In this document: in pieces, positions 1-64,000 of the stretch
Layout of the letters: every line of letters begins with the position of its first letter
Position numbering within the stretch: the stretch's first letter is position 1
Source: Candidatus Schekmanbacteria bacterium
GTDB lineage: Bacteria; CSSED10-310; JACPHN01
Assembly: GCA_016188575.1 (NCBI GenBank)
Contig: JACPHN010000268.1
Coordinates: forward strand, 916-64,915
DNA: 64,000 nt
Direction: 5' to 3'
Program-made: the position numbers and the translations under genes
Notes under the pieces: generated by a model
Seen by the model: only the letters and a program-made list of their open reading frames with translations
Databases searched by the model: none
Told to the model about the DNA's origin: nothing

Positions 1-139
1 CAGGAGAAACCGGATGGCGCTCACGTCGCCGTAGTAGGCGCACCACTCGATCAGGCGCACGGCGCGATGGGTCGCGGTCGCCGGCTGGCCTGACGCCACG
101 TACGGCCACACCAGGTCGGTCCGGCCCGCTTCGATCCGC

Positions 140-2077
140 TCAAGCAGCTCTTCCATCGCCATTTTCCACCCCGCACCCCGCGCGCTGCAATCGCGTCGCC
201 TCCCCGTGCGCGCCCACCGCCGCGCCGTCCAGGAACGCCCGGCACCACAGCTCGAACGACATCATCGTCCACAGGTGCAGGTCGAGCTCGCGGCCGCGCT
301 GGTGGCGCGCAATCAGCGTCTCGACGTAGCGCCGATCGAACCAGCCCCGCCCGAGGCAGGACGGCGACAGCAGCAGCTCGCGCACGAAGCCGCCGAGCTC
401 GCCGCGGAACCAGCGCCCCAGCGGGATCGCAAACCCCGACTTGGGCCGGTCCAGGATCGCGTCGGGCAGAATGCCGCGCAGCGCCTCCTTGAAAACGTGC
501 TTGCGGACTCCGCCGGCAACCTGCAGCTCGGGCGGGATCGCCGCCGCGAGCTCCACGATCTTGTGATCGAGCAACGGCACGCGCGCCTCGATCGAGCACG
601 CCATGCTCATGCGGTCGACCTTTGTCAGGATGTCGAGCGGCAGGTAGTTTTTCAGATCCAGATACTGCAGCGCCGACAGCCAGCTCCCCGGGACGCGGCC
701 GAGCGACTCCAGAGCAGGCGTCCGCGGATCCGTTCCCAGGAGCTCCGACCACAGCTCCGGGCGAAAGAGCCGGCGCAGCGATTCCGCGCGGAAGAGCGTA
801 CCGGCGTCCAGATACCGCTGGGCGCCGCGCAGCGACTTGTGATGCAGGTAGTTGTGGCCGCGAACGCCCTCCGGCACCACCGCCGCGAGCCAACCGAAGA
901 CCTTGCGCCTCGCCTCGGGACGCCGATCCCACTCCCGCTCGCGCGCCTCGACCGCGTATTTGTCGTAGCCCGCGAACAGCTCGTCGCCGCCGTCTCCCGA
1001 CAGTGCCACCGTGACGTGCTCCGACGCGAGCTTGGAGACCATGTAGGTGGGAATCGCCGAGGTGTCGCCGAACGGTTCGTCCAGATACCACGCGAGATTC
1101 TCCACGATGTCGAGCACGTCGGGCTCCAGCACGAGCTCGGTGTGGATGGTCTGAAACTGCTGGGCGACGGCGCGGGCCGCGGCGAGCTCGTTGTAATCCG
1201 CCTCGGGGAAGCCGATGGAAAAGGTGCGCACGGGTTCGCCGCCGAGGCGGGCCATGGTGGCGACGACGGCAGACGAATCGACGCCGCCGCTCAAGAAGGC
1301 GCCGAGCGGCACGTCGCTCACGAGGTGTAGGCGCACGGACTCCTCGAGCAGCGCGCGCAGCTCGGCGACGTAGTCGTCGAGGCGACGGCCGGGACGGGGC
1401 TGGAAGTCGACGTCCCAGTACGACCGCGCCGCGGGCTCGCGGTCCGGGTCGGCAGCGAGCAGGTGCCCGGCCTCCAGCTTGTGGACGCCCGCGATGATGC
1501 TTTCCTGTCGCGGCGTCGTCAAGAACGTGAACAGATGCCGCACCGCCGCCCAGTTGAGCTCCCGGCCGACCTCGCGAACCTGCAGCATCGCCTTGAGCTC
1601 GGACGCGAACACGACGCTGTCGTTCACCCGCGCCCAGAACAGCGGCTTGATTCCGAGCCGGTCGCGGGCCAACAGCAGGTGCCGCCGGCGCTCGTCCCAC
1701 AGCGCGAACGCGAACATGCCGCGCAGCTCCTGCACGCAGTCTTCGCCGTAGTCTTCGTAGAGGTGCACGATGCACTCGGTATCCGTCCCGGTGCGAAACA
1801 CGTGCCCGCGCGCCTCGAGCTCGCGGCGCAGCTCCTTGAAGTTGTAAATCTCCCCGTTGAAGACGACCCAGATGGTGCCGTCCTCGTTGGCGATCGGCTG
1901 CTCGCCGGTGCAGAGGTCGATGATGCTCAGCCGGCACATCCCCAGGGCGACGTTGCCCGCGACGCGAAAGCCGCGGTGATCGGGCCCCCGGTGGCTCAGC
2001 GTCGCCGCCATGGCCTCCAGCTCGCCGGCGCTCGCCGGCCTACCGTCGAAGTTGATACGGCCTACGATGCCACACAT
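140..2077 (-). CDS. asnB: Asparagine synthetase (glutamine-hydrolysing), AsnB-like amidotransferase; terminal gene of the EPS operon (exosortase-system-associated amidotransferase type)
   Basis: Protein begins MCGIVGRINFDG, the N-terminal Cys nucleophile of class-II glutamine amidotransferases, followed by an Asn-synthetase domain (646 aa). Start placed at the internal ATG (cat at 2075-2077). The 267 upstream codons of the stop-to-stop ORF are Arg/Gly-rich noise and overlap the flippase gene. Confidence 0.85.
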   Translation of the reverse strand: MCGIVGRINFDGRPASAGELEAMAATLSHRGPDHRGFRVAGNVALGMCRLSIIDLCTGEQPIANEDGTIWVVFNGEIYNFKELRRELEARGHVFRTGTDTECIVHLYEDYGEDCVQELRGMFAFALWDERRRHLLLARDRLGIKPLFWARVNDSVVFASELKAMLQVREVGRELNWAAVRHLFTFLTTPRQESIIAGVHKLEAGHLLAADPDREPAARSYWDVDFQPRPGRRLDDYVAELRALLEESVRLHLVSDVPLGAFLSGGVDSSAVVATMARLGGEPVRTFSIGFPEADYNELAAARAVAQQFQTIHTELVLEPDVLDIVENLAWYLDEPFGDTSAIPTYMVSKLASEHVTVALSGDGGDELFAGYDKYAVEAREREWDRRPEARRKVFGWLAAVVPEGVRGHNYLHHKSLRGAQRYLDAGTLFRAESLRRLFRPELWSELLGTDPRTPALESLGRVPGSWLSALQYLDLKNYLPLDILTKVDRMSMACSIEARVPLLDHKIVELAAAIPPELQVAGGVRKHVFKEALRGILPDAILDRPKSGFAIPLGRWFRGELGGFVRELLLSPSCLGRGWFDRRYVETLIARHQRGRELDLHLWTMMSFELWCRAFLDGAAVGAHGEATRLQRAGCGVENGDGRAA

Positions 2078-3657
2078 CGCGAATCTCCTTTGCGTTTTTC
2101 CGCCGGCGGGGCGGGGGTCCCGGGATGGAGCGCCGCGCCGCGACGCGGGCGGCCGCGGCCACGGCCACAAGCCGAGGCGAAACGCCGTGCGAGCGACGTG
2201 ACTCTCGTCACCAGCTCGCGGTCGAGCAAGCTCATCCACGACAGCACCGGGAGCGCACAGCCCACGAACGTCACTGCCGTCGCCACCAGGGAGAGCGCGG
2301 GGCCGCCTCCCAACAGCGCCCGCACGGCCAGCGCCGGCACGGCGAGCAGCGCGCACGCGAGCGCCAACCGGCCCAGGTCGCGCCAGGGCAATACCCGGCT
2401 CGCAGGCACGCCCAGCATCTGCCGCAGGTGCCACAGCGTCATGGTCTTGGCAAAAGCGTTGCCGAGCACCGTGACCAGCACCGCGCCGGCGAGCCCCAGC
2501 CCGAGCAGCAGCGGCACCAGCAGCGCCGCGACGAACAGGAGGCGCGCCAGGTTTTGCACGAGCAGGAAACGGGTCTGCGCGTACGCCCGCAACACAGCAT
2601 CGGTTTGCAGCGCCGAGAGCGGCAAGAGCGCGAGCCAGATCATGAAGATGGGAACGCTGCCCTGATAGCGCTCCGTAAAGAGCAGGACGATGAGGTCGGG
2701 CGCCGTCAGCAGGAGCAGCGCGGCGACCGGAAAAAAGACCATGGCGAGCTTGCGGGTCGTGTCGTGCCAGATCGCCCGCGCCGCCTCCTGGTCCCCCTGG
2801 TGCACGGCCTTGCTCATCCCCACCATCAGCACGTTGCCACCCGACTGCGCCAGGAAGTCGACGAGCGGCACTTGCAGGCACCCTACCGAGTAGACCGCGA
2901 AGACCGCGGCCGAAAACTGGTAGGCGACCGCATACTGGTGAAGATTGACGATGAGCGTGTCGACGATGATCGCGAGCTGAAAGGGGATCGTGTACGCGAG
3001 CTGCTCCCCGAGGATGGCGCCGCGGCGCGGGGCGGCGTCGCGGGCCGGGACCCCGTGCACCACGCCGAGCGTCGTGACGAGCCGCAGCACCCCGTGAGCG
3101 ATCGCGCCCAGCAGCACGCCGCGCAGCCCGCCGAGAACCAGTCCCACGGACAGCAACAGCGCCGCCCGCGCGACGTCCGACAGCGCGTACGCCGCCGACG
3201 CTCGCCAGTGCTGGCCGCTAGCCACCAGCACGATCTCCAGCGGCGCCGACATCAGGGTCAGCGCCAGATACACGCCGATGAGCGGCAGATACGGGCCGAG
3301 CCGGGGGTTGGCGAACAGGCCCGCGATCGCCTCGCTCCCCGCCCACAGCGCCGCGAGGCAGCAGAGCCCCGACAGCCCGAGCACGGCGACGGCGTTGCTC
3401 GCGAAGCGCCTGCGCCCCGCGCTTGCCCGGGGGACGAAGTAATACAGACTCTCCGCCATCCCGAGCTGCGCGAGCGCGAACAGCGTCGTGAATACCAGAA
3501 AGAGCTGGCGATAGGTGCCGAACTCGGTCTGGTCGAAGACGCGCGCGAGCACCACGGGGATGAAGAAGGTCGCCGCGAATCCTACCGCGCGCCCGGCCAT
3601 GAGCAGATACGCCGGCCCGAAGCTCCAGGGGCGGTTGCCGCGGTCCTCGTCACTCAT
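2062..3657 (-). CDS. Polysaccharide/oligosaccharide flippase of the MOP (Wzx-like) family
   Basis: 531-aa protein, hydrophobic throughout with ~12 predicted TM segments, typical of Wzx/MOP flippases. ATG at 3657 (cat 3655-3657). It overlaps the upstream ligase-like gene by 8 bp and the asnB start by 16 bp, consistent with an operon. Confidence 0.7.
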   Translation of the reverse strand: MSDEDRGNRPWSFGPAYLLMAGRAVGFAATFFIPVVLARVFDQTEFGTYRQLFLVFTTLFALAQLGMAESLYYFVPRASAGRRRFASNAVAVLGLSGLCCLAALWAGSEAIAGLFANPRLGPYLPLIGVYLALTLMSAPLEIVLVASGQHWRASAAYALSDVARAALLLSVGLVLGGLRGVLLGAIAHGVLRLVTTLGVVHGVPARDAAPRRGAILGEQLAYTIPFQLAIIVDTLIVNLHQYAVAYQFSAAVFAVYSVGCLQVPLVDFLAQSGGNVLMVGMSKAVHQGDQEAARAIWHDTTRKLAMVFFPVAALLLLTAPDLIVLLFTERYQGSVPIFMIWLALLPLSALQTDAVLRAYAQTRFLLVQNLARLLFVAALLVPLLLGLGLAGAVLVTVLGNAFAKTMTLWHLRQMLGVPASRVLPWRDLGRLALACALLAVPALAVRALLGGGPALSLVATAVTFVGCALPVLSWMSLLDRELVTRVTSLARRFASACGRGRGRPRRGAALHPGTPAPPAEKRKGDSRCVAS

Positions 3658-5107
3658 GAACGCCCCGGTCGGCCGCCGGCTCCGGCTGCGGTTGCCGGCT
3701 CACCGCCCGAGTCGCCGCAACCAGCGCGATGAGCAGGTAGGGGAACCAGCTCAGCACGAAGCCGCCTGCCAGGCCACACGCCAGAAAACCCCACAGCGAG
3801 GCGTGCAGCGCGAAGGCGAGCGGGGCGATCAGGTGCGCGTTTCGCCCGCCCCCCACGCCGCCCACACCGCCCACACCGCCCAGCCCGGCGCGCTCGCCGC
3901 CCGCGCGGCCCCGCCGCGCCAGGCGGCCCGTGCCGACCAGCGCCGCCGCCAGCATCCCGGCAAACGGCACGAACCCCGCCAGACCCGTCTCGGCAAGCGC
4001 CTGAACCAGCGTGTTGTGGCTGTGCAGCCAGCCGTTGGACGGCGCGTCCGCCGGCGCATACAGCGGCCAGCCAAGCATGGAGCAACCCAGCCCGACCCCG
4101 GTCAACGGCCGATCCGCGAACATCTCCAGCCCCACGCGAATCGTCCACAGCCGTTCCTGAACCGTCGTATCCGCCCGCAACCCGGAAAACCCCTCGTCGC
4201 GCGTCCACAGCCGGTCTGCGAACGCCAGGCAGACGATCCCCCCGGCAACCGCCAGGACCCACACGGAGAGCTTGCGCGAGCGCAGCACGCTCAGCCCGAT
4301 CACCACCGCCAGCGCCAGCAGCCCGCCGCGCGAAAACGTCACGAAGATCGCCGGCAGGTAGATCGCCGCGACGCCATACAGGGCCGCGCGCCGCGGCAAG
4401 CTGCCGTCGCGCGCCAGGTACAGCGCCAGCGGCAGGAGAATGACCAGACTGTAGGCGAGCTCGTTGGGGTTTTCGAAAATCCCGATCCAGCCGGCGCGGG
4501 ACCCCTCTACAAGCTGACCGGTCGCGTAGTGCTGCAAGGTGCCGAGGGCGGGAAACAAGCCCCCGACGACCATCACGGTCGCGATGCCGCGGAGGCGTCC
4601 GAGATCCGTGGCGACATTCAGCACGAGCAAGGACACGGCGGCCATCTTTGCCAGATCCGCGAGCTGCTCGGCGGCATACCCCGGCCACAGCGCGCCGGCG
4701 ACCGACAGCGCGGCGGCGGCGACGAAGCCGAGCAACAGGTAGCTTTCCGGCCACACCAGGCGGAACGCACGTTCCGCCACCACCAGCTCGACGGCCAGCA
4801 CGACGAGCGCCAGCAACGCCACCGCCTGCGCCGGCCGCACCGCTTCCAGCGCCGGGACCAGCAGCGCCGCATTGGAGTAGAGCAGGGCCAAAAAGAGCAG
4901 CACGAGCCAGTAGGACAGGCGCCCGCGACGGGCGCCGTGCCGCCGGTCGCTCCCCAGCGGCCCCTCCACCTCACCTCCCCGCGCTTGCGGGGGGCGGCCT
5001 CCAAGCTCTCTCTCTCCCCCCGCTTGCCGGGGAAGGAAGGCAGCGGGGTATGATCGCAGTGGTCGCGTGGCCGCGTCCTGCCGATATTTGACACCGCTTG
5101 CCGTCAT
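3650..5107 (-). CDS. O-antigen ligase / polymerase family protein (Wzy_C; exosortase-associated O-glycosylation ligase type)
   Basis: Multi-TM protein carrying the ligase-family motif (…WLHSHNTLVQALAETGLAG…) in a large periplasmic loop. ATG at 5107 forms an ATGA overlap with the wecB stop. The first ~60 codons are low-complexity and coincide with a GC-rich palindromic repeat, so the true start may be further downstream (~4930). A Gly-rich GGVGGVGGVGGG loop is encoded by a 9-bp tandem repeat. Confidence 0.7.
   Translation of the reverse strand: MTASGVKYRQDAATRPLRSYPAAFLPRQAGGERELGGRPPQARGGEVEGPLGSDRRHGARRGRLSYWLVLLFLALLYSNAALLVPALEAVRPAQAVALLALVVLAVELVVAERAFRLVWPESYLLLGFVAAAALSVAGALWPGYAAEQLADLAKMAAVSLLVLNVATDLGRLRGIATVMVVGGLFPALGTLQHYATGQLVEGSRAGWIGIFENPNELAYSLVILLPLALYLARDGSLPRRAALYGVAAIYLPAIFVTFSRGGLLALAVVIGLSVLRSRKLSVWVLAVAGGIVCLAFADRLWTRDEGFSGLRADTTVQERLWTIRVGLEMFADRPLTGVGLGCSMLGWPLYAPADAPSNGWLHSHNTLVQALAETGLAGFVPFAGMLAAALVGTGRLARRGRAGGERAGLGGVGGVGGVGGGRNAHLIAPLAFALHASLWGFLACGLAGGFVLSWFPYLLIALVAATRAVSRQPQPEPAADRGVHE
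4961..5048. repeat. GC-rich imperfect-palindromic dispersed repeat, copy A (two adjacent units in opposite orientation)
   Basis: 4961-4994 reads cccctccacctcacctccccgcgcttgcgggggg and 5011-5048 reads ctctccccccgcttgccggggaaggaaggcagcgggg. Both share the ccccccgc(N4-8)ggaggtgaggtgggg core with copies at 8786, 12426 and 22447. Confidence 0.6.
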
Positions 5108-6267
5108 GCCCGCACTCCCGGCTCCCGAGCGCGCACCTGTCTGCTGCGCACGCCGCGGTACAGCTCCCGGATCTCGGTGCGGTGCTCGTATAGCGCGCTC
5201 ACGATGCGTTCGGCGGCGTGGCCGTCCCACTTTTCGGGGGTCCGCCGGAGCTTCGGCGGGCCCGACAAGATGGCCCGGGCGCTTTCGAGAATGAGGCCGC
5301 CGTCGAAGCCGACCAGCTCGTTGGTGCCCAGGGTCACGGTGATGGGCCGTTCCGTGTTTTCGCGCAGCGTCAGACAGGGCACCCGCAGCATGGTGGATTC
5401 CTCCTGAACGCCGCCGGAATCGGTCATCACGAATCGGCAATCGCGGAGCAGTCGGATGAAGTCGACGTAGTTGAGCGGCGGGATCCTGCGCACGTGGTCG
5501 AGACTTGCGGTCAGCCCGAGACCGCCAAGCTGGGCCGCCGTGCGCGGATGCACCGGAAAGACGATGGGGACGCGTTTGCCGAGCTCTTCTATGATCGCCG
5601 CCAGGTGCGCAAGGCGGCGGGGATCGTCGACGTTCGCGGGGCGGTGCAGTGTGAGCATGGCGTAGTCGCCGTCCTCGAGCTCGAGCCGACTGTGCACGTC
5701 GGACGACGCGATGCTCGGCCACGACCGCCGGAGCGTGTCGGCAAGCACGTTGCCGGTAAAGAAGATCTTCTCGGCGGCGATCCCTTCCTGGCGCAGATTG
5801 GTGATGGCCTGGGGTTCCGTGACGAAGAGGTAATCGGCGATGGCGTCGGTCAGGACGCGGTTGATCTCCTCGGGCATCTCGCGGTCGAAGCTGCGCAGGC
5901 CCGCCTCGACGTGTGCCACCGGGATGCCGAGGCGCGTGGCCGTCAAGGCCGCCGCGAACGTCGAGGCCACGTCGCCGACCACCAGCACCAGGTCGGGGGG
6001 AACGGCCTCCAGATAGTCCTCCAGGCCCTCGAGCAGGCGCGCGGTCTGGTGGCCGGGTGAGCCGGAACCGACGCCGAGGTGGACATCGGGCTCGGGAATG
6101 TGCAGGCCGCGGAAAAAAGAGCTGGAGAGCGACTCGTCGTAGTGCTGGCCAGTGTGGACCAGACGGGGAGCGATGCCCCGATGGCTGGTCATGGCGTCCA
6201 TGAGCGGCGCGATCTTGACGAAGTTTGGCCGGCAACCGACGACACTGACGATGCTCAACGCGTCCAT
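5104..6267 (-). CDS. wecB: UDP-N-acetylglucosamine 2-epimerase (non-hydrolysing)
   Basis: 388-aa protein MDALSIVSVVGCRPNFVKIAPL…HTGQHYD…DSGGVQEE, the characteristic WecB/MnaA family signature. ATG at 6267 (cat 6265-6267); stop at 5104-5106. Confidence 0.85.
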   Translation of the reverse strand: MDALSIVSVVGCRPNFVKIAPLMDAMTSHRGIAPRLVHTGQHYDESLSSSFFRGLHIPEPDVHLGVGSGSPGHQTARLLEGLEDYLEAVPPDLVLVVGDVASTFAAALTATRLGIPVAHVEAGLRSFDREMPEEINRVLTDAIADYLFVTEPQAITNLRQEGIAAEKIFFTGNVLADTLRRSWPSIASSDVHSRLELEDGDYAMLTLHRPANVDDPRRLAHLAAIIEELGKRVPIVFPVHPRTAAQLGGLGLTASLDHVRRIPPLNYVDFIRLLRDCRFVMTDSGGVQEESTMLRVPCLTLRENTERPITVTLGTNELVGFDGGLILESARAILSGPPKLRRTPEKWDGHAAERIVSALYEHRTEIRELYRGVRSRQVRAREPGVRA

Positions 6268-7544
6268 AGCTCGGTCCTCCTGAGGACTGCGTGCGTCGTT
6301 TCGGCCAGGGGTCGACTCTCTGCCAGACCGGCCGAATCGGTGGACGAGGTCATTGTGAGTGACTGCGTCGCAGCGCCCCCCGCCGCAAGCGGGGGGAGGC
6401 AAGGCAGGGGGTCCTGGCGAACGGGCGCTTGATCCAGGTCCGCCGGTCGCTCGGCGTGGCGGTCTGAGCAGGCGCGCAGAACCTCGAAAATGCCGTTGAT
6501 CTGAGCGCTCATGACCGCGCCCGAGAACTGCCCGTCCGCGCCCTTGCAGCAGTTTTCCCACAGGTGTTTGCGCGGCACGGTAAGCTGCGGGAACGCGGCG
6601 TGGCGGTGCCGGCAGGTGGTACAGGCGTGGGCATAGCCGGCCGCCGCGACGGCCTCGACGTCCGCGGCGCTGAACCGGCCGGCGGGGTAGGCGAAGCAGT
6701 CGACGCCGTGGCCGAGCTCGGCGGCGAGCTCCTGGCGCGACTCCGCAAGCTCCCGCCGCACGCGCGCGCGTGATTCGAGCGGCAGGATGATGTGGGTTTG
6801 CGTGTGGGAACCAATGGTGACCCCGGCGCGGTCGAGCGCACGGATGGCCGGCCAGTCCAGGATGCGCAGCTCGTCGAGGTCGCTCTCGTCGACGCCGACT
6901 GCGGACTCCAGCGCCGCGACGAGCTCGCCGAGAGCGGCGCAGGTGACCCGGGCGCAGAGCAGCTCGGTGAGGGTCGCCGCCGACCCGGATCCCGCGGGCA
7001 CCGCCCCAAGGAGCACCTCCGGCGACACGCCGAGTTCCCGCAGCGCCGCAAGCGACAAACAACCGCCTTTCCCCCACCGCGCCGCCGCGGTGTGGAGCAG
7101 CCGGTAGAGGCGGTCGTGCAGCGGAATGCCCGCGCCGCCCGCCAGGTCGGTCACGACGAACACGGTCGCCGGGACGCCGAGCGCGCGGAGGACCGGCAAG
7201 CCGTGCTCGGCCACGTCGCGGTAGCCGTCGTCGAAGGTGACGGCGGCGACGGGGGCGGCGCCTGCCTGATCCGCCCCCTGGTGCGCCGCCGCGAGCTCGT
7301 CCAGCGCGACGAAGCGATGGGAACGCCCCACCCAGCGCAGTTGCCGGGCGAGCATGTCCTGGGTGATCTGCATCGCCGGCATGGCGTGCGCTTCGGACTG
7401 CATCCGCTGCACGACGCGATGGTAGCACAGCACCAGTGGTCGATAGCGCCGCCGCGACACCGCGCCGATTGCCTCCGCGAGGCCCAACGCGTGCAGGCTG
7501 CGCGCCACTGTGCTCTTTATCGTGCGCCGCCAGGGTGCGCTCAT
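6255..7544 (-). CDS. Polysaccharide deacetylase (NodB-homology domain) with a ~150-aa Cys-rich C-terminal extension
   Basis: N-terminal …LVLCYHRVV… and …VTFDDGYRD… motifs are typical of PF01522 deacetylases (PgaB/IcaB-like). ATG at 7544 gives an ATGA overlap with the upstream FemAB-like gene stop. 429 aa. Confidence 0.7.
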   Translation of the reverse strand: MSAPWRRTIKSTVARSLHALGLAEAIGAVSRRRYRPLVLCYHRVVQRMQSEAHAMPAMQITQDMLARQLRWVGRSHRFVALDELAAAHQGADQAGAAPVAAVTFDDGYRDVAEHGLPVLRALGVPATVFVVTDLAGGAGIPLHDRLYRLLHTAAARWGKGGCLSLAALRELGVSPEVLLGAVPAGSGSAATLTELLCARVTCAALGELVAALESAVGVDESDLDELRILDWPAIRALDRAGVTIGSHTQTHIILPLESRARVRRELAESRQELAAELGHGVDCFAYPAGRFSAADVEAVAAAGYAHACTTCRHRHAAFPQLTVPRKHLWENCCKGADGQFSGAVMSAQINGIFEVLRACSDRHAERPADLDQAPVRQDPLPCLPPLAAGGAATQSLTMTSSTDSAGLAESRPLAETTHAVLRRTELWTR

Positions 7545-8755
7545 GGCCGTCCCTCGCGCTGCCGGCGCGCGAGCGCCCGGTCAAGCAGCTTCCGCGCCAT
7601 CCTGCGCGCCCGCCGCTTGAGCTCGCCGGCGCTCCGGCGCAGGCGCCCGCTCATGCCGGGCGGGTAAAGGCGCAAGCATTCGAGCGTCCGCCGCTCTCCC
7701 GCCCACAGATACTTGTAGGGCTCCTCACCGTGAAGAAAGTCGAATTCGGTCACGCCCTCTTCCATGCAGTGCCGGATGACCAGCCCCGCCATGACCAGGC
7801 CGACCCCGCGATCCGCGAGCGCGGGGTCAAAACCGGCCTGGTAATAGAGAAACCTGTGCCCAAAGCGGAACCCGTACACGGCGGCCGCGGGACGCCCGTC
7901 CAGACGCATGAGGAACAGGCGCAACCAGCCCCGTTCCAGCGCCTCCCGGCTCAGCTCCTCATGGAAGTCGCGCAGACTTCGGGTGTGAAAGGCATCGGAG
8001 CCGCCGCGCTCTTGCCAGCGTTTGAAGTGCAGCACCAGCAGATCCTCGAGCGCCTCACGGCGTTCCTGGTCGGTGCCCGCCAGCGCGAAGGAAACCGCGT
8101 AACGCTGCTGCAGCTTGCGGCAGCGGGCGCGGAAGTTCTGCCGATGCCGCGGCCCGAGCGAGGCGATGTAGTCTTCGAACGTCGGCTGCTCGAGGCGGAC
8201 AATGGGGCAGACGTTGGTGGTTGTCGCCGACTGGTGCCATCCCCGCCCGACCAGCCGGGCGGCCAGCCGGCGCGCGAACGATTCTCCGGCAGCGAGCTGC
8301 CCGAGCACCAGCGCTCGGCGCCGCACGGTCACGTGTTTCGCGAGCGCCTCCAGCACCTCCTCTTCGCACCCGTCGCGGACGATGATGTCGAGGTAGTCCG
8401 AGCCGACGCTCCCGGTGCCCAGCAGCTCGAGCGGCGAGAAGGGCCAGCGCTTTCTCATCAGCGGCGCCAGGGCCACCAGCTCCTCGCGACGCCACAGCGC
8501 GATCAGGCGCATGCAGCGCCCCTCGGACAGGTGCTGCCACCACGCCGACATCCACTCCCAGGTCAGGAAGAGCTCCCGGCTCTTGCTATTCTCAAGCAGA
8601 TCGTGCCAGTCGTGGTACAGCCGCAAGAAGGCCAGGCGGCTGCCGATACGTTCCGCCACCAGCCCGCCGGGGGGACTGCTCCGATTCGCCACGAAGGCGG
8701 CTCTGACCTGTTCCGCTGCGAGGATCGGCGGGATATCTACGTTGGCAACGCTCAT
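7541..8755 (-). CDS. FemAB/CelD-like GNAT acyltransferase (PEP-CTERM-locus FemAB-related type)
   Basis: 404-aa protein from MSVANVDIPPILAAEQ…. It is a paralogue of the gene at 10173-11375 (conserved …FLMRLDGRPAAAVYGFRFGHRFLYYQAGFDP… block). Start at 8755 (cat 8753-8755), preceded by GGAAGGGAG 5 nt upstream. The longer stop-to-stop ORF (to 8977) runs through an intergenic palindromic repeat and is rejected. Confidence 0.65.
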   Translation of the reverse strand: MSVANVDIPPILAAEQVRAAFVANRSSPPGGLVAERIGSRLAFLRLYHDWHDLLENSKSRELFLTWEWMSAWWQHLSEGRCMRLIALWRREELVALAPLMRKRWPFSPLELLGTGSVGSDYLDIIVRDGCEEEVLEALAKHVTVRRRALVLGQLAAGESFARRLAARLVGRGWHQSATTTNVCPIVRLEQPTFEDYIASLGPRHRQNFRARCRKLQQRYAVSFALAGTDQERREALEDLLVLHFKRWQERGGSDAFHTRSLRDFHEELSREALERGWLRLFLMRLDGRPAAAVYGFRFGHRFLYYQAGFDPALADRGVGLVMAGLVIRHCMEEGVTEFDFLHGEEPYKYLWAGERRTLECLRLYPPGMSGRLRRSAGELKRRARRMARKLLDRALARRQREGRP

Positions 8756-8785
8756 GGCGACTCCCTTCCTGAATCCACTACTTTC

Positions 8786-8819
8786 CACGCCTCCCCCCGC
8801 TTGTGGAGGTGAGGTGGGG
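8786..8819. repeat. GC-rich imperfect-palindromic dispersed repeat, copy B (intergenic)
   Basis: cacgcctccccccgcttgtggaggtgaggtgggg. A C-rich arm pairs with a G-rich arm (ggaggtgaggtgggg is the reverse complement of ccccacctcacctcc). Confidence 0.6.
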
Positions 8820-8973
8820 TGGAATGCTCCCCTCTGTGGATCCTGAGTAAGGTGGCCCCGCCGAGCTCTTCGAGCAACGGTCCCCCCAGCCTCCGGGAGA
8901 GGGGCCTCGGAAGTGTAGTAGAGGAACCGGCTTCCGAGCTCATTGGGGCCACCTATGTAAACACGTGCGGTGC

Positions 8974-10176
8974 TCATGCCGGCTTCGCCTCCGGAGCGAG
9001 CAGCCGGAGACCGCGCGTGCGATGCGTGTCGTCCGCATGCCAGCGGTGCAAACCGAGCATGCGAATCTGTTTGGCGATGTGCTCGATGACCTCCAGCGTC
9101 ACGTACTGGTGAATGGGGATCTCGAGGAGGTGCTCGCGAAGAAAGCGGACGGCGGGCGAGATCTCCGTGAGCGACGGGTCACCGACGTTCCAGAACTGGA
9201 CGGTCTGGATGCCCGCTGCCTCCAGCGCCGCCGCGGCCGCCGCCTTGTCGGGAACGAGCAGGGGAAAGAAGAGCGGACAGACGCCGTCGTCGATGGTGCT
9301 GCGCAGCAGCGGCGCCTGGCCATCCAGAAGCTGCACCAGGAGCTGAAAGTTCGCTCGCCGCCGCGGCCGGATCTCGGCGTAGGGCAGGCGCTCGAGGATG
9401 CGCCGCGACAGGTCGGAAAGCGCGATGTCGGCGACCGAGCGATCGAAGCCCGCATCGCCGACGGGAATCCGCGGCCCCCACGTCGCGCTCAGCAGGCGGC
9501 CGGTAGCGCGTTTCGCCGCCGCCAGCACCTGGCCCGCGCCGCCGGCCCGGCTGCGAAACCACTCCACCAGCAGCTCGCTCGCCCTGCCCGCGGTCGACAG
9601 CCGGTCACAAGGGCGCAACGGCATGGCCGCGAGCCCCGGAATCGGCCAGCGGTTCTGTGCCAGGATCGCGCCGTTGGGAACCGGTAGCGTCTTGTACAGG
9701 CAGAACACCGAGAAGTCCCCAAACGTGCCGAGCGGCTGTCCCTCCAGCTCGCTCAAGAGCGCCAGAGCACAATCCTCCACCAGCACGAGGTCGCGCTCCC
9801 GGCAAATCTCCGCGAGCTCCCGGATCGGCTGCGGCCAGCCGATGTAGTGGATCGATAGCAGCGCCCGGGCACCCGACCGCGCGAGCCGCGAGACCTGGTC
9901 CAGATCCGGCTGCAGGTGCCGGTCCACGCGGTAGAACCGCAAGCGGGCACCTGCCGCCAGAATCGCCTTGATCTCATTACCGTGGTGGTAATCCGGAACG
10001 AGAACGGTCTCGTCCGGCCGCAACATGAGTTGCGAAAACAGATGGTAGAGCGCGTTGCGCGCGCGGTACCGGTAGATGACGTCCGGACTGCCCAGCGGGA
10101 AGGGCCTGGGAGCAGCGGACGGCGGCGACAGGAAGAGGCGCGGATCGAGACCTGGCCCCGCGGATGCGTACATCAT
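8974..10176 (-). CDS. DegT/DnrJ/EryC1/StrS-family PLP-dependent sugar aminotransferase
   Basis: 400-aa protein from MMYASAGPGL… with the fold-type I aminotransferase architecture shared by WbpE/ArnB-type enzymes. Start at the double ATG 10176/10173, abutting the stop of the upstream FemAB-like gene (10173). The upstream 50 codons of the ORF are low-complexity. Confidence 0.7.
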   Translation of the reverse strand: MMYASAGPGLDPRLFLSPPSAAPRPFPLGSPDVIYRYRARNALYHLFSQLMLRPDETVLVPDYHHGNEIKAILAAGARLRFYRVDRHLQPDLDQVSRLARSGARALLSIHYIGWPQPIRELAEICRERDLVLVEDCALALLSELEGQPLGTFGDFSVFCLYKTLPVPNGAILAQNRWPIPGLAAMPLRPCDRLSTAGRASELLVEWFRSRAGGAGQVLAAAKRATGRLLSATWGPRIPVGDAGFDRSVADIALSDLSRRILERLPYAEIRPRRRANFQLLVQLLDGQAPLLRSTIDDGVCPLFFPLLVPDKAAAAAALEAAGIQTVQFWNVGDPSLTEISPAVRFLREHLLEIPIHQYVTLEVIEHIAKQIRMLGLHRWHADDTHRTRGLRLLAPEAKPA

Positions 10177-11375
10177 GCCTGGGTCCTCCTCATTGCATGG
10201 TTCAAGAGCGCACGTGCCTCGCTCATCGGGCGATAAAGCCGACTCGCGCGCAGCCGCGGCAGGATGTGGAACTTGAGCTGGCGGACCGCGCGGCTGCGCC
10301 AGCCGTGCGGGAAGAGAAACAGCCATTCATGGCGGCGCGTCGTCGCCGTCCACTCCCGCTTCCACGGCTCGTCGTCGCCGAGAAAGTCGAGCTCGCTCAA
10401 CCCGCGCTCGTAGCAGTGCTTGAGCACGTGAAAAACCAGAAGGTTGGTCGGCGAATACTGCCGGTACAGTGGGTCGAAGCCCGTCTTGACCAGGAAAAAA
10501 CGACCGCCGTACTCGAGCGCGAAGGCGAAGGCGATGCGCCGCCCGCCGGCCGTGAGAAAACAGAGGCGGAGCCAGCCGTGGCGCGCCGCCTCGGGGACGA
10601 GCTGGGCATAGAACTGCCGGCAGCTCTCAGTCGACGCGATCGCGGTGCCCGCGTCCTGCTTCCACGCGGCGCCCTCGATCTGGATGCCTTCCGCGAGCGC
10701 GCTTTCAACTTCGGAACCGGAGGTGACGATCTCCATGTCCAGGCTGGCGCTGCGCATGAGGCGGCCCAGGCGGTTGCGCAGATTGGCGCGGTGTTTGGCG
10801 GAGAGCGACCGCAGGTAGCCGTCGAAGGTCCCTTCCAGCTCCAGGTACGGAGCGTCGGCGGCGTGCCATAGCTCGCCGGCGACCGCGTCCGCGCGGGCGA
10901 GGGCCGGAAGTCTGCGCAGCGTCGGCGAGTCCGCGGGGAGCTGGCAGAGGGTCACGTAGTCCAGCTCGTCGAACATCTCGGTCACCTGCTGCCAGAGGGC
11001 CAGGTAGACGCGGTCGCTGCGCTCGCCGGCGAGATCGAAGCGAGAGGTGTGGGCATTGGCGAGAAACTCGAGCGTGACGGTCCTGAGCCCGTAGACGCGG
11101 CGCACCGACAGCATCATGGGGGCGACGGCGACAAGCTCGGTGCCGTCGCGGAAAACGAAAACCCGCAGCGCGTGTCCCGAGCCGAAGCTGTCCCACCAGC
11201 AACTGACCCAGGCGTGAGTATTGAAGGGATGATCGCCAGGTGAGCGGCGGGTCAGCGCGGACCATTCGGGTGCGAGCGCCGCCAGCCCGGCGCTGCTCTG
11301 CACCACCTCGACCGCGAGCCGGCCGCGCCGCGGCGCCAGCCGTTCAGTCGCTATCTCAAGCACGATCGCGCTCAT
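10173..11375 (-). CDS. FemAB/CelD-like GNAT acyltransferase, second paralogue
   Basis: 400-aa protein MSAIVLEIATERL… containing …GWLRLCFLTAGGRRIAFAFALEYGGRFFLVKTGFDP… (Acetyltransf_6-like). ATG at 11375 makes an ATGA overlap with the GT2 stop. Confidence 0.7.
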   Translation of the reverse strand: MSAIVLEIATERLAPRRGRLAVEVVQSSAGLAALAPEWSALTRRSPGDHPFNTHAWVSCWWDSFGSGHALRVFVFRDGTELVAVAPMMLSVRRVYGLRTVTLEFLANAHTSRFDLAGERSDRVYLALWQQVTEMFDELDYVTLCQLPADSPTLRRLPALARADAVAGELWHAADAPYLELEGTFDGYLRSLSAKHRANLRNRLGRLMRSASLDMEIVTSGSEVESALAEGIQIEGAAWKQDAGTAIASTESCRQFYAQLVPEAARHGWLRLCFLTAGGRRIAFAFALEYGGRFFLVKTGFDPLYRQYSPTNLLVFHVLKHCYERGLSELDFLGDDEPWKREWTATTRRHEWLFLFPHGWRSRAVRQLKFHILPRLRASRLYRPMSEARALLNHAMRRTQA

Positions 11376-12799
11376 AGTCGGAGCTCCCGAGGTTTCGCAT
11401 GGAGTAATCGCGGCCGCGCGGGGCGCGGCCGCCGCGGATCGCCGGCAGCCGGCGCCACCGCCACCGCCGCGCCTGACGCCTGCCAGAGATCCTGAGGATG
11501 GGTCACGTAGCGGTAGAGGCCGAGCACGGCGGCCCAGTTCAGCATGACGAAGTGGTAGGGAACGGACAGCAGCCGATCAAGCAGCCGCTGGGGTCCGCCG
11601 CCGCCGCCGGACAGGTGCGCGCGGCGATCGCCGCGCAAGCGATAGGCCCCGACCACCGCGAGCAGGTAGGCAGCGGTCTGCGCCACCAGGAATGCGGTAT
11701 AGAGCTCGCCCCGCAGCATCCAGCTCGACGCGTACAGCGCCGGCAGGAGAAAGGCGACGACGAGGCGCCCTACCTTGTGCGAGGCGAACTGCAGGAAGAT
11801 CGGATCACGCCACGGCATCAGCAGCTCGGGCATGCGCGCCAGGAGCTGGTAGTTTCCGGCGAGCGTGCGCACCTTGCGGCGCAGCTCCGCGCTCGACGGC
11901 TGCTCGCGGTCGTAGGCGCGCGCGGCCGGGTCGAGGACGGCGCGCTTGCCGCGCAGAACGGCCCCCATGGGAATCGCGACGTCGTCGAGAATGGTGTCGG
12001 CGGGCAGCGGTGTGTACAGGTCCCGGCGCACGGCATGCAGCGCGCCGGTGGCGCCCGGCAGCGAGTGAATGTCGCTCTCCAGTGCGCGCAGCCACCGGTC
12101 GTAGCGCCAGTACAGGCCGATGCCGTCGCCGGCCACGTTGCCGTTTTCGTCCAGCACGATGACCTCACCGCTCACCGCGCCCACCTCGGGGTCGTGGAAG
12201 TTGGCGATGAGCTCGCGCACGGCGGCGCTTTCCAGCCGCTGCCGGGCATCGGCAAAGACGATGACGTCGCCGCGAGCCGCCGCCACGCCGCGATTCAACG
12301 CCCCCGCCTTGCCCTCGTGGCGCGGCGACCGCACTACAGTGAGGCGCGGTGCCGGCCACGCGCGGCGCGGCGACCGCAGCGGCGACCACGGGTGGTCGCC
12401 TAATCCCAGAAACGCCCGGTGCGGCCCCCTACCCCTCCCCCCGCGCGCGGGGGCAGGTGTGGTGGGGCGTCTTCGCGATGCGTCCCAGGCGCTCGTGAGC
12501 CGCCGGTGGGCGCTCGCCCAACGTTCCACCACGCGATCCGTGCCGTCGCTCGGACCATCGAGCGCGATGACGATCTCCAGCTTGCTCGGCGGGTAAACCT
12601 GGCGCAGGCAGTCCTCGAGCTTGTCCACGATCGCCTCGCGCTCGTTGTAGGCGGCGATGACGATGCTCACCGACAGGCGACAGGGTTGCTTGTCCACCGG
12701 CGCCAGGCCATACCGCCGCCGGGCGAGCAAGTAGAGCGGATAGCCCACATACACGTAGGCGATGATCGCCAAACTGCTCCAAAAAACGACCTGCGCCAC
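11372..12799 (-). CDS. Family-2 glycosyltransferase (membrane GT2) carrying an in-frame ~51-codon insertion derived from a palindromic repeat
   Basis: The protein has an N-terminal TM helix, then SVSIVIAAYNE…LEIVIALDGPSDGT…[insertion]…GKAGALNRGV…DVIVFADAR… (DxD-type GT2 core), then C-terminal TM helices. GTG start at 12799, with GGAGG 8 nt upstream. Confidence 0.75.
   Translation of the reverse strand: MAQVVFWSSLAIIAYVYVGYPLYLLARRRYGLAPVDKQPCRLSVSIVIAAYNEREAIVDKLEDCLRQVYPPSKLEIVIALDGPSDGTDRVVERWASAHRRLTSAWDASRRRPTTPAPARGGRGRGPHRAFLGLGDHPWSPLRSPRRAWPAPRLTVVRSPRHEGKAGALNRGVAAARGDVIVFADARQRLESAAVRELIANFHDPEVGAVSGEVIVLDENGNVAGDGIGLYWRYDRWLRALESDIHSLPGATGALHAVRRDLYTPLPADTILDDVAIPMGAVLRGKRAVLDPAARAYDREQPSSAELRRKVRTLAGNYQLLARMPELLMPWRDPIFLQFASHKVGRLVVAFLLPALYASSWMLRGELYTAFLVAQTAAYLLAVVGAYRLRGDRRAHLSGGGGGPQRLLDRLLSVPYHFVMLNWAAVLGLYRYVTHPQDLWQASGAAVAVAPAAGDPRRPRPARPRLLHAKPRELRL
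12346..12499. repeat. In-frame repeat-derived insertion inside the GT2 gene (contains palindromic repeat copy C at 12426-12467 and a second palindrome ggcgaccacccgtggtcgcc)
   Basis: Codons 101-152 of the GT2 (TSAWDASRRRPTTPAPARGGRGRGPHRAFLGLGDHPWSPLRSPRRAWPAPRL) lie between the DGxxDGT and GKAxALN motifs, which are normally ~25 residues apart. The DNA carries cccctacccctccccccgcgcgcgggggcaggtgtggtgggg plus the perfect palindrome ggcgaccac-cc-gtggtcgcc. Confidence 0.6.
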
Positions 12800-12802
12800 G
12801 GC

Positions 12803-14152
12803 CTACAGCCTCCTGAGGTTCGACGCCTCGATGCCGCGCGTCGCGTTGCGGGTATCGAACACCAGCGGCGCCTGTCGGGTAATCTCCTCGTAGTCGAAGC
12901 CCGAATGGTCCGTCAGGATCAGCGCGAGGTGGCAGAGCTCCAGGAGCTGCGGCGTTGGCCGTTTGGACTCCAGAAGCTCGTCGCCGATGGTGATGGAGTC
13001 CACAAACGGGTCGCTATAGGAGACCGTCGCCCCGCGCTCCCTGAGCAGCTTGATGACCTCGAGAGCCGGCGATTCCCGGGTGTCGCAAACGTCCTTCTTG
13101 TAGGCCACGCCGAGCACGTGGATCCAGGTGCGGCTCAGGGGTCTGCCCGCCTCGCTCAAGATCTCCATCACCCGCATCACCACGTAACGGGGCATGCCGC
13201 GATTGATCTTGTCGGCAAGGTGAATGAGCTCCGGCACAAACCCATCGATCGTGGCCTTCCACTGCAAGTAGATGGGATCGACGGGGATGCAGTGCCCGCC
13301 GAGACCGGGACCCGGGAAAAACGGCATGAACCCGAACGGCTTGGTCGCCGCCGCGTCGATCACCTCCCACACGTCGATGTCCATGTGCTTGCACATCTGC
13401 GCCAGCTCGTTGACCAGCGCGATGTTTACGGCGCGGAAGGTGTTCTCCAGCAGCTTGACCATTTCGGCCACGCGCGTGTTGGAGACTTCCATCACGCCGC
13501 CCACGACCTGGCTGTACAGCGACGCCGCCAACCGCCGGCACCGGGGCGTCACCCCGGCGACGATCTTCGCGATGTTCTCGGTCTTGAACCTGGCATTGCC
13601 CGGGTCGACCCGTTCCGGCGAGTATGCCAGGAAGAAGTCCTCTCCGACCTTCAATCCGTGCGCCTGCAAGCGCGGCAGGACGATGTCCTCGGTGCTTCCC
13701 GGGTAGGTCGTGCTCTCCAGGATCACGAGCTGTCCGGGGCGCAGATGCGCCGCGACCTCTTCCGCCGCAGACAGCACGAAGGTCAGGTCCGGGTCGCGGC
13801 TCTTGCGCAACGGCGTGGGCACGCAGATGATGAGCACGTCCATATCCGGTAAGGCCGAAAAGTCGGTCGTCGCGGCAAACTTGCCTTCGTGGAGCGCCTG
13901 CATCACCCGGCGGCTGTGCACGTCGGTGATCTCGGAAACGCCATTCACCAGCCCGTCGACGCGCTCGGGGTTGATGTCGAAGCCGGTGGCGCGGAACCCG
14001 GCATCGGCACAAGCCATCGCCAGGGGTAGACCGACGTAGCCGAGGCCGAGCACACCGACGCGGGCGGTGCGCGTCTGCAAGCGGCCGGCGAGGGTTTCAA
14101 ACGAGTTGGTGACCTGAGTAGTTGGAACCTGCAGGACAGCGGTAGTGCTCAC
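12803..14152 (-). CDS. UDP-N-acetyl-D-glucosamine / -mannosamine 6-dehydrogenase (nucleotide-sugar dehydrogenase family, WbpA/WecC-like)
   Basis: 449-aa protein with an N-terminal Rossmann motif (VGVLGLGYVGLPLAMA), a catalytic-Cys region (…GGHCIPVDP…) and a UDPG_MGDP_dh C-terminal domain. GTG start at 14152 with AGGAGA 7 nt upstream. Confidence 0.85.
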   Translation of the reverse strand: MSTTAVLQVPTTQVTNSFETLAGRLQTRTARVGVLGLGYVGLPLAMACADAGFRATGFDINPERVDGLVNGVSEITDVHSRRVMQALHEGKFAATTDFSALPDMDVLIICVPTPLRKSRDPDLTFVLSAAEEVAAHLRPGQLVILESTTYPGSTEDIVLPRLQAHGLKVGEDFFLAYSPERVDPGNARFKTENIAKIVAGVTPRCRRLAASLYSQVVGGVMEVSNTRVAEMVKLLENTFRAVNIALVNELAQMCKHMDIDVWEVIDAAATKPFGFMPFFPGPGLGGHCIPVDPIYLQWKATIDGFVPELIHLADKINRGMPRYVVMRVMEILSEAGRPLSRTWIHVLGVAYKKDVCDTRESPALEVIKLLRERGATVSYSDPFVDSITIGDELLESKRPTPQLLELCHLALILTDHSGFDYEEITRQAPLVFDTRNATRGIEASNLRRL

Positions 14153-14163
14153 TGGTGCTTCTC

Positions 14164-16014
14164 CTATTCTACGGTGACGCTCTTGGCGAGGTTGCGGGGT
14201 TTGTCGACGTCGCAGCCGCGGCGCACGCCGATGTGGTAGGCGAGGAGCTGCAGCGGCAGAACCGTCAGCAGCGGTGAAAGCAACGGGTGCGTCGGCGCGA
14301 CAAAGATGGTTTCGTCCGCCTTTTCCTGCACCTCGTTGTCGCCTTCGGTAGCGATGGCGATGACCTTGCCGTCTCGCCCTTTCGCCTCCTCGACGTTCCC
14401 CATCGTCTTGCGGTAGACGTGATCTTGTGGGGCGACCACGACGACGGGCATCTGCGCGTCGATCAGGGCGATCGGACCGTGCTTCATCTCGCCGGCAGGG
14501 TAGCCCTCTGCGTGGGCATACGAGATTTCCTTCAGCTTCAAGGCGCCCTCCAGGGCAATCGGGTAGCTGATGCCGCGGCCCAGGAAGAGAAAGCTCGCGT
14601 GGTCGTGGAATCGCTCACAAAGCGGTTCGATCGCCTTGCGGGTGGCAAGGAATCGCTCCATGTCCTCGCTGAGCCGGTCGAGCCCGGCCACGTGCTCGGC
14701 GATCTGCTGGCGCGACAGCGCGCCGCGCAGCCCGCCGAGGTAGACCCCAAGCGCGAAGAGCAGCGCCACCTGGGTGGTGAACGCCTTGGTCGACGCCACG
14801 CCGATCTCGGGGCCGGCGTGGGTGTAGAGCACCGCGTCGGATTCGCGGGCGATCGAGCTGCCGACGACATTGCAAATCGACAGCACCACGGCGCCATGAT
14901 CGCGCGCCTCTCGCAAGCCGGCCAGAGTATCTGCCGTCTCGCCGGATTGGCTGATGCCCAGCACGAGGCTGTTCTTGCCCATCACGGGGTTGCGATAGCG
15001 AAACTCGCTGGCATAGTCGACGTCCACGGGCATCCGCGCCAGCGACTCGATCATGAGCTTGCCGATGAGGCCCGCGTGCAGGGAGGTGCCGCACGCGAGA
15101 ATCTGCAACCGCGGCGCCTTCCGGAGACGCTGCGTCAGGGCGCCGTTGAGGCGCGAGCAGAGATCGTCCTCGAGCACCACGCGGTCGCCGCGCACGCGAC
15201 CGCACAAGGTATCTCGCAGGGCACGCGGCTGCTCGAGAATCTCCTTGAGCATGAAGTGCGGGTAGCCCTCCTTTTCCGCCATTTCCGCGGTCCACTCCAG
15301 ATGCTGGCGGCGACATTCGATCGTTCTGGCCGCGGCATCCTGGAGCTCGACGTGGTCCGCTCGCAGCACGACAATCTCGCCATCGGCCAGGAAATGAACG
15401 TCGCGCGTGTAGGGCAGAATGGCGGGAACGTCCGATGCCACGATCATCTCGTGCTCGCCGAGCCCGACCACGAGCGGCAGGCCGCGGCGCACCGCAACGA
15501 TCTTGGAGGGCTCTGTCGTCGCGATGACCACCAGCCCGAAGACCCCCTCGATCTCGGCGATCGCGCCCCGCACCGCGTCTTCCAGCTTGCCGTTCAGGCG
15601 GGCCTCGATGAGGTGCGCGAGGACCTCGGAGTCGGTTTCGCTGTGGAAGATGTGCCCTTCAGCAATGAGGCGCCGCCGCAGCTCCACGTAGTTCTCGATG
15701 ATGCCGTTATGCGCGACCAGCACCCGGCCGGTGCAATCCGCGTGGGGATGCGCGTTGGCCTCCGTCGGCCGGCCGTGAGTCGCCCACCGGGTGTGTCCAA
15801 TGCCACAATGCCCTGCGGCCAGCGCCTGACCGAGAGTCGCCACCTTTTCCTCGAGCCCGCCGATGCGACCCGCGTAACGCAACAGGTGCATCGTGCCGTT
15901 GAGGGTGACGGCGATCCCGCAGGAGTCGTAGCCGCGGTATTCGAGCCGCTTGAGAGCGGAGACCAGCACGGGAGCGCTCTGCCGGTCGCCAACGTAGCCG
16001 ATGAGTCCACACAT
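14164..16014 (-). CDS. glmS: Glutamine--fructose-6-phosphate aminotransferase (isomerising)
   Basis: 616-aa protein MCGLIGYVG… (N-terminal Cys), two SIS domains (…SQSGETADTL…), C-terminus …KSVTVE. Canonical GlmS throughout. Confidence 0.95.
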   Translation of the reverse strand: MCGLIGYVGDRQSAPVLVSALKRLEYRGYDSCGIAVTLNGTMHLLRYAGRIGGLEEKVATLGQALAAGHCGIGHTRWATHGRPTEANAHPHADCTGRVLVAHNGIIENYVELRRRLIAEGHIFHSETDSEVLAHLIEARLNGKLEDAVRGAIAEIEGVFGLVVIATTEPSKIVAVRRGLPLVVGLGEHEMIVASDVPAILPYTRDVHFLADGEIVVLRADHVELQDAAARTIECRRQHLEWTAEMAEKEGYPHFMLKEILEQPRALRDTLCGRVRGDRVVLEDDLCSRLNGALTQRLRKAPRLQILACGTSLHAGLIGKLMIESLARMPVDVDYASEFRYRNPVMGKNSLVLGISQSGETADTLAGLREARDHGAVVLSICNVVGSSIARESDAVLYTHAGPEIGVASTKAFTTQVALLFALGVYLGGLRGALSRQQIAEHVAGLDRLSEDMERFLATRKAIEPLCERFHDHASFLFLGRGISYPIALEGALKLKEISYAHAEGYPAGEMKHGPIALIDAQMPVVVVAPQDHVYRKTMGNVEEAKGRDGKVIAIATEGDNEVQEKADETIFVAPTHPLLSPLLTVLPLQLLAYHIGVRRGCDVDKPRNLAKSVTVE

Positions 16015-16018
16015 GGTC

Positions 16019-17074
16019 CTACCTCGCGATCAGGGTCAGAGGGGGAGTCGGCGATCTCTTCACCGCAAGCTCGGGACGCTGGCGGCGGGCAAGCAGGAGC
16101 AGGAGCTCACCGAGGCGATCGCAATCGTGTTTCACCTCGTCGCAGTCCTCGCGCGACAGCAGGTTGGCGGCCAGCGGCGCCGTTCCCATCTGGCCGATCT
16201 CGCGCACGTCGTTGCGCACCGGCGCGGCGCCGAGCGCGGCGTAGCGGGCGCGCCGATCGTCCGGAATGGCCCCCGAGCTCAAGATACAGACGTCGATCAG
16301 GCCTCCTTCCAGGTATTCGGAGAGCACGCGCAGGTGGTCGGCGGCCGTGAAACCGTCCGTCTCGCCGGGCTGGGTCATGAGATTGCAAACGTACACCTTG
16401 AGCGCCGACGACAGGCGAATGGCGTCGGCAACGCCGTCCACGAGCAGGTTGGGCACGACGCTGGTGTACAGGCTGCCCGGCCCGAGCACGATCAGGTCGG
16501 AAAAGACCAGGGATTGCAGCACCCCACCCGACGCCGGCGGCGTGCAGGGTTCGAGCCACACCCGCGTGATCCGGCCGCGTTGCAGCGGGATCTGCGCCTC
16601 GCCGCGGACCACGCTGCCGTCGGCGAAGGCGGCGCAGAGGGTCACCGGGCTATCGGTGACGGGGAGCACGCGACCGCTGGCGTGCAGCAGCCCCGATGCC
16701 TGTTGGCTCGCCTTCGCCAGGCTGCCGTGCTCCTCGCAGTAGGCGGCGAGGATGAGGTTGCCGACAACCTGTCCCTGCAGCCCGTTGCCGCCGCGGAACC
16801 GGTACTGGAACAGGTCGCATAGCGGCGGCTCGCTGTCGGACAGCGCCGCCATGCAGTTGCGGATATCACCCACCGCGGGGATGCCGAGGTGTCTGCGAAG
16901 CCGACCCGTGGAGCCGCCGTTGTCAGCGGTGGTCACCACGGCCGAAATTTGCACGTCCCAGTCCGCGCCGCCGGCCCCCTGCTTGATCGCTGCGCGCTTC
17001 AAGCCTCGCAATACGGTTGACAATCCGTGTCCGCCGCCGACACCGACAATCCTGACGATGGTATTGGTTTTCAT
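16019..17074 (-). CDS. YvcK/GlmR-type gluconeogenesis factor (UPF0052, CofD-like fold)
   Basis: 351-aa protein MKTNTIVRIVGVGGGHGLS…VVTTADNGGSTGRLR…, the signature of the YvcK/UPF0052 family. Lies 4 nt upstream of glmS on the same strand. Confidence 0.8.
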   Translation of the reverse strand: MKTNTIVRIVGVGGGHGLSTVLRGLKRAAIKQGAGGADWDVQISAVVTTADNGGSTGRLRRHLGIPAVGDIRNCMAALSDSEPPLCDLFQYRFRGGNGLQGQVVGNLILAAYCEEHGSLAKASQQASGLLHASGRVLPVTDSPVTLCAAFADGSVVRGEAQIPLQRGRITRVWLEPCTPPASGGVLQSLVFSDLIVLGPGSLYTSVVPNLLVDGVADAIRLSSALKVYVCNLMTQPGETDGFTAADHLRVLSEYLEGGLIDVCILSSGAIPDDRRARYAALGAAPVRNDVREIGQMGTAPLAANLLSREDCDEVKHDCDRLGELLLLLARRQRPELAVKRSPTPPLTLIAR

Positions 17075-17077
17075 TTG

Positions 17078-18172
17078 TTACCCGTCCTGTCGATGATCCA
17101 AGCCGAAGATGACAACTTTGATGGTGCGAAGAAGAATGAAGACATCAAACCACACAGAAGCGTGCTTCGCGTAGTACAGGTCGTATTGCAGCTTCTCGTA
17201 GGCATCTTCAATCGAGTTGCCATAGTCGTAGCTGACCTGTGCCCAACCGGTAATACCCGGTTTGATGTAGTGTCTGAGGTCGTAGTAGGGGATCTGTTCT
17301 CCCAACATGCGCACGAAGCAGGGGCGCTCGGGCCTGGGTCCGACGAAGGTCATGTCGCCGCGCAGGACGTTGATGACCTGCGGGACCTCGTCGAGGTGCA
17401 GGCGGCGCAGGATGCGGCCGACCCGGGTAACGCGGTCATCGACGTCGCGCGCCCACATCGGTCCGGTATCCTGCTCAGCATCATGGCGCATGGAGCGGAA
17501 CTTGTACATCATGAAGGTGTCGCCATCCTTGCCGACGCGGTCCTGCGCGAACAGCACGGGGCCGCGGGATTCGAGCTTGATCGCCAGAGCGATCAGGAGC
17601 AGAATGGGCGCGGCCAGGACGAGGAGGGCGGCGGCGCAGACGATGTCGAGCCAGCGTTTGAGGCGGTCATGGCGAGCTGAGAAATGAAAGCCGTCGCAGA
17701 AGATCAGCCAGTCCGGCCGCACCGCATCGAGCCACACCTTGTGATGGCGGTGCTCGTAGAAGTCCGCCGCTTCTTCGATCTCGATGCCCAGCAGCTTGCC
17801 TTCGATCAGCGTCGAGGCGATGTCGGCAGCGCCATAGGCGTTGGGTTCGGTAATGACGATGCGCGAGACGCGCCCGGCGCGAATCAGGTCGCGAAGGCGT
17901 TCAGAGCTCAGCTCTTCGCTCGCGCCGCTACTGCGCGCGGAACGCATGGCCGTGGGCGTTCGCCCGTTGCCGTTGCGGTAGGCCGAGGTGCTCAGCATCG
18001 CGCCCTCGCCGCGGCCGTTGCGGGCGGCCTCCGCGGCAGGCGGCGCGGCGCCATCGAGCTCGCGGTGCAGCGTCGCCGCCAGGGCGCCGTTGCCGAGAAT
18101 AACGATGCCGGCCGAAGGGCGCTCGCGAGTCGGGTGCCAGAATTCGGTTCGGGGCACTTCAGTTCTTATCAT
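17078..18172 (-). CDS. Undecaprenyl-phosphate sugar phosphotransferase (bacterial sugar transferase, WbaP/EpsB type with N-terminal CoA-binding-like domain)
   Basis: 365-aa protein from MIRTEVPRTEF… with a C-terminal …PVLFAQDRVGKDGDTFMMYKFRSM…DEVPQVINVLRGDMTFVGPRPERP… block (Bac_transf). ATG at 18172 overlaps the Wzc-like gene end by 14 nt. The longer ORF upstream is out-of-frame noise. Confidence 0.8.
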   Translation of the reverse strand: MIRTEVPRTEFWHPTRERPSAGIVILGNGALAATLHRELDGAAPPAAEAARNGRGEGAMLSTSAYRNGNGRTPTAMRSARSSGASEELSSERLRDLIRAGRVSRIVITEPNAYGAADIASTLIEGKLLGIEIEEAADFYEHRHHKVWLDAVRPDWLIFCDGFHFSARHDRLKRWLDIVCAAALLVLAAPILLLIALAIKLESRGPVLFAQDRVGKDGDTFMMYKFRSMRHDAEQDTGPMWARDVDDRVTRVGRILRRLHLDEVPQVINVLRGDMTFVGPRPERPCFVRMLGEQIPYYDLRHYIKPGITGWAQVSYDYGNSIEDAYEKLQYDLYYAKHASVWFDVFILLRTIKVVIFGLDHRQDG

Positions 18173-20267
18173 GAACAGATTCCTCCGATGTTGCCGAGAC
18201 CAGGTAGCGCTCGGAGTAATACCGGTACGCATAGGCATAGGGTGCCGCGACGAAGCTGACGTCGTTGAGCACCACACCGAGCAGCTTCGTGGTGTCGAAG
18301 CTCTCGAAGGCGCGCTGAACCAGCTCGCGCCGGGTTGTCCGGGCGCGCACCACGAACAGCGTGCCGTCCACCAGCCGTTCCAGCACGTGGCTGTCCACCA
18401 TCGGCAGGACGGGGGGGGAATCGATGACGATGCAGGCGAAGCGCCGGCGCAGGCGGCCGAGGAGGCGCTCCAGGGAAGTGCGCAGCAACGAGCCGCCGGG
18501 CACGGACTGGCGCGCGCCACCGGTCAGGACGTAGAGGTTTCCTTGGCGGTGGATGTACTCCCAGAGGTCGGCGTCGGCGTTGCTGAGTAGCTCGGAAAGA
18601 CCTTTTTCCAGCGGCAGATGGAGATACGCGTGGAGGTGGGGCTTGCGCACGTCGGCGTCGACGAGCAGCACGGGACCCTCGAGGCTTTGTGAAAGGGCCA
18701 CCCCGAGGTTGATCGCGGTCGTCGATTTTCCTTCAGCCCCGGCGGCGCTCGTCACCATCACGGTCGTGCTTGGGGCTGCGGCCAGGCGCCGGGAAACGGC
18801 GTGAGCGAGGATGCGGTATTGCTCGGACTCCACGGAAGCCGGATTGGTGATCGTGACGACGTTCGGTGCCACGCCCAGAGGGACGCCGTTGCGCCGCGGC
18901 GGCACGATCGTGGGGATGGCGAGCAGCACCGGAGCGTCGCTGGCGGCGCGAAAGTCTTCGAGGTCGCGAAACGTGGTGTCCAGATGCTCCCGCGCGAGAC
19001 CGGCGCCGAGGCCGCAGCACAGCCCGGCGACAAGGCCCATCGCCAGGATCCTCAGGCGGCGCGGGCTCACGGGCTGGATCGGGGTGACGGCGGCCTCCGC
19101 AATGGTGAGCACCGCGCCGGTCCCGACGCCGAAGCGCTCGCCGAGCCTGGCCATCTGCAGCTCCTCGACCAGGCGTTGCCGTTGGGCGACGGCGGCGTCG
19201 TACTCGCGCACGAGCTGCGCCTCGGCGGGGGACAGCGCCTCCGTAGCCGCGGTCCCCCGGTTGATCGCTGCCTGCAGCGAGGTGTCTCCGCGCTCGCTCT
19301 GATACGGGGCAAGCTGCTGATTGACCGTGGCGAGCTCCTCCTGGAGGCGCGCCTGGCGGGATCGCAAGCCACGCAGCGTCCGGCCGGTCTGCCGTTCATG
19401 GCCCGCGGTTTCCTTCTCGAGGGCGGCCATTTCTTGCTGCACGGCGACCACTTCCGGGTGCGCGATGGTGTAGCGGCTCAGCAGCTCCCGGAACTGGGTG
19501 CGCAGCGCGGCAAGGCGTCCCTCTGCGGACTGCATGGCGGTGCCCGTGTCCGCGGCACGCGCGACGCGACGTTCCTGCTCGAGCTCACTGTCGATGTCCC
19601 GCAACGCACTCTCGAGGTTCGCCCGGCGGGCGCGCAGCACCGCGAGCTCGGAGTTCGTCCGCGAGCTCAACGCCTGCAGCTTTTGCTCCTGGCTCTCCAG
19701 GTTCCGTTCCGCTGCGGCCAGCTCCGCCTCGAGTCCGGCGATCGTCCATTGCGCCTGCCGGCGGGCACCGCCGCCTTGACCGGTGACGAGAATTTGGCCG
19801 AGGTGGTTTGCTACCTGCGCGGCGCGCCGCGGGCTCGTATCCTTGAAGCCGATGGCGACCGTCTGGGTCCCCTGGACCTGCACGGTGATGCGGTTGCGCA
19901 TCTCGGTGAGCTGCTGCTCGCTGAAGCCGCCGAGCTCGGGCTCGTAAAGGCGATATTCGCGCATGATGTCCGCCAGGACGGAACGACGCAGGAGTCGCTC
20001 GCCAATCGCGCCCAGCGCCCGCTGTGCGTCATCCGGTGTGCGGAAGCGATCCAGCGCCTCCGGTCCACCCATGGTTTCGGCAACCACCAGGAGCTCCGCG
20101 CGGTACTGGTCGGGCAGCCGCATCTGCCATCCCGCGGCTGCTGCCTCGAGAAGCAGGATTCCGGCCAACACCCAGACGCGGCGGCGTTTCAGCGTCTCCA
20201 GCAGGTACCTCACGGAGAGCTCGGTGCCGGCGTCTTTCTTGGACAGGCACTGATGATGTTTACTCAT
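18159..20267 (-). CDS. Polysaccharide co-polymerase fused to a BY-kinase (Wzc-like; chain-length determinant plus tyrosine autokinase)
   Basis: 702-aa protein with an N-terminal TM helix, long coiled-coil periplasmic region, second TM helix (…LRILAMGLVAGLCCGLGAGLA…), then a P-loop ATPase (…VTSAAGAEGKSTTAINLGVAL…VLLVDADVRKP…) and a Tyr-containing C-terminal tail (…YAYAYRYYSERY…). Confidence 0.8.
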   Translation of the reverse strand: MSKHHQCLSKKDAGTELSVRYLLETLKRRRVWVLAGILLLEAAAAGWQMRLPDQYRAELLVVAETMGGPEALDRFRTPDDAQRALGAIGERLLRRSVLADIMREYRLYEPELGGFSEQQLTEMRNRITVQVQGTQTVAIGFKDTSPRRAAQVANHLGQILVTGQGGGARRQAQWTIAGLEAELAAAERNLESQEQKLQALSSRTNSELAVLRARRANLESALRDIDSELEQERRVARAADTGTAMQSAEGRLAALRTQFRELLSRYTIAHPEVVAVQQEMAALEKETAGHERQTGRTLRGLRSRQARLQEELATVNQQLAPYQSERGDTSLQAAINRGTAATEALSPAEAQLVREYDAAVAQRQRLVEELQMARLGERFGVGTGAVLTIAEAAVTPIQPVSPRRLRILAMGLVAGLCCGLGAGLAREHLDTTFRDLEDFRAASDAPVLLAIPTIVPPRRNGVPLGVAPNVVTITNPASVESEQYRILAHAVSRRLAAAPSTTVMVTSAAGAEGKSTTAINLGVALSQSLEGPVLLVDADVRKPHLHAYLHLPLEKGLSELLSNADADLWEYIHRQGNLYVLTGGARQSVPGGSLLRTSLERLLGRLRRRFACIVIDSPPVLPMVDSHVLERLVDGTLFVVRARTTRRELVQRAFESFDTTKLLGVVLNDVSFVAAPYAYAYRYYSERYLVSATSEESVHDKN

Positions 20268-21561
20268 AAGGCAACACCGTGCGAAGCCGGTCGACTTCCT
20301 CGTCCCAGGCGCGGGACGCGGTGTCCGAGGCTGTCAGGTTGAGGCGCAAGCCGAGCGCGAAGCGCCGTGCGGTCAGGGCCGCAAGCTCCGGGGTGGAAAG
20401 CTGCTGATCGAGGAGCTGCGCGTCCAGGAAGGCGTCGAGGTTGTTGCGCAGGCGCACGTTCAGGTGGGCTCGCGAGCTGAGGGTAGTAAGCTCGCCGCCG
20501 GTGCTGAGCGCGGCGCGCGCCCGCTGCAGCCGCGCCTGGTAGCGAAGGCGGCTGCCGAGACGGCCCGCGAAGGCCAGGCTATAGATGCGCGCCGTGGCAC
20601 TTCCGGAAACGGCGCCGCCATAGGGGTCTGGCGCTCCACCTTCGCCCGCGTCGGGGCCGCTGGACAGACCGGCGCCTTCGAGCGCCAACACTCTGCGGTC
20701 AGCGGCGCCGCTGAGCACGTGGCGGCCGCCGCGGAGCCGCACGGAGGCCTCGACGCCCATCACGATCTCGACCTCTGCCGTGCGCTCGTAGCGCGCCACG
20801 CCGCTGCGGATGCGAGCCGCCAGGGCGGGGCGCGGAGCGAGGGAGCAGGTGGCCTCGACCTGGTGCACCGGCTCCGAGGTCTCGGCGAGGCCGGCGCCGG
20901 CGCCCGCGGCGTCGGTCCGCGTCGCCGCGTACAGATAGGTATAGCCAAGGCCGACGCTCGTCGAGCTCGCGAGCTGCCACGTCAGGCTCAGGTTTCCCGT
21001 TCCCGCGCCCTGATCGATGGGCACGTCGGCGGATTCCAACAGGAGTCGGCCGTGGCTCACACTGGCCTCGAGGCTTGCCGCCAGATCCGTGCGGCGGGTC
21101 AGCTCGTGGCGAGCGCCCACGGCGAGCCGCCCCTGCCAGAATGGGCTGCTGGCTACCGCCAGTAGCGGTTGACCGAGCTCTCTGCCGGCGTCGCGGCTGG
21201 AGAAGACGGAGCCAAATACGGTAAAACCCGCGCGGCCCACGTCGGTCCCATAGCGCAGCCCCGCCTGTTGGCGCGCGGCGAGCACGCGCCCCGTCTCCCG
21301 CACCCACTCCACGTGCGGCTCATAGGCGGCGATCAGCTCGCTCACGGCGCGGCGGTACGACACCAGGACGCTTTGCCGCAATGTCAGGTAGGAGCGGGCT
21401 TCGCCCTCGGGCGTCCGCTCGGACGTGCGGGACTCGTGAGCGACGCTCACCGCCGCGGGCAGCAGCCAACGCGCCGCTGCCCCGGAACCAGTGGGGCTCG
21501 CCAGGGCGGCGAGCATTGCCAGCGTCGCCCCGAGGAACCTCAGCACCGTCGATGTCGTCAT
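20260..21561 (-). CDS. Predicted outer-membrane beta-barrel protein of EPS loci (uncharacterised, signal peptide)
   Basis: 433-aa protein with N-terminal signal peptide MTTSTVLRFLGATLAMLAALASP, then an alternating hydrophobic/polar, Gly/Ala/Ser/Thr/Arg-rich sequence with no TM helices. Sits between the Wza-like and Wzc-like genes. Confidence 0.5.
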   Translation of the reverse strand: MTTSTVLRFLGATLAMLAALASPTGSGAAARWLLPAAVSVAHESRTSERTPEGEARSYLTLRQSVLVSYRRAVSELIAAYEPHVEWVRETGRVLAARQQAGLRYGTDVGRAGFTVFGSVFSSRDAGRELGQPLLAVASSPFWQGRLAVGARHELTRRTDLAASLEASVSHGRLLLESADVPIDQGAGTGNLSLTWQLASSTSVGLGYTYLYAATRTDAAGAGAGLAETSEPVHQVEATCSLAPRPALAARIRSGVARYERTAEVEIVMGVEASVRLRGGRHVLSGAADRRVLALEGAGLSSGPDAGEGGAPDPYGGAVSGSATARIYSLAFAGRLGSRLRYQARLQRARAALSTGGELTTLSSRAHLNVRLRNNLDAFLDAQLLDQQLSTPELAALTARRFALGLRLNLTASDTASRAWDEEVDRLRTVLPYE

Positions 21562-21572
21562 ACCAGAGCTCC

Positions 21573-22175
21573 TCAGCGCACGTAAATGACGTCCGCCGGC
21601 TGGATGTCGAAGGGGTTTTCCGCACCATTGAGCATGGCCTTGATATTCACTGTGATCTTGCGCTCGGCGTCCGATCCCTGGCTGCGGATGACGATGACGC
21701 TCGCGCGGCGCGCGAACTCCGTGAATCCGCCGGCGAGAGCGATGGCGTCGAGCACCGAGAGGCGCTGCCGGACCACGTACCAGTCAGGACGCGTCACCTC
21801 GCCGAAAACGGCGATGCGGTGGCTGTTGATTTCCTTGACCACGACGGTGACGATCGGGTGCTCGATATACTTCTGCAGCCGCCTGGCGATCTCCTCCTGG
21901 AGGTCTTGCGGGATGCGTCCGCTGGCGCGGATCTCGCCTGCGAGGGGCACCGAGAGGTAGCCATCCGGGCGCACGATGACCGTTCGGGAAATGTCGGGCT
22001 CGCGCCAGACGAAGACCTCCACGACGTCCTCGGGTCCCAGGCGGTAGGTGTCTGTGGCGAGGAGCTCGTCTGCGGGCGCCGCATCGTCCGCTCCGGCGGC
22101 GGCGGCGAGGAGCGACGGAGCGGCGAGAGTCAGCGCGAAGAAGAGCGACAAGCAATGGCGTATAAGGAGATACAT
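21573..22175 (-). CDS. Periplasmic polysaccharide export protein (short Wza/Poly_export + SLBB type)
   Basis: 200-aa protein with a signal peptide (MYLLIRHCLSLFFALTLAAPSLLAAAAG) and a …YRLGPEDVVEVFVWREPDISRTVIVRPDGYLSVPLAGEIRASG… Poly_export motif. First gene downstream of the sigma-54 promoter. Confidence 0.75.
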   Translation of the reverse strand: MYLLIRHCLSLFFALTLAAPSLLAAAAGADDAAPADELLATDTYRLGPEDVVEVFVWREPDISRTVIVRPDGYLSVPLAGEIRASGRIPQDLQEEIARRLQKYIEHPIVTVVVKEINSHRIAVFGEVTRPDWYVVRQRLSVLDAIALAGGFTEFARRASVIVIRSQGSDAERKITVNIKAMLNGAENPFDIQPADVIYVR

Positions 22176-22233
22176 AAGAACCGTTTACTCTTTGTTAGAC
22201 CGATGTTGTTTTGCTGGCGTCCGCGGAAGAGCT

Positions 22234-22250
22234 TGCAAGGTCTATGCCAC
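22234..22250 (-). promoter_or_regulatory. Sigma-54 (RpoN) promoter for the EPS operon
   Basis: The minus strand reads G-TGGCAT-AGACC-TTGCA-A. This matches the TGGCAC-N5-TTGCA consensus with correct GG/GC spacing and a single mismatch at a weakly conserved position. Predicted TSS is ~48 nt upstream of the Wza-like ATG. Confidence 0.55.
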
Positions 22251-22297
22251 CGCGAGAGATGCGGCTTGGACGGCCATTTGCCGCGGTTCTGGGGCCG

Positions 22298-22334
22298 TGC
22301 AATGGACCCCCTTCCATGGAAGGGTCGTTCCGCA
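22298..22334. promoter_or_regulatory. Two adjacent inverted repeats ~60-110 bp upstream of the sigma-54 promoter; candidate enhancer (UAS) for the bEBP
   Basis: Perfect 16-bp palindrome CCCTTCCATGGAAGGG (22298-22313), followed by the imperfect GTTCCGCAAGTGGAATG (22318-22334). Both have the TTCC-N4-6-GGAA form. Confidence 0.35.
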
Positions 22335-22446
22335 AGTGGAATGTCGGTTCAACTCTCAGTACAGGTCTCTAGGGACTTGTCCCGGCACAGCATCGGCAGA
22401 CACCTGACAGGGCAGTTGCCAGGGGCACGATCTCCGTCTCCTTCTG

Positions 22447-22525
22447 CCCTCCGTTCCCCCCGCTGGCGAAGGGAGGTGAGGTGGGGGGAGGGCAGGGGTG
22501 GGGGGAGAGCTGGAGGGTGGGGGAG
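22447..22525. repeat. GC-rich imperfect-palindromic dispersed repeat, copy D, followed by a G-rich run
   Basis: ccctccgttccccccgctggcgaagggaggtgaggtgggggg then gagggcaggggtggggggagagctggagggtggggg. Intergenic between the Wza-like gene and the LuxR regulator. Confidence 0.6.
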
Positions 22526-22539
22526 AAACCGCAGCCCGC

Positions 22540-23247
22540 CTATTGTTCCCGCGCCGCTGCGGTCAGGCCGTGCTCAATGGCCTGAAGAACCGCCTGCGCG
22601 GTGCTCTGGACGCCCATCTTGGTGCGGATTCGCGTTTTGTGGGCGTCGACGGTGCTGGTGGTGATGCCCAGTCGGGTGCCGATTTCCCGACTCTTCATGC
22701 CCTGGATGAGCAAGGTCAGAACCTCGCGCTCGCGCTCGGAGAGCTCGGTGGGGGCCGGCACCTGCCGCTGCAGAACGCACTTCAGCATGGCGTCCGAGAT
22801 ACTTGGACTGAGGTGAACGAGTCCACTGGCGACCTCCGCGAGCGCCTGGGAAAGGTCACCGGCAGGGTCCGAGGTGAGCACGACACCTCTGGCGCCGGCG
22901 CGCAGCCCATCCACGAGCTTCTGCTGCAGGGCGGCTTCGGTGCTGACCAGGATGACCTGGGTGGCAGGAGAGTGGCGGCGGATCTGCCTGGCCGTGGCAA
23001 TGCTGTCGGCAGTCGCGTCGAGGTCGATGATGGCGACGTCCGGGTGCGCGGCCGCGGCAAGAGCGATGGCGTTCCGCGCGCCGTCGGCCTCCCCGATGAT
23101 CGTGGCGAAGCTGGTATCCAGTGCTGCGCAAATGGCGGTTCGCATGGCCGAGTGAGCGCTCACCACGGCGACGCGGAGCACGGCTCTACCGCCAGGTCGC
23201 GGCTTGACCGCGAGCACTGGACGGCCGAGCGGAGGCCGAAATCTCAT
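22540..23247 (-). CDS. LuxR/NarL-family response regulator with a degenerate (probably non-phosphorylatable) receiver domain
   Basis: 235-aa protein from MRFRPPLGRP…. C-terminal HTH_LuxR (…LSEREREVLTLLIQGMKSREIGTRLGITTSTVDAHKTRIRTKMGV…). The N-terminal REC-like domain has the acidic pair replaced (VAVVSAHS instead of DD) and the conserved Lys position reads VVLTSD. The upstream 121 codons of the ORF are low-complexity and rejected. Confidence 0.65.
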   Translation of the reverse strand: MRFRPPLGRPVLAVKPRPGGRAVLRVAVVSAHSAMRTAICAALDTSFATIIGEADGARNAIALAAAAHPDVAIIDLDATADSIATARQIRRHSPATQVILVSTEAALQQKLVDGLRAGARGVVLTSDPAGDLSQALAEVASGLVHLSPSISDAMLKCVLQRQVPAPTELSEREREVLTLLIQGMKSREIGTRLGITTSTVDAHKTRIRTKMGVQSTAQAVLQAIEHGLTAAAREQ

Positions 23248-23604
23248 CGTCGCGTCCTCTCGTGCGTGTTCCCGGTGCGGGCGAGACCAGAGTGGTTCTC
23301 CCGGGAGGGAGCTCTGCGGTTGCTTTATGCAATCGCCATACCATGCCGCCCTGGCGGCGAAACGCCCATCGTAAGTACCACCGGCGCGGCCGGCGGTGCC
23401 TCCGAATGGAAGTAGCGTTCCCCTTCGTGAACGCGGGTGGCGCCGTCGTGCTCCGACTCCTTCCTGCCCCGCTCGCGGCAGGGTTGGGGTGGGGGCTACG
23501 CAGTATTGCCGAGGGGCTCCTCGGGGTTTTTCCGCAGAACCCAGGGGTTTCACAGGAGCTCGTCTAGGGTTTCGGGCGGGCCGTCCGTAGGCGGCCCACC
23601 GGAT

Positions 23605-23632
23605 TGTCAACGATGGCCGCGCTACTTATCTT
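23605..23632 (+). promoter_or_regulatory. Candidate sigma-70-type promoter for the bEBP gene
   Basis: TTGTCA (23605-23610), 16-bp spacer, TATCTT (23627-23632). This is the only AT-rich patch in the divergent intergenic region. Gene ATG is at 23710, preceded by AGGAGAGGGG. Confidence 0.3.
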
Positions 23633-23709
23633 CATAGAAGTGCTTATGGAAGGAACCGCGGCACCTCATACCAGGCGCCCGCTCGGCGGGCAAGCAGGAG
23701 AGGGGAAAA

Positions 23710-24747
23710 ATGGCAAGTTTTAAGCCAGGCGGGAGTCCATACCCTGCGGATGGGCTCGTTACGGTAGATCACCAGATGCATCACATCGAGGCCATAGCCC
23801 GACAGGTCGCCGATGTCGATGTGCCCATATTGCTTCTCGGCGAATCAGGCGTCGGCAAAGGCGTCGTCGCCCGTTACATTCACCGTTTCTCGGCGCGCGC
23901 GCGCGCCCCGTTTGTCGACGTAAACTGCGCTGCTGTGCCTCGCGACCTCTTGGAGTCAGAGTTTTTCGGCCACGAACGCGGCGCGTTCACGGGAGCGGTA
24001 CAGCAGCAGATCGGGCAGTTCGAGCTCGCCGAAAACGGTACGATCTTTCTCGACGAGATCGGCGAGATGGACCCGGCGGTCCAGGCCAAGCTGCTGCACG
24101 TCTTGCAGGACGGCGAGCTCCGGCGCGTCGGCGGCGCCGGAACCACCAAGGTACAGTGCCGAGTCATCGCGGCAACCAACTGCGATTTGAAGGACGCAGT
24201 GCGAGAAGGGCGATTCCGCGCCGACTTGTACTATCGACTGGCGGTCATCAAGCTCGAAATACCGCCGCTGCGTGAACGCCCGGACGACGTTGTGCTGCTT
24301 TCGCGGTACTTCTTGGGCAAGTACGCAAGCGAGTACCGCCGCCCGGTACCCGAGCTGCCGAGATCCATGGAGGAAACCTTTCGGCACTATCGGTGGCCGG
24401 GCAACGTGCGCGAGCTAGAGAATGCCATCAAGCGGTACGTCCTGCTGCCGGATGCCGCGGAAATCTGCGCGGATCTGAGCGAATCGATGGATCCGCATAC
24501 GAACGGTACCACCGCCATGGTCGCGCGCGTCGCCGGAGCGGAAGGGCCGATGTCGCTGCTGGACATCGGCGCGCAGGCGGCGGATGAGGCGGAACGACAA
24601 GCCGTCGTGCGGATGCTGGAAGCTACCAACTGGAATCGGAAAGCGGCGGCAGAGCGCCTGAACGTCTGCTACAAGACACTGCTGAACAAACTGCGCAGGT
24701 GGGAGATCGACGACCGCGCGCCGGTGTGGACGCTCGCCGATCGGTAG
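23710..24747 (+). CDS. Sigma-54-dependent transcriptional activator (bEBP) consisting only of AAA+ central domain plus HTH, with no receiver or sensor domain
   Basis: 345-aa protein with …ILLLGESGVGKGVVARYIH… (Walker A), GAFTGA, …RELENAIKRYVL… and a C-terminal Fis-type HTH (…RKAAAERLNVCYKTLLNKLRRW…). ATG at 23710 with a strong SD. The AAA+ domain starts ~20 residues after Met1, so there is no room for a regulatory domain. Confidence 0.85.
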   Translation: MASFKPGGSPYPADGLVTVDHQMHHIEAIARQVADVDVPILLLGESGVGKGVVARYIHRFSARARAPFVDVNCAAVPRDLLESEFFGHERGAFTGAVQQQIGQFELAENGTIFLDEIGEMDPAVQAKLLHVLQDGELRRVGGAGTTKVQCRVIAATNCDLKDAVREGRFRADLYYRLAVIKLEIPPLRERPDDVVLLSRYFLGKYASEYRRPVPELPRSMEETFRHYRWPGNVRELENAIKRYVLLPDAAEICADLSESMDPHTNGTTAMVARVAGAEGPMSLLDIGAQAADEAERQAVVRMLEATNWNRKAAAERLNVCYKTLLNKLRRWEIDDRAPVWTLADR

Positions 24748-24824
24748 GCATCTGCCGCCACGGGGCGCCAGATGCCTTGCATTGACGGTGCGATGAAGCT
24801 TGCTCTCGCCTCCTACGGCAAGCT

Positions 24825-25838
24825 TCAGCGTTCCTTCACCGCCAAAACCATGCGATAACGAGCGCGATTGGCGCGCACCTTGTCCAGCGCGTCGTTCACC
24901 TGTCGCAGCGGCAGGATCTCGATTTGCGGCACAACTTCGTTGCGGGCTGCGAAGGACAGCATTTCGCGAATGAGCGGTGGGCTGCCGATCGCGCTGCCGC
25001 GGATCGATCGCCTGCCAAGGATCAGCGCCGTGGCCGACACCTGAACCGGCCCTGGCGAGGCGCCGACGATGCACAGCGTCCCGTTTGGGCGGAGCAAATC
25101 CACGTAGTCCGGCCAGCTCAGGTCGGCGCTCGCTGTGGAAATCAGAAAGTCCACGGTTCCCGCCGCCTTCTTCAGCCCCCCATCGCCCTGAGTCGTGACG
25201 AAATCATGAGCACCGAACCGTGCCGCCTCCGCCGCCTTTTCCGGAGAGCTCGAAAACGCCGTCACGCGACAGCCGAACGCTCTCGCGAACCGAATCGCCA
25301 GGTGCCCGAGACCGCCGATACCAATCACGCCGACGCTGTGCGCCGGCCGCACCCCGAACTGGACCAGTGGCGCGTAGACAGTGACGCCACCGCACAGCAG
25401 CGGCGCGGCCATGGCCGGCGCGAGCGCCCCCGGAATGGGGACGGCAAACGCCGCATCGCAGCGCACCCGCGTCGCGTAACCGCCGTGATGCCCCACGCAG
25501 GTCGCGCGACTGGCAGGGCACAGGTTCTGGTCCCCCGTCAGGCACCACTCGCAGGAGCCGCAGCAGCCGCGCTGCCAGCCGATTCCCACGCGGGCACCGA
25601 GCTCCGGCGTCACCACGCGGTCGCCCAGCGCCACCACGGTGCCGACAATTTCGTGCCCGGCAACCAGCGGATAGGAGCTGATCCCCCAATCGTTGTCAAT
25701 GAGGTGGATGTCGGAGTGACAGACGCCGCAGTATTCGACCTCGACCTCGACCTCGCCCGCGGCGAGCGGGCCGGCCTCGAAGGTGAACGTGGCAAGTGCC
25801 TCGGCAGCGGCGTACGCGGCAAAAGCATTGATCTTCAT
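24825..25838 (-). CDS. Zn-dependent NAD(P)-alcohol dehydrogenase (cinnamyl-alcohol-DH / YahK-like MDR)
   Basis: 337-aa protein MKINAFAAYAA… with …GVCHSDIHLIDNDWG… (catalytic Zn), the structural-Zn Cys cluster …CGSCEWCLTGDQNLC… and …GVIGIGGLGH… (NADP Rossmann). ATG at 25838 with GGAGGA upstream. Confidence 0.85.
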   Translation of the reverse strand: MKINAFAAYAAAEALATFTFEAGPLAAGEVEVEVEYCGVCHSDIHLIDNDWGISSYPLVAGHEIVGTVVALGDRVVTPELGARVGIGWQRGCCGSCEWCLTGDQNLCPASRATCVGHHGGYATRVRCDAAFAVPIPGALAPAMAAPLLCGGVTVYAPLVQFGVRPAHSVGVIGIGGLGHLAIRFARAFGCRVTAFSSSPEKAAEAARFGAHDFVTTQGDGGLKKAAGTVDFLISTASADLSWPDYVDLLRPNGTLCIVGASPGPVQVSATALILGRRSIRGSAIGSPPLIREMLSFAARNEVVPQIEILPLRQVNDALDKVRANRARYRMVLAVKER

Positions 25839-25933
25839 ACGGTCCTCCTGTGCACGTAGCGTTGGCAACAGAGCGCTAGAATGATTATAATGACGCCATC
25901 CCGATTGCCAATCCTCGCGGACCGGAGGCCAAG

Positions 25934-26656
25934 ATGACGAACACCCGCCTCGACTGCGGAGCCACAATTACCTGGCTCGGTCACTCTACCTTCACGATCG
26001 AGTCGCCCGCCGGCAAGATCCTCATCGTCGACCCGTGGATCCAAGGGAATCCCGCGTGCCCGCCGGCACTGAAGAACCCCGCGCGCGCCGACGTGATGCT
26101 GATCACGCACGGGCATTTCGATCACATTGGCGACGCCGTGGCGCTCGGCAAGGCACTGTCGCCGGCCGTCGTGGGGATCTACGAAACGTGCCACTGGCTC
26201 GAGAGCAAAGGCGTTCAGGGCTGCAGCGCCATGAACAAGGGCGGCGCGCAGACTGTGCAGGGCATCAAGGTCACGATGACGCACGCCATTCACTCGTGTG
26301 GCATCCTCGACGACGGCAAGATCATCTACGGCGGCGAAGCCGCCGGCTACGTCATCGAGCTCGAAAACGGCTATCGCATCTACCATGCGGGAGATACCGC
26401 ACTGTTTTCCGACATGACGATCATCGGCAAGCTGTGGAAGCCCGATCTCGCGCTGTTGCCGATCGGCGATCACTTCACGATGGATCCCGTGCAGGCCGCG
26501 GAAGCCCTCCGCTACCTCGGCGTAAAAACCGTGATCCCGATGCATTTTGGCACGTTTCCGCTGTTGCGCGGAACGCCCGGAGCACTGCGCGACGCGGCCG
26601 CCGACATCGAGGGCCTGCGCGTCATCGATCTGAAACCCGGCGAATCGATCCGGTAG
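25934..26656 (+). CDS. Metallo-beta-lactamase-fold metal-dependent hydrolase (UPF0173-like)
   Basis: 240-aa protein with …MLITHGHFDHIGD… (HxHxDH motif) and a downstream …IPMHFGTFP… His. Confidence 0.8.
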   Translation: MTNTRLDCGATITWLGHSTFTIESPAGKILIVDPWIQGNPACPPALKNPARADVMLITHGHFDHIGDAVALGKALSPAVVGIYETCHWLESKGVQGCSAMNKGGAQTVQGIKVTMTHAIHSCGILDDGKIIYGGEAAGYVIELENGYRIYHAGDTALFSDMTIIGKLWKPDLALLPIGDHFTMDPVQAAEALRYLGVKTVIPMHFGTFPLLRGTPGALRDAAADIEGLRVIDLKPGESIR

Positions 26657-26668
26657 AAGAGATACATA

Positions 26669-26911
26669 ATGGATGCATTGCGACAGTTTCTGAACCAGGA
26701 CGTGGAGGTTTCGGCCAATCGCACCGTATACGCGGGAACGCTCACCGGGATCGGGGAGAGCGAGCTCTACCTGCGCGCTTCCGGCCGGTGGATGGCAATC
26801 CCCCTGTCGGCGGTCAAGAGCATTCGGCCACGGGCGAGCTATACGCAGATGCCGTTTACGGACGACATCTTCGCGGGCCTGGAAGAGGAAGAGAAAGAGC
26901 CGAAGGAGTAG
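26669..26911 (+). CDS. Small hypothetical protein (80 aa), acidic C-terminus
   Basis: ORF with AAGAGA 8 nt upstream of the ATG. Starts 12 nt after the hydrolase stop. No recognisable motif. Low GC relative to flanks. Confidence 0.35.
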   Translation: MDALRQFLNQDVEVSANRTVYAGTLTGIGESELYLRASGRWMAIPLSAVKSIRPRASYTQMPFTDDIFAGLEEEEKEPKE

Positions 26912-26936
26912 CGCCGCCCGGCTGGTCGCGCAGCGC

Positions 26937-28268
26937 CTATTCCGGGGTTACCTGCAGCACCTCGCGGACCTCCGGAATTCCCCGCAGCGCCGCGGTGAAC
27001 CCTTTCGCCAGCCAGCCGGCGCGGGCGATTGCCGCGCCAACACCGGGATCATCGTAAAGCTGGCGCGTCATCATGACATCGCGCCCCGCCGAGAGGCCCT
27101 GGACCCGAGACGCCAGGTTGACCGTCCGCCCGAAGTAATCCAGCGCGTCGTTTGAGGTGACGGCGATGCACGCCCCCCGGTGGGCGCCAACCTTGATCAG
27201 GATTTCGCTACCGTGCTCGCTGTTGCGGTTGAGATCGTCGAAGACCCCGTGCATGGCGAGCAACGCCGCGGCCGCGTCCTCAGACGTCACGAACGTCGCC
27301 ATGATGGCGTCCCCGATGGTCTTGACTACGGCCCCGTGATGGTCCCGGACGATTCGCGTGAGAATGCGGAAGTGCTCGCGCACCAACCCGTACGCCAGGG
27401 AGTCGCCCAACCGCTCGTACAGCGCTGTGGAACCCTTGATATCCGTGAATGCAAACACGAGGTTGCGGATGGCGAAGGATTCGTCCGCGGCGATGAGCTC
27501 GGAGGTGAAAAAGTCACGAAAGCTCTGATTGGACGTCACATCCAGCCCCGTCACCCAGGGCGAATCCGCGACCCGCAGCAACATGACCTCAAGCGGCTCG
27601 CTGCTCGTATTGACGATGCGGAGGTCGAATCGCCCCGGCGCAAGCCGCTCACAACTCTCGCGCCTCATGCAAGTGCCATCGGTAGTGAAGGTCAGCGCGC
27701 GCGTACCGTCCCCAGATTCCCCTTCCACGAGCAGCGGCGAGCCGAAGCCGAGATCCGTGCGCATGAGATGATGCCTGCCCTCGCCGAGCTCCACGGACAG
27801 GACCGTTTCCCCAGGAGCCGCCACGGCGGTGGCGAGCCGTTCGTAGGAGATCCAGTAGCGAATGATCTCCGGGAGCGAGACGTCGGGGTAGCGACGAGCT
27901 TCCTGGCTGACGCGAAACGTGACCTCGACCGCCTCGTCCAGGGTTCCGGTGATATCGATGTTGCAGTGACCGCAGTGGGATTGGGGTTTGAGCAGCGAGA
28001 GCGAATCCACACGTTGGGTCGACCCCGTGCAGCTCGGGCAACGGATGTCCCACTCCATGTCGAAGACGCCGTGGCGGGTAGCGAACAGGAACGCCTCCAG
28101 GGTTTCGTACCTGTCGACGCCCCAGTCCCTGGCAAGGCGAAAGGGCGGTATCTTGACGAGCCCGGGCGGGGCAGCGGTGAGCACATGATCGGTCATCTGG
28201 GCGATCAGCCGGGGTGAAACGCCGAGCCGCTCCAGATCCTGCGTCGCCTTCCTGAGTCGTGTGGTCAA
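26937..28268 (-). CDS. Class-III nucleotidyl (adenylate/guanylate) cyclase with a ~230-aa N-terminal Cys4-containing domain of unknown function
   Basis: The C-terminal domain has all catalytic features: metal Asp residues (…FAFTDIKGSTALYE…, …VVKTIGDAIMATF…) and transition-state Asn/Arg (…GRTVNLASRVQ…). The N-terminal domain contains …RCPSCTGS…(21 aa)…CGHCN…. Start is uncertain: TTG 28268, 6 nt after the upstream stop, or ATG 28196. Confidence 0.75.
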   Translation of the reverse strand: MTTRLRKATQDLERLGVSPRLIAQMTDHVLTAAPPGLVKIPPFRLARDWGVDRYETLEAFLFATRHGVFDMEWDIRCPSCTGSTQRVDSLSLLKPQSHCGHCNIDITGTLDEAVEVTFRVSQEARRYPDVSLPEIIRYWISYERLATAVAAPGETVLSVELGEGRHHLMRTDLGFGSPLLVEGESGDGTRALTFTTDGTCMRRESCERLAPGRFDLRIVNTSSEPLEVMLLRVADSPWVTGLDVTSNQSFRDFFTSELIAADESFAIRNLVFAFTDIKGSTALYERLGDSLAYGLVREHFRILTRIVRDHHGAVVKTIGDAIMATFVTSEDAAAALLAMHGVFDDLNRNSEHGSEILIKVGAHRGACIAVTSNDALDYFGRTVNLASRVQGLSAGRDVMMTRQLYDDPGVGAAIARAGWLAKGFTAALRGIPEVREVLQVTPE

Positions 28269-28274
28269 CGGTCG

Positions 28275-28994
28275 TCAGTCCGCGCCGTAGACGTCTGTCT
28301 CGTGGATAGCGCTCACGATCCGCTGCCAGGCCGACTCGATCATTGTCACCGCGGTGTCCAGGCCGATGTTGGCGGTGTTCAGGACGACGTCGAAGTTCTC
28401 GGGGTCCAGCCACTCCTTCCCGAAGAGCGTCCTGACAAACCGCTTCCGCTCGCCGTCGGACCGTCGAATCGCGTCCTGGGCCGCCGAGCGGGTGTAGCCC
28501 TCCCGATCCATGAGCCGCTGCATCCGATGTTCAAGCGGCGCGATCACGCTGACATCCAAACGCGGTCGCAGCCGCGGCACGAACGCCGCTCCTCGACCGA
28601 GGATCACTACCGATCCCAGCCGCGAAAGCGACTCGACCGTCTCCAGCAGGAAGTGGTAGTAATCCCCGTGTCCAAACACCTTGCCGGCCAGCAGCGATTC
28701 GAGCCAGTTGTGAACCTCGGAACGCGCCTTTTCGTCCATCGCGTCCACGAGCTCTCGCCGCACGTCGCCGCGATTGGCGATCTCGTCGATGAGCTTCACC
28801 CCCATGAGCTGACAGCCCAACCGCTCCGCCACGCCTCTTGCGATATCCGCGCCGCCGCTGCCAAGCATTCGCGATACCGTCACCACCGGCTTGAGGACCG
28901 ATGGCTGATCGAGAGGCTTGTGGTACCGATTCTTCTCCGCAATCCAGCGCGCGATCTGCTGCTCGACGATCTGATTCACGTTCGGGCTCATCAT
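28275..28994 (-). CDS. Cytidylate-kinase-like family P-loop protein (Cytidylate_kin2)
   Basis: ~239-aa protein …VVTVSRMLGSGGADIARGVAERLG…. Starts at the double ATG 28994/28991 with GGAGG 5 nt upstream of the second. Immediately upstream of the cyclase on the same strand. Confidence 0.6.
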   Translation of the reverse strand: MMSPNVNQIVEQQIARWIAEKNRYHKPLDQPSVLKPVVTVSRMLGSGGADIARGVAERLGCQLMGVKLIDEIANRGDVRRELVDAMDEKARSEVHNWLESLLAGKVFGHGDYYHFLLETVESLSRLGSVVILGRGAAFVPRLRPRLDVSVIAPLEHRMQRLMDREGYTRSAAQDAIRRSDGERKRFVRTLFGKEWLDPENFDVVLNTANIGLDTAVTMIESAWQRIVSAIHETDVYGAD

Positions 28995-29159
28995 GGCCTC
29001 CTTTCCGCTGATTCCAGCATTCCCCTCGGAGGCGGGCATGCGTCTTGGCCTGGGATGCCCCGCGTACCCTTGCTATAGGAGCGCCCCGCGGCAGTGTCAA
29101 GGAATGGCAAGACGCCAACGCGCTTGCGTCCCCAGGCATGTCGAGCTACGGTCAGGTTC

Positions 29160-30665
29160 ATGAACGCGGAGTTGCTCATCGTCGGCCGCGCCCGGGAGCA
29201 CGCGTCGCGCTGCGCGATTGCCGATGCTGGGGGTCGCTTCTCGTACACGGAGCTGCTCGCCGCAAGTGAGCGCATCGCCAGTGTCTTGCTCGGCGGCGCT
29301 CCGGACCTGGCGGAGCAGCGGGTGGCCTATCTCGCCCCGCCGGGCTTCGACTGGGTTGCCGCGCAATGGGGCATCTGGCGCGCAGGAGGTGTCGCCGTGC
29401 CACTGGCCACGAGTCATCCGCCGGCCGAGCTCGCCTTTGTCCTCCGCGACTCGGGCGCGCGCGCGACGATCAGTCATCCCACCTATTCCTACCTGCTGCG
29501 GCCACTCGCCGGCGGCCTCGGCATTCGGCACCTGGAGCTCTCCGCGGCCCTGAGCGCCGCGCCGAGGCCGCTGCCGGACCTCCACGGCGATCGACGCGCG
29601 CAGGTTTTCTATACCAGCGGCACCTCGGCCCGACCCAAAGGTGTCGTCCTGACGCACCGCAATATCGCGGCGCAAGTCCAGAGCCTGACCGCCGCCTGGG
29701 AATGGACCGCCGCCGACCGTATCCTCGGGGTGTTGCCGCTGCATCACGTTCACGGCGTGATCAACGTGCTGACGTGCGCCCTGTGGTCCGGTGCTACCTG
29801 CGAGCTGGTCGCGAAGTTCGACGCGGCACCCGTTTGGGATCGCCTCGCATCGGCGGAAATCACGCTGTTCATGGCGGTTCCCACCGTGTACGCCTTGCTG
29901 ATTTCCGCCTGGGAGCAAGCCGACGGGCACACGCGAGCCCGCTGGTCCGCGGGAGCGCGAACCGTTCGACTGATGGTTTCGGGGTCCGCGGCTCTCCCCG
30001 TAGGTGTCCTGCGCAAATGGCGGGAGCTCACCGGTCAGGTGCTCCTGGAGCGATACGGCATGACCGAGATCGGCATGGCGCTCGCAAATCCCCTGCATGG
30101 CCCGCGTACCGCCGGCTCGGTCGGGACGCCACTTCCCGGCGTCGACGTGCGCCTCGTAGGGGATGATGGCGCGGCGGTACCGCCGGGCACTCCCGGCGAG
30201 ATCGAAGTGCGCGGGGAGACCGTGTTCCTGGAGTATCTGGGCAATGCCGCGGCCACCGCCGCCGCCTTTCGCGACAGATGGTTTCGCACGGGCGATGTGG
30301 CCGTCCTCGAGGAGGAGCGCTACCGAATCCTCGGCCGAAAGAGCGTTGACATCATCAAGACCGGTGGCTACAAGGTGTCGGCCCTGGAGATCGAGGAGGT
30401 CCTGCGCGCTCACCCCGAAGTCCGCGACTGCGCGGTCGTCGCGATGCCCGATCCGGTCTGGGGAGAACGCGTGGCCGCGGCCATCGTGGCGGCGCCGGGA
30501 GCGCGGCCGGACGCCGATGAGCTACAGGCCTGGAGCCGTGAGCGGCTCGCCCCCTACAAGGTTCCCTCGCGCCTCACGCTCGTCGACGAGCTACCCCGCA
30601 ATGCCCTCGGCAAGGTCCAGAAGAACCGCGTAGCACGGCTCCTGTCGGGCTCTGGGGACGGCTGA
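29160..30665 (+). CDS. AMP-dependent acyl-CoA synthetase/ligase (malonyl-CoA-synthetase-like)
   Basis: 501-aa protein from MNAELLIVGRA… with …FYTSGTSARPKGVVLTHRN… (AMP-binding P-loop), …YGMTEIG…, …GDVAVLEEERYRILGRKSVDIIKTGGYKV…. Confidence 0.8.
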   Translation: MNAELLIVGRAREHASRCAIADAGGRFSYTELLAASERIASVLLGGAPDLAEQRVAYLAPPGFDWVAAQWGIWRAGGVAVPLATSHPPAELAFVLRDSGARATISHPTYSYLLRPLAGGLGIRHLELSAALSAAPRPLPDLHGDRRAQVFYTSGTSARPKGVVLTHRNIAAQVQSLTAAWEWTAADRILGVLPLHHVHGVINVLTCALWSGATCELVAKFDAAPVWDRLASAEITLFMAVPTVYALLISAWEQADGHTRARWSAGARTVRLMVSGSAALPVGVLRKWRELTGQVLLERYGMTEIGMALANPLHGPRTAGSVGTPLPGVDVRLVGDDGAAVPPGTPGEIEVRGETVFLEYLGNAAATAAAFRDRWFRTGDVAVLEEERYRILGRKSVDIIKTGGYKVSALEIEEVLRAHPEVRDCAVVAMPDPVWGERVAAAIVAAPGARPDADELQAWSRERLAPYKVPSRLTLVDELPRNALGKVQKNRVARLLSGSGDG

Positions 30666-30804
30666 TTGCCGAGCACAACCGGCGCCTGTGTCCTGAATCC
30701 ACCGAGGGCTCGACGTCGATGCGCCTTCCGCGCAGCTTTCAGCCGCACAGGCGGTGGATTGAGATGTGTGGCAGGCCTGGTGCAGAATCAGGGATCAGCA
30801 GACG

Positions 30805-33144
30805 TTACACGCGGCCTTCGAGTTTGGGGCGAGACGCTTGCAGATCCTGTGCGGCCCGCTCCGCCATGCGCAGCAGCACTCTGGATCGCAAGAATTCGAG
30901 AATGTCGCCGGTGATCCGCTCCTGGTCTCCGCGCCGGGCCGCGATCGTGGTGGCCGCGGCGAATCCCGCGGGGACCTCCACCACCGCCACCTGGCCCTCG
31001 ACATCCCAAACACGGGCGACGCCCGACATCTTCCCGGAAACCGCCAGCCGGTCGTCGCCCACAATATTGATGTCGACGACATATTCGCGAATCTCCAGCG
31101 CCAGCAGAACGGCGCAGCCCATCGCCTTGGCGCGAGCCACGAGGCGCGCCGGGTCGAGCTCGGCGATTCCTCCCTCGATCGGCTCTCGCGCGATGAGCTC
31201 GGAAAAACGCTCGGCCACCGCGCCATCGCCCAGCCCATCGGCTTCGAACGGAGCGAAGAATGTCATTTCCGGGGGAAGCGCGGCGCGTTCGGGCGCGACG
31301 CTGAGCCCAAACACCAACCCGGCGTCCCTGGTGCACCCGCGGCGTTCGGCCTGGAGCTCGACATAGCGGTCTCGCCCCGCTCGCAGGAGCGACAGATCCA
31401 GAAGCTCTGCAACATCCGCCGGAAGGCGCAGGCTCACCGCCGCCAACACGCCGGCGTCGTCGTCCGCGAGCAGCGCCGAAGTCGCCGCCACGTGGAGCGG
31501 CGCCGAGCCCCCCTGGCCCGCTGTCGTCCCACTGTCTTCGGAGCCGCGACGGCCGGTATCTGCCAGCGCCAGCCACAGCGCGAGAACCATCGCGCCGACA
31601 ACCACCGCCGCGGCGCTCGTGAGACCTCGCCGGGTGCGCCAAAACGCGCCGGACGGCGCCGCGAGCGCGGAGACGGCTCGGTCCTCCGGCGGCGTGACCG
31701 TAACCGGCGCAGCAACAGGTGCGGCCGCCGGCGCAGCAGCGACCACGGGGCGGCGGCGCTGCGCGAGCCACAAGGCGCGCTGGTGCTGGGAGGGGCGCGC
31801 CAGCATGTCCTGGATCGCCCTGAGGCGATCGGAAACTTCCAGCAGCGAAACCGCGCGCGCGTCAGGATCCTCCGCCAGGAGCTCGTCCAGAAGCGGCTGC
31901 AGGCTCGCGATCAGAAACCCATCGAGCTCGTAGTGCTCCAGGGGCGGGGCTGGGCGATTGGCGCGCTTTTCAAGTCCCGTGGCGCTCGGCTCCAGGAGCG
32001 GGTGCTCACCTGTGATCATCTGCTGCAACAGGATCCCGAAGGCATAGATGTCCGTTGCCGGCGACGGCGGCAGGCCGCGAAACTGTTCGGGAGCCCTGTA
32101 GAGGGGGCTGCCGACCCACTCTTCCGCGGCCGCGTTTTCCTGTCCGTGCATTCGCAGCGTCAGCCCAAAGTCCGCGATCTTGGCCTGCAAATCCTCGGCG
32201 ACAAAGACGTTCCCCGGTTTGAGGTCGCCGTGGACACAACCGTGGCCGTGAAGATAGGCGAGCGCCTCCGCGATCTGGCGCCCGACAGGAAGTGCCTCCT
32301 GCCAGGAAAGCCGCCCGCGATCTTCCAATAGCGCGGCCAGTGTCCGTCCCGAGCTCTGCTCCAGAACCAGGCAAGGGCTGCCGTCTCCGTCGACGAACGC
32401 ATCCAGAGGCGCGATCGCATTCACATGGTGCAGGCCGATCAGTGCTTTCCAGTCATCCGTGATCCGCACCGCCGCGCTCTTGTCTCCCAGCAGGAACCGC
32501 TTCAGGCGCTTGACCGCGACGCGCCGCTCTGCGCGCTCGTCGCGGCAGGAAAAGACGCCCGCCGCCGCGCTTTCACCGAGCTGTTCCAGGACACGATATC
32601 GGCCGCCCAGAAGCGTTCCGGTCGCGCCGGGTAGCCGCGGCGGTCGGACGGGGACCTCCTTCGCTTCGCCTCCCGCCAAAGCCGACGGGATCGGTCCCCC
32701 CTCCGCGTCTCCCCTCGCAGGCGCGCGATGCATACTGTCTTGCTCGCTCGGATGTTGCGGCGCAATGGCGTCACTATCGTCATCCCGGCGAAAGCTGGCA
32801 GCCATGCTCCTGCTGCCATCGGATACAGGGACCGCGGCTTTCGCCGGGATGACGGAATCCTGTGGATCACCCGTCGGGGGCGGGGGAAGCTGGGTTGGAG
32901 GGGCTTCACGTCGCGCTTCCAGCGGCGCGACGGAGGGTGCCGGAGAGGATTCGCCCGCTTCCGCCCCCACCTCAGGCATCTCTGGCTCCGGCTCCTCGCG
33001 CGGCGCCAGCCCCATGATCTTCACGGGGCCTCCGCACCGCGGGCACCGCATACGGGCGGGATCCACCGTGCGGCCACTCCGCAAGCGCAGCCGTTTACCG
33101 CAGCTCTGACACCGAAACCCGGACTCGTCCGTCGCGCTCACCAC
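30805..33144 (-). CDS. Hanks-type Ser/Thr protein kinase with N-terminal zinc ribbon, central TM helix and large C-terminal extracytoplasmic domain
   Basis: 779-aa protein with an N-terminal C-x2-C…C-x2-C (CQSCGKRL…RCPRCGGP). Kinase subdomains VAVKRL, HRD-like HGDLKPGNVFV, DFG, SPLYRAPE. TM helix …AAAVVVGAMVLALWLALA…. GTG start at 33144 with GGAG 7 nt upstream. Confidence 0.85.
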   Translation of the reverse strand: MVSATDESGFRCQSCGKRLRLRSGRTVDPARMRCPRCGGPVKIMGLAPREEPEPEMPEVGAEAGESSPAPSVAPLEARREAPPTQLPPPPTGDPQDSVIPAKAAVPVSDGSRSMAASFRRDDDSDAIAPQHPSEQDSMHRAPARGDAEGGPIPSALAGGEAKEVPVRPPRLPGATGTLLGGRYRVLEQLGESAAAGVFSCRDERAERRVAVKRLKRFLLGDKSAAVRITDDWKALIGLHHVNAIAPLDAFVDGDGSPCLVLEQSSGRTLAALLEDRGRLSWQEALPVGRQIAEALAYLHGHGCVHGDLKPGNVFVAEDLQAKIADFGLTLRMHGQENAAAEEWVGSPLYRAPEQFRGLPPSPATDIYAFGILLQQMITGEHPLLEPSATGLEKRANRPAPPLEHYELDGFLIASLQPLLDELLAEDPDARAVSLLEVSDRLRAIQDMLARPSQHQRALWLAQRRRPVVAAAPAAAPVAAPVTVTPPEDRAVSALAAPSGAFWRTRRGLTSAAAVVVGAMVLALWLALADTGRRGSEDSGTTAGQGGSAPLHVAATSALLADDDAGVLAAVSLRLPADVAELLDLSLLRAGRDRYVELQAERRGCTRDAGLVFGLSVAPERAALPPEMTFFAPFEADGLGDGAVAERFSELIAREPIEGGIAELDPARLVARAKAMGCAVLLALEIREYVVDINIVGDDRLAVSGKMSGVARVWDVEGQVAVVEVPAGFAAATTIAARRGDQERITGDILEFLRSRVLLRMAERAAQDLQASRPKLEGRV

Positions 33145-33198
33145 GCTGTCACTCCGAGGCGCCGTCTTGAGTTGCCGCCGCGCTGTCTGTGACGCGAC

Positions 33199-34077
33199 CT
33201 ACCATCCCATCCTACCGCGTTCCCGCAGCCGGAGCCCAACCTCGTCGACCAGGGCTCGGTAATCCGTGCTGCCGCGCGAATCCGGAGCAAAATCATAGAT
33301 CGATTCTCCTGCGAACTGTGCCCGCGCGATGGCCGTGTTGACGCCGATCCGCGTGTCAAGCAGCGCCGGACCGTAGTGCGCCTCCAGCATGGACTCGACT
33401 TCCCGGTTGAGGCCCTTGGTGCGACTATCGAGCTGGGTGACGAGGATTCCGAGGATTTCCACCGCCGCTCGCAGACGCTCGCGCACGAGTTGGACGGCGT
33501 CGATGAGGTCGGCCACACCCTGAAAGCTGAGCAGCGAATACTCGCAAGGTACGAGCAGATAGTCAGCAGCGACAAGCGCATTCACCGTAAGGTTACCGAG
33601 GCTCGGCGGGCAGTCCAGCACGATGCAGTCGTAGTGTGTCCGCGTCACGTGTAACGCCTGTTGCAAGACGAACTCCTTGCCGATTCGTGCGCTCAGGAGC
33701 TGTTCGCTCTCCGTGAGACTCTTGTCGGGGGCGGTGATGTCCAGGCCACAAACCCGCGTTGGGATCGCTGCGTCGAGCACTTCGCGCTGCCGTTCGGCCA
33801 TCACGGCGGAAAGCTGCTTTGCGGCGCTTCCCCCGCGGATCCCCAGGCTCGAACCGACGTGGCCTTGAGGGTCGAGGTCGACGACCAGGACTCGCCGGGA
33901 GCCGTACCGGGCCAGTCCCGCGCCAAGGTTGACGGCCGTCGTCGTCTTGCCGACTCCGCCCTTGCTGGCGGCAACGGCGATGACGGTCGCGGTCTTCGTG
34001 CCGAGCTGGGGCGCCGGGGCAGCGCCCATCATTTGCTTGAAGCGACTCGCCAGAAACGAGGTGAGATCGACGGCCAT
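33199..34077 (-). CDS. ParA/MinD-family P-loop ATPase (orphan, upstream of the Ser/Thr kinase)
   Basis: …ATVIAVAASKGGVGKTTTAVNLGAGLA… (deviant Walker A KGGxGKT) and …VLVVDLDPQG…. Start chosen at MAVDLTSF (34077); alternative ATG at 34113. Confidence 0.75.
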   Translation of the reverse strand: MAVDLTSFLASRFKQMMGAAPAPQLGTKTATVIAVAASKGGVGKTTTAVNLGAGLARYGSRRVLVVDLDPQGHVGSSLGIRGGSAAKQLSAVMAERQREVLDAAIPTRVCGLDITAPDKSLTESEQLLSARIGKEFVLQQALHVTRTHYDCIVLDCPPSLGNLTVNALVAADYLLVPCEYSLLSFQGVADLIDAVQLVRERLRAAVEILGILVTQLDSRTKGLNREVESMLEAHYGPALLDTRIGVNTAIARAQFAGESIYDFAPDSRGSTDYRALVDEVGLRLRERGRMGW

Positions 34078-34320
34078 GAGGGCTGCTCCTTGTGCCTGTG
34101 CCGTTCCTTGCACATATGCCGCTATTCTGTAGCAGGCGCAGCCCGGGAGTGCAACGCCTCCTGCAGGGGCGCATGCCCCACCGAGTAGTCAGGCGATTCT
34201 TGCCAGTTCGACATCGAGACACTAGGTTAAGATCAGGATCGGTTGTGACCAGCCGCAGCGGCTCTGTCCGTACGACAGAGACGTTGCGGGAGACAGAGCT
34301 CTACGGCGGAAGGAAATGCC

Positions 34321-34668
34321 ATGGCCCAAGTGGGAACACGCGGTGCCACCGCTTTGGACAATCGGCGAAAGTCCGACCGCATGAGTGTCCATCCGGACAC
34401 GGAGGTGGTTCTGTACCTCCACAACAAGGACCCGGCGATGGCCAATGCTGGCCGGTTCCTCGGTCGGCTGCTACGAACGAACTTGCGAGCAACAGACGCG
34501 ATACTGGTGGCTACGGCGAGCGGTGGGCAGGTGTGCACGATCGACCTGCCGGCTACCGATAGCAGCGGTGCTGCCGTTGTCGCGGACAAGCTTGCCGACA
34601 TTGCCACTGAAGCCTCCTGGACCGTCACGTCGTATCGAACACGCCGGAAAGCCGTCCGGCTCCACTGA
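34321..34668 (+). CDS. Small protein (115 aa) with an N-terminal RRxxxR motif; possible PilZ-like c-di-GMP-binding domain
   Basis: …DNRRKSDRMSVHPDTEVVLYL… followed by …DAILVATASGGQV…, a weak match to the PilZ RxxxR / DxSxxG pattern. GGAAGGA 6 nt upstream of the ATG. Divergent from parA. Confidence 0.35.
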   Translation: MAQVGTRGATALDNRRKSDRMSVHPDTEVVLYLHNKDPAMANAGRFLGRLLRTNLRATDAILVATASGGQVCTIDLPATDSSGAAVVADKLADIATEASWTVTSYRTRRKAVRLH

Positions 34669-34746
34669 GCGGTCCGGCCGGCGCCGGGCGATCCGTTGGA
34701 TCGCCCGGTTGCTCGCAAGCATGCCAACCGCCGAAGCGAAACGATT

Positions 34747-35997
34747 ATGAGAATTGCCATCATCGGCGGGGGCATTGCCGGGCTGACCGCTGGCCACCTG
34801 CTTCACTCGCGCCACCAAGTCACCTTGTTCGAACGCGCCGCGCGCCTGGGCGGCAATGCGTACACGATTACCACGCACGACGGGGAGGAAGTCGATATCG
34901 CGGTCGCCGCGTTTGGCAAGGCCGGCTACCCAAACTTTTACAAGCTGCTCGACCGGCTCGGTATCGAAACGCGGTGGTGCGCGGATTCCTATATCAGCAT
35001 GCACGATCTGGGCAGCGGCACCGGTCTGTACATGACGCCGTTCAGCCTCAGGGGCCTGGTGCGCCAACGCTTCGACCTGTTCAGCCCCGCAAACTGCGCC
35101 GCCTTTCTTGAGCTGGGCCGCGCCCTGCGGGCCGGCCGCGGCATGCTCGAGCATGGACGCCTTCCCGGGCTCACCCTCCAGCAGGCACTCGATCGCATCG
35201 GCCTGGGCCGCGGCCAGGCGCGACGCCTGCTGCTGTGCGCCTTGTGTCTGATGTCTTCGATGTCCGGGGACGAGGTCATGCACGGGCCCGCCGAGTTTTT
35301 CTTCAGAAAGCTGAGGATCAACAACGACGTTCTCTCGCCGCGCTCGACGTGGTCGGTGCGCTGCGTGGCAACCAGGACGAAGAGCTACGTGGAGGCGCTG
35401 GTGCGGCCGTTTCGCGACCGCGTCGTCCTGCAGTCCGAGATCAGAGCGGTCGAGCGCGATGAAACCGGCATCGAGATCGTCCATGCCGGGGGGCACCGGC
35501 AACGATTCGACAAGGTCATCTTCGCTTGCCCTCCCGACAACGCCCTGGCGCTGATACCGCGGCCGACCGCGAGTGAATCCGAGCTGCTCGGCGCCTGGCG
35601 CTACAAGGACGGAACCGTCGTCGTCCACCGCGACTGCTCCTCGTTTCCCCGACGGGAGCTCATGCAAGCGTACACGTTCCTCTTTCGCGAACACGAGGAC
35701 CGCTTCGAAACGTCGGTGAACGGCAGTTTGTGGCACGAACCTGGGGTATCCCGGTCGTCGCCCTATGTCAGCTCGCAACATCCGAACTTCCCGATCGAGA
35801 AGCGACTGATCGAGTTTGAGACGGTGTTGCGCACGCCCATCTTCGACTTTACCTCCTATCCAACGATGGAGCGCCTGCCGGCGCTCAACGGCGTGCAGGG
35901 TTCGTACTATTGTGGTAGTTACTGGGGCCACGGGCTGCACGAGGATGCCGTCACCTCCGCGATCAGCGTGGCGCGACAACTCGGAGCAGTCTGGTAA
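34747..35997 (+). CDS. FAD/NAD(P)-binding amine-oxidase-like oxidoreductase
   Basis: 416-aa protein from MRIAIIGGGIAGLTAGHLL… (GxGxxG dinucleotide fold) through …RLGGNAYT… to C-terminal …SYYCGSYWGHGLHEDAV…. Confidence 0.75.
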   Translation: MRIAIIGGGIAGLTAGHLLHSRHQVTLFERAARLGGNAYTITTHDGEEVDIAVAAFGKAGYPNFYKLLDRLGIETRWCADSYISMHDLGSGTGLYMTPFSLRGLVRQRFDLFSPANCAAFLELGRALRAGRGMLEHGRLPGLTLQQALDRIGLGRGQARRLLLCALCLMSSMSGDEVMHGPAEFFFRKLRINNDVLSPRSTWSVRCVATRTKSYVEALVRPFRDRVVLQSEIRAVERDETGIEIVHAGGHRQRFDKVIFACPPDNALALIPRPTASESELLGAWRYKDGTVVVHRDCSSFPRRELMQAYTFLFREHEDRFETSVNGSLWHEPGVSRSSPYVSSQHPNFPIEKRLIEFETVLRTPIFDFTSYPTMERLPALNGVQGSYYCGSYWGHGLHEDAVTSAISVARQLGAVW

Positions 35998-36046
35998 CGT
36001 ACCCGCCGCGTGCCAGGTTCCAGCACTTTTTGCCGAGGAGGTCAGC

Positions 36047-36907
36047 GTGTTCAGCAGACGTCAATTGCGCCACAATCGGATCGTCGTCACCGGCGCTGCC
36101 GGAGGCATCGGGAGCGCTCTCGCTCGGCTTCTGGTCACGCGCGAGGAGGCGTCGGTGATTCTGCTCGACCGCAACGCAGCAGCGCTGGCGGCGTTGCAGG
36201 CGGAGCTCCCCGTTCCCACGAGCCCAAACGGGGGACGCGGTCACCGCGTCGCCTGTGTCGATATTACGGACGCCGCTGCCATCGACGCGTTCGCGGACAG
36301 CGTCGCCTCCGAGCCCCTCGACGGCCTCATCAACAATGCCGGAGTGGCGTATGGCGGCACGTTTGAAACCATGAGCATGCACGACTTCCGCAAGGTGATG
36401 GAAGTCAATCTGATGGGTGCCGTCCACCTCACCAACCGCCTCCTGCCACAGCTTATCGACCGCCGGGGGTTCATCGCCAACATCGCCTCCGGCGCCGGGC
36501 TCGTGGCGCCCGCCGGCCTCGCGGCGTATGCGACGTCGAAGTTCGCCCTCGTCGGCTTCTCGGAGGCTTTGCGCGCCGAGCTCCGCGGCCGCGTGAGCGT
36601 CACGGCAATCTGTCCGGCGTTCATCGCCACCGACATCGGCAAGCGCGCCATGGCGCCCTCGACCCTTACTGGTGAAGCAGAGCTCCACTTCCGGGAAACC
36701 GTCGAGTCGCTCCTGCACCGGTCCGGCAAGGACCCGAGCGACGCCGCCGAGACAATTTTGGCCGCCATCCGGCGCGAGCGCGGCACCGTGCCGATGTGCG
36801 CGCTGACGCATGTGATTTTCAATGCCAAGAAGCTCGCCCCGGCACTCGTCGATCTCGCCAATCACCTGCAGTTCCGCCACCTGGTCGGCCTTGGCGTGAT
36901 GCGGTAG
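36047..36907 (+). CDS. Short-chain dehydrogenase/reductase (SDR)
   Basis: GTG start with GAGGAGG 6 nt upstream. …IVVTGAAGGIGSALA… (TGxxxGxG), …NNAG…, catalytic …YATSKFALVGFSEAL… (YxxxK). Confidence 0.8.
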   Translation: MFSRRQLRHNRIVVTGAAGGIGSALARLLVTREEASVILLDRNAAALAALQAELPVPTSPNGGRGHRVACVDITDAAAIDAFADSVASEPLDGLINNAGVAYGGTFETMSMHDFRKVMEVNLMGAVHLTNRLLPQLIDRRGFIANIASGAGLVAPAGLAAYATSKFALVGFSEALRAELRGRVSVTAICPAFIATDIGKRAMAPSTLTGEAELHFRETVESLLHRSGKDPSDAAETILAAIRRERGTVPMCALTHVIFNAKKLAPALVDLANHLQFRHLVGLGVMR

Positions 36908-36931
36908 ACGATGGCGCCGGGAGGGTTGACA

Positions 36932-38050
36932 ATGATCGATGAAGCTGAGCACGGGGCCCGCATCGTCCTTTTCGGCGCGACCGGATATACCGGGAGGCTC
37001 ACCGCCGAGGCTATGGTGGCGCGGGGGCTGCGGCCCTTGCTCCTCGGCCGCTCGCGGCAAAAGGTCGAGGCACTCGCGCGTGAGCTCGGCGGCTTGGGCC
37101 ATGGGGTTGCCGACGTGGAACGTCCCGCGGAGCTCGCTGGTCATCTTCGCTCGGGAGACGTGCTGGTGACGACGGTCGGGCCGTTTTCGCGTCACGGTCA
37201 GGTCGCTCTGGCCGCGGCGGTTGCCGCGGGCGCCCACTACGTCGACTCCACTGGGGAGATCGGGTTCGCGCGCACGGTGGTGGAGACCTACGACGCTCCG
37301 GCGCGCGATCGCGGCATCGCCCTACTGACCACGAGCGGCTACGACTTCGTGCCAGGTCATTGCGCGGCTGCGGAGGCCGTGCGGCGGTCGCAGGGGCGCG
37401 CCCGGCGGGTGGACGTCGGCTACTTCGGCGTTGGCGACGGACCGCTCGGGCTGAGCGAGGGAACGCGCGCTTCGATGGCCGAAGTGTCGCTCGCGCCCGG
37501 CGTCTTTTGGGAGGGCGGCCGGCTCACCGAGCATCGCGCCGGTCACAAGGTCCGCCGCTTCGACGTCGCTGGCCGTTCGCGACCGGCAGTCGCGATTTCG
37601 AGCAGCGAAGCGCTCTTTCTCCCGCGACTATTCCCCGACCTCCGTGACCTCACGGTGTACCTCGGCTGGTTTGGGGAGCTGTCGTACCTGATGCCGGCCG
37701 CTTCCCTGGTCACGGCCGCGGTGCAGCGCCTGCCGCTAGTGCACCAGGTGGTCGGCACCGCGCTGCGGTGGACGCTGTCCAGCAGTGGCCGCGGCCCTGG
37801 ACCGGACCGGCGCGAGCGAATCGGGTCGTACATTGTCGCCGAGACCTACGACGGGCGCGGCGACAAGGTGGCCGAGGCGGCACTGTCGGGGGTCAACGGC
37901 TATACCTTTACGGCAAACATCCTGGCGTTGCTCGCGGAGCGCGCGGCAGCCGGGCGTATCTTCGGCACCGGAGCGATCAGCCCGATTACGGCGCTCGGCC
38001 TCGATGGCCTCATCGAAGCGTGTGCCGACGCCGGCCTCACGCTCGCCTGA
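36932..38050 (+). CDS. Saccharopine-dehydrogenase-like NAD(P)-binding protein (trans-acting enoyl-reductase-like family)
   Basis: …RIVLFGATGYTGRL… Rossmann start, …VLVTTVGPF…. Start taken at MIDEAEH (36932); ORF begins at 36911. Confidence 0.6.
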   Translation: MIDEAEHGARIVLFGATGYTGRLTAEAMVARGLRPLLLGRSRQKVEALARELGGLGHGVADVERPAELAGHLRSGDVLVTTVGPFSRHGQVALAAAVAAGAHYVDSTGEIGFARTVVETYDAPARDRGIALLTTSGYDFVPGHCAAAEAVRRSQGRARRVDVGYFGVGDGPLGLSEGTRASMAEVSLAPGVFWEGGRLTEHRAGHKVRRFDVAGRSRPAVAISSSEALFLPRLFPDLRDLTVYLGWFGELSYLMPAASLVTAAVQRLPLVHQVVGTALRWTLSSSGRGPGPDRRERIGSYIVAETYDGRGDKVAEAALSGVNGYTFTANILALLAERAAAGRIFGTGAISPITALGLDGLIEACADAGLTLA

Positions 38051-38108
38051 GCCCGGCAAGAGGCTATCAGGCAAGAAGCGCTACATGCTGCCGGCGGCGA
38101 AGGACCGG

Positions 38109-38939
38109 TCACCGCGGCGGGCCATCCGCCTCCGACATCGACAGGATCATCTCGCACCGGGGCGCATAAATAAGCTCGACCGCGTGGCCCAGGCGGAGCG
38201 CGCGGAGCTGTCGCGCCTTGCCGTGCTCGCCCAGGCGCAGCGCGACCCCGCGCGGGAGCCAGGACGTGGCCGAGTCGATCAGGTTTACCTTCAGCTCGGC
38301 GCGCAGGGTGCGCCCGCCCTTGACAGGGTAGCTGGCGAGCTCCATGACGCGAAGCGGCGCGACGTCGCGGGCGCGCGCTGAATGGTGGGCGCGCGCCGGT
38401 AACGACGGGACCGCGAGCGTAAAGAGCTCCGGGCCGCCGCGCTCGTCACCATACACGGTGACGATGAGCTGCCCGCCGCGCTCCTGAAACGCCATGCGCG
38501 CCATGTATTTGGGGACATTCAGGTAATCGATACCGCCCGCCATGGCGACTTCCGAATCTACCGGCAACTGAAAAACGTAGGCCTCATACCGCTCGCTCAG
38601 CACGGAGCGCACGAGGTGCAGCGCGCCGTGAGCCCATGCGTCGCGAGTGTACGAGATGCCGGCCGACAGCGAGACCTCACAGTATGCCCCGAGCTGGGAG
38701 GCGCGGTATTGAAAGCAGTGAATGGCGACGAGCGCGGTTCCCGGCAGCGGCCGCAGCGGGCGATGACGCGGCGTCGGCATCAGCGCCTGCACCGCCGCCG
38801 CGTCCGCGGTAAAAACAACCGCCGTCATGGAGGCATCGTAGTAAAAGAGCGGCGAATAGCCGCGCCACTGCCGAATCGGGATCTCCCGCTGCTCCACGCC
38901 GCGGAAAAACTCGCTTGTTGTGCGCTGCTCCCCGCTCAC
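38109..38939 (-). CDS. Acetoacetate-decarboxylase (ADC) family protein
   Basis: 276-aa protein. Length, a Lys at …PVKGGRTLRAELKVNL… and the overall ADC-like beta-cone pattern. Last gene of the minus-strand ACAD / thiolase / ligase / ADC operon. Confidence 0.55.
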   Translation of the reverse strand: MSGEQRTTSEFFRGVEQREIPIRQWRGYSPLFYYDASMTAVVFTADAAAVQALMPTPRHRPLRPLPGTALVAIHCFQYRASQLGAYCEVSLSAGISYTRDAWAHGALHLVRSVLSERYEAYVFQLPVDSEVAMAGGIDYLNVPKYMARMAFQERGGQLIVTVYGDERGGPELFTLAVPSLPARAHHSARARDVAPLRVMELASYPVKGGRTLRAELKVNLIDSATSWLPRGVALRLGEHGKARQLRALRLGHAVELIYAPRCEMILSMSEADGPPR

Positions 38940-40684
38940 CGTTGCAGGTCCACGGTGCGCGGCGTCACCCCGCGCGCCTTGAGCTCCTCCTTCATGACCC
39001 GGTGGGTGGCGGTCTTCGGCAACGCGTCGACAACCTCGACGTAGCGTGGCAGAGCATATTTTGGCAGGCGGGGTGCGAGAAAGGCGGCGAGCGCCTGGGG
39101 GTCGACGGTGCGCCCCTCGACCGGCACCACACAGACCATGATCTCCTCTTCCGCCAGCTCGCTGGGGACGCCGAACGCGGCGCTCTCGAGCACGTCGGGG
39201 TGGGCATCGACTTCCTTTTCGACCTCGTATGCCGAAACGTTTTCACCGCGGCGGCGCATCGAGTCGGTCCGGCGGCCGACGAAATAGAGAAAGCCGCCGG
39301 CGTCGCGCCGCATGACGTCGCCCGTGCGAAGCCACCCGTCACGCGTCTTGTCTGCGCTCGCCGCCTCGTTCTTGTAGTACGTTACCGGGGCGTCGGCGCT
39401 GCGTGCCGCGTGGAACATCAGCTCGCCGGCCTCGCCCACAGCGGCGTCCGCGCCGCTCGCGGTGACCAGGCGGTAGCGCGCGCCGAACGAGGGCCGGCCA
39501 ATGGAACCTACGGGGGCATTGCCCGCGTTGAAGACCACGAATCCGCCACCATCGACCGCGCCGTACGCTTCCCAGATGCGCACGCCAAAGCGCTCCTCGA
39601 ACGGCCGCCAGGCGTCCGCGGGGCAGGCCGAGCTGATGACCTTCCTGACGCGATGCTCGCGCTCGAAAACGCTCGGGGGCGTCTTCAACAGGATCGGAAT
39701 CATGGCACCCAGAGCGTTGAAGGTCGTCGCTCCGCTTTCGCTCACCTCGCGCCAGAAGCGGGAAGCCCGGAACCGCCGCGCGAGCGCGACCGGAATCCCC
39801 CGCCAGAGCGCTTGCACGACCGTGACCAGCAAGGCGTTGGCGTGAAAAAGCGGCAAACAGGTGTAGATCTTGTCGTCGGGATCGTAGAACACGTGGCTGG
39901 CGAAACCGAGCTTCTTGACTCCGGCACTTCCGGAGCGATAGACCACCGCCTTCGGCAGACCCGTCGTGCCCGAAGTGTACATCAGCAGCGAAGGCGCATG
40001 CGCGTCGGGCCGCGTCCCGAGGTCCGCGTCGCAGCGCTCGCGCCGCTCGAGCTCGGCGTACGGAAGCAAGCGCAGCCGAGCGGAGGGAGGCATCGCCGCC
40101 AGGGATTCGCGATCGCCGCCGCCATCGTCATCCACCACGAACACCGTGAGCGGCCGCGCGAGCCGGTCCGCTATCGCCCGCAGCTTGTCGAGCGCCGGAC
40201 CATCAGCGCCGACAATCGCTACTTCCGAGTGGTTCACGATGTAGGCCAGGCCGTCACCTACGAGGTGCGTGTTGATCGGTACGCAGTAGGCCCCCACTTT
40301 CTGCGAAGCGAAGAAGAGCTCCAGGAAGCTCGGGCGATTATCCATCATGATGGCCACGCCGGCACCGGCCGCGGCGCCGTGCGCCTGCAGGCCGCGCGCG
40401 ACCTGGTTGGCGCGCCGATTCAGCAGGTCAAAGCTCAGGCAATCGCCAGCGAAATCGATAAACGGGTTTCCGCCGAAGCGGCGCGCAGCCCATTCCAGCA
40501 GCTCCGCAAAGGTCCAGTCGCGTGCGAAAGCGAGCGTCCCGCGCCGGCGCGCGGCTGCGAGCGTTGCCCCCAGCTCACCCGCTTGCCACTCCAACCCCAG
40601 ACTGAACGCCGCCGCACCCAAGACGCGGCGCGCCAGCGCCAGATCTCCGAGTCTGTGGGTCAGCGCTGCCGGCAGTCGCGCCAT
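38936..40684 (-). CDS. Long-chain/medium-chain acyl-CoA synthetase (FadD-like AMP-binding enzyme)
   Basis: …LLMYTSGTTGLPKAVVYRS… (AMP-binding motif I), …EAYGAVDGGG…, …GWLRTGDVMRRDAGGFLYFVGRRTDSMRRRGENVS…. Start placed at MARLPAALTH; the ORF begins 34 codons earlier with GTG. Coordinates ±1. Confidence 0.75.
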   Translation of the reverse strand: MARLPAALTHRLGDLALARRVLGAAAFSLGLEWQAGELGATLAAARRRGTLAFARDWTFAELLEWAARRFGGNPFIDFAGDCLSFDLLNRRANQVARGLQAHGAAAGAGVAIMMDNRPSFLELFFASQKVGAYCVPINTHLVGDGLAYIVNHSEVAIVGADGPALDKLRAIADRLARPLTVFVVDDDGGGDRESLAAMPPSARLRLLPYAELERRERCDADLGTRPDAHAPSLLMYTSGTTGLPKAVVYRSGSAGVKKLGFASHVFYDPDDKIYTCLPLFHANALLVTVVQALWRGIPVALARRFRASRFWREVSESGATTFNALGAMIPILLKTPPSVFEREHRVRKVISSACPADAWRPFEERFGVRIWEAYGAVDGGGFVVFNAGNAPVGSIGRPSFGARYRLVTASGADAAVGEAGELMFHAARSADAPVTYYKNEAASADKTRDGWLRTGDVMRRDAGGFLYFVGRRTDSMRRRGENVSAYEVEKEVDAHPDVLESAAFGVPSELAEEEIMVCVVPVEGRTVDPQALAAFLAPRLPKYALPRYVEVVDALPKTATHRVMKEELKARGVTPRTVDLQR

Positions 40685-40861
40685 CTCGCTCTCCTTGGGA
40701 CCCGTAACGAAATAACCGTTGCATTCGGCCGGCTGCGAAGGCCGCCGGCTTCGTCTCTCCTCCTCACCGTATTGCTCCATTGACACGCTTCGTCGTCGTT
40801 CCTCGAAAGCGGCCTTCTCGCTCGGCCTCGGTGCTTGACACAGTGATTTCGCTACGGGTCC

Positions 40862-42293
40862 TCACATCCGGTCAATGATGTGAATGGCCATCGCCGCCTC
40901 CTCCACGCCCAGTGCCCCGCCGCCATTCACCGCCATGCCGATAGTGGCGCCCTCCACTTGTCGCGCACCGGCTTCACCCCGGAGCTGGCACACGAGCTCG
41001 TGGACCTGCGCGAGACCCGAAGCCGCGATGGGATGGCCCCGGCACTCCAGACCCCCGCTCGGGTTCACCGGCCGAGCGCCACCGATGCGCGTGGCTCCGG
41101 ACGCCGCATAAGCCCCCCCTTCACCTTCGCGGCAAAACCCGAGTGTCTCGCATTGGTGGAGCTCGCCAAAGGCTGTCGCGTCGTGCACCTCGGCCACGTC
41201 GATCGCCTCGGGGCCGACGCCGGCCCGCTCATACGCCGCCGCCGCCAGCCGCGCGCTGATGTCCGGCTCCCCATCACCGCGCGCCTTGCCCGATCCAAGC
41301 ACGCTCGCGCGAATCCGCACCGGCCGGGAACCCGAACGCCGCCGCCGCCAGACATTCCGGCTGCAGACCACGACCGCCGCCGCACCGTCGCCGATCGGCG
41401 CGCACATGGCTCGCGTCAACGGAAAACTGACCGGCCGATCCGCCAGGACCTCCTGCACCGTCAGCGGAAACCGATACTGCGCCAACGGGTTGTGAACGCT
41501 GTGCTCATGGTTCTTGGCCGCGACCGCGGCGAGCTGCTCGATGGTCGTTCCGTAGCGCTTCATGTGGCGGCGCGCGTTGAGCGAGTACACATCCATGAAG
41601 GGGCTCTGATCGCCAGCGCCGCGGCTCGCGAACGCCTTCCGCATCGACCACAGGCGCTCCCAGCCGAAGGTGTGGCCGATCGTGACGAGGTCCTGCGCGA
41701 GCTGCAGCGCGTCGTTTGCGGCGCGCGTCGCGGTGCGCAGCGCGAGCACGTCGCGCCAGGATTGGGCCGGCGGGGACACCGGGCGCCGATTTCCCGGATG
41801 TGCGACTGTCCAGTCCGCGGGAAACGCCGCCGGTATCCCGAGCTCCCGCTCCGCTTCGAGGTAGCGCGCGAGCGAGGCCGGAAGGTCGGCGACGTCGAGC
41901 CCGCCCAGGAAACCGGCAAACATGAAAAGCCGATTCGGTGAGTAGATCTTCTCCGCGCCCACCGCCAGGGCGACTTCGTACTGGCCCGCGGCGACTCCCA
42001 TCCACGCCCCATGCAGGGCGGTGGAACCACCTGCGCACGCGTTCTCCACGTTGACGATGGGGATCGTGTCGATGCCGGCGGCGCGCAACGCGACCTGGCC
42101 GCGAATGCAGAGCTGCCCGTCGCTGCGCCCCCAGTTGCTGTTCGCGAACCACGCGGCCTGCACGTCCTCACGCGCCAACCCGGCGTCGCGAAGGGCGTTG
42201 TCGACGACCTCCGCCGTCATGTCCTTGATCGTGCGCTGCGGATACTTCGCAAACCGCAGCATCTGGCTGCCCGCGATCAGTGCTTCCCTCACG
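40862..42293 (-). CDS. Thiolase-family protein (SCP-x / lipid-transfer-protein-type thiolase)
   Basis: …IVNVENACAGGSTAL… (active-site Cys) and C-terminal …CRGHPIAASGLAQVHELVCQLRGEAG…. Start chosen at GTG 42293 (VREALIAGS…) with GGAGG 9 nt upstream; ATG at 42262 is the alternative. The upstream 130 codons of the ORF are noise. Confidence 0.7.
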
Positions 42294-43740
42294 GCTCCCG
42301 CGCCTCCATCGCAAACAGCCCCCTGAAGACGTGCAGTCGGTTCACTTCGTTGGTTCCCTCGTAGATTTGCGTCAGCTTGGCATCCCGCAGGCATTTTTCG
42401 ACGCCCCAGGCCGGCTCGCAGGCATCCTCGCCGAGGATTCGCATCGCGGCACGGCAGATGTCCATGGCCAGGTCGCTGCACGTTTGCTTCGCCAGAGAAG
42501 CGAGGCCGAGCACAAAATCCAGCTCCCTTTCCGGCACGGCGTGGGCGAGCCACGCGCGCATGGCGCCGGTGACGAGGCGCGACGATAACGCTCCGCGCAG
42601 CGGCGAGGCACGGAGCAGCGGGCGGGGCACGGCCGCCATGGCGTCCTGGAGTCGCGGGCTCAAAGCTTTCATGAAGCCGCACGATTCCACGGCCATGGCG
42701 GCGTCAAAATAGAGCTGCCTGCCGCTCTGGAGCTTGCCGATCATGTCGGCGAGCGCGAGCTGCACCCACTGGGCCTCGAACCGCCACCGGCCGTTTTCCC
42801 TCTTCTCCGCCAGGTAGGCGAGAGCTCGTTCGATCGCGCCCCGGGCGATGCCCATCGCGATCGCGCCGACCGGGCCGCGCGTCATGGACAAGGCGTGTTT
42901 GACGAGCGGGATCGGGCTGCCCTTGCCGCCCAGGCAGTCCGAGAAGGGGACGAAGAGATCGTCGAACACGAGCTCGGCAGCAGGACAGAGGCGTTGTCCG
43001 AGCTTGTGCTCGATGCGCCCTACCGAGAATCCGGCGGCATTGGTGGGCACCACGAACTGGATCGTGCTTTCCACGGGGCGGGACGGATCGGTAATGGCCG
43101 AGGCCCAGGCGTAGCGGGCGATGCTGCCATTGGAGATGAACACCTTGCGGCCGGTAACGCGATAGCCGCCCGGGACCTCGCGGGCGACCGTGCGCAGCCG
43201 CGCGGAATGGATATGCACCTCATCCTCGATGTCGCTACCGGCCTCCGGTTCCGTGTAGGCGAGCGCGAAGATGACGGGGGTGCCGGCGCGTTCACCGTCT
43301 GCGATTTCGGCAAGGTGGCGATAGAACCAGTCCAGCTCGAGACTGTAGATCAGTGGCACGATGCCGAGGTTGTGAGCGCCAAAGATGTTGGCGATGCCGG
43401 CGTCGGCCGCGCATAGCTCCTCCATCATGAAGGCCACGGCGGGGAGCCGCTGGCCCAGGCCGCCAAAGGCGCGCGGGATCACCGCACTGAGAAAGCGGTA
43501 GGGGAGCGCGCCGCGGATCGCTTCCCAGGCGACGAAGGTGTGGTCGTCGCCGGCGCGGCGATCCCAGTCGGCCGCGTACGGGCGCACGTGCTCGTCGCTG
43601 AAGCGTCGCGCCGCGGCTTGTAGCCGCGCGCACTGATCGATGAGCTCCGGATCCCCTTTCGCGAGGCCGGCGGCACGCGGAAAGGCGCGCGGGAGCTCGT
43701 GCAGGATCGGGCTATAGACGTGCGGTGCGGAAGTCCCCAC
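42289..43740 (-). CDS. Acyl-CoA dehydrogenase with an ~80-aa N-terminal extension
   Basis: …FALAYTEPEAGSDIEDEVHIHSARL… (ACAD middle-domain motif), C-terminal …QIYEGTNEVNRLHVFRGL…. GTG start at 43740 has a textbook SD (GGAGG-N5-GTG); the in-frame ATG 43788 lacks one. Confidence 0.75.
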   Translation of the reverse strand: MGTSAPHVYSPILHELPRAFPRAAGLAKGDPELIDQCARLQAAARRFSDEHVRPYAADWDRRAGDDHTFVAWEAIRGALPYRFLSAVIPRAFGGLGQRLPAVAFMMEELCAADAGIANIFGAHNLGIVPLIYSLELDWFYRHLAEIADGERAGTPVIFALAYTEPEAGSDIEDEVHIHSARLRTVAREVPGGYRVTGRKVFISNGSIARYAWASAITDPSRPVESTIQFVVPTNAAGFSVGRIEHKLGQRLCPAAELVFDDLFVPFSDCLGGKGSPIPLVKHALSMTRGPVGAIAMGIARGAIERALAYLAEKRENGRWRFEAQWVQLALADMIGKLQSGRQLYFDAAMAVESCGFMKALSPRLQDAMAAVPRPLLRASPLRGALSSRLVTGAMRAWLAHAVPERELDFVLGLASLAKQTCSDLAMDICRAAMRILGEDACEPAWGVEKCLRDAKLTQIYEGTNEVNRLHVFRGLFAMEAREP

Positions 43741-43947
43741 GAGAGCCTCCTGGTGATGCGGGCGAGCGGGCGGCGTGACGCAGAGCATCGTAGCAGCCCG
43801 CCGCGCCGCGGTCAACCGCCGCCATGAAGTGTGCGGCGCCACGGGGCGGCCCGGGTCTTGCTTACTTCGCTCGGGTCCCAGTTTGCACCGTGGGCGGTAT
43901 AAAGGAGTAGATACTGGGAATTCAGGAGCACGCGGGAGGATCGCACC

Positions 43948-44868
43948 ATGGATTCGTCCTGTGGACCCCTCGTTTTCGGTGAAGCGCTGTATGACAGCTT
44001 CCCTGACGGCAGCGCGGTGTTGGGCGGCGCGCCATTCAACGTCGCCTGGCACTTGCAGGGGTTCGGGCTGGCACCCTTGTTCATCACCCGCGTCGGCCGT
44101 GATGAGCTGGGCGAGCGAATGATCGCGGCGATGCGCGCCTGGGGAATGGACACGCGCGGTGTACAGACGGACCCGCGCCACCCCACGGGCAGCGTTGCGG
44201 TCAGCTTCCGAGGCCACGAGCCGAGCTTCTCGATCGTGCCCGAGCAAGCCTACGATTTCATCGACGGCGAGCTCGCGGCGGCGCTCATGCAGGACGGTAG
44301 CCCCGGGCTGCTCTACCATGGCAGTCTCATTGCCCGACATTCTGCCTCGCGTGACGCCCTGGCGAGGCTGCGCTCAGCAGGGCTCTCTGTTTTCCTCGAC
44401 GTCAATCTTCGCGCTCCGTGGTGGCAACGACCCTGGCTCGACGACGCCTTGCGAAGCGCTCGCTGGGGGAAAGTCAACGAGCACGAGCTGCGGGTGCTGG
44501 CCGCGCCTGACGCGACCGGCGACGATGGCGACGACGGCGACGACGACGTGTCGGCCCGCGGCCAGCGCCTGCGCCGAGAATACGGCCTGGAGCTGCTGGT
44601 GGTAACGCGCGGCGCCGCAGGCGCGCTGCTCCTGACCGCTGCCGGCGCGACCGCTGCGGCGCCCCACGACACCGCCGCGATCGTCGACACCGTAGGGGCC
44701 GGCGATGCCTTCAGCGCGGTGACGATACTCGGACTCTTGCGTGGCTGGTCGTTGCCACAGATGGCGGTGCGGGCCGTGGAGCTCGCCGGGGCGGTATGCC
44801 GCATGCGCGGCGCCACGGGTCACGACCGCGCGCTCTATCAGAAACACTTACTGAGGTGGGCAACATGA
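43948..44868 (+). CDS. PfkB-family carbohydrate kinase, probable fructokinase
   Basis: …LVFGEALYD…GGAPFNVAWHL… N-terminus and C-terminal …DTVGAGDAFSAVTILGLL… (PfkB signature 2). Contains a GDDGDDGDDD acidic insert. The stop overlaps the sps ATG (ATGA). Confidence 0.7.
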   Translation: MDSSCGPLVFGEALYDSFPDGSAVLGGAPFNVAWHLQGFGLAPLFITRVGRDELGERMIAAMRAWGMDTRGVQTDPRHPTGSVAVSFRGHEPSFSIVPEQAYDFIDGELAAALMQDGSPGLLYHGSLIARHSASRDALARLRSAGLSVFLDVNLRAPWWQRPWLDDALRSARWGKVNEHELRVLAAPDATGDDGDDGDDDVSARGQRLRREYGLELLVVTRGAAGALLLTAAGATAAAPHDTAAIVDTVGAGDAFSAVTILGLLRGWSLPQMAVRAVELAGAVCRMRGATGHDRALYQKHLLRWAT

Positions 44869-47135
44869 CCGCTTCCCCTGACTCCACCGCCACTTCGCCT
44901 GCAAGCTGCGCGGAAAGCGCATCACGAACACCCCCCACCTCTCCTTCCCCCGCCAGCGGCGGGAGGGACGGAGCGGGGCTTTCCACTTCCGATGCCGGCT
45001 TGTACCTGATGCTTCTCAGCATCCACGGACTGATCCGCGGCCATGACCTGGAGCTCGGCCGCGATGCGGACACCGGCGGGCAAACCAAATACGTCGTCGA
45101 GCTGACCCGGGCGCTCGCTGCGCATCCCCGCATCTGGCGCGTAGATCTGCTGACGCGGCTCATTGACGACCCGCGGGTCGACGACGACTATTCGAGCGAG
45201 CAAGAACCCGTAGCGGAAAATGCCTTCATCACACGCATCCCCTGTGGCCCGCGCCGCTATCTCCGCAAGGAAACCCTGTGGACCTATCTTGACGGCTTTG
45301 CCGACAACGCCCTGCTCCACATCCGCCGCGTGGGCAGACTGCCGGATGTGATCCACAGCCACTATGCCGACGCCGGCTACGTCGGAGCTCGGCTCGCAGG
45401 TCTCCTCGGCGTGCCGCTGGTTCACACCGGGCACTCGCTCGGAAGAGAGAAAAAGAGACGCCTGCTCGTGCAGGGTATGGATGCGGAGGAGATCGAAAAG
45501 ACGTACAACATGTCGCAACGTATCGAGGCCGAGGAGCTCGCCATGGACAATGCTGCCATGGTGATCGCCAGCACGACGCAAGAAGTCGAGAAGCAATACA
45601 GCGTATACGACAACTATCAGCCGCAAAGCATGGTGGTGATTCCGCCAGGTGTTGCCTTGGACCGCTTCTATCCCCCGCGCCGTGGCTGGTTCGCCACTCC
45701 GGATCCTCTGGAGCTCGGGCGCTTCTTGCGCGAGCCGCGCAGGCCCATGATCCTGGCGCTCGCTCGGCCCGACGAACGCAAGAACATCGCTACGTTGCTA
45801 CACGCCTACGGCCAGCACCCCCGCCTGCAGCGCGCCGCGAATCTGGTGCTGATCGCCGGCATCCGCGACGACATCAGCGCCATGGAGAGGGGACCGCGCG
45901 CCGTGCTCAACGAGATCCTCTTGTTGATCGACCGCTACGACCTCTATGGCCGCGTGGCATGCCCCAAGCACCATCATGCCGATGATGTGCCGCTCCTGTA
46001 CCGCCTGGCAGCCAAGCGCGGCGGCATCTTCGTCAATCCCGCGCTCACCGAGCCTTTCGGCCTGACCCTGATTGAGGCCGCGGCAAGCGGGCTTCCCATC
46101 GTAGCCACGGAGGACGGGGGCCCGCGCGACATCATCGCGCACTGCCGAAACGGCGTGCTGATCGATCCCCTGGATCACGCGCGCCTGGGCGACGTGCTCT
46201 ATGCGGCCATCAGCAATCGCCGCCAATGGCGCCGCTGGGCCAAGAATGGCGTCGCCGGCGCCCACAGGCGTTTCTCGTGGAGCAGCCACGTCAGCCGATA
46301 CCTGTCCGAGGTGGAAAAGTTGATGAAGAAATGGCGACGCAAGCGCCCGGCGGCGGCGCCCAGGAGCAAGTTGCCAACCCTGACGAGGATCCTGATCACG
46401 GATATCGACAACACGCTGATCGGCGACCGCGCAGCGCTACAGACGCTGCTCGAGAGGATGCGTAGGCACGGCGAAAAACTCGGTTTCGGTGTCGCTACCG
46501 GGCGACGCCTCGAAAGTGTCGCCCGCGTCCTCAAGGAATGGGACGTGCCGACTCCGGACGTGCTGATTACCTCGGTGGGCACCGAGATTCACTACGGCAA
46601 GCGCCTGGAGCCGGATCTGGGCTATCAGGACCACCTGGAATACCGTTGGGCTCCGCAGGCGCTCCCGGAAGTGCTGAATGAGCTCCCGGGCTTGCGCTTG
46701 CAGGCCGCCGTGGAACAGCGACGGTTCAAGGTCAGCTTTCTTCTGGATCCCGGGAAGGCACCCAGCGTGCGGGTGATCAAGAAGCAGTTGCGGCGGCATG
46801 GCATACATGCCACCGTGGTATTGTCTAACGGCATTTATCTTGACGTCATTCCGGTGCGCGCCTCCAAGGGTAAGGCGATACGATATATAGCCAATAAGTG
46901 GGGGATTCCAATAGATAGTATTCTTGTTGCAGGTGATTCCGGAAATGATGAAGAAATGCTGACAGGGAATACCCTCGGCGTCGTCGTTGGCAACCATTGC
47001 GAGGAGCTGAAGGTCCTGCGCGGCCAAGAGCGCGTTTACTTCGCCCGCGGTCAATATGCGCTGGGTATTCTGGAAGGAGTAGAGTTTTATAACTTCTTTG
47101 ATGACATTAACAGTATCCATGAAAGTGTCGGATAG
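44865..47135 (+). CDS. sps: Sucrose-phosphate synthase with fused C-terminal sucrose-phosphatase-like (HAD) domain
   Basis: 756-aa protein. Its GT-B domain (…[29 protein letters not shown]…, …[30 protein letters not shown]…) is followed by …[13 protein letters not shown]… (HAD DxDxT) and …[12 protein letters not shown]…. Confidence 0.85.
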
Positions 47136-47136
47136 T

Positions 47137-49533
47137 ATGAACGAAGACCTTAGTTTATGTATGGATGAGCACAGAGAGGTTGTTTATCTGCTTTTGCGTC
47201 GCTATTCGTCACTCGGACGACCCTTCCTGTTGCGATCTGAATTGTGGGACCAGTTTTCCGCGTTTTGTCAGGAAAACGATCTGGAGGCCCTGCTCGATTC
47301 CGCCCTTGCCGACACCATACGCAGCGTCCAGGAGGCGGCCGTGGCCGCCCCGTGGGTCTATTTTGCCAGTCGGCGACACGTGGCTCGCTGGCGGTACTTT
47401 CGCATCCATGCGGAATCGCCCCAGTTGGAAGCGATCTCGGCGTCGGAGTATCTGCGCTTCAAGGAGCAGCTCGTCACCGGCGGTGGGCCGGAACCGTGGG
47501 TGCTGGAATTCGACATTGGGCCCTTCAACCGCGAGTTTCCCAAGCTCCAGGAGGCGCGCTCCATCGGCCGCGGTGTCGAGTTCCTCAATCGCCACCTCTC
47601 CAGCCAGCTTTTTCAGGAACTGGGCAAGGGAGATCAGCTCCTGCTCGATTTCTTGCGTCTGCACCAATGCCAGGGCCAGCAACTCATGCTCAGTGGCCGG
47701 ATCAAGGAGCTGGCCGAGCTGCGGCGGTGTTTGCGCGAGGCGGATGACTATCTGGCGCGCAAACCTGGCGAGGCCGGTTGGGACCTCGTGGGGCCGGAGC
47801 TGCAGCGCCTGGGTTTGGAGCCGGGCTGGGGCCGAACCGCCGCGCGCATGCGCGATACCCTCGGCCTGCTGTCCGATATCCTCGAGGCACCCGAGCCGGG
47901 GACCCTGGGGCGCTTCTTGGGTCGGATACCGATGATCTTTAGCGTGGTCATCCTTTCGCCACACGGCTACTTTGGACAGGCCAACGTCCTGGGGCTGCCG
48001 GACACGGGTGGACAGGTCGTCTACATTCTCGATCAGGTGCGCGCTCTGGAGCATGAGATGCGCACGCGGCTCCATGAACAAGGTCTGGGTATCGAACCGC
48101 GGATCCTGGTCGTGACCCGTCTGATCCCGGAGGCACCGCCGGGAAGCACCTGCAATCAACGTGTGGAGAGCATCGCGGGAACGCAGGGCGCGCTGATCTT
48201 GCGGATTCCGTTTCGTGGCCCTGGCGGGGAAGTAATTCCCCACTGGCTTTCGCGCTTCGATTTGTGGCCGTATCTGGAGCGGTACAGCCGCGAAGTCGAA
48301 AGGGAGGTCGTCGCGGAGTTGCGCGGGCGCCCCGATCTCATCGTCGGTAACTATTCCGACGGCAATCTCGTGGCAACCTTGCTCGCACAGCGCCTGCACG
48401 TGACGCAGTGCAATATCGCTCACGCCTTGGAGAAGACCAAATACCTCATGTCGGACCTGTATTGGCGTGACAACGATCCGCAATACCACTTCGGCTGCCA
48501 GTTCACCGCCGACCTCATTGCCATGAACGCCGCCGATTTCATCATTACGAGCACCTATCAAGAAATCGCAGGCCACCGTGACAGCATGGGACAGTATGAG
48601 AGTTACGGTGTTTTCACTCTGCCCGGTCTGTATCGCGTCGTGAATGGCATGGATCCTTTCGAACCGAAGTTCAACATCGTCTCGCCCGGCGCGGACGCAC
48701 AGGTCTATTTCCCATACACGGAGTCGGAGCGACGCCTGAGCAGGCTGCATGACGAAATCAGAGCGATCCTGTATCAGCCCGACCTCCCCGGCGCCCGCGG
48801 CGCCTTGCGAGACCCCGGCAAGCCCCTCCTGTTCACCATGGCTCGTCTCGACCGGATCAAGAACATCACGGGGCTGGTAGAGTGGTATGGCCGGAGCCGG
48901 CAGCTTCGCGACCGCGCCAACCTGTTGGTGGTCGCGGGCCACATCGATCCCGGAAGCTCGACGGATGCCGAAGAGCAACAGCAGATCGCGCGCATGCACG
49001 AGCTTATGGATCAGTATCACCTCGACGCCGAGCTGCGCTGGCTCGGAGCGCGTCTGGAAAGGAATGTCACTGGCGAGCTATATCGATACGTCGCCGATGG
49101 CCGCGGCGCTTTTGTGCAGCCGGCCTTGTTCGAGGCCTTTGGTCTGACCGTGGTCGAAGCGATGACCTCGGGGCTGCCGACGTTCGCAACGGTATACGGC
49201 GGCCCACTCGAGATCATCGAAGATGGGGTGTCGGGGTTTCATATCGATCCCAACCACGGCGATCGTGCGGCCCAGCGCATGGCGGAATTTCTTGATCGCT
49301 GCACCGTGGAACCCGATTATTGGGAGAGGATCTCGACGGGTGCGATGGAGCGGGTGGCGGCGCGTTACACCTGGAAGCTCTACGCGGAACGTATCATGAC
49401 CTTGTCGCGCATCTACGGGTACTGGAAGTACGTGACTGATTTGGAGCGGGACGAGACGCGGCGTTACCTGGAGATGTTCTACGGCTTGCAGTTCCGGCCC
49501 CTGGCCGAAAAGATCAGGGAGGAGGCGCGATAA
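47137..49533 (+). CDS. sus: Sucrose synthase (NDP-glucose:fructose glucosyltransferase)
   Basis: ~800-aa protein with the SuS N-terminal regulatory/CTD region (…VVYLLLRRY…) and a GT-B core (…[35 protein letters not shown]…, …[33 protein letters not shown]…). ATG 47137 lies 2 nt after the sps stop; ATG 47119 is an alternative. Confidence 0.85.
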
Positions 49534-49657
49534 AGCGGCTGTGGGCTGAGCACCCGACTCCCGTGAGCACGCGGCGCGGGTTTCGAATCCGCCGCCAATG
49601 CGCTAAACTGCGGCATCTTGTCGGTGCGCGCGGAAAACCTCGAGGGGAGACGATAAC

Positions 49658-50455
49658 GTGTCGTATGCAACCGCTTTTGCTAACAAGGTCGCGCTCGTAA
49701 CGGGCGCTTCCTCGGGAATCGGTCGCGAGCTGTCGCTGCGGTTGGGCCGGGCGGGCGCCCGCATCGGGCTCCTGGCGCGCAGCGCGGACAAGCTCGCGGC
49801 AGCTCGCGATGCCATCGACGGCGGCGAGAACGTGCTGCTCTTGCCCGCCGACGTCGCCGACGAGGCGGCCTGCCGGGACGCCGTGGACAGGCTTGCCGCG
49901 ACCTTCGGCGGCATCGATCTGGTCATCAATAACGCCGGGCTCTCCATGTACGCACCGTTCGCGGAGACGGAGACCGCGGTCTTTCATCGGCTCATGGACG
50001 TGAACTATTTCGGCTCGCTCTACATCGCGAAGCGCGCCTATCCCCATTTGTTGCGCAGCAAGGGCAGCATGGTGTTCGTGTCGAGTGTTGTCGGCAAGCG
50101 CGGTTTCCCGACGCGGAGCGGCTACTCTGCGGCGAAGTTCGCGGTCCACGGTCTGTTCGAATGCTTGCGAACGGAATGGGCGGCCACCGGGATCCATGTG
50201 GGCATCGTCGCTCCCGGTTTCACCGACACCGGGATTCGCGCCGCGGCCCTATCCGCCGATGGCACCATCCGGGGTGAGGACAGCAAGATCCGGGGATCGG
50301 CCATGTCCGCCGCAGACGCCGCGGAGGCCATTCTCGAGGCCGCTGCCCGGCGCCGGCGGGAGGTAGTCTTGACGCCTGCCGGAACTTTCATGGTGTGGCT
50401 GAACAAGCTGCTGCCGGGGCTGGCAGATCGGCTCGCCGCGCGCGCCATCGGCTGA
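49658..50455 (+). CDS. Short-chain dehydrogenase/reductase (SDR)
   Basis: GTG start with GGGGAG 8 nt upstream. …VALVTGASSGIGREL…, …NNAG…, …YSAAKFAVHGLFECL… (YxxxK). Confidence 0.75.
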   Translation: MSYATAFANKVALVTGASSGIGRELSLRLGRAGARIGLLARSADKLAAARDAIDGGENVLLLPADVADEAACRDAVDRLAATFGGIDLVINNAGLSMYAPFAETETAVFHRLMDVNYFGSLYIAKRAYPHLLRSKGSMVFVSSVVGKRGFPTRSGYSAAKFAVHGLFECLRTEWAATGIHVGIVAPGFTDTGIRAAALSADGTIRGEDSKIRGSAMSAADAAEAILEAAARRRREVVLTPAGTFMVWLNKLLPGLADRLAARAIG

Positions 50456-50515
50456 CCGCCTGCCCAAGCAGCGCGGCTGCCTTGGGAACGTGGACGTAAC
50501 CTGTTGGAGGGAACA

Positions 50516-51523
50516 ATGCGCGTTTTCATGACGGGTGGCACCGGGTTTCTCGGAAAAGCCGTGACGACTCGCCTCATCGCGGCCGGGCACGAGGTCACGC
50601 TGCTGTGCCTTCCCCGGGAATCGGTCGCCGCGCGCGCCGGGCTGCACCTCGTCACCGGAGACATCACGCGCCCGGACACGCTCGTGGGCCTGTTCGCCGA
50701 CCACGACGCCGTGGTGCACCTCGCGGGGGCGGTTGGGTATGGGCAGAAAATGAGCGTCTGTCTGGCGGTGAATCGCGACGGCACCCGCAACGTCGCCGCC
50801 GCCGCCGTGGCCGCGGGGACCCGGCGCTTCATTCACCTGAGCTCGGTGTCAGTCTACGGCCGTGTGGCCGGCGTCCCGATTACGGAGAACGCGCCGCGCC
50901 TGCGCACGGGGGAACCCTACGGCGATACCAAGATCGACGCCGAGGAGGTGCTCGAGGACTTTGTCGCGCGGGGCGAGCTCGCGGTAACCATGCTGCGCCC
51001 GACGGTGATCTATGGGCCGGGCGACGAGAAGTTTCTCCCGAAGCTCGCGCAAAACCTGCTTTCGGGCAAGGCGCGGATCATCGGGGACGGCGACAACTCG
51101 GTGGACCTCATTCACGTCGACGACGTGGCGCTCATCGTCGAGCAGCTCCTGAGGCGCGAGGATACGATTGGCGCCGTATTCAATGTCACCAATCCGGACA
51201 ACTGCACCTGGCGCGAGCTGCTGGCCGCGGTGGCGGACGAGCTCGGCGTGTCGCCGCCGCGTACCCGGCTTCCGTACGGCGCGGCGTTGATCGTCGCCGG
51301 CGCCCTGGAATGGATCGCCGCGATCCGCGGTAAGGAGCCGGCGCTCACGCGCTATGCCGTGCGCGTCATCGGGCGGCAGTACTATTATGTGGTCGATCGC
51401 CTGCAGCGCGATCTCGGGTTCGTCCCTTGTGTCGAGGTGCGCGACGGCGTTCGGGAGTGCGTGCGCGAGCTTGCGGCGGCCGGCCGGTTGCAGCCCGGAA
51501 CGCGAGCGCGCCGGGCTCGGTGA
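50516..51523 (+). CDS. NAD-dependent epimerase/dehydratase (extended SDR, 3-beta-HSD-like)
   Basis: MRVFMTGGTGFLGKAV… (GxxGxxG), …YGDTKIDAE… (YxxxK). ATG 50516 with GGAGGG 5 nt upstream. Confidence 0.75.
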   Translation: MRVFMTGGTGFLGKAVTTRLIAAGHEVTLLCLPRESVAARAGLHLVTGDITRPDTLVGLFADHDAVVHLAGAVGYGQKMSVCLAVNRDGTRNVAAAAVAAGTRRFIHLSSVSVYGRVAGVPITENAPRLRTGEPYGDTKIDAEEVLEDFVARGELAVTMLRPTVIYGPGDEKFLPKLAQNLLSGKARIIGDGDNSVDLIHVDDVALIVEQLLRREDTIGAVFNVTNPDNCTWRELLAAVADELGVSPPRTRLPYGAALIVAGALEWIAAIRGKEPALTRYAVRVIGRQYYYVVDRLQRDLGFVPCVEVRDGVRECVRELAAAGRLQPGTRARRAR

Positions 51524-51560
51524 GCACGCTCCAGCAGGAAAGCGAGCTACACAGAAAACC

Positions 51561-52427
51561 ATGAGACCACAAAAGAATACCGTGACCAGGCAGTTCATGA
51601 CCTGGTTTTTCAAGTACCCTCACAATCCCTATGTGTCGTGCTCGGTGTCGCTTGATTTCGGTTCGGCGCAGGCCTACTTGCGGTCGCTGAACGACGACGA
51701 TGCTCGCCCTCGGGTCTCCATCCAGCACTTGCTGACCGCTGCAGTCGCGCGCGTGTACCGCGAGTTTCCCGCGGCCAACGCGACGATCATCGGCTCGCGA
51801 ATCTACCGGCACGAGCACGTGGGCGTGGCGATGCCGGTTAACATGCTCGAGACAGGCGGCTCCTTGGGCCTGGAGACGAGCCTGATCTTCGTCGAACGGG
51901 TGGACTGTCTCAGCCTGCGGGGGCTGGCGCTGGCGACGCAGGAACGCGTGGCGTCGCTGCGCGATGGCGAGGGGAAAAGCAACGTGTGGCGCAACCTCGC
52001 ACCCCTGGTGGGAAAGCTCCCCGACGCCGTGATCCACGCGACTCTGGATGCTTTTGAGGCGATCTGCACCATCCCGTTCGTCGGCGAAGCGGTGCACCGT
52101 TCACTGCCCATCACCGTGGCCGTGTCCAACCCGGGCGCGGCGTTTTCGATGCCGGCGGGTGGCGCCTTTCGAGCCGCCTCGTTTGCACCCCCCAATCGAC
52201 TGTTCGCGGTCGGCTCGGTGCTCGGCGTGTCCGCGCTGCAGGATGAAGTGGTTCCGATCGCTGGCCGTCCCGAGGTGCGAACCATGTTGCCGCTCATCTA
52301 TGTTTTCGACCACCGGCTGTTCGACGGGGTGATGTGTGCCCGCATCCTCAATCGCCTGGGCACGGTGTTGCTCTCGCCGGAGGACTGCTTCGGCCCCGCT
52401 GGTGACGATGGCGGAGCGGCGGCATGA
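51561..52427 (+). CDS. Stand-alone 2-oxoacid-dehydrogenase-E2-type acyltransferase catalytic domain (CAT-like fold), no lipoyl or E1/E3-binding domains
   Basis: 288-aa protein ending …LIYVFDHRLFDGVMCARILNRL…. DHRxxDG is the catalytic His-Asp motif of E2 / chloramphenicol-acetyltransferase-like enzymes. Confidence 0.5.
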   Translation: MRPQKNTVTRQFMTWFFKYPHNPYVSCSVSLDFGSAQAYLRSLNDDDARPRVSIQHLLTAAVARVYREFPAANATIIGSRIYRHEHVGVAMPVNMLETGGSLGLETSLIFVERVDCLSLRGLALATQERVASLRDGEGKSNVWRNLAPLVGKLPDAVIHATLDAFEAICTIPFVGEAVHRSLPITVAVSNPGAAFSMPAGGAFRAASFAPPNRLFAVGSVLGVSALQDEVVPIAGRPEVRTMLPLIYVFDHRLFDGVMCARILNRLGTVLLSPEDCFGPAGDDGGAAA

Positions 52428-52717
52428 GTGACGAAGAGGAGCGGCGCACGCGACGCCAGGAGCTTACGGACTACCTCCGCCACGGCCCGACGCCGCTGCG
52501 CGAGCTGGCGGCGGCCATCAAGGCCGGACTGCGGGAAACCGTCGAGGAGTTGGAGCACGTCGCTCGTAGCCTCCGCCCGGAACGGATCAACATCCAGGCG
52601 GCAAGCTGCCAGACCTGCGACTTTGTGTTTCGCGAACGGCGCCGCTTCACTACCCCGAGCCGGTGTCCGCTCTGCAAATCCCAGCGCATCAACGAACCAC
52701 TATTCTGGCTGGAGTAG
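52424..52717 (+). CDS. Small protein (97 aa) with a C-terminal C-x2-C…C-x2-C zinc ribbon
   Basis: ATGA overlap with the preceding gene. …ASCQTCDFVF…(12 aa)…RCPLCKSQRI…. Confidence 0.45.
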   Translation: MSDEEERRTRRQELTDYLRHGPTPLRELAAAIKAGLRETVEELEHVARSLRPERINIQAASCQTCDFVFRERRRFTTPSRCPLCKSQRINEPLFWLE

Positions 52718-52767
52718 ACCCGCAGGTACTCGCGTGCCGGCCCCCGTGCACCGCGGGTATCTTCTCC

Positions 52768-54414
52768 TCACAGCACGCGCCCGATCTCGGCCAGCGACGT
52801 CGTGCCGCTGGCAATCTTCGCCAGGCCGTCCTCGAGCAGCGTCAGCATCCCCTGTGCCCGTGCAGTTTCGTGAAGCTGCGAGGTTGTCACCTTGGAGATG
52901 ATCTGATCGCGAAACGAATCGTCCACGGTGAGCACCTCGAAAAGCGCCGTCCTGCCGCGATAGCCGATGCCGCCGCACTGGTGGCAACCCACCGGGCCGA
53001 GAAATCGCATGGGGCTGTCGGCGGGAATCCCCAACTGGCGCAACAGAGAGAGCGGCGGAATCTCCTCCGCCTTGCAAGCGCTGCACAGGACGCGCACGAG
53101 CCGCTGGGAGACAATTGCCAGCACCGACGAGGCGAGCAGGAAAGGCTCGATCCCCATCTGCAGCAGGCGGGTGATGACTCCCGCGGCACTGTCGGCGTGA
53201 ATGCTCGTGTAGAGCAAGTGTCCGGTCAGACCGGCCTGGGTGGCGATTTGCGCCGTCTCCAGGTCGCGAATCTCGCCAACCATGATGACATCGGGATCCT
53301 GGCGCAGGATCGTGCGCAGCCCGCGAGCAAACGTCAGCCCTTTTGCGACGTTTACTTGCGTCTGGTTGAAGATGCCGAGATCCATCTCGATTGGATCCTC
53401 GATGGTCACGATGTTGACCGTCTTGTTGCGGACCTCCCAGGTCCGGCGCATGGCGGCGTAGATTGTGGTCGTCTTGCCGCTGCCGGTAGGACCCGTGAGG
53501 ATAATCATGCCTTGGGGCCGGCGCACCAGTTGCTCGGCCGCGGCCAACGCCGGACCGTTCATGCCGAGCTCGGGCAGGGCGAGAACCCGGTCGGCAGTGG
53601 CCTCGAACAGTCTGAGCACACCTTTTTCGCCGTGCAGCGTGGGCAGCAAGGAGACGCGGACGTCGTATTCCTTGGCGCCGACCGCAGCGGACATACGCCC
53701 GTCTTGCGGGACGTCGCGCTGGTAGACGGTGAGGTGGGAAAGCACCTTGATGCGGCTGATGAGCCTGCCATAGAGCTCGTCGGGGATCCGGCAAACGTCG
53801 TGTAGCAGGCCATCGACGCGGAACTTCAGAGTGTGGGCGTTTTCACCGGGCTCGAAGTGGATGTCGCGGGCGGCCGCCTTGTCCCCTGACGCAAAGACCC
53901 GGTCGAGGATGGGCGAGACCTCGACCTCGGCGTCCTTGGCCTCGGCCGCGGCCCGGCGCAGCAGTGGCCTGAGGTTGGTCGCCGCTTCCTGTGGAGACAT
54001 GCGGAGAACGGCGCCCGGCAGGTCGCGCGCGGCAGCGGGTGCGGTCCCTCGCGAAGGGCGGCTCGAGGCAACCGTCTGGTCGGCGGCCAGCGCCGTGGGA
54101 TCGTTTTCCATGCCGTGCTCGGCAGCGGCAAGCGCCGCGGCTCTCTTCTGCCGCAACTGGCGTTGCTCCTCCGAAACCGTCCGGCGCGCGCGAAAATCGC
54201 TCGCATAGGCCGTTCCGACCTTCGCTCCGATGACGAGGAGCAGGAGAAGCGACAGCACGGCGATCACGACCGGGCGGCGCAGCAGGCTCCAGACGACGTC
54301 GAGTGCCTCGGGCAGCAGATCCGGCGCGACGGCGGCCAGGAATGAGAGTGTAAACGATCCGACGATCGCGACGAGAACAGCGGTATTGATCGACGTGGCG
54401 GTATCTCTGCCCAT
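52768..54414 (-). CDS. GspE/PilB-family secretion-type ATPase with two N-terminal transmembrane helices (orphan)
   Basis: ATPase core …GMIILTGPTGSGKTTTIYA… (Walker A), …DPDVIMVGEIRDLETAQIA… (Walker B / Asp box), …GHLLYTSIHA… (His box) and a C-terminal tetra-Cys motif (CSAC…CHQC). The N-terminus (MGRDTATSINTAVLVAIVGSFTLSFLAAV…VVIAVLSLLLLLVIGA) predicts 2 TM helices. Start at ATG 54414; upstream ORF codons rejected. Confidence 0.8.
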   Translation of the reverse strand: MGRDTATSINTAVLVAIVGSFTLSFLAAVAPDLLPEALDVVWSLLRRPVVIAVLSLLLLLVIGAKVGTAYASDFRARRTVSEEQRQLRQKRAAALAAAEHGMENDPTALAADQTVASSRPSRGTAPAAARDLPGAVLRMSPQEAATNLRPLLRRAAAEAKDAEVEVSPILDRVFASGDKAAARDIHFEPGENAHTLKFRVDGLLHDVCRIPDELYGRLISRIKVLSHLTVYQRDVPQDGRMSAAVGAKEYDVRVSLLPTLHGEKGVLRLFEATADRVLALPELGMNGPALAAAEQLVRRPQGMIILTGPTGSGKTTTIYAAMRRTWEVRNKTVNIVTIEDPIEMDLGIFNQTQVNVAKGLTFARGLRTILRQDPDVIMVGEIRDLETAQIATQAGLTGHLLYTSIHADSAAGVITRLLQMGIEPFLLASSVLAIVSQRLVRVLCSACKAEEIPPLSLLRQLGIPADSPMRFLGPVGCHQCGGIGYRGRTALFEVLTVDDSFRDQIISKVTTSQLHETARAQGMLTLLEDGLAKIASGTTSLAEIGRVL

Positions 54415-54569
54415 GCTCTTTGCGAAACCCGTGGGCTCCTCTCTATGCTTGCGTGTACCTGGTGGTCCGCTTCTGGCTCGGCACCGGGAAGGATCGCCGG
54501 CAAGGAGTCGCCAGCGATCATACCAATCGTGCGCACGCAGGGTCAAGATCAACCTCGGACTCGGAACGA

Positions 54570-55285
54570 CACCAAAGTCGCGCCGCGGTTGCCCCGGGCT
54601 TTGGCCCTGGGGCGGACGCGGCTCTTCTCTTGCACTGGATGACCGCGCACGGTATAGTTGGGCCGATGCGCTTCGATCTCGAGTACAAGTCCAACCTGAA
54701 TGTCGTTTTCTCCTGCAAGTACCATGTCGTGTGGTGCCCGAAGTACCGTCGCAGTGTCCTCGTAGGCGGAGTTGATAGCAGGCTGAAGGAAATTATCTCC
54801 GAGGTTATCCAGGAGTGCCGCGCCGAGCTTTTCGAGCTCGAGGTCATGGCCGATCACGTCCAACTTCTTGTCGAGGTCGATCCTCAGTTCGGCATCCATA
54901 CCCTCGTCAAGCGCATCAAAGGGAGATCCTCGCGGTTGCTTCGTCAAGAATTCCCATGGTTGCGCAGCCGCCTGCCCAGCCTCTGGACCCATAGCTATTT
55001 CGTCTCGACCGTCGGCGGCGCTCCGCTCGCCGTGATCAAGCAGTACGTCGAGAACCAGAAAAACGTCTGATTCATGGCAAACAGCCGCGGCCCCAGCTTT
55101 ATCCTCCAGCTCGACCTCGCGACCACCGCAAGAGCCGGAGAAGAGCTGTACAAGCGCGTCGAGCAAGCTGCACGCAACCCTGCAACGCCTGTCTCGGCGA
55201 AGCCTTGCGCCGTCTTGGGTTGCGCGATCAGTCGCGCGACTTTCCGTTTAGAACCCCCCGGCTTTGACCGCGGGGAGGCTCAGCG
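54570..55285 (+). mobile_element. IS200-like insertion sequence (IS200/IS605 family, tnpA only), ~0.7 kb, with similar subterminal hairpins at both ends
   Basis: Left-end hairpin gccccgggctttggccctggggc (54591-54613) and right-end hairpin ccccccggctttgaccgcgggg (55255-55276) share a GGCTTTG loop region. The Y1 transposase lies between. Size matches IS200 (~707 bp). Boundaries are approximate. Confidence 0.6.
54666..55070 (+). CDS. tnpA: IS200/IS605-family Y1 (HUH) transposase TnpA
   Basis: 134-aa protein with …DHVQLLVEV… (HuH motif) and …SLWTHSYFVSTVGGAP… (catalytic Tyr region). Typical Y1_Tnp length. Confidence 0.85.
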   Translation: MRFDLEYKSNLNVVFSCKYHVVWCPKYRRSVLVGGVDSRLKEIISEVIQECRAELFELEVMADHVQLLVEVDPQFGIHTLVKRIKGRSSRLLRQEFPWLRSRLPSLWTHSYFVSTVGGAPLAVIKQYVENQKNV

Positions 55286-56685
55286 TGACAGCAGATCGCA
55301 TCGTTGAATGTCTGACCAAGGGGCTGGAGCTCCACGAAAACGGTGACCGCGACGGCGCAGCGCAAGCCTTTGCGGCGATTCTCGAGATGGACCCGCGCTA
55401 CGAGCCGGCGCGCCGCTACTTGCGGCTGTTGAGCAAGGTCCCGCCGGGTGGTGACGGCCAGGTCGAGGTCGATAGCGACGAGCGCGCGGCGCCGGCGGCC
55501 CCTCCCGGGCGCCATTTTCGAGGCGGCGACAAGCCGCGAGGCGAAATCGCAGGGTCACCGGCCGTCGCCGTATGGCCAGTAGGCGGTGGACCGGATCGCG
55601 CGACGCGCGCACGGGCGCGCAGCCACGAGCTGGAGCCGGAGAATGCGGATGAGCGACCCCTGACATGGTGGCAAGCGCTGGCGAATCCGACCCGAGCGAC
55701 GCTGTACGTGTACCTCTGGGGAGGCGTGCTCGTCGTCTGCGTCATCATGGTTGTCACCGCCATCTCCACCCGGTTCGCGACTACGCTCAGCACCACCGTC
55801 GGTGAGCTCGGCGAAGTGGTTACCGCAGGCTCGGAAGCCGAGCGCGTCACGGCAATCGTCGTCTACGCGACCAAAGACGAGCCCGCGCGGGCGCAGGAAG
55901 TGGTGAGCTCGCTGGATGGTGGAGCGACCAAGGCGCTGGCGGAGCGATACCTGGCTGCGGAAAAGAAGGCCATGGACGCCGAGGACCGGCTGCTGCTGCG
56001 CCTGCTCGCCGGGCCGCGGCGAAGCACGCAGGCCGACACGCCCCAGCAGATGGCCGCCCACGGGGCGGCGCCGGCCGACAAAGAGGGTGGCCTGGAGCGG
56101 GTCGCAGCGGCCCTGGAGGCTACCTCCGTAGGCCACTATGTGGATGCGATCCCCGAGCTGCTTGGCCTGGGGAAGGCGCCGTACGCGGCGGAGCTCCCGG
56201 ACCTGGACTTTCACCTCGGGGTGGCGATGCTCGGGGCAGGAAGGCAAGATGACGCCGCGCCGTTACTGCAGGCGGCCATCGCGAGCGACATTCACGCCCG
56301 GCGCGCCCGGCGCCTCGCGGCCGCCACGGCGCTCGAACGGCACGATCTGGCCGCCGCACTCTCGCTCAGCAATGAGCTTCTTGAAGCGCCTGCGGACGCT
56401 GCCGAGAAAGCTCTGCTCAACTATTTGAAGGGGGTCGTCATGATGGAAGGTGGCAATGCCGAGACGGCGCTGCCGCTTCTCAAAGCGGCCCAGACCGGAG
56501 CACTGGCCGAGAACGCGGGACTGGCGGCCGCGATTGCGCGTGCCTATGAAGTCAGCGGCAGGCTCGAGGACGCCCGCACCGCCTACCTGCGCGCCACGCG
56601 ATTGGACCCGGGAAACGAAACCGTGCGACAGGCGATCGTCACCCTTGACCGCCAGCTCGGGCTGTCGCCGGGGAAGTCGCGGTAG
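55285..56685 (+). CDS. TPR-repeat protein with one TM helix
   Basis: TPR-like Ala-rich helical repeats at the N-terminus (…AQAFAAILEMDPRYEPARRYL…) and C-terminus (…ARAYEVSGRLEDARTAYLRATRLDPGNE…). TM helix …ATLYVYLWGGVLVVCVIMVVTAI…. Start is ambiguous (GTG 55285 with GGGGAGG, or TTG 55264), and both lie inside the IS right-end hairpin. Confidence 0.65.
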   Translation: MTADRIVECLTKGLELHENGDRDGAAQAFAAILEMDPRYEPARRYLRLLSKVPPGGDGQVEVDSDERAAPAAPPGRHFRGGDKPRGEIAGSPAVAVWPVGGGPDRATRARARSHELEPENADERPLTWWQALANPTRATLYVYLWGGVLVVCVIMVVTAISTRFATTLSTTVGELGEVVTAGSEAERVTAIVVYATKDEPARAQEVVSSLDGGATKALAERYLAAEKKAMDAEDRLLLRLLAGPRRSTQADTPQQMAAHGAAPADKEGGLERVAAALEATSVGHYVDAIPELLGLGKAPYAAELPDLDFHLGVAMLGAGRQDDAAPLLQAAIASDIHARRARRLAAATALERHDLAAALSLSNELLEAPADAAEKALLNYLKGVVMMEGGNAETALPLLKAAQTGALAENAGLAAAIARAYEVSGRLEDARTAYLRATRLDPGNETVRQAIVTLDRQLGLSPGKSR

Positions 56686-56700
56686 GCGAGCACGCCGCCG

Positions 56701-57693
56701 ATGAGCGAGCTGCGCCACGATCCGATCTCCCAGCGCTGGGTCATCATCGCTCCAGCGCGCGCCAGCCGGCCGACAGACTTCGGCGGCACGTCGTCGAGCC
56801 GACCGCGCGCTCCGCGCTGCCCGTTCTGCCCGGGGAACGAGGATGATACGCCGCCGCCCGTCGCCGTGACCGGCCCCGAGATGCAGGGAGAGAGCCCGCA
56901 CGCGCCGTGGCTCGTTCGCGTGGTTCCCAACAAGTACCCTGCCGTCGGACCTGAAATCTCGGCGCGTTTTTCCGCCGGACCTCGCCCAGCCCTGCCTGCC
57001 CAGGGAATCCACGAGGTCATTGTGGAAACACCGTTGCACGATCGTCCGCTCACGATGATGTCCGACCCGGAGGTCACGGCAGTCGCCATGGCCTATCGCT
57101 CGCGCGTCGCCGACGCGGCGAGCGCACCGTTCGCGCGGTCCGTCATGCTCTTCAAGAACCACGGCGCCGATGCCGGAGCTTCGCTCGCGCATCCGCACGC
57201 CCAGCTCATCTCGCTGCCGATCGTCCCGGAGCTGCTGGCGACCGAGCTGCGCGGCACGGCTGCCTATCACGCGGCAAACGGCGTATGCCCGTACTGCGCC
57301 GCGGCCGCAGCGAGCCCGGATCTACTGGTCGCCGAAAACGAGCTCTTCCTGGCCTATTGCCCCTGGGTATCGCGCGTGCCCTACGAGGTCTGGCTGCAGC
57401 CCCGCCGGCACGATCCCGACTTTGCCGCCATGACCGAGCACGAGCCGGCAGCGCTCGGCCGACTGCTGCGGGACGTGCTGATTCGCATCGGGAGCGCGCT
57501 ACAGACGCCGGCCTATAACTACTTTCTGCATACGGCACCGGTACACGGCCAAGCCCACCCCACCTACCACTGGCATCTGGAGATCCTGCCGCGGCTTTGT
57601 CGTTTCGCCGGCTTTGAATGGGGCAGCGGGTTTTCGATGAACCACGTGCCGCCGGAGCTTGCCGCGGAGCGGCTGCGCGCGGTCTCGACATGA
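56701..57693 (+). CDS. galT: Galactose-1-phosphate uridylyltransferase-family (GalT, HIT-superfamily) nucleotidyltransferase
   Basis: …CPFCPGNE… (zinc-binding CxxC), …HPHAQLI… (HxH active-site motif), second half-domain …HWHLEILPR…. 330 aa. Confidence 0.75.
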   Translation: MSELRHDPISQRWVIIAPARASRPTDFGGTSSSRPRAPRCPFCPGNEDDTPPPVAVTGPEMQGESPHAPWLVRVVPNKYPAVGPEISARFSAGPRPALPAQGIHEVIVETPLHDRPLTMMSDPEVTAVAMAYRSRVADAASAPFARSVMLFKNHGADAGASLAHPHAQLISLPIVPELLATELRGTAAYHAANGVCPYCAAAAASPDLLVAENELFLAYCPWVSRVPYEVWLQPRRHDPDFAAMTEHEPAALGRLLRDVLIRIGSALQTPAYNYFLHTAPVHGQAHPTYHWHLEILPRLCRFAGFEWGSGFSMNHVPPELAAERLRAVST

Positions 57694-58571
57694 TCCGCGG
57701 TGACGAGCCGCCGCCGCGGGCGTGCCCCAACTGCGGCCACGAGAACGATCGCGCGGACCTCTATTGCCAGCTTTGTCATGAGGTCCTCGGGCCGGAGCGG
57801 CGGCCGGGGACCGCGCCGCCGTGGGGCACCATCACCGTCGGCGCTGGTGCCGGCAACCCGGCGCTGCCGGTCCACCGCGCTGGGGAGCGGGTGGAGAACT
57901 ATTCGCGAGCGCCGCGCCGCGACCACGCGGATGCGGCACGACCGCGGTACAGCAAGACCATCCTGTCGGCGTTTTTCGTCATCGGCGTCGCCAGCGTGGC
58001 ATCGCTGTTCCTTTTCATGGCGCGCCGGCATTCCGCCACTGCCGACCGCGCCGGCTCCCGCGAGCTCGCCATCGCCGCGCTCGGCATCAAGGCCGTGTCG
58101 CCGCCGGGCGGCGACTACTATGTAATCGATCGGCGGGACATCGCTGAAACTGCCGCTCCCCGCGTCCCCGCGGACCGATTTTTCGTCGGCCTGATCGGCA
58201 AGCGCGGGGCGGGCGGCGCGCTCATGCTGTTTTCCTATGATCGCGGCGCGGCCTCGCGCGCGCCGGAGGACATGCTCTCGCAGCTCAGGGCCACGGTCAT
58301 CAGCGCCAGCTTCTCCACCTTCATAGCCGCGGATCCCGCACCCATGCGTCTGGGCGATGCGGTCGCCGCCTGGTCGAGCAGTTGGCGGGGCGAGACGCGC
58401 GAGGAAGGTGCCGCCGGCCGTGGGCGGCTCAACGTGGTGGGCCGGGTCTTGTGGATTCCGCGCGCGAATGGCGCGGCCGCCGTCGTCGTCTATACGGTGG
58501 CGGGGGCGCCCGAGGCGGTCGCGCGCGAGCTCGATGGCTTCCTCGCACTGCTCGCGTTCACGGGGGAATAG
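57690..58571 (+). CDS. Membrane protein with N-terminal zinc ribbon and one TM helix, function unknown
   Basis: ATGA overlap with galT. …CPNCGHENDRADLYCQLCH…, then TM …ILSAFFVIGVASVASLFLFMA…, then a ~190-aa extracytoplasmic domain. Confidence 0.5.
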   Translation: MIRGDEPPPRACPNCGHENDRADLYCQLCHEVLGPERRPGTAPPWGTITVGAGAGNPALPVHRAGERVENYSRAPRRDHADAARPRYSKTILSAFFVIGVASVASLFLFMARRHSATADRAGSRELAIAALGIKAVSPPGGDYYVIDRRDIAETAAPRVPADRFFVGLIGKRGAGGALMLFSYDRGAASRAPEDMLSQLRATVISASFSTFIAADPAPMRLGDAVAAWSSSWRGETREEGAAGRGRLNVVGRVLWIPRANGAAAVVVYTVAGAPEAVARELDGFLALLAFTGE

Positions 58572-58658
58572 CCGCGCTGCCGGGCGCGATCCGCATTGCC
58601 GAGACCCGCTACCTACCGCCCCGGCGGCTCAACACCCCGGCGACCCGGCGCAGCGGAG

Positions 58659-58687
58659 TTGACTTCGCGGGGGCTCGGCCGTAGCGT
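58659..58687 (+). promoter_or_regulatory. Candidate sigma-70 promoter upstream of the Liv-type ABC transporter genes
   Basis: TTGACT (58659-58664), 17-bp spacer, TAGCGT (58682-58687). ~60 nt upstream of the SBP ATG. Confidence 0.3.
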
Positions 58688-58748
58688 CGAACAGGCGGGC
58701 GCCGGTGCGCGGCGACGCCGCGAATACCACTGTCGCCGGGGGACACAG

Positions 58749-60032
58749 ATGAGAACAGGGTTTCGGCCATCAGTCGGGCTCGCACTTGCCGCTCTCGTCC
58801 TGGCCTGTCCGTCATGCTCGAGCAAGCCGGCGGAGGCACCCGGTGAACGGAGCGAGAGCAGCTCCCCGCCGTCGAACGCCCCCACAGTGGTCGTGGGCTA
58901 CACCGCCTCGGCAAGCGGCAAGCTCAACGTCGAATCGATCCGCCAAAGAAACGGCCTCGAGCTCTGGCGGGAGCACGTCAACGCGACTGGCGCGTGGCGC
59001 GTCGAAACCCGCTGGTACGACGACGAGTCGCGCAGCGATCGCATCCAGGAGCTGTACACCCGCCTCGCCACGAACGACCACGCGAACTTTCTGATCAGCC
59101 CCTATTCGAGCGGCCTGACCGCGGCCGCTGCGGTGATCTCCGAGCAGTACGGAATCCCCATGATCAGCACCGGCGCTGCCTCGGACAGCACCTATCAGCA
59201 AGGATTGACCATGGTGTACCAGGTCTACACGCCCGCCAGCCAGTACTTGACCGGCGCCCTTGACCTGCTCGCTGCGCGCCTGCCGGATCTCAAGAAGCTC
59301 GCAATCCTGCATGAAGCGGATCGGTTTTCCAGCGACGTCGCCGCGGCGGTCAAGGCCCGGGCGGAGGCCTCCGGATATGCCGTCGTCCTGGACGAGGGGT
59401 ACGACTCGGCGACGACCGACTTCTCGCCGTTCATCAACAAGATCCAACAGGCGCGGCCGGACGCGGTTGTTGGCGGTGGCCATTTTCAGGACGGTAGCGC
59501 GCTGGCGCGGCAGCTCGCGGACAAACGCGTCGCCGTCCCGTTTGTCGCCTTGCTCGTGGCGCCGCCGGAGCCGAGCTTTGCGGAGCTTGGGAGCGCGGCC
59601 ATCGGCATCGTTGGGCCGAGCCAGTGGGAGCCGCAGGCGGCTTATGACGCCGCGGCGGCGCAGGCCGCCGGTACGCGTTGGGTTGGGCCGACCGGAGCAG
59701 AGTTTGCGCACGCCTATCTCCAGGCGTTCGGTGAGCAACCCTCCTATCACGCCGCGGGCGGATACGCGGCCGGGCTCGTGCTGCAGGACGCCTTGCAGCG
59801 CGCCGGCAGCGGCGAGGCGACGGCGTTGAAAACAGCGCTCGACGCCACCGACATCATGACGTTTTTTGGGCGAACCACCTTCGCTACTGCGCCGGAGTCG
59901 CACGGGCTGCAGGTCGGTCACCTCATGGTCTACGTACAATGGCAGCAGGGCGCCGGCGGCAAACCGGTCAAGCGTGTCGTGTGGCCCGCGGCGGCGGCGA
60001 GCGCCGAGCTGGCGGCGCGCCCCACCCCGTGA
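58749..60032 (+). CDS. Branched-chain-amino-acid-type (HAAT family) ABC transporter substrate-binding lipoprotein
   Basis: MRTGFRPSVGLALAALVLAC|PSCSS… (lipobox LAC) followed by a type-I periplasmic binding fold (Peripla_BP_6-like) of 427 aa. The 51 upstream ORF codons are rejected. Confidence 0.8.
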   Translation: MRTGFRPSVGLALAALVLACPSCSSKPAEAPGERSESSSPPSNAPTVVVGYTASASGKLNVESIRQRNGLELWREHVNATGAWRVETRWYDDESRSDRIQELYTRLATNDHANFLISPYSSGLTAAAAVISEQYGIPMISTGAASDSTYQQGLTMVYQVYTPASQYLTGALDLLAARLPDLKKLAILHEADRFSSDVAAAVKARAEASGYAVVLDEGYDSATTDFSPFINKIQQARPDAVVGGGHFQDGSALARQLADKRVAVPFVALLVAPPEPSFAELGSAAIGIVGPSQWEPQAAYDAAAAQAAGTRWVGPTGAEFAHAYLQAFGEQPSYHAAGGYAAGLVLQDALQRAGSGEATALKTALDATDIMTFFGRTTFATAPESHGLQVGHLMVYVQWQQGAGGKPVKRVVWPAAAASAELAARPTP

Positions 60033-60042
60033 GGAGCCGGTG

Positions 60043-60906
60043 GTGTGGAGCGAAACGCTGCTCGCCTCGACGGTTGACGGCCTGCTGATCGGCGTCGTCT
60101 ACGGTCTGGCGGCGCTCGGCCTGACGCTGATCTTCGGCGTCATGAACGTCGTCAACCTGGCGCACGGTCCAACCATGACCCTGGGCATGTTCGGCATCTA
60201 CCTGAGCGCCACCAAGCTCGGCCTGCATCCGTTCGCGGGTCTGGTCCTCGTTGCGGCGGGCGGTTTACTGCTTGGCGTCGGCATCTATGTCGTCGCGGTC
60301 AAGCGCGTGATCGATGCTCCGCATCTGGCGAGCCTGCTGGCCACGTTTTCGGTCAATCTGATGATCGTGGGCGTCGCCACCGCGATCTTCTCCACGTCCT
60401 TCCGCAACCTGAGCCACGATCTCGGCGTGCTACGCGCCGGGCCGATCGCCGTCCCGGGGACCCGAGTCGCGGCCGCACTGTTGGCGGTGGCGGTCGCCGC
60501 GGCGCTGCAGGTCTTCCTGACGCGCACCCGCCTGGGCAAATACGTGCGCGCCGTGGCGGCCAACCGCGCCGCCGCCGAGCTGGTCGGGATCCCGTCCGCT
60601 CGGGTCCTGGCGCTGAGCTTCGGGATCGGCACGATGCTCGCGGCTACGGCCGGCGGGCTGATCGCGTTGTCCCTGCCATTCACGGTGCTGTCGGGCGGTG
60701 TCTATGAGCTCAAGAGCTTCGTCATCGTGGTGCTGGGCGGCCTCGGCAATCCGTTGGGCGCGCTCGTCGGAGGAGTCGTGCTCGGGCTCATCGAGGGCAT
60801 CGTCCCCGTATTCGCGCGTGCCACATGGGTGCCGGTGCTCGAATACGGGCTATTCGTCCTGATCCTCCTGGTCCGGCCCAGCGGCCTCTTGGGGGGAGGT
60901 CGCTGA
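60043..60906 (+). CDS. livH: HAAT-family ABC transporter permease (LivH-like)
   Basis: GTG start with GAGGAG 6 nt upstream. 287 aa, ~8 TM helices, …LIFGVMNVVNLAHGP… typical of LivH. Confidence 0.8.
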   Translation: MWSETLLASTVDGLLIGVVYGLAALGLTLIFGVMNVVNLAHGPTMTLGMFGIYLSATKLGLHPFAGLVLVAAGGLLLGVGIYVVAVKRVIDAPHLASLLATFSVNLMIVGVATAIFSTSFRNLSHDLGVLRAGPIAVPGTRVAAALLAVAVAAALQVFLTRTRLGKYVRAVAANRAAAELVGIPSARVLALSFGIGTMLAATAGGLIALSLPFTVLSGGVYELKSFVIVVLGGLGNPLGALVGGVVLGLIEGIVPVFARATWVPVLEYGLFVLILLVRPSGLLGGGR

Positions 60907-61895
60907 TGGGCACGCAGCGGCGGCACGCGCCGACTGTGGTCGCGGCCTCGCTGCTCGTGCTGTCGGCGGCCCTCCCCGCGCTGGCGGGCAGCGCCAGCAT
61001 GCGCGAAACGATGTTTTCGGTGCTGCTGGCCATCGGCCTGGCAGCGAGCCTCAATATCCTGCTCGGCTATTGCGGGTATGCCAGCTTTGGCCACGTCGTG
61101 TTCTTTGGCATCGGCGGCTACGCCGGCTTCTACCTGGTTGCGGTGCAGGGGGCGCACCTGGCGACCGCGATTGCCGGCGGCGGGCTGGTGGCCGGAGCGT
61201 TTGCCGCCGGTCTGGGGGCGGCCATCCTGCGGCTGCGCGGGCCACACTTCGCGCTCGCCACGATCGGCGTGAACGAGGCCGTCAAGGCGCTGATCGTCAA
61301 TATCGAGCCGCTTGGCGGTCCGACCGGCATGAATCTGAACGTGAGCGTCTTTCGCGCCTATGGCGGCGCTGCCGGCATGCTTTGGGCCGCGTACGGCACC
61401 GCCGCGGCGATCGCCGTCGGTGCCGTGGTGTTGGGAGGCCTCGTGCGCACCTCGCGGTTCGGCCTCGGCCTGCTGGTGATCCGGGAGGACGAAGATGCCG
61501 CGGCGGTGCTCGGAGTGGTCGCCTGGCGATACAAGGTGGGGGCCTACGTGTTGTCGGCGGTTTTTCCGGGGATGCTGGGCGCTCTGTTCTTCTTCAAGCA
61601 GGGGGTGATCGAGCCGGCAGGTGCTTTTCGCCTGGACCTTTCGGTCGAGCTCCTCGTCATGGTGATGCTCGGGGGCGCGGGAACCGTGCTCGGACCCCTC
61701 GTGGGCGCCGGAAGCTACCAACTGCTGCGGTCAGGGCTGCTGACGAGCGACCTGGAGGTCCTGGGGGTGCGCATTCGTGACGTGCAGCTCGCCGTGGCGG
61801 GAGCACTGCTGCTCCTGGTGGTGCAGCTCGTGCCTGCCGGGCTCGTGGGGTGGGCGCGCGGTCGCTGGCTGGCATTGCGGAGCCGACCGGCATGA
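60906..61895 (+). CDS. livM: HAAT-family ABC transporter permease (LivM-like)
   Basis: ATGA overlap with livH. …LLGYCGYASFGHVVFFGIGGY… typical of LivM. 329 aa. Confidence 0.8.
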   Translation: MGTQRRHAPTVVAASLLVLSAALPALAGSASMRETMFSVLLAIGLAASLNILLGYCGYASFGHVVFFGIGGYAGFYLVAVQGAHLATAIAGGGLVAGAFAAGLGAAILRLRGPHFALATIGVNEAVKALIVNIEPLGGPTGMNLNVSVFRAYGGAAGMLWAAYGTAAAIAVGAVVLGGLVRTSRFGLGLLVIREDEDAAAVLGVVAWRYKVGAYVLSAVFPGMLGALFFFKQGVIEPAGAFRLDLSVELLVMVMLGGAGTVLGPLVGAGSYQLLRSGLLTSDLEVLGVRIRDVQLAVAGALLLLVVQLVPAGLVGWARGRWLALRSRPA

Positions 61896-62659
61896 TTCTG
61901 CATCTTCATCGCGTTACGAAGGCATTCGGCGGCCTCGTTGCCGTCCGCGACGTGACCTTCGCGGTGGCGCCGGGCCAGATCGCGGGGCTGATTGGGCCGA
62001 ACGGCGCCGGTAAGACCACGTTGTTCAACTGTATCAACGGGGTCGTGCCGATCACGGCGGGCCGTGTGGAGCTGGACGGCCGCGCGATTTCGGGATTGCC
62101 GCCGCACGCCGTCGCGCGGCTGGGACTGGCGCGGACGCACCAGATCGTACGGCCGCTCAAGGAGCTTACTGTCCGGGAAAACACGATCGCTGGCGCGTGT
62201 TTCGGGCGCGAGCGCCACGGGCTGAAGGCGGCGGCGCGCCTCGCCGACGAAGCGCTCGAGCGTCTGGAGCTTTCGTCGCTGGCGGCCGTCCCCGCTGGCA
62301 ACCTCACCATCGCCATGAAGAAGCGCCTGGAGCTCGCCCGCGCGCTGGCCGCACAACCGCGCCTGCTGCTGCTCGACGAGGTGCTCGCCGGCTTGAATGC
62401 GACCGAAGTCGGGCAGATGGTGCGGACCATCCGCTCCATTCGCGAGTCGGGGGTCACCATTGTGATGATCGAGCACATCATGCACGCGGTGATGGCGCTG
62501 TCGGATCGGGTCCTCGTGATCGACCGGGGGACGCTGATCGCCGACGGGGAGCCGAAGGCGGTGGCGCGGGATCCGGCCGTCATCGCGGCGTACTTGGGGA
62601 AGCCGAGCGAGCCAGCGGATGCGGATCAGGACGGCGTGTCGCCGGAAGCGCCGCGATGA
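61892..62659 (+). CDS. livG: HAAT-family ABC transporter ATP-binding protein (LivG-like)
   Basis: ATGA overlap. …[15 protein letters not shown]… (Walker A), …[11 protein letters not shown]… (Walker B), and an ABC signature region. Confidence 0.85.
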
Positions 62660-63417
62660 CGACCACGACGACGACAGCGGCGGCCCCGGCGGCACCCGCG
62701 GCGACGGCGGCGGTTTTGGAGGCGCACGAGGTGGAAACCGGCTACGGGGGGGTGCAGATTCTCTGGGGGATATCGATAGTGCTGGCGCCGGGCACGCTGA
62801 CCGCTCTGGTCGGGGCGAACGGCGGTGGCAAGACGACGCTGTTGCGGGCAATCGTCGGGCAGCTTCCCTTGTGGCGCGGCGCGGTGACCTTCGACGGGGC
62901 GGACCTCGGCCGGCTGCCGCCGCACGGGCGGGCGGCGCGGGGTCTCGTGCTCGTGCCGGAAGGCCGCCAGCTCTTCGCGACGATGACGGTTGCAGAGAAC
63001 CTCGAGCTGGGCGCCACGCCACGCCGTGCCCGAGCGGCGGCAAGGCGGAATCGCGAGCGCGTGCTCGAGCTCTTCCCGCGTCTCGGTGAGCGCCTGCGGC
63101 AGCGGGCGGGGAGTCTCAGCGGCGGCGAGCAGCAGATGCTGGCCGTGGCGCGCGGGATCATGGCCGATCCCCGCCTGCTCATCGTCGACGAGCTGTCCAT
63201 GGGGCTGGCGCCGCTGCTGGCGGCGTCGCTGTTTGCCGCGATGCGGCGATTGCGGGACGGCGGGTTATCGATTCTCCTTGTCGAGCAAAACGTTCAGCTC
63301 GCGCTCGCCGTGAGCGATGCCGCCATCGTGATGGAAAGCGGGCGGGTGGCACGGTCGGGTTCGGCGGCGGATCTCGCCGGCGACGACGGGGTGCGGAAGA
63401 GCTACCTCGGGGTGTAG
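62656..63417 (+). CDS. livF: HAAT-family ABC transporter ATP-binding protein (LivF-like)
   Basis: ATGA overlap. …ALVGANGGGKTTLLR… (Walker A), …LSGGEQQMLAVARGI… (ABC signature), …LLIVDELSMGL… (Walker B). Ala/Thr-rich N-terminal tail. Confidence 0.85.
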   Translation: MTTTTTTAAAPAAPAATAAVLEAHEVETGYGGVQILWGISIVLAPGTLTALVGANGGGKTTLLRAIVGQLPLWRGAVTFDGADLGRLPPHGRAARGLVLVPEGRQLFATMTVAENLELGATPRRARAAARRNRERVLELFPRLGERLRQRAGSLSGGEQQMLAVARGIMADPRLLIVDELSMGLAPLLAASLFAAMRRLRDGGLSILLVEQNVQLALAVSDAAIVMESGRVARSGSAADLAGDDGVRKSYLGV

Positions 63418-63436
63418 GGAGCGCGCGCAAAGCCCA

Positions 63437-64000
63437 TCACGAAGACCCCCCTCCGCTCCACCGGTGCTCCTGACGATCGGCCCATCGTATCGTGAGCCGG
63501 CGTAAGACACGTCTCGGGCGTAGAAACCGGAGCCCGAATATCCCGAGGAGCACCAGCAGGAGGGCAGCCCCGCTTGCCGGCACCGTGGAGCCCGGCTCGA
63601 GGTCCATCCAGGAAACGCCGGCCCCGTCGCTGCTCGCGTAGATCCGCGGCGGGGCGGATCGACCGATCGCCAGGAACCGTACGGTCCCGTAGACCAATCC
63701 TGCGCTGACTGCCGCCCAGGTCCCCCCGCCGTCCGTGGTCTTGAACACTCCGTTGGAGAAGGTGCCGGCATAGACCGTCTGCGGCGTCGTCGGATCGATC
63801 GCCACGTCGTAGACGGTGGTAGCGGTGAGTCCCGAGCTCACCGCCATCCACGTCGTCCCGCCGTCGGTGGTCTTGAACACGCCGTCGAAGGTGCCGGCAT
63901 AGACCGTCTGCGGCGTCGTCGGATCGAGCGCCAAGTCGTAGACGGTGGTAGCGGTGAGTCCGGAGCTCACCGCCGTCCACGTCGTCCCGCCGTCGGTGGT
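63437..64000 (-). CDS. BNR/Ycf48-like repeat protein (partial; N-terminus outside the window) with a PEP-CTERM-like C-terminal tail
   Basis: Tandem …TVYAGTF.GVFKTTDGG.TW.AVSSGL… repeats. The C-terminus reads …DLEPGSTVPASGAALLLVLLGIFGLRFLRPRR… (Pro/Glu-Pro motif, hydrophobic helix, Arg cluster), but continues 23 residues further, which is atypical for PEP-CTERM. Confidence 0.55.
   Translation of the reverse strand, partial: TTDGGTTWTAVSSGLTATTVYDLALDPTTPQTVYAGTFDGVFKTTDGGTTWMAVSSGLTATTVYDVAIDPTTPQTVYAGTFSNGVFKTTDGGGTWAAVSAGLVYGTVRFLAIGRSAPPRIYASSDGAGVSWMDLEPGSTVPASGAALLLVLLGIFGLRFLRPRRVLRRLTIRWADRQEHRWSGGGSS

Follow-up and report, generated by a model that had tools for sequence, protein, structure and literature searches.

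The 64-kb window, by which we mean the whole stretch of 64,000 nt analysed here, contains an operon with genes to make, decorate and export a surface polysaccharide. [quoted passage not shown] Completeness is supported by domain models, which assign an OPX protein, a Wzc-type protein, Wzx, a Wzy_C protein and precursor enzymes.

GC3 frame analysis and ORF mapping revealed 16 co-directional minus-strand genes running from 22175 to 140, as the first-pass annotation had proposed. The tight packing it described was also observed, with measured gaps of 3–11 nt (not 4–14 nt) or overlaps of 4–23 nt. Seven ATGA overlaps had been counted; five junctions are true 4-nt start/stop overlaps, and at three further junctions ATGA lies at the start codon but the overlap is 8 or 14 nt. 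The asnB gene does not end the operon as had been stated, since a 17th co-directional ORF overlaps its stop by 23 nt and extends past the left window edge:

1–162, minus strand: G0, start of the 17th gene (ATG 162), with a GC3 phase that agrees with coding.

The 54-residue fragment of G0 inside the window yielded no Pfam match. Every class named earlier was recovered (Poly_export plus SLBB, an unannotated outer-membrane protein, Wzz/BY-kinase, Bac_transf, two Acetyltransf_6, Polysacc_deac_1, WecB, Wzy_C, MOP flippase and AsnB), but that list lacked five genes, encoding YvcK/GlmR-like CofD-family, GlmS, UDP-N-acetylhexosamine-type dehydrogenase, GT2 and DegT-like proteins.

The operon is headed by three export and chain-length genes:

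21573–22175, minus strand: G16, short periplasmic OPX protein of 200 aa with a signal peptide; Poly_export and one SLBB domain, no Wza_C.
20260–21561, minus strand: G15, 18-stranded outer-membrane β-barrel according to a structure model, presumed translocon partner of G16.
18159–20267, minus strand: G14, fused polysaccharide co-polymerase/BY-kinase (Wzc-like, PCP-2a); best matches TIGR03007 and TIGR03018, both under cut-off.

G16 matched PF02563, PF10531, PF22461 and the EpsY model NF041843 (E = 6e-30), and scored 147.6 against TIGR03027 (cut-off 180). Its Poly_export–SLBB architecture without Wza_C supports export through an OPX/barrel pair. G15 had no Pfam or NCBIfam match and belongs to a very sparse family, with 17 remote relatives among 1.84 billion representatives. 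Its modelled 18-stranded barrel and the position of its gene, always directly after the short OPX gene in the relatives' loci examined, fit a composite OPX/β-barrel system (PMC9601211, PMC9603273). The likeness is to EpsY/EpsX of Myxococcus xanthus (Class-3 OPX; PMC9601211, PMC9603273, PMC12819527): G16 is a 200-aa Poly_export–SLBB protein without an outer-membrane-spanning domain, the OPX gene is followed by that of an 18-stranded barrel and then of a PCP with a long periplasmic region, and OPX–barrel synteny is kept in relatives of this operon. A difference is that G15 has no detectable sequence relationship to described families. G14 scored 135 against TIGR03007 (cut-off 279) and 132 against the tyrosine kinase model TIGR03018 (cut-off 231); in Pfam, CbiA and AAA_31 matched, and Wzz and GNVR were weak, both under gathering scores. 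The protein has two transmembrane helices, the Walker A motif GAEGKST and a C-terminal tyrosine cluster, YAYAYRYYSERY.

Precursor supply and assembly are assigned to eight genes:

17078–18172, minus strand: G13, initiating polyprenyl-phosphate sugar-phosphate transferase, 364 aa; Bac_transf, passes TIGR03025.
16019–17074, minus strand: G12, YvcK/GlmR-like CofD-family UDP-GlcNAc-binding protein; TIGR01826 324.6 (cut-off 196), PF01933.
14164–16014, minus strand: G11, GlmS, glutamine--fructose-6-phosphate transaminase; TIGR01135 803 (cut-off 418).
12803–14152, minus strand: G10, nucleotide-sugar 6-dehydrogenase of the UDP-ManNAc/UDP-GlcNAc (WecC/WbpA/TviB) type; TIGR03026 425 (cut-off 190), Pfam.
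11372–12799, minus strand: G9, family-2 glycosyltransferase fused to a small transmembrane peptide; PF00535.
5104–6267, minus strand: G4, WecB-type UDP-GlcNAc 2-epimerase; TIGR00236 323.5 (cut-off 210), PF02350.
3650–5107, minus strand: G3, Wzy_C-domain membrane protein, presumed polymerase; PF04932, about 10 transmembrane segments.
2062–3657, minus strand: G2, MOP-family flippase (Wzx); PF13440, 12 transmembrane segments.

G13 passed the generic TIGR03025 (332 vs 296) and failed TIGR03013 (366 vs 393). The CoA-binding domain once ascribed to it was not recovered: the domain search gave Bac_transf only, there is no N-terminal transmembrane bundle, and a longer ORF brings no extra homology. The best equivalog-level matches of G10 are UDP-ManNAc dehydrogenases. 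The peptide fused to G9 occurs as a separate ORF of 55–58 aa in relatives, and its C-terminal motif LLSVPYHFVMLNWAAV matches small ORFs of the related loci L084–L087 and L090. G9 is the single glycosyltransferase besides the initiating enzyme, which counts against the preferred reading. [quoted passage not shown] Here, unlike in B. subtilis, the host is a diderm bacterium and the pair is part of a polysaccharide operon. Several syntenic loci have the CofD-family gene but no neighbouring glmS.

G3, for which 141 homologues were found at 41–52% identity, may instead start at GTG 4969 (the Logan gene call is 439 aa). It could be a ligase or O-oligosaccharyltransferase (WaaL/PglL-like) and not a polymerase, which also counts against the preferred reading; the operon would then be a protein O-glycosylation or lipopolysaccharide O-antigen cluster. 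Pfam family Wzy_C includes ligases besides polymerases, some sources name homologues of G3 'O-antigen ligase', and its sole NCBIfam match is 'putative O-glycosylation ligase, exosortase A system-associated', yet the TIGR03097 score of 81 is far under the cut-off of 188. Moreover, the OPX protein, export barrel and Wzc-type co-polymerase/tyrosine kinase heading the operon are hallmarks of secreted high-molecular-weight polymer pathways; these need a polymerase, and G3 is the sole candidate in the operon. We therefore regard a ligase cluster as highly improbable and retain G3 as the presumed polymerase of an export pathway.

The remaining genes form a putative tailoring module:

10173–11375, minus strand: G8, Acetyltransf_6 (FemAB-like) GNAT; PF13480, 130 bits.
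8974–10176, minus strand: G7, DegT/DnrJ/EryC1-family (PLP sugar aminotransferase-like) protein; PF01041.
7541–8977, minus strand: G6, second Acetyltransf_6 (FemAB-like) GNAT; PF13480, 130 bits.
6255–7544, minus strand: G5, CE4 polysaccharide deacetylase; PF01522.
140–2077, minus strand: G1, AsnB/WbpS-like glutamine-dependent amidotransferase; passes TIGR01536 (515 vs 267).

By family membership, this gene set can be likened to the Wbp/Vim linking-sugar pathway of Porphyromonas gingivalis and Tannerella forsythia (VimE, VimA, WbpS, WbpA/B/E/D/I; PMC7468200). The CE4 deacetylase, FemAB-like GNATs and AsnB/WbpS-like amidotransferase are encoded together, a trio matching the roles given to VimE, VimA and WbpS (PMC7468200), and a UDP-HexNAc dehydrogenase, a DegT-family protein and a 2-epimerase belong to the same set. 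Unlike the Wbp/Vim pathway, this operon has two GNATs instead of one, has neither a WbpB-type oxidoreductase nor a WbpD acetyltransferase, and places its tailoring module among Wzx/Wzy/Wzc/OPX export genes and not in A-LPS/T9SS biology. G7 matches TlmJ in the PDB (E = 2e-15), has Lys at the aligned 'lyKtlp' position and has full-length orthologues in L088–L090 (46–52% identity); no WbpB-like oxidoreductase is present to provide a DegT aminotransferase with its keto-sugar, which counts against the preferred reading. No PDB relative was found for G6.

The operon had previously been likened to the accessory gene set of exosortase A (XrtA)/PEP-CTERM loci. EpsH, EpsI and PrsK are indeed absent from the 64 kb: NCBIfam and Pfam searches of the predicted genes detected no exosortase, EpsI or PrsK, and a home-built XrtA–EpsI HMM found no exosortase or EpsI among all six-frame ORFs at E ≤ 10. 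The likeness holds for enzyme classes. As in XrtA/PEP-CTERM loci (Haft 2006, PMC1569441; control L045), there is a short OPX protein, a chain-length determinant with tyrosine kinase, an EpsB-type sugar transferase, the CE4 deacetylase, FemAB-like GNAT, Wzy_C and AsnB-like classes, and σ54-type control. It does not extend to the locus-specific subfamilies. XrtA-associated NCBIfam models are the best matches of five products (short OPX, chain-length determinant, tyrosine kinase domain, sugar transferase and Wzy_C) and likewise of AsnB, all under curated cut-offs (TIGR03027, TIGR03007, TIGR03018, TIGR03013, TIGR03097 and TIGR03108, respectively), whereas a genuine Zoogloea sp. XrtA locus (L045), our control, passes all XrtA-locus models used. 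Nor does the operon contain the TIGR03015 ATPase, TIGR03016 outer-membrane protein, stp-type GT4 enzymes or PrsT of such loci, and it differs from L045 in gene order and in the fusion of chain-length determinant and kinase, which are separate there.

The FemAB pair and AsnB had been called particularly diagnostic; neither proved so. At E ≤ 10, G8 and G6 gave no match to TIGR03019, scoring 14 and 13 bits against an HMM of XrtA-locus FemAB proteins; G5 gave none to TIGR03006 (11 bits against the XrtA-locus deacetylase HMM), and G15 did not match the XrtA-specific outer-membrane model. G1, with orthologues in L087, L089 and L090 (58–65% identity), scored 631 against TIGR03108 (cut-off 817) and branches outside the XrtA-linked AsnB clade. 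Of 80 loci that carry a related AsnB, only 12 have an exosortase within 10 kb, so a terminal AsnB is not diagnostic. From 63437 to beyond 64000 lies the gene of a BNR/Ycf48-like protein whose C-terminal tail is hydrophobic and basic. It had been described as PEP-CTERM-like, but TIGR02595 and PF07589 were silent at E ≤ 10; 22 extra residues follow the basic cluster, none of the five homologues read shares the tail, and PF07589 occurs in none of the 120 best homologues.

The observed gene order recurs elsewhere, with gene-for-gene synteny at 37–65% identity in seven other environmental contigs (L084–L090); in L087, a methyltransferase and an FAD oxidase replace the DegT gene, again counting against the preferred reading. 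The DNA retrieved for these loci, which reaches at most 10 kb to either side of the anchor gene, contains no exosortase: no meaningful XrtA-like ORF was detected (best E = 0.1, 6.9 bits), nor PF09721 among the called genes. This favours a separate, recurrent locus type without a physically linked exosortase, which corresponds, apart from the proposed derivation from exosortase loci, to the second of two alternatives offered earlier, the first being an exosortase left of coordinate 1. About 4.3 kb of the NCBI contig lies beyond the window. A bona fide exosortase (XrtA-type or other Xrt) EPS locus, with exosortase and PEP-CTERM substrates encoded beyond the left window edge or in another part of the genome, appears unlikely to us, although the operon runs on beyond the window edge, six products match XrtA-associated models best, the tailed protein at the far edge is a candidate substrate, and the same enzyme trio lies beside exosortases in Proteobacteria. 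A second AsnB paralogue of the genuine XrtA locus also falls under the TIGR03108 cut-off (540 bits), and PEP-CTERM systems are typically σ54-controlled as well (PMC1569441). Against these points stand the model scores, the syntenic loci and the layout of real XrtA loci, in which the exosortase lies between the FemAB and AsnB genes; here WecB, Wzy and Wzx occupy that place.

The reading of an exosortase-unlinked, σ54-transcribed operon draws further on the region upstream:

22234–22249, minus strand: σ54 (−24/−12) promoter TGGCATAGACCTTGCA, about 60 nt upstream of the first gene.
22540–23247, minus strand: LuxR/NarL-type response regulator, directly upstream and co-directional; Response_reg and GerE domains.
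23328–23343, minus strand: second σ54 promoter match TGGTATGGCGATTGCA, about 80 nt upstream of the response-regulator gene.
23710–24747, plus strand: divergent σ54 enhancer-binding protein; PF00158, PF25601, PF02954; AAA+ and HTH_8 domains only.

TGGYAY-N5-TTGCW has only these two matches in 64 kb, against 0.09 expected. An equivalent GGCAC-N5-TTGC lies 55–85 nt upstream of the OPX gene in L083–L086, and a GGYAY-N5-TTGC promoter precedes the export gene in all five loci for which that region is available. Together with the enhancer-binding protein next door, the two motifs and their conservation support a σ54-driven operon. The enhancer-binding protein has no receiver or sensor domain and is a likely activator; the response-regulator gene would be transcribed from its own σ54 promoter. 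Against the PrsR model TIGR02915, the enhancer-binding protein scored 310 (cut-off 503), and this was not its top match. At the syntenic loci the neighbouring regulators are not conserved, a point against the preferred reading.

Judged from family membership, the operon products would act as follows. GlmS and the co-encoded YvcK/GlmR-like protein would boost hexosamine supply, and WecB with the WecC/WbpA-type dehydrogenase would convert UDP-GlcNAc to a UDP-N-acetyl-hexosaminuronic acid. On undecaprenyl phosphate, G13 as phosphoglycosyl transferase and G9 as the only GT2 enzyme would then assemble a short repeat unit. The CE4 deacetylase may remove an N-acetyl group, and the two FemAB-like GNATs may acylate the amine anew, perhaps with amino acids; the AsnB/WbpS-like enzyme may amidate the uronic acid. 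These roles are drawn by analogy from VimE, VimA and WbpS. Wzx would flip the repeat unit and the Wzy_C protein polymerize it under control of the Wzc-like co-polymerase/tyrosine kinase, and the polymer would probably leave through a composite translocon of G16 and G15. Were the locus an exosortase locus after all, sorted proteins would be attached to the aminoacylated sugar that it makes.

Raw ORF lists for the window were noisy because of its high G+C content (64–71%), and genes were called by codon-position G+C analysis together with start-site inspection. Sixteen minus-strand genes were resolved between 22175 and 140, numbered G16 to G1 in transcription order and separated by gaps of 3–11 nt or joined by overlaps of 4–23 nt. 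This agrees with the tightly packed, co-directional operon of the first-pass annotation, except that true 4-nt ATGA overlaps number five rather than seven; at another three junctions the start codon also reads ATGA, but the overlap with the preceding gene is 8 or 14 nt, and these probably account for the higher count. Nor does the operon end at asnB, as had been proposed, since a 17th co-directional frame opens at ATG 162:

1-162, minus strand: G0, start of a 17th gene, with a 23-nt overlap with the asnB stop and third-position G+C bias, running off the left edge

No terminator-like site was seen downstream of asnB in the window. The 54 visible residues of G0 gave no Pfam match, leaving an ankyrin-repeat assignment without Pfam support, and an obvious G0 equivalent is absent from the three syntenic loci that reach beyond AsnB (L087, L089 and L090).

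Gene content of the operon in transcription order, assigned from NCBIfam and Pfam
G16: 200-aa Poly_export+SLBB protein with a signal peptide
G15: 433-aa protein, no family match in NCBIfam or Pfam
G14: fused chain-length determinant/BY-kinase, Walker A motif GAEGKST, tyrosine cluster at the C-terminus
G13: Bac_transf phosphoglycosyl transferase, without the N-terminal membrane bundle
G12: YvcK/GlmR-like CofD-family protein
G11: GlmS
G10: UDP-N-acetylhexosamine-type 6-dehydrogenase
G9: GT2
G8: Acetyltransf_6 GNAT
G7: DegT-family protein, keeping Lys at the position aligned with the TlmJ aminotransferase
G6: second Acetyltransf_6 GNAT
G5: CE4 deacetylase
G4: WecB
G3: Wzy_C membrane protein
G2: MOP flippase
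G1: AsnB-type amidotransferase

All gene classes listed in the first-pass annotation are present, although it left out five genes, and the CoA-binding domain it ascribed to the sugar transferase G13 was not detected. For G13, a long form of 480 aa was considered and rejected, as its extension brings no homology and overlaps G14. The parts of a Wzx/Wzy pathway (initiating transferase, flippase, Wzy-type protein, PCP and OPX, the polysaccharide export protein) all lie in this one locus, as judged from Bac_transf with TIGR03025 above its cut-off, Polysacc_synt_3, Wzy_C and Poly_export, and, for the PCP G14, from weak Wzz/GNVR matches together with P-loop ATPase families. G3 would be the polymerase of this pathway.

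We also observed that a transmembrane micro-ORF of 55–58 aa, carrying the motif PYTFVLMNWAAV, is conserved downstream of the GT2 gene in related loci, and that in the window its equivalent is joined to G9, the GT2 protein, as a C-terminal fusion:

11372-11600, minus strand: micro-ORF equivalent at the G9 C-terminus
L084, 12064-12240: micro-ORF
L085, 10907-11074: micro-ORF
L086, 10082-10255: micro-ORF
L087, 2804-2980: micro-ORF
L090, 5149-5319: micro-ORF

The gene set had been interpreted as that of an exosortase A (XrtA)/PEP-CTERM locus. In the profile-HMM comparison proposed in the first-pass annotation, six locus-specific models were the best NCBIfam match of their product and all scored under the curated cut-off, whereas the generic models TIGR03025 and TIGR01536 exceeded theirs.

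Best-matching XrtA/PEP-CTERM locus-specific models (score; cut-off)
TIGR03027, G16: 147.6; 180
TIGR03007, G14: 135; 279
TIGR03018, G14: 132; 231
TIGR03013, G13: 366; 393
TIGR03097, G3: 81; 188
TIGR03108, G1: 631; 817

Products of the window therefore passed 0 of the 9 locus-specific models, six giving sub-cut-off scores and three no match: neither GNAT, nor the deacetylase, nor the outer-membrane protein matched TIGR03019, TIGR03006 or TIGR03016 at E ≤ 10. Custom HMMs built from the FemAB, deacetylase and outer-membrane proteins of XrtA loci gave 13–14, 11 and 2 bits, respectively, against the window proteins. As a positive control, we scanned a genuine XrtA locus from Zoogloea sp. (L045), found through the AsnB search, which passed all seven models applied (TIGR03006, 03019, 03108, 03016, 03018, 03015 and 03088). 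There, the deacetylase, FemAB protein, XrtA–EpsI fusion and GT4 exceeded their locus-specific cut-offs by wide margins, the AsnB, ATPase, outer-membrane protein and kinase were likewise far above theirs, and the exosortase scored 326 against a cut-off of 208.

The reported absence of EpsH, EpsI and PrsK was borne out: no exosortase (TIGR02602/TIGR03109), EpsI or PrsK was found among the predicted genes of the 64-kb window, and an XrtA–EpsI HMM run on its six-frame ORFs returned nothing at E ≤ 10. From the PrsK/PrsR/PrsT regulatory trio, neither PrsK nor PrsT had a match in the window, and the enhancer-binding protein adjacent to the operon scored 310 on TIGR02915 (PrsR; cut-off 503), behind the NifA and FlbD models.

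The two features singled out as particularly diagnostic of an XrtA locus did not hold up. The FemAB-like pair is without a TIGR03019 match, and of 80 loci encoding an AsnB related to that of the operon, the XrtA–EpsI HMM located an exosortase within 10 kb in only 12, all proteobacterial. In a neighbor-joining tree of 106 AsnB-like proteins, the XrtA-adjacent copies, namely those next to an exosortase, form one clade, and the window AsnB falls elsewhere, with Blastocatellia/Pyrinomonadaceae-type sequences; its best match among GTDB representatives is 63%. As a separate observation, many Acidobacteriota-type loci (L005, L008, L012, L014, L089 and L090) carry two or three AsnB-like paralogues per polysaccharide cluster, and L089 and L090 have a gene for a heparinase II/III-like lyase between two of these paralogues.

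Several other genes were noted outside the operon, among them nearby signalling and secretion genes:

26937-28268, minus strand: DUF5939-adenylate/guanylate cyclase
30805-33144, minus strand: 779-aa Ser/Thr kinase
43948-44868: PfkB-family sugar kinase gene, adjoining the sucrose genes
44796-49533, plus strand: adjacent genes for sucrose-phosphate synthase, which carries a phosphatase-like domain, and for sucrose synthase, each above its NCBIfam cut-off
52768-54552, minus strand: GspE/PilB-type ATPase
63437-64000, minus strand: BNR/Ycf48-like repeat protein at the right edge of the window

The last of these had been taken for a PEP-CTERM-like protein. Its tail consists of VPASG, a hydrophobic stretch and RPRR, followed by 22 more residues, and it matched neither PEP-CTERM model (TIGR02595 or PF07589). 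PF07589 was found in none of its best 120 homologues, and a tail of this type was missing from all five homologues read directly, which speaks against the assignment. The gene set of the operon thus resembles XrtA accessory sets in kind, as the first reading had recognized, but falls outside the corresponding families in every membership test run.

To place the locus, we turned to its relatives. Searched exhaustively with HMMER, 1.84 billion representatives yielded only 17 remote relatives of G15 (22–31% identity), and the four whose contigs were retrieved (P0002–P0005) share the operon architecture of the window: short OPX, G15-like protein, Wzc, phosphoglycosyl transferase and CofD/YvcK-like protein, followed by dehydrogenase, GT2, the 55–58 aa ORF, one or two Acetyltransf_6 proteins, deacetylase and WecB. 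Starting from the Wzy_C protein, 141 homologous matches led to four more loci, one of them on a 471-kb Bryobacteraceae contig, which keep the window order of GT2, GNAT, DegT, GNAT, deacetylase, (WecB), Wzy, Wzx and AsnB and vary downstream (GT4 enzymes, a heparinase-like lyase, a second AsnB, methyltransferases). Gene-by-gene identity to the related loci is 37–65% by tblastn. The exosortase Pfam family was absent from their called genes, and the XrtA HMM gave nothing meaningful on these loci. Given the shared order, this level of identity and the lack of an exosortase in the retrieved DNA of the relatives, the locus is a recurrent type of its own rather than a one-off remnant of an XrtA locus, and this conserved type is not linked to an exosortase.

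Three syntenic loci contain a gene for a secreted NHL-repeat protein between the Wzc/CofD and transferase genes, with no counterpart in the window:

L088, 2619-4407: NHL-repeat protein
L089, 636-2420: NHL-repeat protein
L090, 2282-4063: NHL-repeat protein

The L089 and L090 proteins and a 171-aa ORF of L088 have a common C-terminal sequence (...YSGLAPGLVGVYQ...NTA..AV..), which we take to be of Solibacter type. These proteins were rejected as PEP-CTERM substrates, since this C-terminal sequence has neither a PEP motif nor a hydrophobic stretch nor a basic tail.

The Pfam domains of G16 cover residues 41–199 of its 200 aa and comprise Poly_export and SLBB, corresponding to the periplasmic D1/D2 only, with no Wza_C helix; this is the architecture of the D1D2 or Class-3 OPX type (PMC9601211, PMC9603273). 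In an alignment-based model, G15 is an 18-stranded outer-membrane β-barrel, fitting the syntenic barrel of 16 to 18 strands expected for a composite translocon; a single-sequence AF2 model reached a pLDDT of 36.7 and was discarded. The pairing of OPX and barrel genes is invariant across the related loci. By analogy with EpsY/EpsX, with which the window shares the D1D2 OPX architecture and the invariant OPX–barrel gene pair, G16/G15 match a putative composite short-OPX/β-barrel translocon. The XrtA-associated outer-membrane family TIGR03016 was considered for G15 and rejected (hhalign probability 16%, HMM score 2 bits), with only 1 of 18 family members giving a faint match. As a sequence family, the G15 barrel is new and very sparsely populated.

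The operon is preceded by σ54-type promoter elements, the motif TGGYAY-N5-TTGCW having exactly two matches in the 64 kb against 0.09 expected:

22234-22249: σ54 promoter match TGGCAT-N5-TTGCA, about 60 nt upstream of G16, the first gene
22540-23247, minus strand: LuxR-type response regulator, adjoining the operon
23328-23343, minus strand: second σ54 promoter match, about 80 nt upstream of the response-regulator gene
23710-24747, plus strand: σ54 enhancer-binding protein with AAA+ and HTH_8 modules only and no receiver or sensor domain, divergent from the response-regulator gene

GGCAC-N5-TTGC occurs 55–85 nt before the OPX start codon in all four orthologous loci for which this region is available, and a relaxed σ54 motif has only eight occurrences in the 368 kb scanned, each intergenic and upstream of a gene. 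Because the promoter motif recurs in orthologous loci, σ54 dependence of the operon is well supported at the level of sequence comparison. The neighboring enhancer-binding protein is the putative activator, and the arrangement suggests that a small regulatory cascade precedes the operon. Neither this protein nor the response regulator is conserved beside the syntenic loci.

All sugar chemistry of the operon is what we infer. Within it, glmS directly adjoins the YvcK/GlmR-family gene (14164-17074, minus strand). In Bacillus, GlmR binds UDP-GlcNAc and is a proposed stimulator of GlmS (PMC7525490, PMC6171935). The CofD-family gene is kept in syntenic loci even without an adjacent glmS. GlmS and the neighboring GlmR-like protein suggest a dedicated boost of UDP-GlcNAc supply, and WecB with the WecC/WbpA-type dehydrogenase suggests a route to an N-acetyl-hexosaminuronic acid.

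The operon further encodes together, at the domain level only, a Wbp/Vim-type trio: PF01522, two copies of PF13480 and an AsnB with TIGR03108 as best match. At that level, the CE4 deacetylase, FemAB-like GNATs and TIGR03108-like amidotransferase would take the parts assigned to VimE, VimA and WbpS, whose product in P. gingivalis and T. forsythia is a uronic acid or uronamide bearing an N-seryl or N-glycyl group (PMC7468200). The TIGR03108 family includes WbpS and WbqG, and the authors of that study had already remarked on the deacetylase/GNAT/amidotransferase trio beside exosortases (PMC7468200). Unlike the Wbp/Vim pathway, in which WbpB and WbpD steps lead to a 2,3-diamino uronic acid, the 16 operon products include no WbpB- or WbpD-type protein (GFO_IDH_MocA-type or hexapeptide-repeat acetyltransferase). 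In L087, other enzymes take the place of the DegT gene.

A speculative reading, to which we assign a probability of about 0.12, is that the polymer made by the operon, and by its syntenic relatives, contains an amino-acid-substituted hexosaminuronamide. This sugar would be the free-standing counterpart of the Wbp/Vim ‘linking sugar’, and its amine would covalently accept surface proteins, attached by an unlinked or unrecognized sorting transpeptidase. If so, the polysaccharide half of a protein-anchoring system would be uncoupled from any exosortase gene, and the 18-stranded translocon barrels through which the polymer leaves would form a new sequence family.

More broadly, our analysis refines the current understanding and does not overturn it. 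The ‘exosortase accessory’ enzyme set (short OPX, Wzc, EpsB-type transferase, deacetylase, FemAB-like GNATs and AsnB-like amidotransferase) is not specific to exosortase loci; it also occurs without an adjacent exosortase, and best-hit annotation would therefore over-call PEP-CTERM systems. Short OPX exporters gain a further family of partner barrels, new and very sparse, and the locus exemplifies a polysaccharide operon that has recruited a GlmS/GlmR-like supply pair. Soil and groundwater bacteria carry a distinct, conserved, σ54-controlled version of the set with no exosortase alongside, and the operon is a compact candidate system for the effect of the deacetylase/GNAT/amidotransferase trio on a secreted polysaccharide.

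Follow-up and report, generated by a model that had tools for sequence, protein, structure and literature searches.

The EPS region of this Candidatus Schekmanbacteria contig contains GC-rich imperfect palindromes that recur at gene junctions, and the question raised by the locus is whether they are mobile repeats, control elements of the host or chance resemblances.

Identification of the repeat family

The original prediction placed the palindromes at four loci (4961-5048, 8786-8819, 12426-12467 and 22447-22487), and the motif is indeed present at every one of them. Motif searches together with a covariance-model scan of the window (the whole 64-kb stretch of DNA that was analysed) nevertheless yield seven units at six loci; the family therefore exists as proposed, but the count of four does not stand, the copies at 6365-6418 and 44924-44977 having been overlooked. 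The units are as follows:

4955-5008, plus strand: copy 1a, left half of an inverted doublet, 47 bits; carries GGAGGTGAGGTGGAG on the minus strand
5002-5055, minus strand: copy 1b, right half of the inverted (REPIN-like) doublet, 45.5 bits
6365-6418, minus strand: overlooked copy, 48 bits, 97 nt upstream of the wecB ATG (6267)
8779-8833, minus strand: copy 2, 44.7 bits, in the DegT/FemAB-like spacer of 218 nt
12423-12476, minus strand: copy 3, 52.5 bits, within a GT2 glycosyltransferase gene (11372-12799)
22442-22495, minus strand: copy 4, 53.6 bits, in the LuxR/Wza-like spacer
44924-44977, plus strand: copy 5, 59.6 bits, overlooked, outside the EPS cluster

When up to three mismatches are allowed, GGAGGTGAGGTGGGG matches the window 12 times, as against 2.9 ± 1.7 times in shuffled sequence, and none of 100 shuffles attains 12; likewise, the composite pattern CCCCCCGC-N2-12-GGNGG has 8 matches in the window where 0.6 are expected. 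Moreover, when each copy is compared by blastn with the whole window, the top matches are the other copies (E = 6e-7 to 5e-3), the background matches being weaker, with a best E of ~0.005. It could be argued that low-complexity C-rich and G-rich stretches will resemble one another by chance in a genome of 67% GC, particularly as shuffled versions of the units fold nearly as well as the units themselves, and as the 8-mer CCCCCCGC by itself shows no enrichment (yet seven of its eight occurrences lie within copies). This explanation is already contradicted by the shuffle tests, in which the composite motifs are never attained, and by the blastn comparison, in which the copies are mutual best matches across the window; additionally, copies 2 and 4 have identical 15-mers in common, and the copies are restricted to non-conserved sequence. 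We regard it as extremely improbable.

Beyond the seven units, the full-sensitivity covariance-model scan of the window found no convincing further match. The next in rank (16 bits, E = 0.12) is:

32858-32909, minus strand: doubtful degenerate copy

Situated in a Ser/Thr kinase gene, at the N-terminal linker, this match resembles the family in the tail only and has no good 3' arm; it is probably a chance resemblance. The copies have diverged from one another: compared pairwise, their cores are 61-81% identical, with a mean of 72%, and there is no identical pair, hence nothing that would point to a recent burst. The assembly was checked against independent Logan assemblies of run SRR12113422: one matches window positions 974-8519 with a single mismatch, and a second contig (approximately 8501-12991 of the window) encodes exactly the 475-aa GT2 protein, with the insertion described below included. 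An artefact of assembly can thus be excluded as the source of the copies.

Architecture and folding of the unit

The unit is ~54 nt long and comprises a conserved, unpaired C-rich tail, CCCCACCTCACC, which leads into a 10-bp stem (CCTC-CCCCCG / CGGGGG-GAGG) closed by a 4-nt loop. The tail, of roughly 12 nt, is conserved in sequence and inconsistent in its pairing. Strict conservation is limited to the C-rich side and the hairpin; the outer G-rich element, GGTGAGGTGGGG, is found in three copies only. For 18 units drawn from the window and from other genomes, 91.6% of cells preserve the 10-bp helix, a value that none of 500 shuffles attains and that compares with 57-71% for slid controls. An imperfect-palindromic stem-loop in the REP size range (about 20-40 nt) is thus provided by the 10-bp stem and its 4-nt loop. 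No larger common element surrounds the core, the similarity ending after about 35-50 nt, and the consensus, ACCCCCCACCTCACCTCCCCCCGC..GCGGGGGGAGGGG, contains neither a GTAG nor a CGTC tag on either strand. Rfam 15 gave no match at the gathering score across the whole window, and a search of one related locus at a relaxed E-value returned sub-threshold miRNA noise only.

The predicted fold energies of the units lie between -20 and -32 kcal/mol, which bears out the expectation of very stable RNA hairpins in absolute terms; relative to dinucleotide shuffles, however, the gain is modest, with z-scores of only -0.6 to -2.7, and three of the seven units beat more than 97% of their shuffles. The two strands fold about equally well, with no clear asymmetry, and the counts of G-U and A-C cells (10 versus 5) do not differ significantly.

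Location of the copies

Five of the seven units (four of the six loci) fall outside maximal ORFs, though such DNA accounts for 5.6% of the window; the corresponding P-value is ~1e-5 to 1e-4, or 0.005-0.02 if the non-coding fraction is assumed to be 20%. The intergenic loci are the wecB/Wzy-ligase, DegT/FemAB-like, LuxR/Wza-like and PfkB/sucrose-phosphate synthase spacers; one of the other two copies occupies a non-conserved ORF tail and the other a foreign in-frame insert, such that the family is predominantly extragenic in the manner of REPs. Domain searches support the gene labels assigned earlier, namely wecB (Epimerase_2), the Wzy_C ligase, the DegT/Acetyltransf_6 pair and the LuxR-type regulator/Poly_export pair, and with them the placement of three of the originally noted copies at gene junctions and of one inside a gene. 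Six of the seven units are clustered within 18 kb of the window. All three of the EPS cluster spacers of at least 40 nt bear a copy, compared with one of the nine or ten such spacers elsewhere in the window, and this clustering is not expected under random dispersal.

The inverted doublet formed by copies 1a and 1b occupies the 134-nt spacer between wecB (5104-6267; Epimerase_2, E = 6e-102) and the ligase gene, with copy 1b lying 48 nt past the end of wecB. The region 4950-5060 is predicted to fold into a single long hairpin (-59 kcal/mol, z = -1.9). This is the only one of the six loci to harbour a doublet, the remainder being singletons. Copy 1a is also the sole unit in which the direction from C-tail to hairpin opposes that of the flanking genes; the other six of the seven have a common orientation relative to transcription, although this is weak evidence (two-sided binomial P ~0.13). 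The Wzy_C O-antigen-ligase gene itself (3650-4969) encodes a 439-aa product, the same in an independent Prodigal call, and its translation start is embedded in the repeat:

4967-4978, minus strand: GGAGG (4978-4974) and GTG start (4969-4967) of the ligase gene, both within copy 1a

In the predicted fold, the GGGGAGG of the ligase gene is base-paired within the hairpin of copy 1a.

The overlooked copy at 6365-6418 lies in a lineage-specific 3' tail of a deacetylase ORF (6255-7544); homologues of the deacetylase stop about 60 residues sooner, and codon periodicity is absent from the tail. Copy 2 precedes the ATG at 8755 by 23 nt. Copy 4 follows the stop codon of the LuxR-type regulator at a distance of 44 nt, with a further 266 nt between it and the Wza-like ATG. 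Since the best sigma-54 match, a candidate promoter, is downstream of this copy, the copy is probably not part of the EPS transcript. Partial additional copies of the copy 4 tail form a short array:

22480-22526: G-rich tandem array, 17-nt period, 2.7 copies

Copy 5, the left edge of which was set through comparison with 30712-30783, lies in the 123-nt PfkB/sucrose-phosphate-synthase spacer, between the end of pfkB, 55 nt away, and the ATG at 44992, which it precedes by 14 nt.

The presence of GC-rich stems at 44-55 nt past stop codons (copies 4, 1b and 5) might suggest factor-independent or 'I-shaped' terminators, or attenuators, of the kind typical of GC-rich bacteria. Yet none of the copies is followed by a T/U tract, and a terminator scan reports none; several copies are situated mid-operon, where the downstream genes must still be expressed, and a single conserved sequence at all sites would be unexpected of terminators, which normally have only structure in common. 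Termination is, accordingly, a very unlikely role for the family. A sigma-70 promoter scan at the copies found nothing.

Insertion in the glycosyltransferase gene

Copy 3 differs from the others in that it resides in a delimited insertion:

12338-12493, minus strand: in-frame insertion of 156 nt (52 codons), carrying copy 3 and two more hairpins

One of the extra hairpins is GGCGACCAC-CC-GTGGTCGCC at 12381-12400. The second hairpin of the insert is unique within the window. The insertion is missing from all 11 aligned homologues. It also has no codon periodicity, its GC content by codon position being 0.71/0.83/0.79, as against 0.75/0.48/0.87 for the rest of the GT2 gene; hence, at least one unit came by insertion. 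The segment is flanked by an imperfect direct repeat, GCG[G/C]CTCAC (9/10 nt), which is estimated to be only marginally beyond chance, and this sole delimited insertion has no terminal inverted repeats. As a candidate target duplication, this direct repeat would also be atypical of enzymes of the IS200/IS605 type.

Occurrence in other genomes

A full-sensitivity scan of three homologous EPS clusters from distant relatives (82 kb) found zero copies, which implies that the units are not ancestral to this type of polysaccharide locus. At the DegT/FemAB junction, the genes of the relatives either overlap or are 112 nt apart, compared with the 218-nt spacer seen here. The sequence type CCCACCTCACCTCCCCCGC-N4-GCGGGGGAGG is, however, present in intergenic positions in Proteobacteria MAGs, Dongia, Azospirillum and Chelatococcus. 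These look-alikes, near-identical hairpins in several Proteobacteria, are frequently clustered or at a contig end; the one in Azospirillum is upstream of atpD, and one Dongia locus (L030) has the same inverted-doublet architecture as copies 1a and 1b. The occurrence of this sequence type in other phyla, together with the location of copy 5 some 22 kb beyond the EPS cluster, argues against purely local duplication as the origin of the family. The pattern used to search the genome collection, CCACCTCACCTCC-N3-12-GCGGGG, is a loose one, and most of its matches, at least 89 in all, are scattered singles due to chance; among those listed, about ten are genuine look-alike hairpins. A stricter pattern had one match in the JGI metagenomes, a chance occurrence in a coding region, and no match in viral contigs. 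Searches of the literature with sequence strings retrieved unrelated eukaryotic papers only, and none of the core strings searched for appears in the body of the paper that catalogues REPs (PMC3733652).

These comparisons bear on two further explanations. In the first, the repetition reflects function rather than mobility: the hairpins would be RNA elements, kept in the polysaccharide operon by selection on the host, that tune their neighbours by blocking exonucleases, by directing RNase cleavage or by masking ribosome-binding sites. Five units lie within the co-directional EPS gene array, where every spacer of at least 40 nt has one, and several are 14-97 nt upstream of start codons; the shared orientation of six of the seven, the folding energies, which reach -20 to -32 kcal/mol, and the pairing of the ligase GGAGG by copy 1a would all be in keeping with such a role. 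On the other hand, the three homologous clusters manage without copies, one copy interrupts a coding sequence, another precedes an unrelated sucrose gene, and no Rfam family matches. The processing or stability function originally envisaged is further disfavoured by the probable exclusion of copy 4 from the EPS transcript, by the equal folding of both strands, with only a small G-U excess, and by the modest z-scores. Overall, we consider selection for an RNA function to be unlikely.

In the second, a dimeric transcription factor, of which the LuxR-type regulator next door is one candidate, would use the palindrome CCCCCCGC-N4-GCGGGGGG as its operator and co-regulate polysaccharide and sucrose genes. 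The palindromic core, the location of copies in front of several genes for the metabolism of sugars and polysaccharides and the regulator genes that adjoin copy 4 would suit an operator, but the conserved unit, being 54 nt long and asymmetric with a one-sided tail, would not; nor would the inverted doublet at one locus, or the copy that a foreign insertion has placed inside a gene. Moreover, most copies are operon-internal and far from promoter-like sites, homologous loci lack the motif, and the same sequence recurs in unrelated contexts in other phyla, such as that upstream of Azospirillum atpD. It is, therefore, highly doubtful that the family represents a set of operators.

Relationship to known elements

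REPs are built from a hairpin and an unpaired tag, the latter being a tetranucleotide, GTAG or CGTC, that adjoins the stem on one side (PMC3733652). In common with the REP/REPIN elements associated with RAYTs (Bertels & Rainey 2011, PMC3116915; Di Nocera et al. 2013, PMC3733652), the family described here consists of a short imperfect palindrome with conserved unpaired sequence at one end; it is mostly extragenic, occurs within operons or after stop codons, exists as single copies and as an inverted doublet, and is lineage-restricted. Unlike them, it has a C-rich tail of roughly 12 nt in place of the GTAG/CGTC tag, none of its divergent copies stands out as a master sequence, and it comes from an uncultured lineage that carries the label Candidatus Schekmanbacteria. 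REPs of the RAYT-associated kind are dispersed over a genome in tens to hundreds of copies, have the inverted doublet as their replicating unit and are accompanied by a single-copy RAYT gene (Y1_Tnp type), which REPs usually flank. No RAYT or other transposase domain was found among the window ORFs scanned with Pfam.

Other classes of small repeat share individual features with the family. The BIMEs of E. coli and the RIMEs of rhizobia create mosaic spacers, in which several short palindromic modules stand side by side; the spacers here are likewise mosaics (element B with copy 5, and copy 3 with other hairpins), and no similarity of sequence to BIMEs or RIMEs is known. MITEs, including Correia/NEMIS and ERIC, are small non-autonomous insertions that can lengthen ORFs and change how nearby genes are expressed, but the delimited insertion seen here departs from them in its lack of terminal inverted repeats and its doubtful target duplication. 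Integron attC sites also separate genes of like orientation and, being imperfect palindromes, function as folded single strands; these can be ruled out, as the flanking genes constitute a syntenic biosynthetic cluster and not a set of cassettes. No GTTRRRY core was noticed on reading the sequence, and the window has no integrase gene. Finally, Rickettsia palindromic elements (RPEs) insert in frame into protein-coding genes. An in-frame insertion that preserves the ORF is seen once here, in the 52-codon GT2 insert, which at 156 nt resembles the RPEs, palindromic elements of 100-150 nt that leave the ORF open; it differs in being a single case, in a sequence not known to be related and in having no CGTC tag. 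RPEs are mentioned alongside REPs in the catalogue cited above (PMC3733652).

Interpretation and implications

We conclude that the family, as known from the 64-kb window, is probably an interspersed palindromic element akin to REPs and REPINs, one that propagates as DNA and whose effects on mRNA would be incidental; it looks like an ordinary REP-type repeat and not a new regulatory system. A REP- or MITE-like stem-loop at gene junctions had been proposed from the outset, and this fits the anatomy: the copies are imperfect palindromes located mostly outside conserved coding sequence, with an inverted doublet and one insertion among them, and the clusters of the relatives are copy-free. The units would move as folded single strands of DNA through the action of a trans-acting enzyme encoded elsewhere, the precedent being a HUH/Y1 'RAYT'-type transposase that recognizes a hairpin and the adjacent unpaired sequence, and copies would presumably be retained wherever they are tolerated. 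Once transcribed, they may form stable hairpins, the consequences of which would be by-products that depend on position. The clearest candidate for such an effect is copy 1a, which would supply the ligase gene with both its GGAGG and its GTG while sequestering the former by base-pairing; elsewhere, copies could make 3'-to-5' decay of the mRNA slower, in the manner of the REPs of E. coli operons.

A more far-reaching proposal, and one that we view as a very long shot, is that the element is a mobile pair comprising a Shine-Dalgarno sequence, GGAGGUGA, and a mimic of the 16S rRNA 3' end, UCACCUCC, on opposite strands of one hairpin. It would then be a transposable module for translational control, one common to several phyla and capable of persisting within a protein as an in-frame insert, much as in Rickettsia. 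Its effect would depend on how it had inserted: one way round, the gene downstream would receive a ribosome-binding site that masks itself, together with a GTG start, as at the ligase gene; the other way round, the mRNA would contain a decoy for the rRNA tail.

If the REP/REPIN-like reading is right, it accounts for the unusually long spacers within an otherwise tightly packed polysaccharide operon, and for both the artificial 60-residue tail of the deacetylase and the 52-residue insert of the glycosyltransferase, either of which an annotator might mistake for a genuine protein feature. Its relevance would be mainly to annotation and genome evolution, and no long-standing question would be opened by it. 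It would, moreover, extend REP-like elements that lack a GTAG/CGTC tag to an uncultured groundwater lineage, and the sequence type held in common with Proteobacteria would offer a handle for finding the enzyme that moves such elements.

Number and extent of the repeat family

All four loci at which the original prediction placed a GC-rich palindromic motif do carry it, but its count of four copies was too low: repeat finding and pattern searches turned up additional units at 6365-6418 and 44924-44977. Seven units are thus present at six loci:

4955-5008, + strand, unit 1a
5002-5055, - strand, unit 1b
6365-6418, - strand, unit upstream of wecB
8779-8833, - strand, unit 2
12423-12476, - strand, unit 3
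22442-22495, - strand, unit 4
44924-44977, + strand, unit 5

Across the window there are 12 matches to the G-rich 15-mer (up to three mismatches), where 2.9 would be expected, and eight to the composite motif, where 0.6 would be; none of the shuffles reached either count. An unfiltered scan of the 64 kb with a covariance model of these seven units found no convincing further unit (next match 16 bits, E = 0.12). As this test is partly circular, the whole window was also searched by blastn with each unit in turn; the remaining units were always the top matches (E 6e-7 to 5e-3), above background. Units 1a, 1b, 6365-6418, 2 and 3, which are all the units covered by two independent single-run assemblies, are reproduced in the assembly that covers them. 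The family is real, well delimited and larger than first counted.

Anatomy of the unit

Read on the strand with the C-rich side leading, the consensus is ACCCCCCACCTCACCTCCCCCCGC-nAGC-GGGGGGAGGGG, which folds as a 4-nt loop on a 10-bp stem (CCTC-CCCCCG / CGGGGG-GAGG). On the 5' side of the stem, some 12 nt keep their sequence but have no consistent pairing partner; the cores are pairwise 61-81% identical, and similarity between loci stops after about 35-50 nt. The folding energy of a single unit is -20 to -32 kcal/mol, about equal on the two strands, and dinucleotide shuffles are nearly as stable (z -0.6 to -2.7), since a C-run will pair with whatever G-run comes after it. The convergent units 1a and 1b jointly form a single extended hairpin (-59 kcal/mol, z = -1.9). 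Among 18 units from the window and other genomes, 91.6% of the cells in the helix are paired, and a lone U-A pair shifts position on both arms together. The units have no U tract, and on this point an interpretation as terminators fails.

The hairpin anatomy fits the predicted REP-like stem-loop. The GTAG/CGTC tag is absent from the units, and no transposase gene was found among the ORFs scanned in the window. RAYT-mobilised REPs carry that tag, whereas the present units have instead a conserved, unpaired C-rich flank. The units can be called REP-like, but not yet members of the RAYT-mobilised REP family; as a repeat family they are of the ordinary short-palindromic kind.

Genomic context

The GC content of the window is 61-71% (mean ~67%). 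Its proteins are matched at 100% by those of a metagenome-assembled genome (MAG) labelled 'Candidatus Schekmanbacteria bacterium' (protein MBI2572024.1), and the closest homologues of the proteins tested, outside their own genome, are just 45-51% identical, so that there is no close relative to compare. Positions 140-22175 form a polysaccharide cluster of the exosortase-associated type, with all genes co-directional and boundaries that agree with independent gene calls on two Logan contigs:

within the cluster, - strand, asparagine synthase and flippase
3650-4969, - strand, Wzy_C ligase
5104-6267, - strand, WecB
6255-7544, - strand, deacetylase
7541-8755, - strand, FemAB-like GNAT
8974-10176, - strand, DegT aminotransferase
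within the cluster, - strand, second GNAT
11372-12799, - strand, GT2 glycosyltransferase
within the cluster, - strand, UDP-glucose dehydrogenase and GlmS
16019-17074, - strand, CofD-like
within the cluster, - strand, sugar transferase and chain-length/tyrosine kinase protein
21573-22175, - strand, Wza-like exporter
22540-23610, beyond the cluster, LuxR-type response regulator
23710-24747, divergent, beyond the LuxR-type gene, sigma-54 activator

The CofD-like gene (2-phospho-L-lactate transferase family) also occurs in the homologous Rokubacteria cluster (L096, 2166-3287), an unusual yet conserved association. Within the ligase gene, a 9-nt-period tandem array of CGCCGCCCA (3847-3947; ~11 copies, 68% matches) encodes GGVGGVGGVGGG.

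Five of the seven units lie in the 5.6% of the window outside maximal ORFs. The 134-nt spacer between wecB and the ligase gene is taken up by units 1b and 1a; unit 1a contains the GTG start codon (4969) of the ligase gene together with the associated GGAGG (4978-4974), which is paired in the predicted hairpin. Unit 6365-6418 precedes the wecB start by 97 nt and is nominally within the deacetylase ORF, the final ~60 residues of which have neither a counterpart in homologues nor codon periodicity. Unit 2 is 23 nt before an ATG in the 218-nt DegT/GNAT spacer. This spacer also holds a separate 19-nt inverted repeat (8850-8868 / 8936-8954; 84% complementary, 67 nt apart), which follows directly on the stop codon of DegT.

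Unit 4 follows the LuxR-type gene at a distance of 44 nt and is upstream of the window's sole near-perfect match to a sigma-54 promoter (TGGCATAGACCTTGCA, 22249-22234, - strand, one mismatch), a position that would probably leave it outside the polysaccharide transcript. The match precedes the Wza-like ATG by 59 nt, has the sigma-54 activator gene nearby and is itself probably the operon promoter. Unit 5 is 22 kb beyond the polysaccharide cluster, where it precedes the ATG of the sucrose-phosphate-synthase gene by 14 nt. The surrounding sucrose-metabolism cluster (43903-49533: PfkB sugar kinase, fused sucrose-phosphate synthase/phosphatase and sucrose synthase) belongs to an uncultured, presumably non-photosynthetic bacterium.

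An operator function fails on unit size, asymmetry and context alike. Six of the units cluster within 18 kb, and each sizeable spacer in the polysaccharide cluster has one; these two features keep a dedicated functional element, such as a regulatory RNA, in play.

Two other repeats were seen. Element B, a second short repeat family (44867-44923, +; 30712-30783, -; 83% over 46 nt, alignable over ~60 nt), begins in each case just past a stop codon (pfkB; Ser/Thr kinase), and its similarity at 44.9 kb stops exactly where the adjoining unit 5 starts. A tandem repeat of ~129-132 nt (63725-64000 and 63626-63739; at least 2-3 copies, 93% identity) lies in a - strand ORF that runs past the window end and has no Pfam match; it is probably a repeated protein module.

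Insertion in the GT2 gene

Unit 3 sits within the GT2 gene. In a HMMER search of 1.8 billion representatives, homologues of ~375-395 aa gave two matching stretches, between which the window protein has ~50 surplus residues. Alignment with 11 homologues delimits a 52-residue insert (SAWDAS...APRLT, 12493-12338), present in none of them, in the loop that follows the motif DGxxDGT. Its GC content by codon position (0.71/0.83/0.79) differs from that of the remainder of the gene (0.75/0.48/0.87), and it therefore resembles non-coding DNA, gained recently, that happens to keep the frame. Besides unit 3, the insert contains two hairpins unrelated to it; the folding energy of the whole insert is -88 kcal/mol, and its borders, GCGGCTCAC / GCGCCTCAC, are a possible target duplication, only marginally beyond chance by our own estimate.

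Comparison with other genomes

The DegT-GNAT-deacetylase-flippase neighbourhood recurs in three homologous clusters that together span 82 kb (a JGI contig, a JGI/Logan pair and a Rokubacteria MAG). There the genes overlap or are separated by no more than 112 nt, and a full-sensitivity scan of the three clusters found no units. The repeats are thus additions in this lineage, and not a conserved component of such polysaccharide loci. Near-identical hairpins, CCCACCTCACCTCCCCCGC-N4-GCGGGGGAGG, do occur between genes of unrelated GC-rich bacteria:

a Proteobacteria MAG, three at a contig end
another MAG, three in tandem
Dongia, an inverted pair and one single copy
Azospirillum replicon (upstream of atpD), Chelatococcus replicon and Abditibacteriaceae, single copies

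The clustered look-alikes (L082, 6860-7080; L037, 6242-6439; the Dongia locus L030, 2785-2890) include tandem triplets, the inverted pair and one copy severed by a contig end, which suggests that they are multi-copy in those genomes and assembly-breaking.

Overall, a REP/REPIN-like interspersed palindrome fits better than a dedicated regulatory RNA, operator or terminator, given the hairpin with its conserved unpaired flank, the confinement to non-conserved sequence, the inverted doublet, the demonstrable insertion, the homologous loci without units and the look-alikes in other phyla. At the RNA level there may be by-products: the ribosome-binding site of the ligase gene could be masked, and mRNA upstream of a unit could be protected. 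For annotation, the consequences are an artificial ORF tail in the deacetylase and an in-frame insert in the GT2 protein.

Follow-up and report, generated by a model that had tools for sequence, protein, structure and literature searches.

The gene at 11372–12799, on the minus strand of the 64,000-nucleotide stretch of DNA that was analyzed (the window), encodes a GT2 membrane glycosyltransferase of the PgaC/cellulose-synthase-like type. Its 475-amino-acid open reading frame was identified by exact look-up as NCBI MBI2572028.1. This record, from a 68,268-bp contig of a 'Candidatus Schekmanbacteria bacterium' metagenome-assembled genome (MAG), is annotated as an intact GT2 and carries no pseudogene label. 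The Pfam profile PF00535 (Glycos_transf_2) matches the protein with an E value of 9.5e-21 and 74.9 bits against a cut-off of 23.3, and 2334 homologues were found. Alignment with 26 of the best homologues showed that all 67 invariant columns are kept, including D81, D85, G163-K164, D184, D272-D273, and R311. The predicted model resembles membrane GT2 synthases such as PcManGT, the hyaluronan synthases, and BcsA. Both the profile score, which is above the curated threshold, and the conserved catalytic framework and fold place the protein in the GT2 family.

The GT2 gene lies within a tightly packed polysaccharide operon that is otherwise intact. The neighboring genes encode a Wzx-like flippase, a polysaccharide deacetylase, two FemAB-type GNATs, a DegT aminotransferase, a UDP-sugar dehydrogenase, GlmS, a priming sugar transferase, and a Wzc-like kinase. 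The nearest homologues in the databases are distant, the best being 57% identical for the GT2 and 63% for GlmS. Exact protein look-ups of the neighboring dehydrogenase and GlmS returned no gene on record. A search for an alternative allele through the GNAT neighbor returned only the same Logan contig that is described below, and a BLAST search of the region against a plasmid collection gave no match.

An in-frame insertion of 156 nt (52 codons) interrupts this gene at 12341–12496 on the minus strand, between the DGxxDGT and GKAxALN motifs, and its translation is TSAWDASRRRPTTPAPARGGRGRGPHRAFLGLGDHPWSPLRSPRRAWPAPRL (TSAWDAS...WPAPRL). The PF00535 match is accordingly made of two stretches with the insert between them. 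The 52-residue segment is a gap in 26 out of 26 aligned homologues, which are 46–57% identical to the query, and no homologous segment was found at this site. In the homologues, the distance from DGxxDxT to GKA is 20–29 amino acids with a mode of 21 (102/120 homologues with parsable motifs). It is 75 amino acids in the query and 23 once the 52 residues are taken out. The closest solved structure, the Pyrobaculum mannosyltransferase 6yv7, gives the same result. In a phmmer search against the PDB, query residues 15–101 aligned with residues 12–102 of 6yv7 and query residues 151–377 aligned with residues 102–327. The two blocks adjoin at residue 102, so that the solved protein runs on without a break at the position of the insert.

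The 5-nt sequence GTGAG occurs at both junctions on the plus strand, at 12340–12344 on the low-coordinate side, where the coding strand reads CTCAC (codons Leu-Thr), and at 12496–12500 on the high-coordinate side, as read directly from the sequence. The protein reads ...RRL|T... at one junction and ...PRL|T... at the other. Because GTGAG is present on both sides, the boundary of the insert can slide by 5 nt. A previous sequence-only reading of this DNA had placed an extra segment of about 51 codons at 12346–12499. The location was right, and the exact extent is that given above, within the 5-nt slide. Its statements that removal of the segment restores the usual spacing of the motifs (put at about 25 residues) and that the insertion is a stop-free multiple of three were borne out by these results.

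Because the sequence comes from a metagenome-assembled genome and the insert holds a dispersed repeat, one could suspect that repeat-containing reads were wrongly joined into the GT2 gene. However, the Logan assembly of run SRR12113422 is identical to window positions 8501–12991 (4491 nt) save for a single mismatch at 8512. This position is far from the insert, which is identical in this independent assembly of the same sample; therefore, a fault of one assembler is unlikely. In addition, the repeat unit of about 70 nt is shorter than typical reads, and the flanks rejoin in frame. An assembly artefact is thus highly improbable. At the level of sequence comparison, and within the scope of one contig, one MAG, and one sample, the GT2 insertion is confirmed as real, lineage-specific, and frame-preserving.

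The composition of the insert differs from that of its surroundings. Its GC content is 78%, compared with 67% for the genome. GC at the first, second, and third codon positions is.71,.83, and.81 in the insert versus.75,.48, and.86 in the rest of the gene, so that the codon-position pattern of the remaining gene is absent from the insert. This difference is due in part to the Arg/Pro/Gly composition of the encoded peptide. Two palindromes are found in the insert. The first, at 12381–12400, is a perfect palindrome with a 9-bp stem, GGCGACCAC-GG-GTGGTCGCC; it had been pointed out in the sequence-only reading and is unique in the window. The second is a long imperfect palindrome at 12422–12469, which is the top-ranked inverted repeat in the whole window. 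It forms the hairpin of a REP-like repeat unit at 12424–12492 on the plus strand, where it precedes the tail AGGTGTGGTGGGG and a 3' extension.

The insert also contains an 18-nt segment that copies adjacent gene sequence. The segment lies at 12361–12378 on the plus strand, encodes LRSPRR, and is identical at 17 of 18 positions to 12316–12333 on the same strand, which encodes the conserved VRSPRH just before GKAGALN. The copy and its source are 27 nt apart, which gives a repeat spacing of 45 nt. A direct repeat of 18 nt was reached in none of 300 dinucleotide shuffles, whose mean was 11.7. Tandem duplication was considered as a source of the insert and rejected, since Tandem Repeats Finder reported nothing and the repeat with 45-nt spacing covers just 18 nt. 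The remaining left-hand part of the insert has no counterpart. The repeat family explains no more than about 70 of the 156 nt, and for the other 83 nt (12341–12423), no second copy was found on either strand of the 64-kb window and none in the flanks of the gene, the exception being the 18-nt stretch. Terminal inverted repeats are absent, as the 30-nt ends, with one of them reverse-complemented, score 6.0 against a null of 6.6 ± 1.4. An intron or a known structured RNA was also considered and set aside, because the whole window gave no Rfam match at the gathering level; the best regional match (E = 0.14) was irrelevant.

The hairpin in the right-hand part of the insert belongs to a GC-rich, REP-like family with the consensus CCTCCCCCCGC-NNG-CGGGGGGAGGTGAGGTGGGG. 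Seven hairpin cores or palindromic centers, including that of the insert, are present in the 64 kb, and the family tail motif has five matches in the window where 0.25 are expected. Five of the copies are intergenic, and the two exceptions are the GT2 insert and the tail of another open reading frame. The intergenic copies at 4964–4996 (minus strand) and 5010–5045 (plus strand) are the left and right members of a REPIN-like inverted doublet. The copy at 6377–6412 (plus strand) lies inside the 3' tail of the polysaccharide-deacetylase open reading frame (6255–7544, minus strand). Another intergenic copy, at 8789–8821 (plus strand), lies between the DegT-like gene (stop at 8974) and a GNAT gene (start at 8755), and the copy at 22452–22490 (plus strand) lies in a region without codon periodicity (22180–22540). 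The copy closest to that of the insert is at 44908–44979 on the minus strand, upstream of a GT4-like gene whose coding signal begins after about 44960.

The local alignment of insert positions 12424–12492 with 44908–44979 scored 61, compared with 25.5 ± 3.3 for shuffles (z of about 10). A second alignment test of the repeat part of the insert scored 33 versus 11.6 ± 1.8. The similarity to the copy at 44908–44979 stops about 4 nt short of the right junction, and the similarity to most other copies is limited to a core of 35–40 nt. The same hairpin was found five times, as singlets and doublets, in 14 kb of an unrelated metagenome contig with 70% GC, so the family is not confined to this genome. 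The 22-nt 3' extension common to two copies had no match in a metagenome scan. A 20-mer from the unique part of the insert gave only a chance match, to a Thalassoglobus MAG, in a species-representative collection that does not contain the source MAG. A literature search by sequence strings returned nothing relevant.

REP and REPIN elements are repetitive extragenic palindromes that are mobilized by RAYT transposases and are extragenic by definition. The hairpin family resembles them in being short, imperfect, GC-rich, palindromic, multi-copy, and mostly intergenic, and in occurring as singlets and inverted doublets. In contrast, the copy in the GT2 insert is translated, and the family consensus has no Rfam match. 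No RAYT gene was seen in the window, where a tblastn search with an approximate RAYT query gave nothing better than E = 0.9, a weak negative.

These findings bear on the possibility that the segment arose long ago, by evolution of coding sequence, as a linker specific to this lineage, with the resemblance to the hairpins arising as a by-product of GC-rich low complexity. GC at the third codon position of the insert (0.81) is little below that of the gene (0.86), high values at the first two positions are expected from an Arg/Pro/Gly-rich peptide, and there are no close relatives that could show an empty site. However, the 70-nt similarity to an intergenic copy is far above that of shuffles, and two strong palindromes together with an 18-nt duplication of the flank are unexpected in evolved coding sequence. 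In addition, no homologue of the peptide was found among 1.84 billion protein representatives, and the segment is missing from all homologues examined. An evolved linker is therefore very unlikely.

The sequence-only reading took the insert to be a repeat element, holding a copy of the palindromic repeat and a second palindrome, and spoke of a MITE (miniature mobile element) or REP insertion. A copy of the family is indeed present but spans less than half of the insert (about 70 of 156 nt). The name MITE is not justified, because the repeat is partial, terminal inverted repeats are lacking, and only the 5-nt GTGAG flanks the insert; no second full-length copy was found within the 64-kb window. 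The search for a target-site duplication that had been proposed earlier yielded GTGAG at both junctions as the sole candidate, and this 5-nt match fits microhomology or chance equally well, with the placement of the boundary being free.

Protein databases were also searched for the insert. Six-frame translations had no match at E <= 10 against 5.8 billion protein clusters. The in-frame peptide, searched with HMMER against 1.84 billion representatives, gave three hits, all of them internally repetitive proteins. They were rejected as relatives, since their scores are summed over many chance stretches. The protein collection has indexing faults, as the GT2 itself is clustered under an unrelated representative of 57 amino acids. 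In those searches, the same peptide was not found in several unrelated genes. At the sequence level, an element of high copy number that frequently overlaps called open reading frames is thereby made less likely.

The main and serious rival, though a less likely one, is that the whole piece of about 151 nt is a discrete non-autonomous mobile element of the RPE or MITE type, with a 5-bp duplication of GTGAG and further copies in the genome, some of them intragenic. The size of the piece is like that of the RPEs of Rickettsia, which are about 150 bp (PMC10969869), the insert is hairpin-rich, and a second copy of the family lies inside an open reading frame tail at 6377–6412. The end of the similarity about 4 nt from the right junction and the flanking GTGAG would also fit a discrete element with a 5-bp target duplication. 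In contrast, the hairpin core is found seven times within the 64 kb but the left-hand 83 nt only once, and terminal inverted repeats are lacking. One stretch of the insert duplicates adjacent gene sequence, as a transposed element would not be expected to do, and no translation of the insert, in any frame, was found among the proteins of the collections.

The preferred explanation, which is held with about even confidence, is a one-off patchwork insertion of repeat-bearing DNA of a non-coding type that is tolerated as a surface loop. A single lineage-specific event would have placed 156 bp of GC-rich, non-coding-type DNA in the GT2 gene, at the turn that links helix alpha-2 to strand beta-3 in the GT-A domain. 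The right-hand part of about 70 nt would have been copied from the REP-like hairpin family, which is mostly intergenic on this contig. The left-hand 83 nt would consist of the 18-nt templated copy of neighboring gene sequence, the unrelated perfect hairpin, and unexplained filler, and the pieces may have been joined at microhomologies. The DNA would have arrived by illegitimate recombination, repair synthesis, or a REP-associated event using short homologies rather than by transposition of a discrete element. Templated or 'filler' insertions produced by illegitimate recombination or repair are a known class of mechanism with no curated family. The GT2 insert is like them in its patchwork make-up, its copy of a sequence 27 nt away, its piece of a dispersed repeat, and its junction microhomology. 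The insert would be read through as a 52-residue disordered loop rich in Arg, Pro, and Gly, because its length is divisible by three and DNA with 78% GC has few stops. The loop is probably a neutral passenger.

The in-frame and stop-free state of the insert is not remarkable in itself. Between 52% and 56% of 156-nt pieces of this DNA are stop-free in a given frame, and therefore about one-sixth of such insertions would preserve the open reading frame. Three of the six frames of the insert are open. The observed state is what selection would leave.

The effect on the protein was predicted with AlphaFold using the alignment of homologues. The mean pLDDT is 91 for residues 91–100 and 94 for residues 151–160, whereas it is about 44 for insert residues 121–140. 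The model has a helix at 87–110 and a strand at 152–158. Thus, the insert most likely forms a disordered loop that connects helix 2 with strand 3. In a Rossmann-type topology, the alpha-to-beta connections lie opposite the face that binds the nucleotide-sugar. From the topology of the fold, the loop would face away from the nucleotide-sugar site, and a basic loop on the cytosolic domain would be compatible with the positive-inside rule. With the loop in an alpha-to-beta connection that is predicted to lie away from this site, the GT2 enzyme is probably still active with an extra floppy loop. The proposal of the sequence-only reading that the insert adds a surface loop therefore agrees with the model, in which the segment is a loop with confident flanks; continued enzyme activity is a prediction from the sequence and this model.

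Inactivation of the enzyme, either by misfolding or by RNA or DNA structure that affects expression, would make the gene a young pseudogene that has not yet decayed. Such an outcome could be imagined for 52 disordered and highly basic residues within a compact catalytic domain, and the RNA is very GC-rich and structured, with a fold energy of –96 kcal/mol for 171 nt. However, this energy is no better than that of shuffles (z = –0.98), so that the insert was rejected as a special RNA structure, and no terminator-like or promoter-like site was found inside it. The invariant residues are all intact, the remaining 423 codons have no frameshift or stop, the flanks of the insert are confidently modeled in a normal fold, and the gene is tightly packed in an otherwise intact operon. 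Loss of function is thus unlikely, and nothing supports the silencing at the RNA level that the sequence-only reading had offered as an alternative.

Programmed translational bypassing, in which the ribosome would take off at the CTC codon of one junction and land on its CTC counterpart at the second, was also considered. This process is known from gene 60 of phage T4 and from the GC-rich 'byp' elements of yeast mitochondria. The identical CTC-AC at both junctions and the structured RNA between them are reminiscent of it. However, no bypass is needed, since the insert is in frame and stop-free; no stop codon follows the take-off codon, and 156 nt is about three times the known hop length. Bypassing is therefore barely conceivable here.

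The insertion can be compared with intragenic repeats of other bacteria. RPEs are palindromic elements of about 150 bp that lie inside conserved protein-coding genes, in frame and stop-free, with the host protein preserved (PMC10969869). The GT2 insert is similar, as it is palindromic DNA of about 150 bp that adds an in-frame, stop-free peptide segment to a conserved protein at a tolerated surface site. RPEs differ in having many full-length copies and a conserved peptide and in occurring in AT-rich intracellular bacteria, whereas in the GT2 insert, the repeated part amounts to only about 70 of 156 nt, the searches described above revealed neither another full-length copy nor a related peptide, and the genome has 67% GC. 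Intragenic ERIC sequences and the Coxiella elements QMITE1 and QMITE2 are small repeats that occasionally insert into open reading frames and thereby create in-frame fusions or extend the C-terminus (PMC10969869, PMC5896051). The family copy at 6377–6412, in the deacetylase tail, resembles the QMITE2 extension of enhC. ERIC and QMITE elements, however, have well-defined ends bearing inverted and direct repeats, and they exist in dozens of full-length copies; neither property was shown for the GT2 insert. In-frame insertion of a repeat into a biosynthetic enzyme had been called unusual, and this was overstated, as Rickettsia RPEs, ERIC, and Coxiella QMITEs are known in frame (PMC10969869, PMC5896051). 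Events of this kind have precedents in other bacteria. The GT2 insert acts like an RPE insertion, yet it fails those tests of a discrete-element family that could be run.

A more far-reaching possibility is that the hairpin family, or a longer form of about 150 nt, is a 'selfish' element comparable to the RPEs that enters protein-coding genes time and again in a free-living bacterium with high GC. This is unlikely on the present evidence. If it were true, the GT2 loop and the tail of the deacetylase open reading frame would be two instances on one contig, and the extreme GC content, which keeps most frames stop-free, would make such elements an overlooked source of new disordered protein segments. 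Apart from its implications, the insertion is a single event in one uncultivated genome and probably neutral. Provided that the enzyme is active, a conserved membrane glycosyltransferase would tolerate a disordered insertion of 52 residues at the alpha2-beta3 turn, and this turn would be a permissive site for engineering. The insertion also carries a warning for annotation, since open reading frames easily run through GC-rich intergenic repeats, which are then read as protein. It suggests that, in GC-rich genomes, REP-like DNA can be turned into protein, much as happens with RPEs in Rickettsia.

The hairpin family, a GC-rich REP-like repeat with one copy inside the in-frame insertion of the 475-aa GT2 glycosyltransferase, is also found outside this genome. 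The same hairpin occurs in five copies within 14 kb on Ga0207664_10000005, an unrelated metagenome contig of 485 kb and 70% GC, with sites at 479-542, 1727-1793 and 5334-5357 of that contig. There it takes the form CCTCCCCCCGC-NNG-CGGGGGGAGG with a GGTGGGGGG tail and is arranged as singlets and doublets, the latter being either direct or inverted. Other repeats are also present in the window. At 32778-32854 lies an inverted repeat whose 18-nt arms (CGTCATCCCGGCGAAAGC / GCTTTCGCCGGGATGACG) match perfectly across a spacer of 41 nt; it has no relation to the hairpin family. At 63626-64000, a 114-nt unit is repeated three times in tandem with a period of approximately 130 nt; two of the three copies are 96% identical, and the array runs past the window end.

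In the protein collection, the GT2 protein itself (MBI2572028.1) is placed in a cluster built at 90% identity. All the other members of that cluster, its representative included, are proteins of 56-57 aa from the Logan assembly collection (MNIAELKEILEQYP...) that have no relation to GT2, which explains why GT2 was never returned by its own homologue searches. The GC content of the contig is 67%. The named Schekmanbacteria bins of the taxonomy have 38 or 48 as part of their names, which we take to be GC content according to the usual naming habit. The nearest named relatives of GlmS, a protein of the polysaccharide operon of GT2, belong to Terriglobia (61-62% identity). The NCBI taxon label of the contig may be loose.

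The G-rich tail of the hairpin repeat, GGGAGGTGAGGTGG (window 4964-4979, minus strand, and other copies), contains the Shine-Dalgarno consensus GGAGGTGA, and a GTG at 4969, closely behind this consensus, is in phase with the long coding frame of the gene downstream (3650-49xx, minus strand). Based on these two features, the repeat copy at 4964-4979 (minus strand) may supply both the ribosome-binding site and the start of that gene.

Another copy of the family (6377-6412) lies in the tail of a polysaccharide-deacetylase ORF (6255-7544, minus strand), which continues for approximately 80 codons beyond the domain end and crosses the repeat. The last bases of this ORF overlap the beginning of the next gene, whose ATG at 6267 follows an AGGAGGA. 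Codon periodicity in the tail is weak (GC1/2/3 of.70/.60/.73 versus.76/.53/.89). The tail seems to be read-through of DNA that was once intergenic, and as such it would be a second instance of the hairpin repeat being translated.

Follow-up and report, generated by a model that had tools for sequence, protein, structure and literature searches.

What drives the transcription of an operon that carries an entire polysaccharide pathway, and which regulator would decide when it is transcribed? The question is raised by a 64,000-nt stretch of DNA (the window) from Candidatus Schekmanbacteria, a lineage described as uncultivated, soil or groundwater, in which control of a whole EPS operon by RpoN and a dedicated activator had been predicted from a near-consensus sigma-54 motif, two palindromes and a neighbouring activator gene (the original prediction). 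The features concerned are collected in Table 1.

Table 1. Features of the polysaccharide locus and of its regulatory region, in window coordinates.
Feature	Position	Strand	Remarks
16-gene Wzx/Wzy-type polysaccharide operon	140..22175	minus	family scans; ~22 kb
First gene: Wza-like polysaccharide export protein, 200 aa	21573..22175	minus	signal peptide, Poly_export + SLBB
Promoter-proximal DNA and predicted ~48-nt leader ahead of the wza-like ATG	22176..22233	minus	
Putative sigma-54 -24/-12 promoter element TGGCATAGACCTTGCA	22249..22234	minus	direct reading; top score in window
Enhancer-like array TTCC-N6-GGAA-N6-TTCC-N2-GGAA	22312..22341	minus	63-92 nt upstream of TGG
C-rich, G-poor tract (transcribed strand) with tandem 17-nt unit	22431..22535	minus	directly past the regulator's stop codon
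NarL/LuxR-type response-regulator gene, degenerate receiver	22540..23247	minus	between activator and operon
Second sigma-54-like element TGGTATGGCGATTGCA	23343..23328	minus	9/11 core score, GG/GC spacing correct
Second array TTCA-N6-GGAA-N6-TTCC-N4-GGAG	23400..23431	minus	57-88 nt upstream of second TGG
Sigma-70-like promoter TTGTCA-17-TATCTT for the activator gene	23604..23657	plus	includes third CTTCCAT-containing site, 23646-23657
Enhancer-binding protein gene, 345 aa	23710..24747	plus	AAA+ sigma-54 interaction domain, GAFTGA, lid, Fis-type HTH

As judged from its encoded proteins, the operon is a complete Wzx/Wzy polysaccharide pathway that opens with a Wza-like exporter (PF02563, E=5e-24; 147.6 bits with TIGR03027, under the 180-bit cutoff). 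This is followed by a 433-aa protein for which the family scans gave no match, a Wzc-like co-polymerase/tyrosine kinase, a priming sugar transferase, YvcK, GlmS, a UDP-sugar dehydrogenase-like protein (named from its translation alone, without a family-library scan), a GT2 protein, a GNAT protein, a DegT aminotransferase, another GNAT protein (both being GNAT/FemAB-like), a deacetylase, a UDP-GlcNAc 2-epimerase, a Wzy-like polymerase, a Wzx-like flippase and, finally, an Asn-synthase-type amidotransferase. All junctions between these genes are overlaps or gaps of at most 15 nt, so that the non-coding 364-nt gap at 22176-22539 represents the sole promoter-sized non-coding DNA for ~22 kb of genes.

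Within this gap, and pointing toward the wza-like gene, the minus strand carries the element TGGCATAGACCTTGCA, in which TGGCAT and TTGCA are separated by AGACC; it matches TGGCAC-N5-TTGCW at 10 of the 11 core positions and its -24 GG and -12 GC are separated by exactly 10 nt, which is the canonical spacing. When both strands of the 64 kb are searched for TGGCAY-N5-TTGCW this element is the single match, the expectation being 0.05 and one such motif being produced by 5 of 100 shuffles, and it also ranks first among the 20 looser GG-N10-GC candidates of the window. The near-consensus sigma-54 motif of the original prediction is thereby borne out as a unique and correctly oriented match, whereas its distance of 48 nt from the first EPS gene requires correction: 58 nt lie between the element and the wza-like ATG at 22175, and 48 nt is the length of the leader if transcription is taken to start ~11-12 nt after the -12 GC, i.e., at ~22223. 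A scan of the minus strand of the gap yielded no sigma-70-like promoter, which is weak evidence because the housekeeping promoter consensus of this uncultivated lineage need not be the usual one; no RNA family of Rfam reached the gathering threshold in the same gap, no IHF site could be seen by eye between array and promoter (22250-22311), and no rpoN was present among the scanned genes of the window. That TGGCATAGACCTTGCA is itself a functional promoter is predicted with high confidence.

The DNA upstream of this element contains both palindromes that had been announced, the perfect 16-bp palindrome CCCTTCCATGGAAGGG at 22309-22324 and the imperfect palindrome TTCCACTTGCGGAA, which spans 22328-22341 and is therefore cut by the end coordinate 22334 originally assigned to the region. 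Counted upstream from the TGG in TGGCATAGACCTTGCA, their centres fall at ~67 and ~85 nt. They are not two independent units, however, but parts of one array consisting of four half-sites in a roughly 10-bp phase, located ~93-118 nt upstream of the predicted operon start. A 16-bp palindrome by itself is not beyond chance, the window (67% G+C) containing 5 perfect ones against ~3.5 expected from Markov simulations, and CCCTTCCATGGAAGGG counts for more only because of where it lies and because the array exists in a second copy. The upstream activating sequences of enhancer-binding proteins are looked for as dyad sites placed ~80-150 nt upstream of the start and repeated at the promoters of the same regulon; the array has both this placement, as had been anticipated, and this recurrence. 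It is a candidate enhancer, and we regard the chances that it is bound by the neighbouring receiver-less activator as evenly balanced.

The second copy stands in front of the NarL-type regulator gene. It came to light when the TTCC/GGAA palindrome was searched for at the other sigma-54-like sites of the window, a check that had been proposed together with the original prediction and that returned a second instance in the same register. The associated element TGGTATGGCGATTGCA ends 80 nt upstream of the regulator ATG (23247); TGGTAT is found at -24 of the Klebsiella nifH promoter as well. The two arrays have in common GGAACG-N4-TTCCAT, which is identical in both, occurs exactly twice in the window (22331..22316 and 23421..23406) and lies, on the same strand, 67 and 63 nt upstream of the respective TGG triplets. 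Since 0.38 matches to the first 16-mer with up to 3 mismatches are expected per shuffled window, the expectation of finding one at that register of one of the ~20 sigma-54-like sites is, by our own calculation, ~1e-3; furthermore, TTCC-N6-GGAA-N6-TTCC with up to 1 mismatch has 3 matches in the window vs 0.22 expected. A promoter-anchored test for k-mers shared by the two upstream regions gave P=0.08, the score of their semi-global alignment (76.5 vs 67 +/- 9.5 for shuffles) was not significant and their MAFFT alignment was uninformative; what is convincingly common to the two upstream regions is only the array and the promoter elements. From this arrangement, the promoter-array module appears to have the NarL-type regulator gene as another of its targets.

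Which protein could act on these arrays? The presence of a divergent sigma-54 activator gene 1.4 kb away had been correctly recognized. Its product scores above cutoff with PF00158 (E=2e-67), PF25601 and PF02954 (HTH_8) and contains the ERGAFTGA sequence; its AAA+ domain begins at approximately residue 14-18, and it is not preceded by a receiver, GAF, PAS, V4R or comparable regulatory domain, which places the activator in the regulatory-domain-less subgroup of the NtrC family. An in-frame stop is found just upstream of its well-placed Shine-Dalgarno sequence, and a decayed receiver in the 462-nt divergent gap was considered and rejected, no remnant being detected by tblastn. The operon is accordingly adjoined by a bona fide enhancer-binding protein, as had been claimed; the epithet “dedicated” expresses only the proximity of a protein devoid of a sensory domain. 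A third CTTCCAT (23646-23652) is located just downstream of the sigma-70-like promoter of the activator gene, and we speculate that the site at 23646-23657 could be an autoregulatory operator.

The NarL-type regulator, whose ATG is preceded by the Shine-Dalgarno sequence GAGAGGA, has a receiver that retains the phospho-acceptor Asp but shows S-A at the position of the acidic pair and Thr at that of the conserved Lys, as read from an alignment with three homologues and with E. coli NarL. With an activator lacking a sensory domain and a regulator having an altered pocket, traits on which the original prediction is silent, neither protein resembles a conventional phospho-switch, and no histidine kinase was found among the scanned genes of the window. 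As far as location goes, the NarL-type regulator is a candidate for array binding that is just as local as the activator. The C-rich tract separates the regulator gene from the operon promoter and may serve as an insulator or as a Rho-type terminator.

The relatives of this locus are distant. A search of 185,579 species genomes gave no more than 58% identity for the closest Wza, the nearest homologues belonging to Acidobacteria MAGs. The activator itself is recorded at NCBI as a protein of a MAG labelled Candidatus Schekmanbacteria (68-kb contig), and its next-best relative among 5.8 billion proteins is 57% identical; with the DNA-binding domain alone as the query, three fragments were retrieved from contigs under 1.6 kb. 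Since the collections searched hold no close relatives, fine-scale footprinting is impossible. It can nevertheless be asked how often a sigma-54 motif precedes a wza homologue. A motif matching at least 10 of the 11 core positions, located within 450 nt upstream and on the strand of the gene, was found in 7 of 80 loci vs 0.58 expected from the loci-wide rate (Poisson P ~3e-6), which corresponds to a 12-fold enrichment at homologous operons. The motif-positive loci include three of the eight closest (L001, L002 and L006) and a Myxococcaceae genome (L010, with a 10/11 motif); no sigma-54 motif was seen in the other five of the eight closest wza loci, and most wza homologues elsewhere are likewise without one.

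In two of these loci, L002 and L006, the motif is accompanied by an encoded activator that is ~51-53% identical to that of the window and has a closely similar C-terminal HTH. The order in L002 is LuxR-type regulator, receiver-containing activator (53% identical), sigma-54 motif, wza and a homologue of the 433-aa protein, while in L006 the homologous activator, an RsbR/S/T-like module and a hybrid kinase are all encoded before an 11/11 motif and wza-wzc. The HTH pattern NWNRK..A..L...YK.L.NKL.KW is closely alike in the activators of the window, L002 and L006 and in two receiver-less homologues. LuxR-type regulators accompany the homologous activators in both L002 and L081. In L081 a stand-alone receiver gene lies directly upstream of the activator homologue P0039.

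The array does not follow the same distribution. It is absent upstream of the sigma-54 motifs in L002, L081 and L084, whose activators have a similar HTH, and L006 offers one similar site, CTTCTTGGAAG, located 93 nt upstream (base rate 0.005 per 150 nt). When metagenomes were scanned for an array followed by a spacer and a sigma-54 motif, three distinct sequences were returned, two of which are seemingly coding while the third (L085/L088) has the look of a genuine sigma-54 promoter and precedes a flgB-fliE-fliF flagellar operon; these matches are not counted as support, because by our own estimate about that many are expected by chance. The assignment of the array as an enhancer derives from its duplication within the window and not from conservation across species.

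The explanation that we favor, with reasonable though not strong confidence in its combined form, is that a sigma-54 promoter drives the operon and that the receiver-less activator operates on the array. RNA polymerase carrying sigma-54 would bind TGGCAT-N5-TTGCA as a closed complex, the AAA+ activator would assemble on the phased TTCC/GGAA half-sites ~93-118 nt upstream of the predicted start, and ATP hydrolysis by the activator would open the promoter so as to yield a 22-kb polycistronic mRNA. The likeliest candidate for this role is the receiver-less enhancer-binding protein, whose gene lies at a distance of 1.4 kb, and, given an array and a second sigma-54-type element before the NarL-type gene, activator, regulator and operon may constitute one small sigma-54 regulon. 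With no sensory domain, the output of the activator would depend either on how strongly it is expressed or on an unseen partner, as is the case with PspF or HrpR/S. Motifs, positions, gene content, domain architecture and the recurrence of sigma-54 motifs at homologous operons are observed; the firing of the promoter, the binding of the activator to the array and the co-control of the regulator are what we infer. RpoN control of the whole operon thus finds support in silico from the unique motif, the sole gap and the recurrence of the motif at homologous operons, the notion of a dedicated activator resting on proximity.

It is conceivable that the promoter is real but that the array serves as operator for the NarL/LuxR-type regulator, which would be a co-activator, an anti-activator or an autoregulator, with the AAA+ activator working from other DNA or a different activator, encoded elsewhere in the genome, serving the promoter. 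The array is 200 nt from the end of the regulator gene, which is nearer than the activator gene; the regulator gene's own upstream copy of the array fits autoregulation, and short inverted repeats are common targets of GerE/LuxR-type HTH proteins; the comparison of loci points in the same direction, since the array is missing where the activators have a similar HTH and since LuxR-type regulators are found beside homologous activators (L002 and L081). Even so, a sigma-54 promoter would still require an AAA+ activator, and between -60 and -200 no other candidate enhancer is evident, whereas at each of the two sigma-54-like elements the array is helically phased and as far away as enhancers classically are; considering also that the receiver of the NarL-type regulator is degenerate, we deem this alternative unlikely. 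Less probable still is that the sigma-54 motif is a product of chance, that transcription of the operon starts at an unrecognised sigma-70/ECF promoter within the gap or reads through from the regulator gene, and that the activator serves unrelated targets. The frequency with which window shuffles produce one such motif (5/100) must be weighed against the chance of roughly 0.05 x 364/128000 that the sole match would in addition fall on the correct strand and within the 364-nt gap, and the rarity of the motif at wza homologues of other genomes against its 12-fold enrichment at homologous operons. Read-through would be compatible with the finding of no intrinsic terminator past the regulator gene, and the negative sigma-70 scan is weak evidence in this lineage, but the adjoining activator gene and the second promoter-plus-array copy both argue against a fortuitous motif.

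A transcript-level role, in which the palindromes and the C-rich tract would together form a terminator, attenuator or small RNA of the regulator gene, is suggested by the long imperfect inverted repeats that span 22431-22508 and by the location of the tract directly past the regulator's stop codon. The fold energy of the tract is no better than that of shuffles (z=0.41), neither an Rfam family at threshold nor a terminator-like site was found, and the array does not belong to the C-rich tract, its second copy being placed before the regulator gene and not after it, so that this explanation is very improbable.

To return to the sigma-54 promoter activated from the array by the receiver-less protein, this scheme can be extended into a bolder one, which we advance tentatively and consider doubtful as a whole: a phosphorylation-blind, self-contained sigma-54 cascade in which a receiver-less activator, through duplicated enhancer-promoter modules, would target both the operon and a degenerate NarL-type regulator, so that the control of matrix production would have moved from two-component signalling to a transcriptional feed-forward/feedback loop having a new TTCC/GGAA enhancer specificity. 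Sigma-54 control means tight, all-or-none expression and, if the proposal is true, a single small regulatory cassette would switch matrix production on or off. Current understanding is unchanged by this locus, whose value lies in a clean, testable regulon prediction, promoter, enhancer and the two regulators being found together on a 2.6-kb fragment; for an activator subfamily without sensory domains, a candidate enhancer sequence becomes available as well.

How does the locus compare with known systems? Sigma-54/enhancer control of polysaccharide-associated loci has precedent (PMC1569441, PMC3162934, PMC10162802, PMC9850573), and a cross-phylum survey ties sigma-54 to the cell exterior (PMC3162934), a link to which the present locus adds a non-proteobacterial example. 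One precedent is the PEP-CTERM box and PrsK-PrsR sigma-54 regulon of the Proteobacteria described by Haft et al. 2006 (PMC1569441), a regulon to which the RpoN dependence of pepA in Aquincola may be compared (PMC9850573). The likeness lies in a bipartite cis-element, with an activator site, a spacer and the -24 GG/-12 GC, in an NtrC-family activator nearby, and in the association of that regulon with exosortase-type polysaccharide loci, the operon proteins of the window having their best matches in the XrtA/PEP-CTERM models. All these matches are below the respective cutoffs: TIGR03027 (147.6 against 180 bits), TIGR03007 (135 against 278.85), TIGR03018 (132.3 against 230.65), TIGR03013 (364.8 against 393.35) and TIGR03108 (629.7 against 816.9). 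The differences extend to the activator, which scores 310.3 bits on TIGR02915 vs the 502.6-bit cutoff and, unlike PrsR, has no receiver, and to the cis-element, neither TTTACA (the sequence present in motif 1, PMC1569441) nor TGTAAA being found in either of the two upstream regions. Among the scanned window genes there is no PrsK kinase or exosortase; the target is here a biosynthesis/export operon, whereas theirs are single PEP-CTERM protein genes; and the motif of Haft et al. was found in Proteobacteria only (PMC1569441), while the present locus belongs to a Candidatus Schekmanbacteria MAG whose closest relatives are Acidobacteria. Membership of the PrsK/PrsR or XrtA/PEP-CTERM systems was rejected because the scores fall below the cutoffs, the activator has no receiver and TTTACA is absent; on the scores of its proteins the locus is related to the XrtA/PEP-CTERM type and, by the curated thresholds, is not a member of it.

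The syp locus of Vibrio fischeri with its activator SypG provides another parallel, being a large locus (18 genes in syp, 16 here) with sigma-54 promoters and a locus-encoded activator (PMC10162802) that serves more than one promoter, as is predicted here. SypG, on the other hand, has a receiver and is fed by the RscS/SypF phosphorelay, whereas the activator of the window is receiver-less; syp comprises four operons, as against a regulator gene and a single stacked operon here, and the two loci, from unrelated organisms, differ in their enhancer sequences. In architecture the activator resembles PspF and HrpR/HrpS, which consist of an AAA+ domain plus an HTH with no N-terminal sensory domain. 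Indeed, the activator has an AAA+ and an HTH only, and TIGR02974 aligns over its residues 27-330, but with 269 bits vs the 443.55-bit PspF equivalog cutoff; moreover, no gene for a PspA- or HrpV-like antagonist is seen nearby and the target is a polysaccharide operon.

The EPS locus of Myxococcus has the sigma-54 activator EpsI/Nla24. Burkholderia Bep, with BerB, is likewise a case of a sigma-54 activator linked to a polysaccharide cluster (PMC9684580). Both resemble the present locus in the link between a sigma-54 activator and a Wzx/Wzy cluster and, as regards Myxococcus, the Wza-like protein matches the EpsY model NF041843 with 104 bits; the sequence identity of either locus to the present one is at the family level only. 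For BerB and EpsI/Nla24 the sensing of c-di-GMP or phosphorylation has been reported, whereas the present locus gives no grounds for inferring an input of this kind. Polysaccharide loci under sigma-54 control are already familiar, and what is unusual in this one is the receiver-less activator and the degenerate NarL-type co-regulator.

The sigma-54 enhancer-binding protein encoded at 23710-24747 (+) in the window consists of an AAA+ activator devoid of any N-terminal regulatory domain. Since homologues of similar length (338-345 aa), namely P0004, P0010, P0014 and P0039, are found in metagenomes, the lack of this domain is, judging from the sequences, a recurrent architecture rather than an artefact of truncation. 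Homologous activators are adjoined by RsbR/S/T/U-like modules in two comparison loci, L081 and L006; in L081 a HisKA_3 kinase and two LuxR-type regulators also adjoin the receiver-less activator, a stand-alone receiver lies directly upstream of it, and polysaccharide-related genes are close by. These gene neighbourhoods suggest that the activator subfamily is associated with a wider, undescribed signalling cassette. Furthermore, the gene for P0014 in L084, another comparison locus, may itself be sigma-54-dependent, being preceded by a motif matching TGGCAC-N5-TTGCW at 10 of 11 core positions; rpoN is located on the same contig, ~5.4 kb away.

Features of the window and of the comparison loci
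Feature	Location	Strand	Remarks
Partner-switching modules (STAS, HATPase, SpoIIE)	L081 1786-8300; L006 14-5836		adjoin homologous activators
Sigma-54 motif (10/11) TGGCATGTCCGTTGCA	L084 6521-6536		~125 nt upstream of receiver-less activator gene P0014
433-aa protein	window 20260-21561	-	second operon gene; signal-peptide-like N-terminus
YvcK (UDP-GlcNAc-binding CofD-like protein)	window 16019-17074	-	inside polysaccharide operon
GlmS	window 14164-16014	-	inside polysaccharide operon
Perfect sigma-54 promoter TTGGCACGCATGTTGCT	L085 15-118 / L088 877-980		metagenome contig; ahead of flgB-fliE-fliF-fliG flagellar operon
Palindrome GCGGAACGTGCGTTCCGC (GGAACG..CGTTCC)	window 4760-4777		within Wzy-like gene
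Very C-rich, G-poor tract	window 22431-22535	transcribed strand	immediately past stop of NarL-type gene

As to the NarL/LuxR-type response regulator (22540-23247, -), its receiver retains the phospho-acceptor Asp; the acidic pair is replaced by S-A and the conserved Lys by Thr, and because of these substitutions the domain is predicted to be atypical and probably phosphorylation-independent. In the tract separating this gene from the operon promoter, a 17-nt unit is repeated in tandem (read on the + strand, GGTGGGGGGAGGGCAGG / GGTGGGGGGAGAGCTGG); the tract, being C-rich on the transcribed strand, displays numerous G-runs on the + strand. A shorter copy is present at 23477-23497, and the sequence ahead of the regulator's promoter again contains GAAGGAGNCGGAG together with a related block, CCCCCACCCC..CCCTGCC. 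The tract may serve for Rho loading or as a quadruplex-forming insulator, or it may have no function at all; it folds no better than shuffled sequences.

Two further sites resemble the array of phased TTCC/GGAA half-sites upstream of the operon's predicted sigma-54 promoter. The element GGAACGGTTCTTCCAT, 72 nt upstream of the flagellar promoter of L085/L088, is identical to the array at 12 specified bases, probably by coincidence in view of the number of chance matches expected. The palindrome in the Wzy-like gene shares the GGAACG half-site and is likewise probably due to chance; no correctly placed sigma-54-like motif was found downstream of it.

With YvcK and GlmS encoded inside the operon, a single transcript would cover the supply of precursors, the regulator of that supply and the export machinery. 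The second gene product matches nothing in Pfam or NCBIfam; in L002 a counterpart of 429 aa is encoded immediately behind wza. This protein may be an outer-membrane component, as yet uncharacterised, that partners the short Wza-like exporter. Elsewhere in the window (44796-49533, +), a sucrose-phosphate synthase/phosphatase fusion and sucrose synthase are encoded by neighbouring genes, a pair that, to our knowledge, is uncommon except in cyanobacteria and plants.
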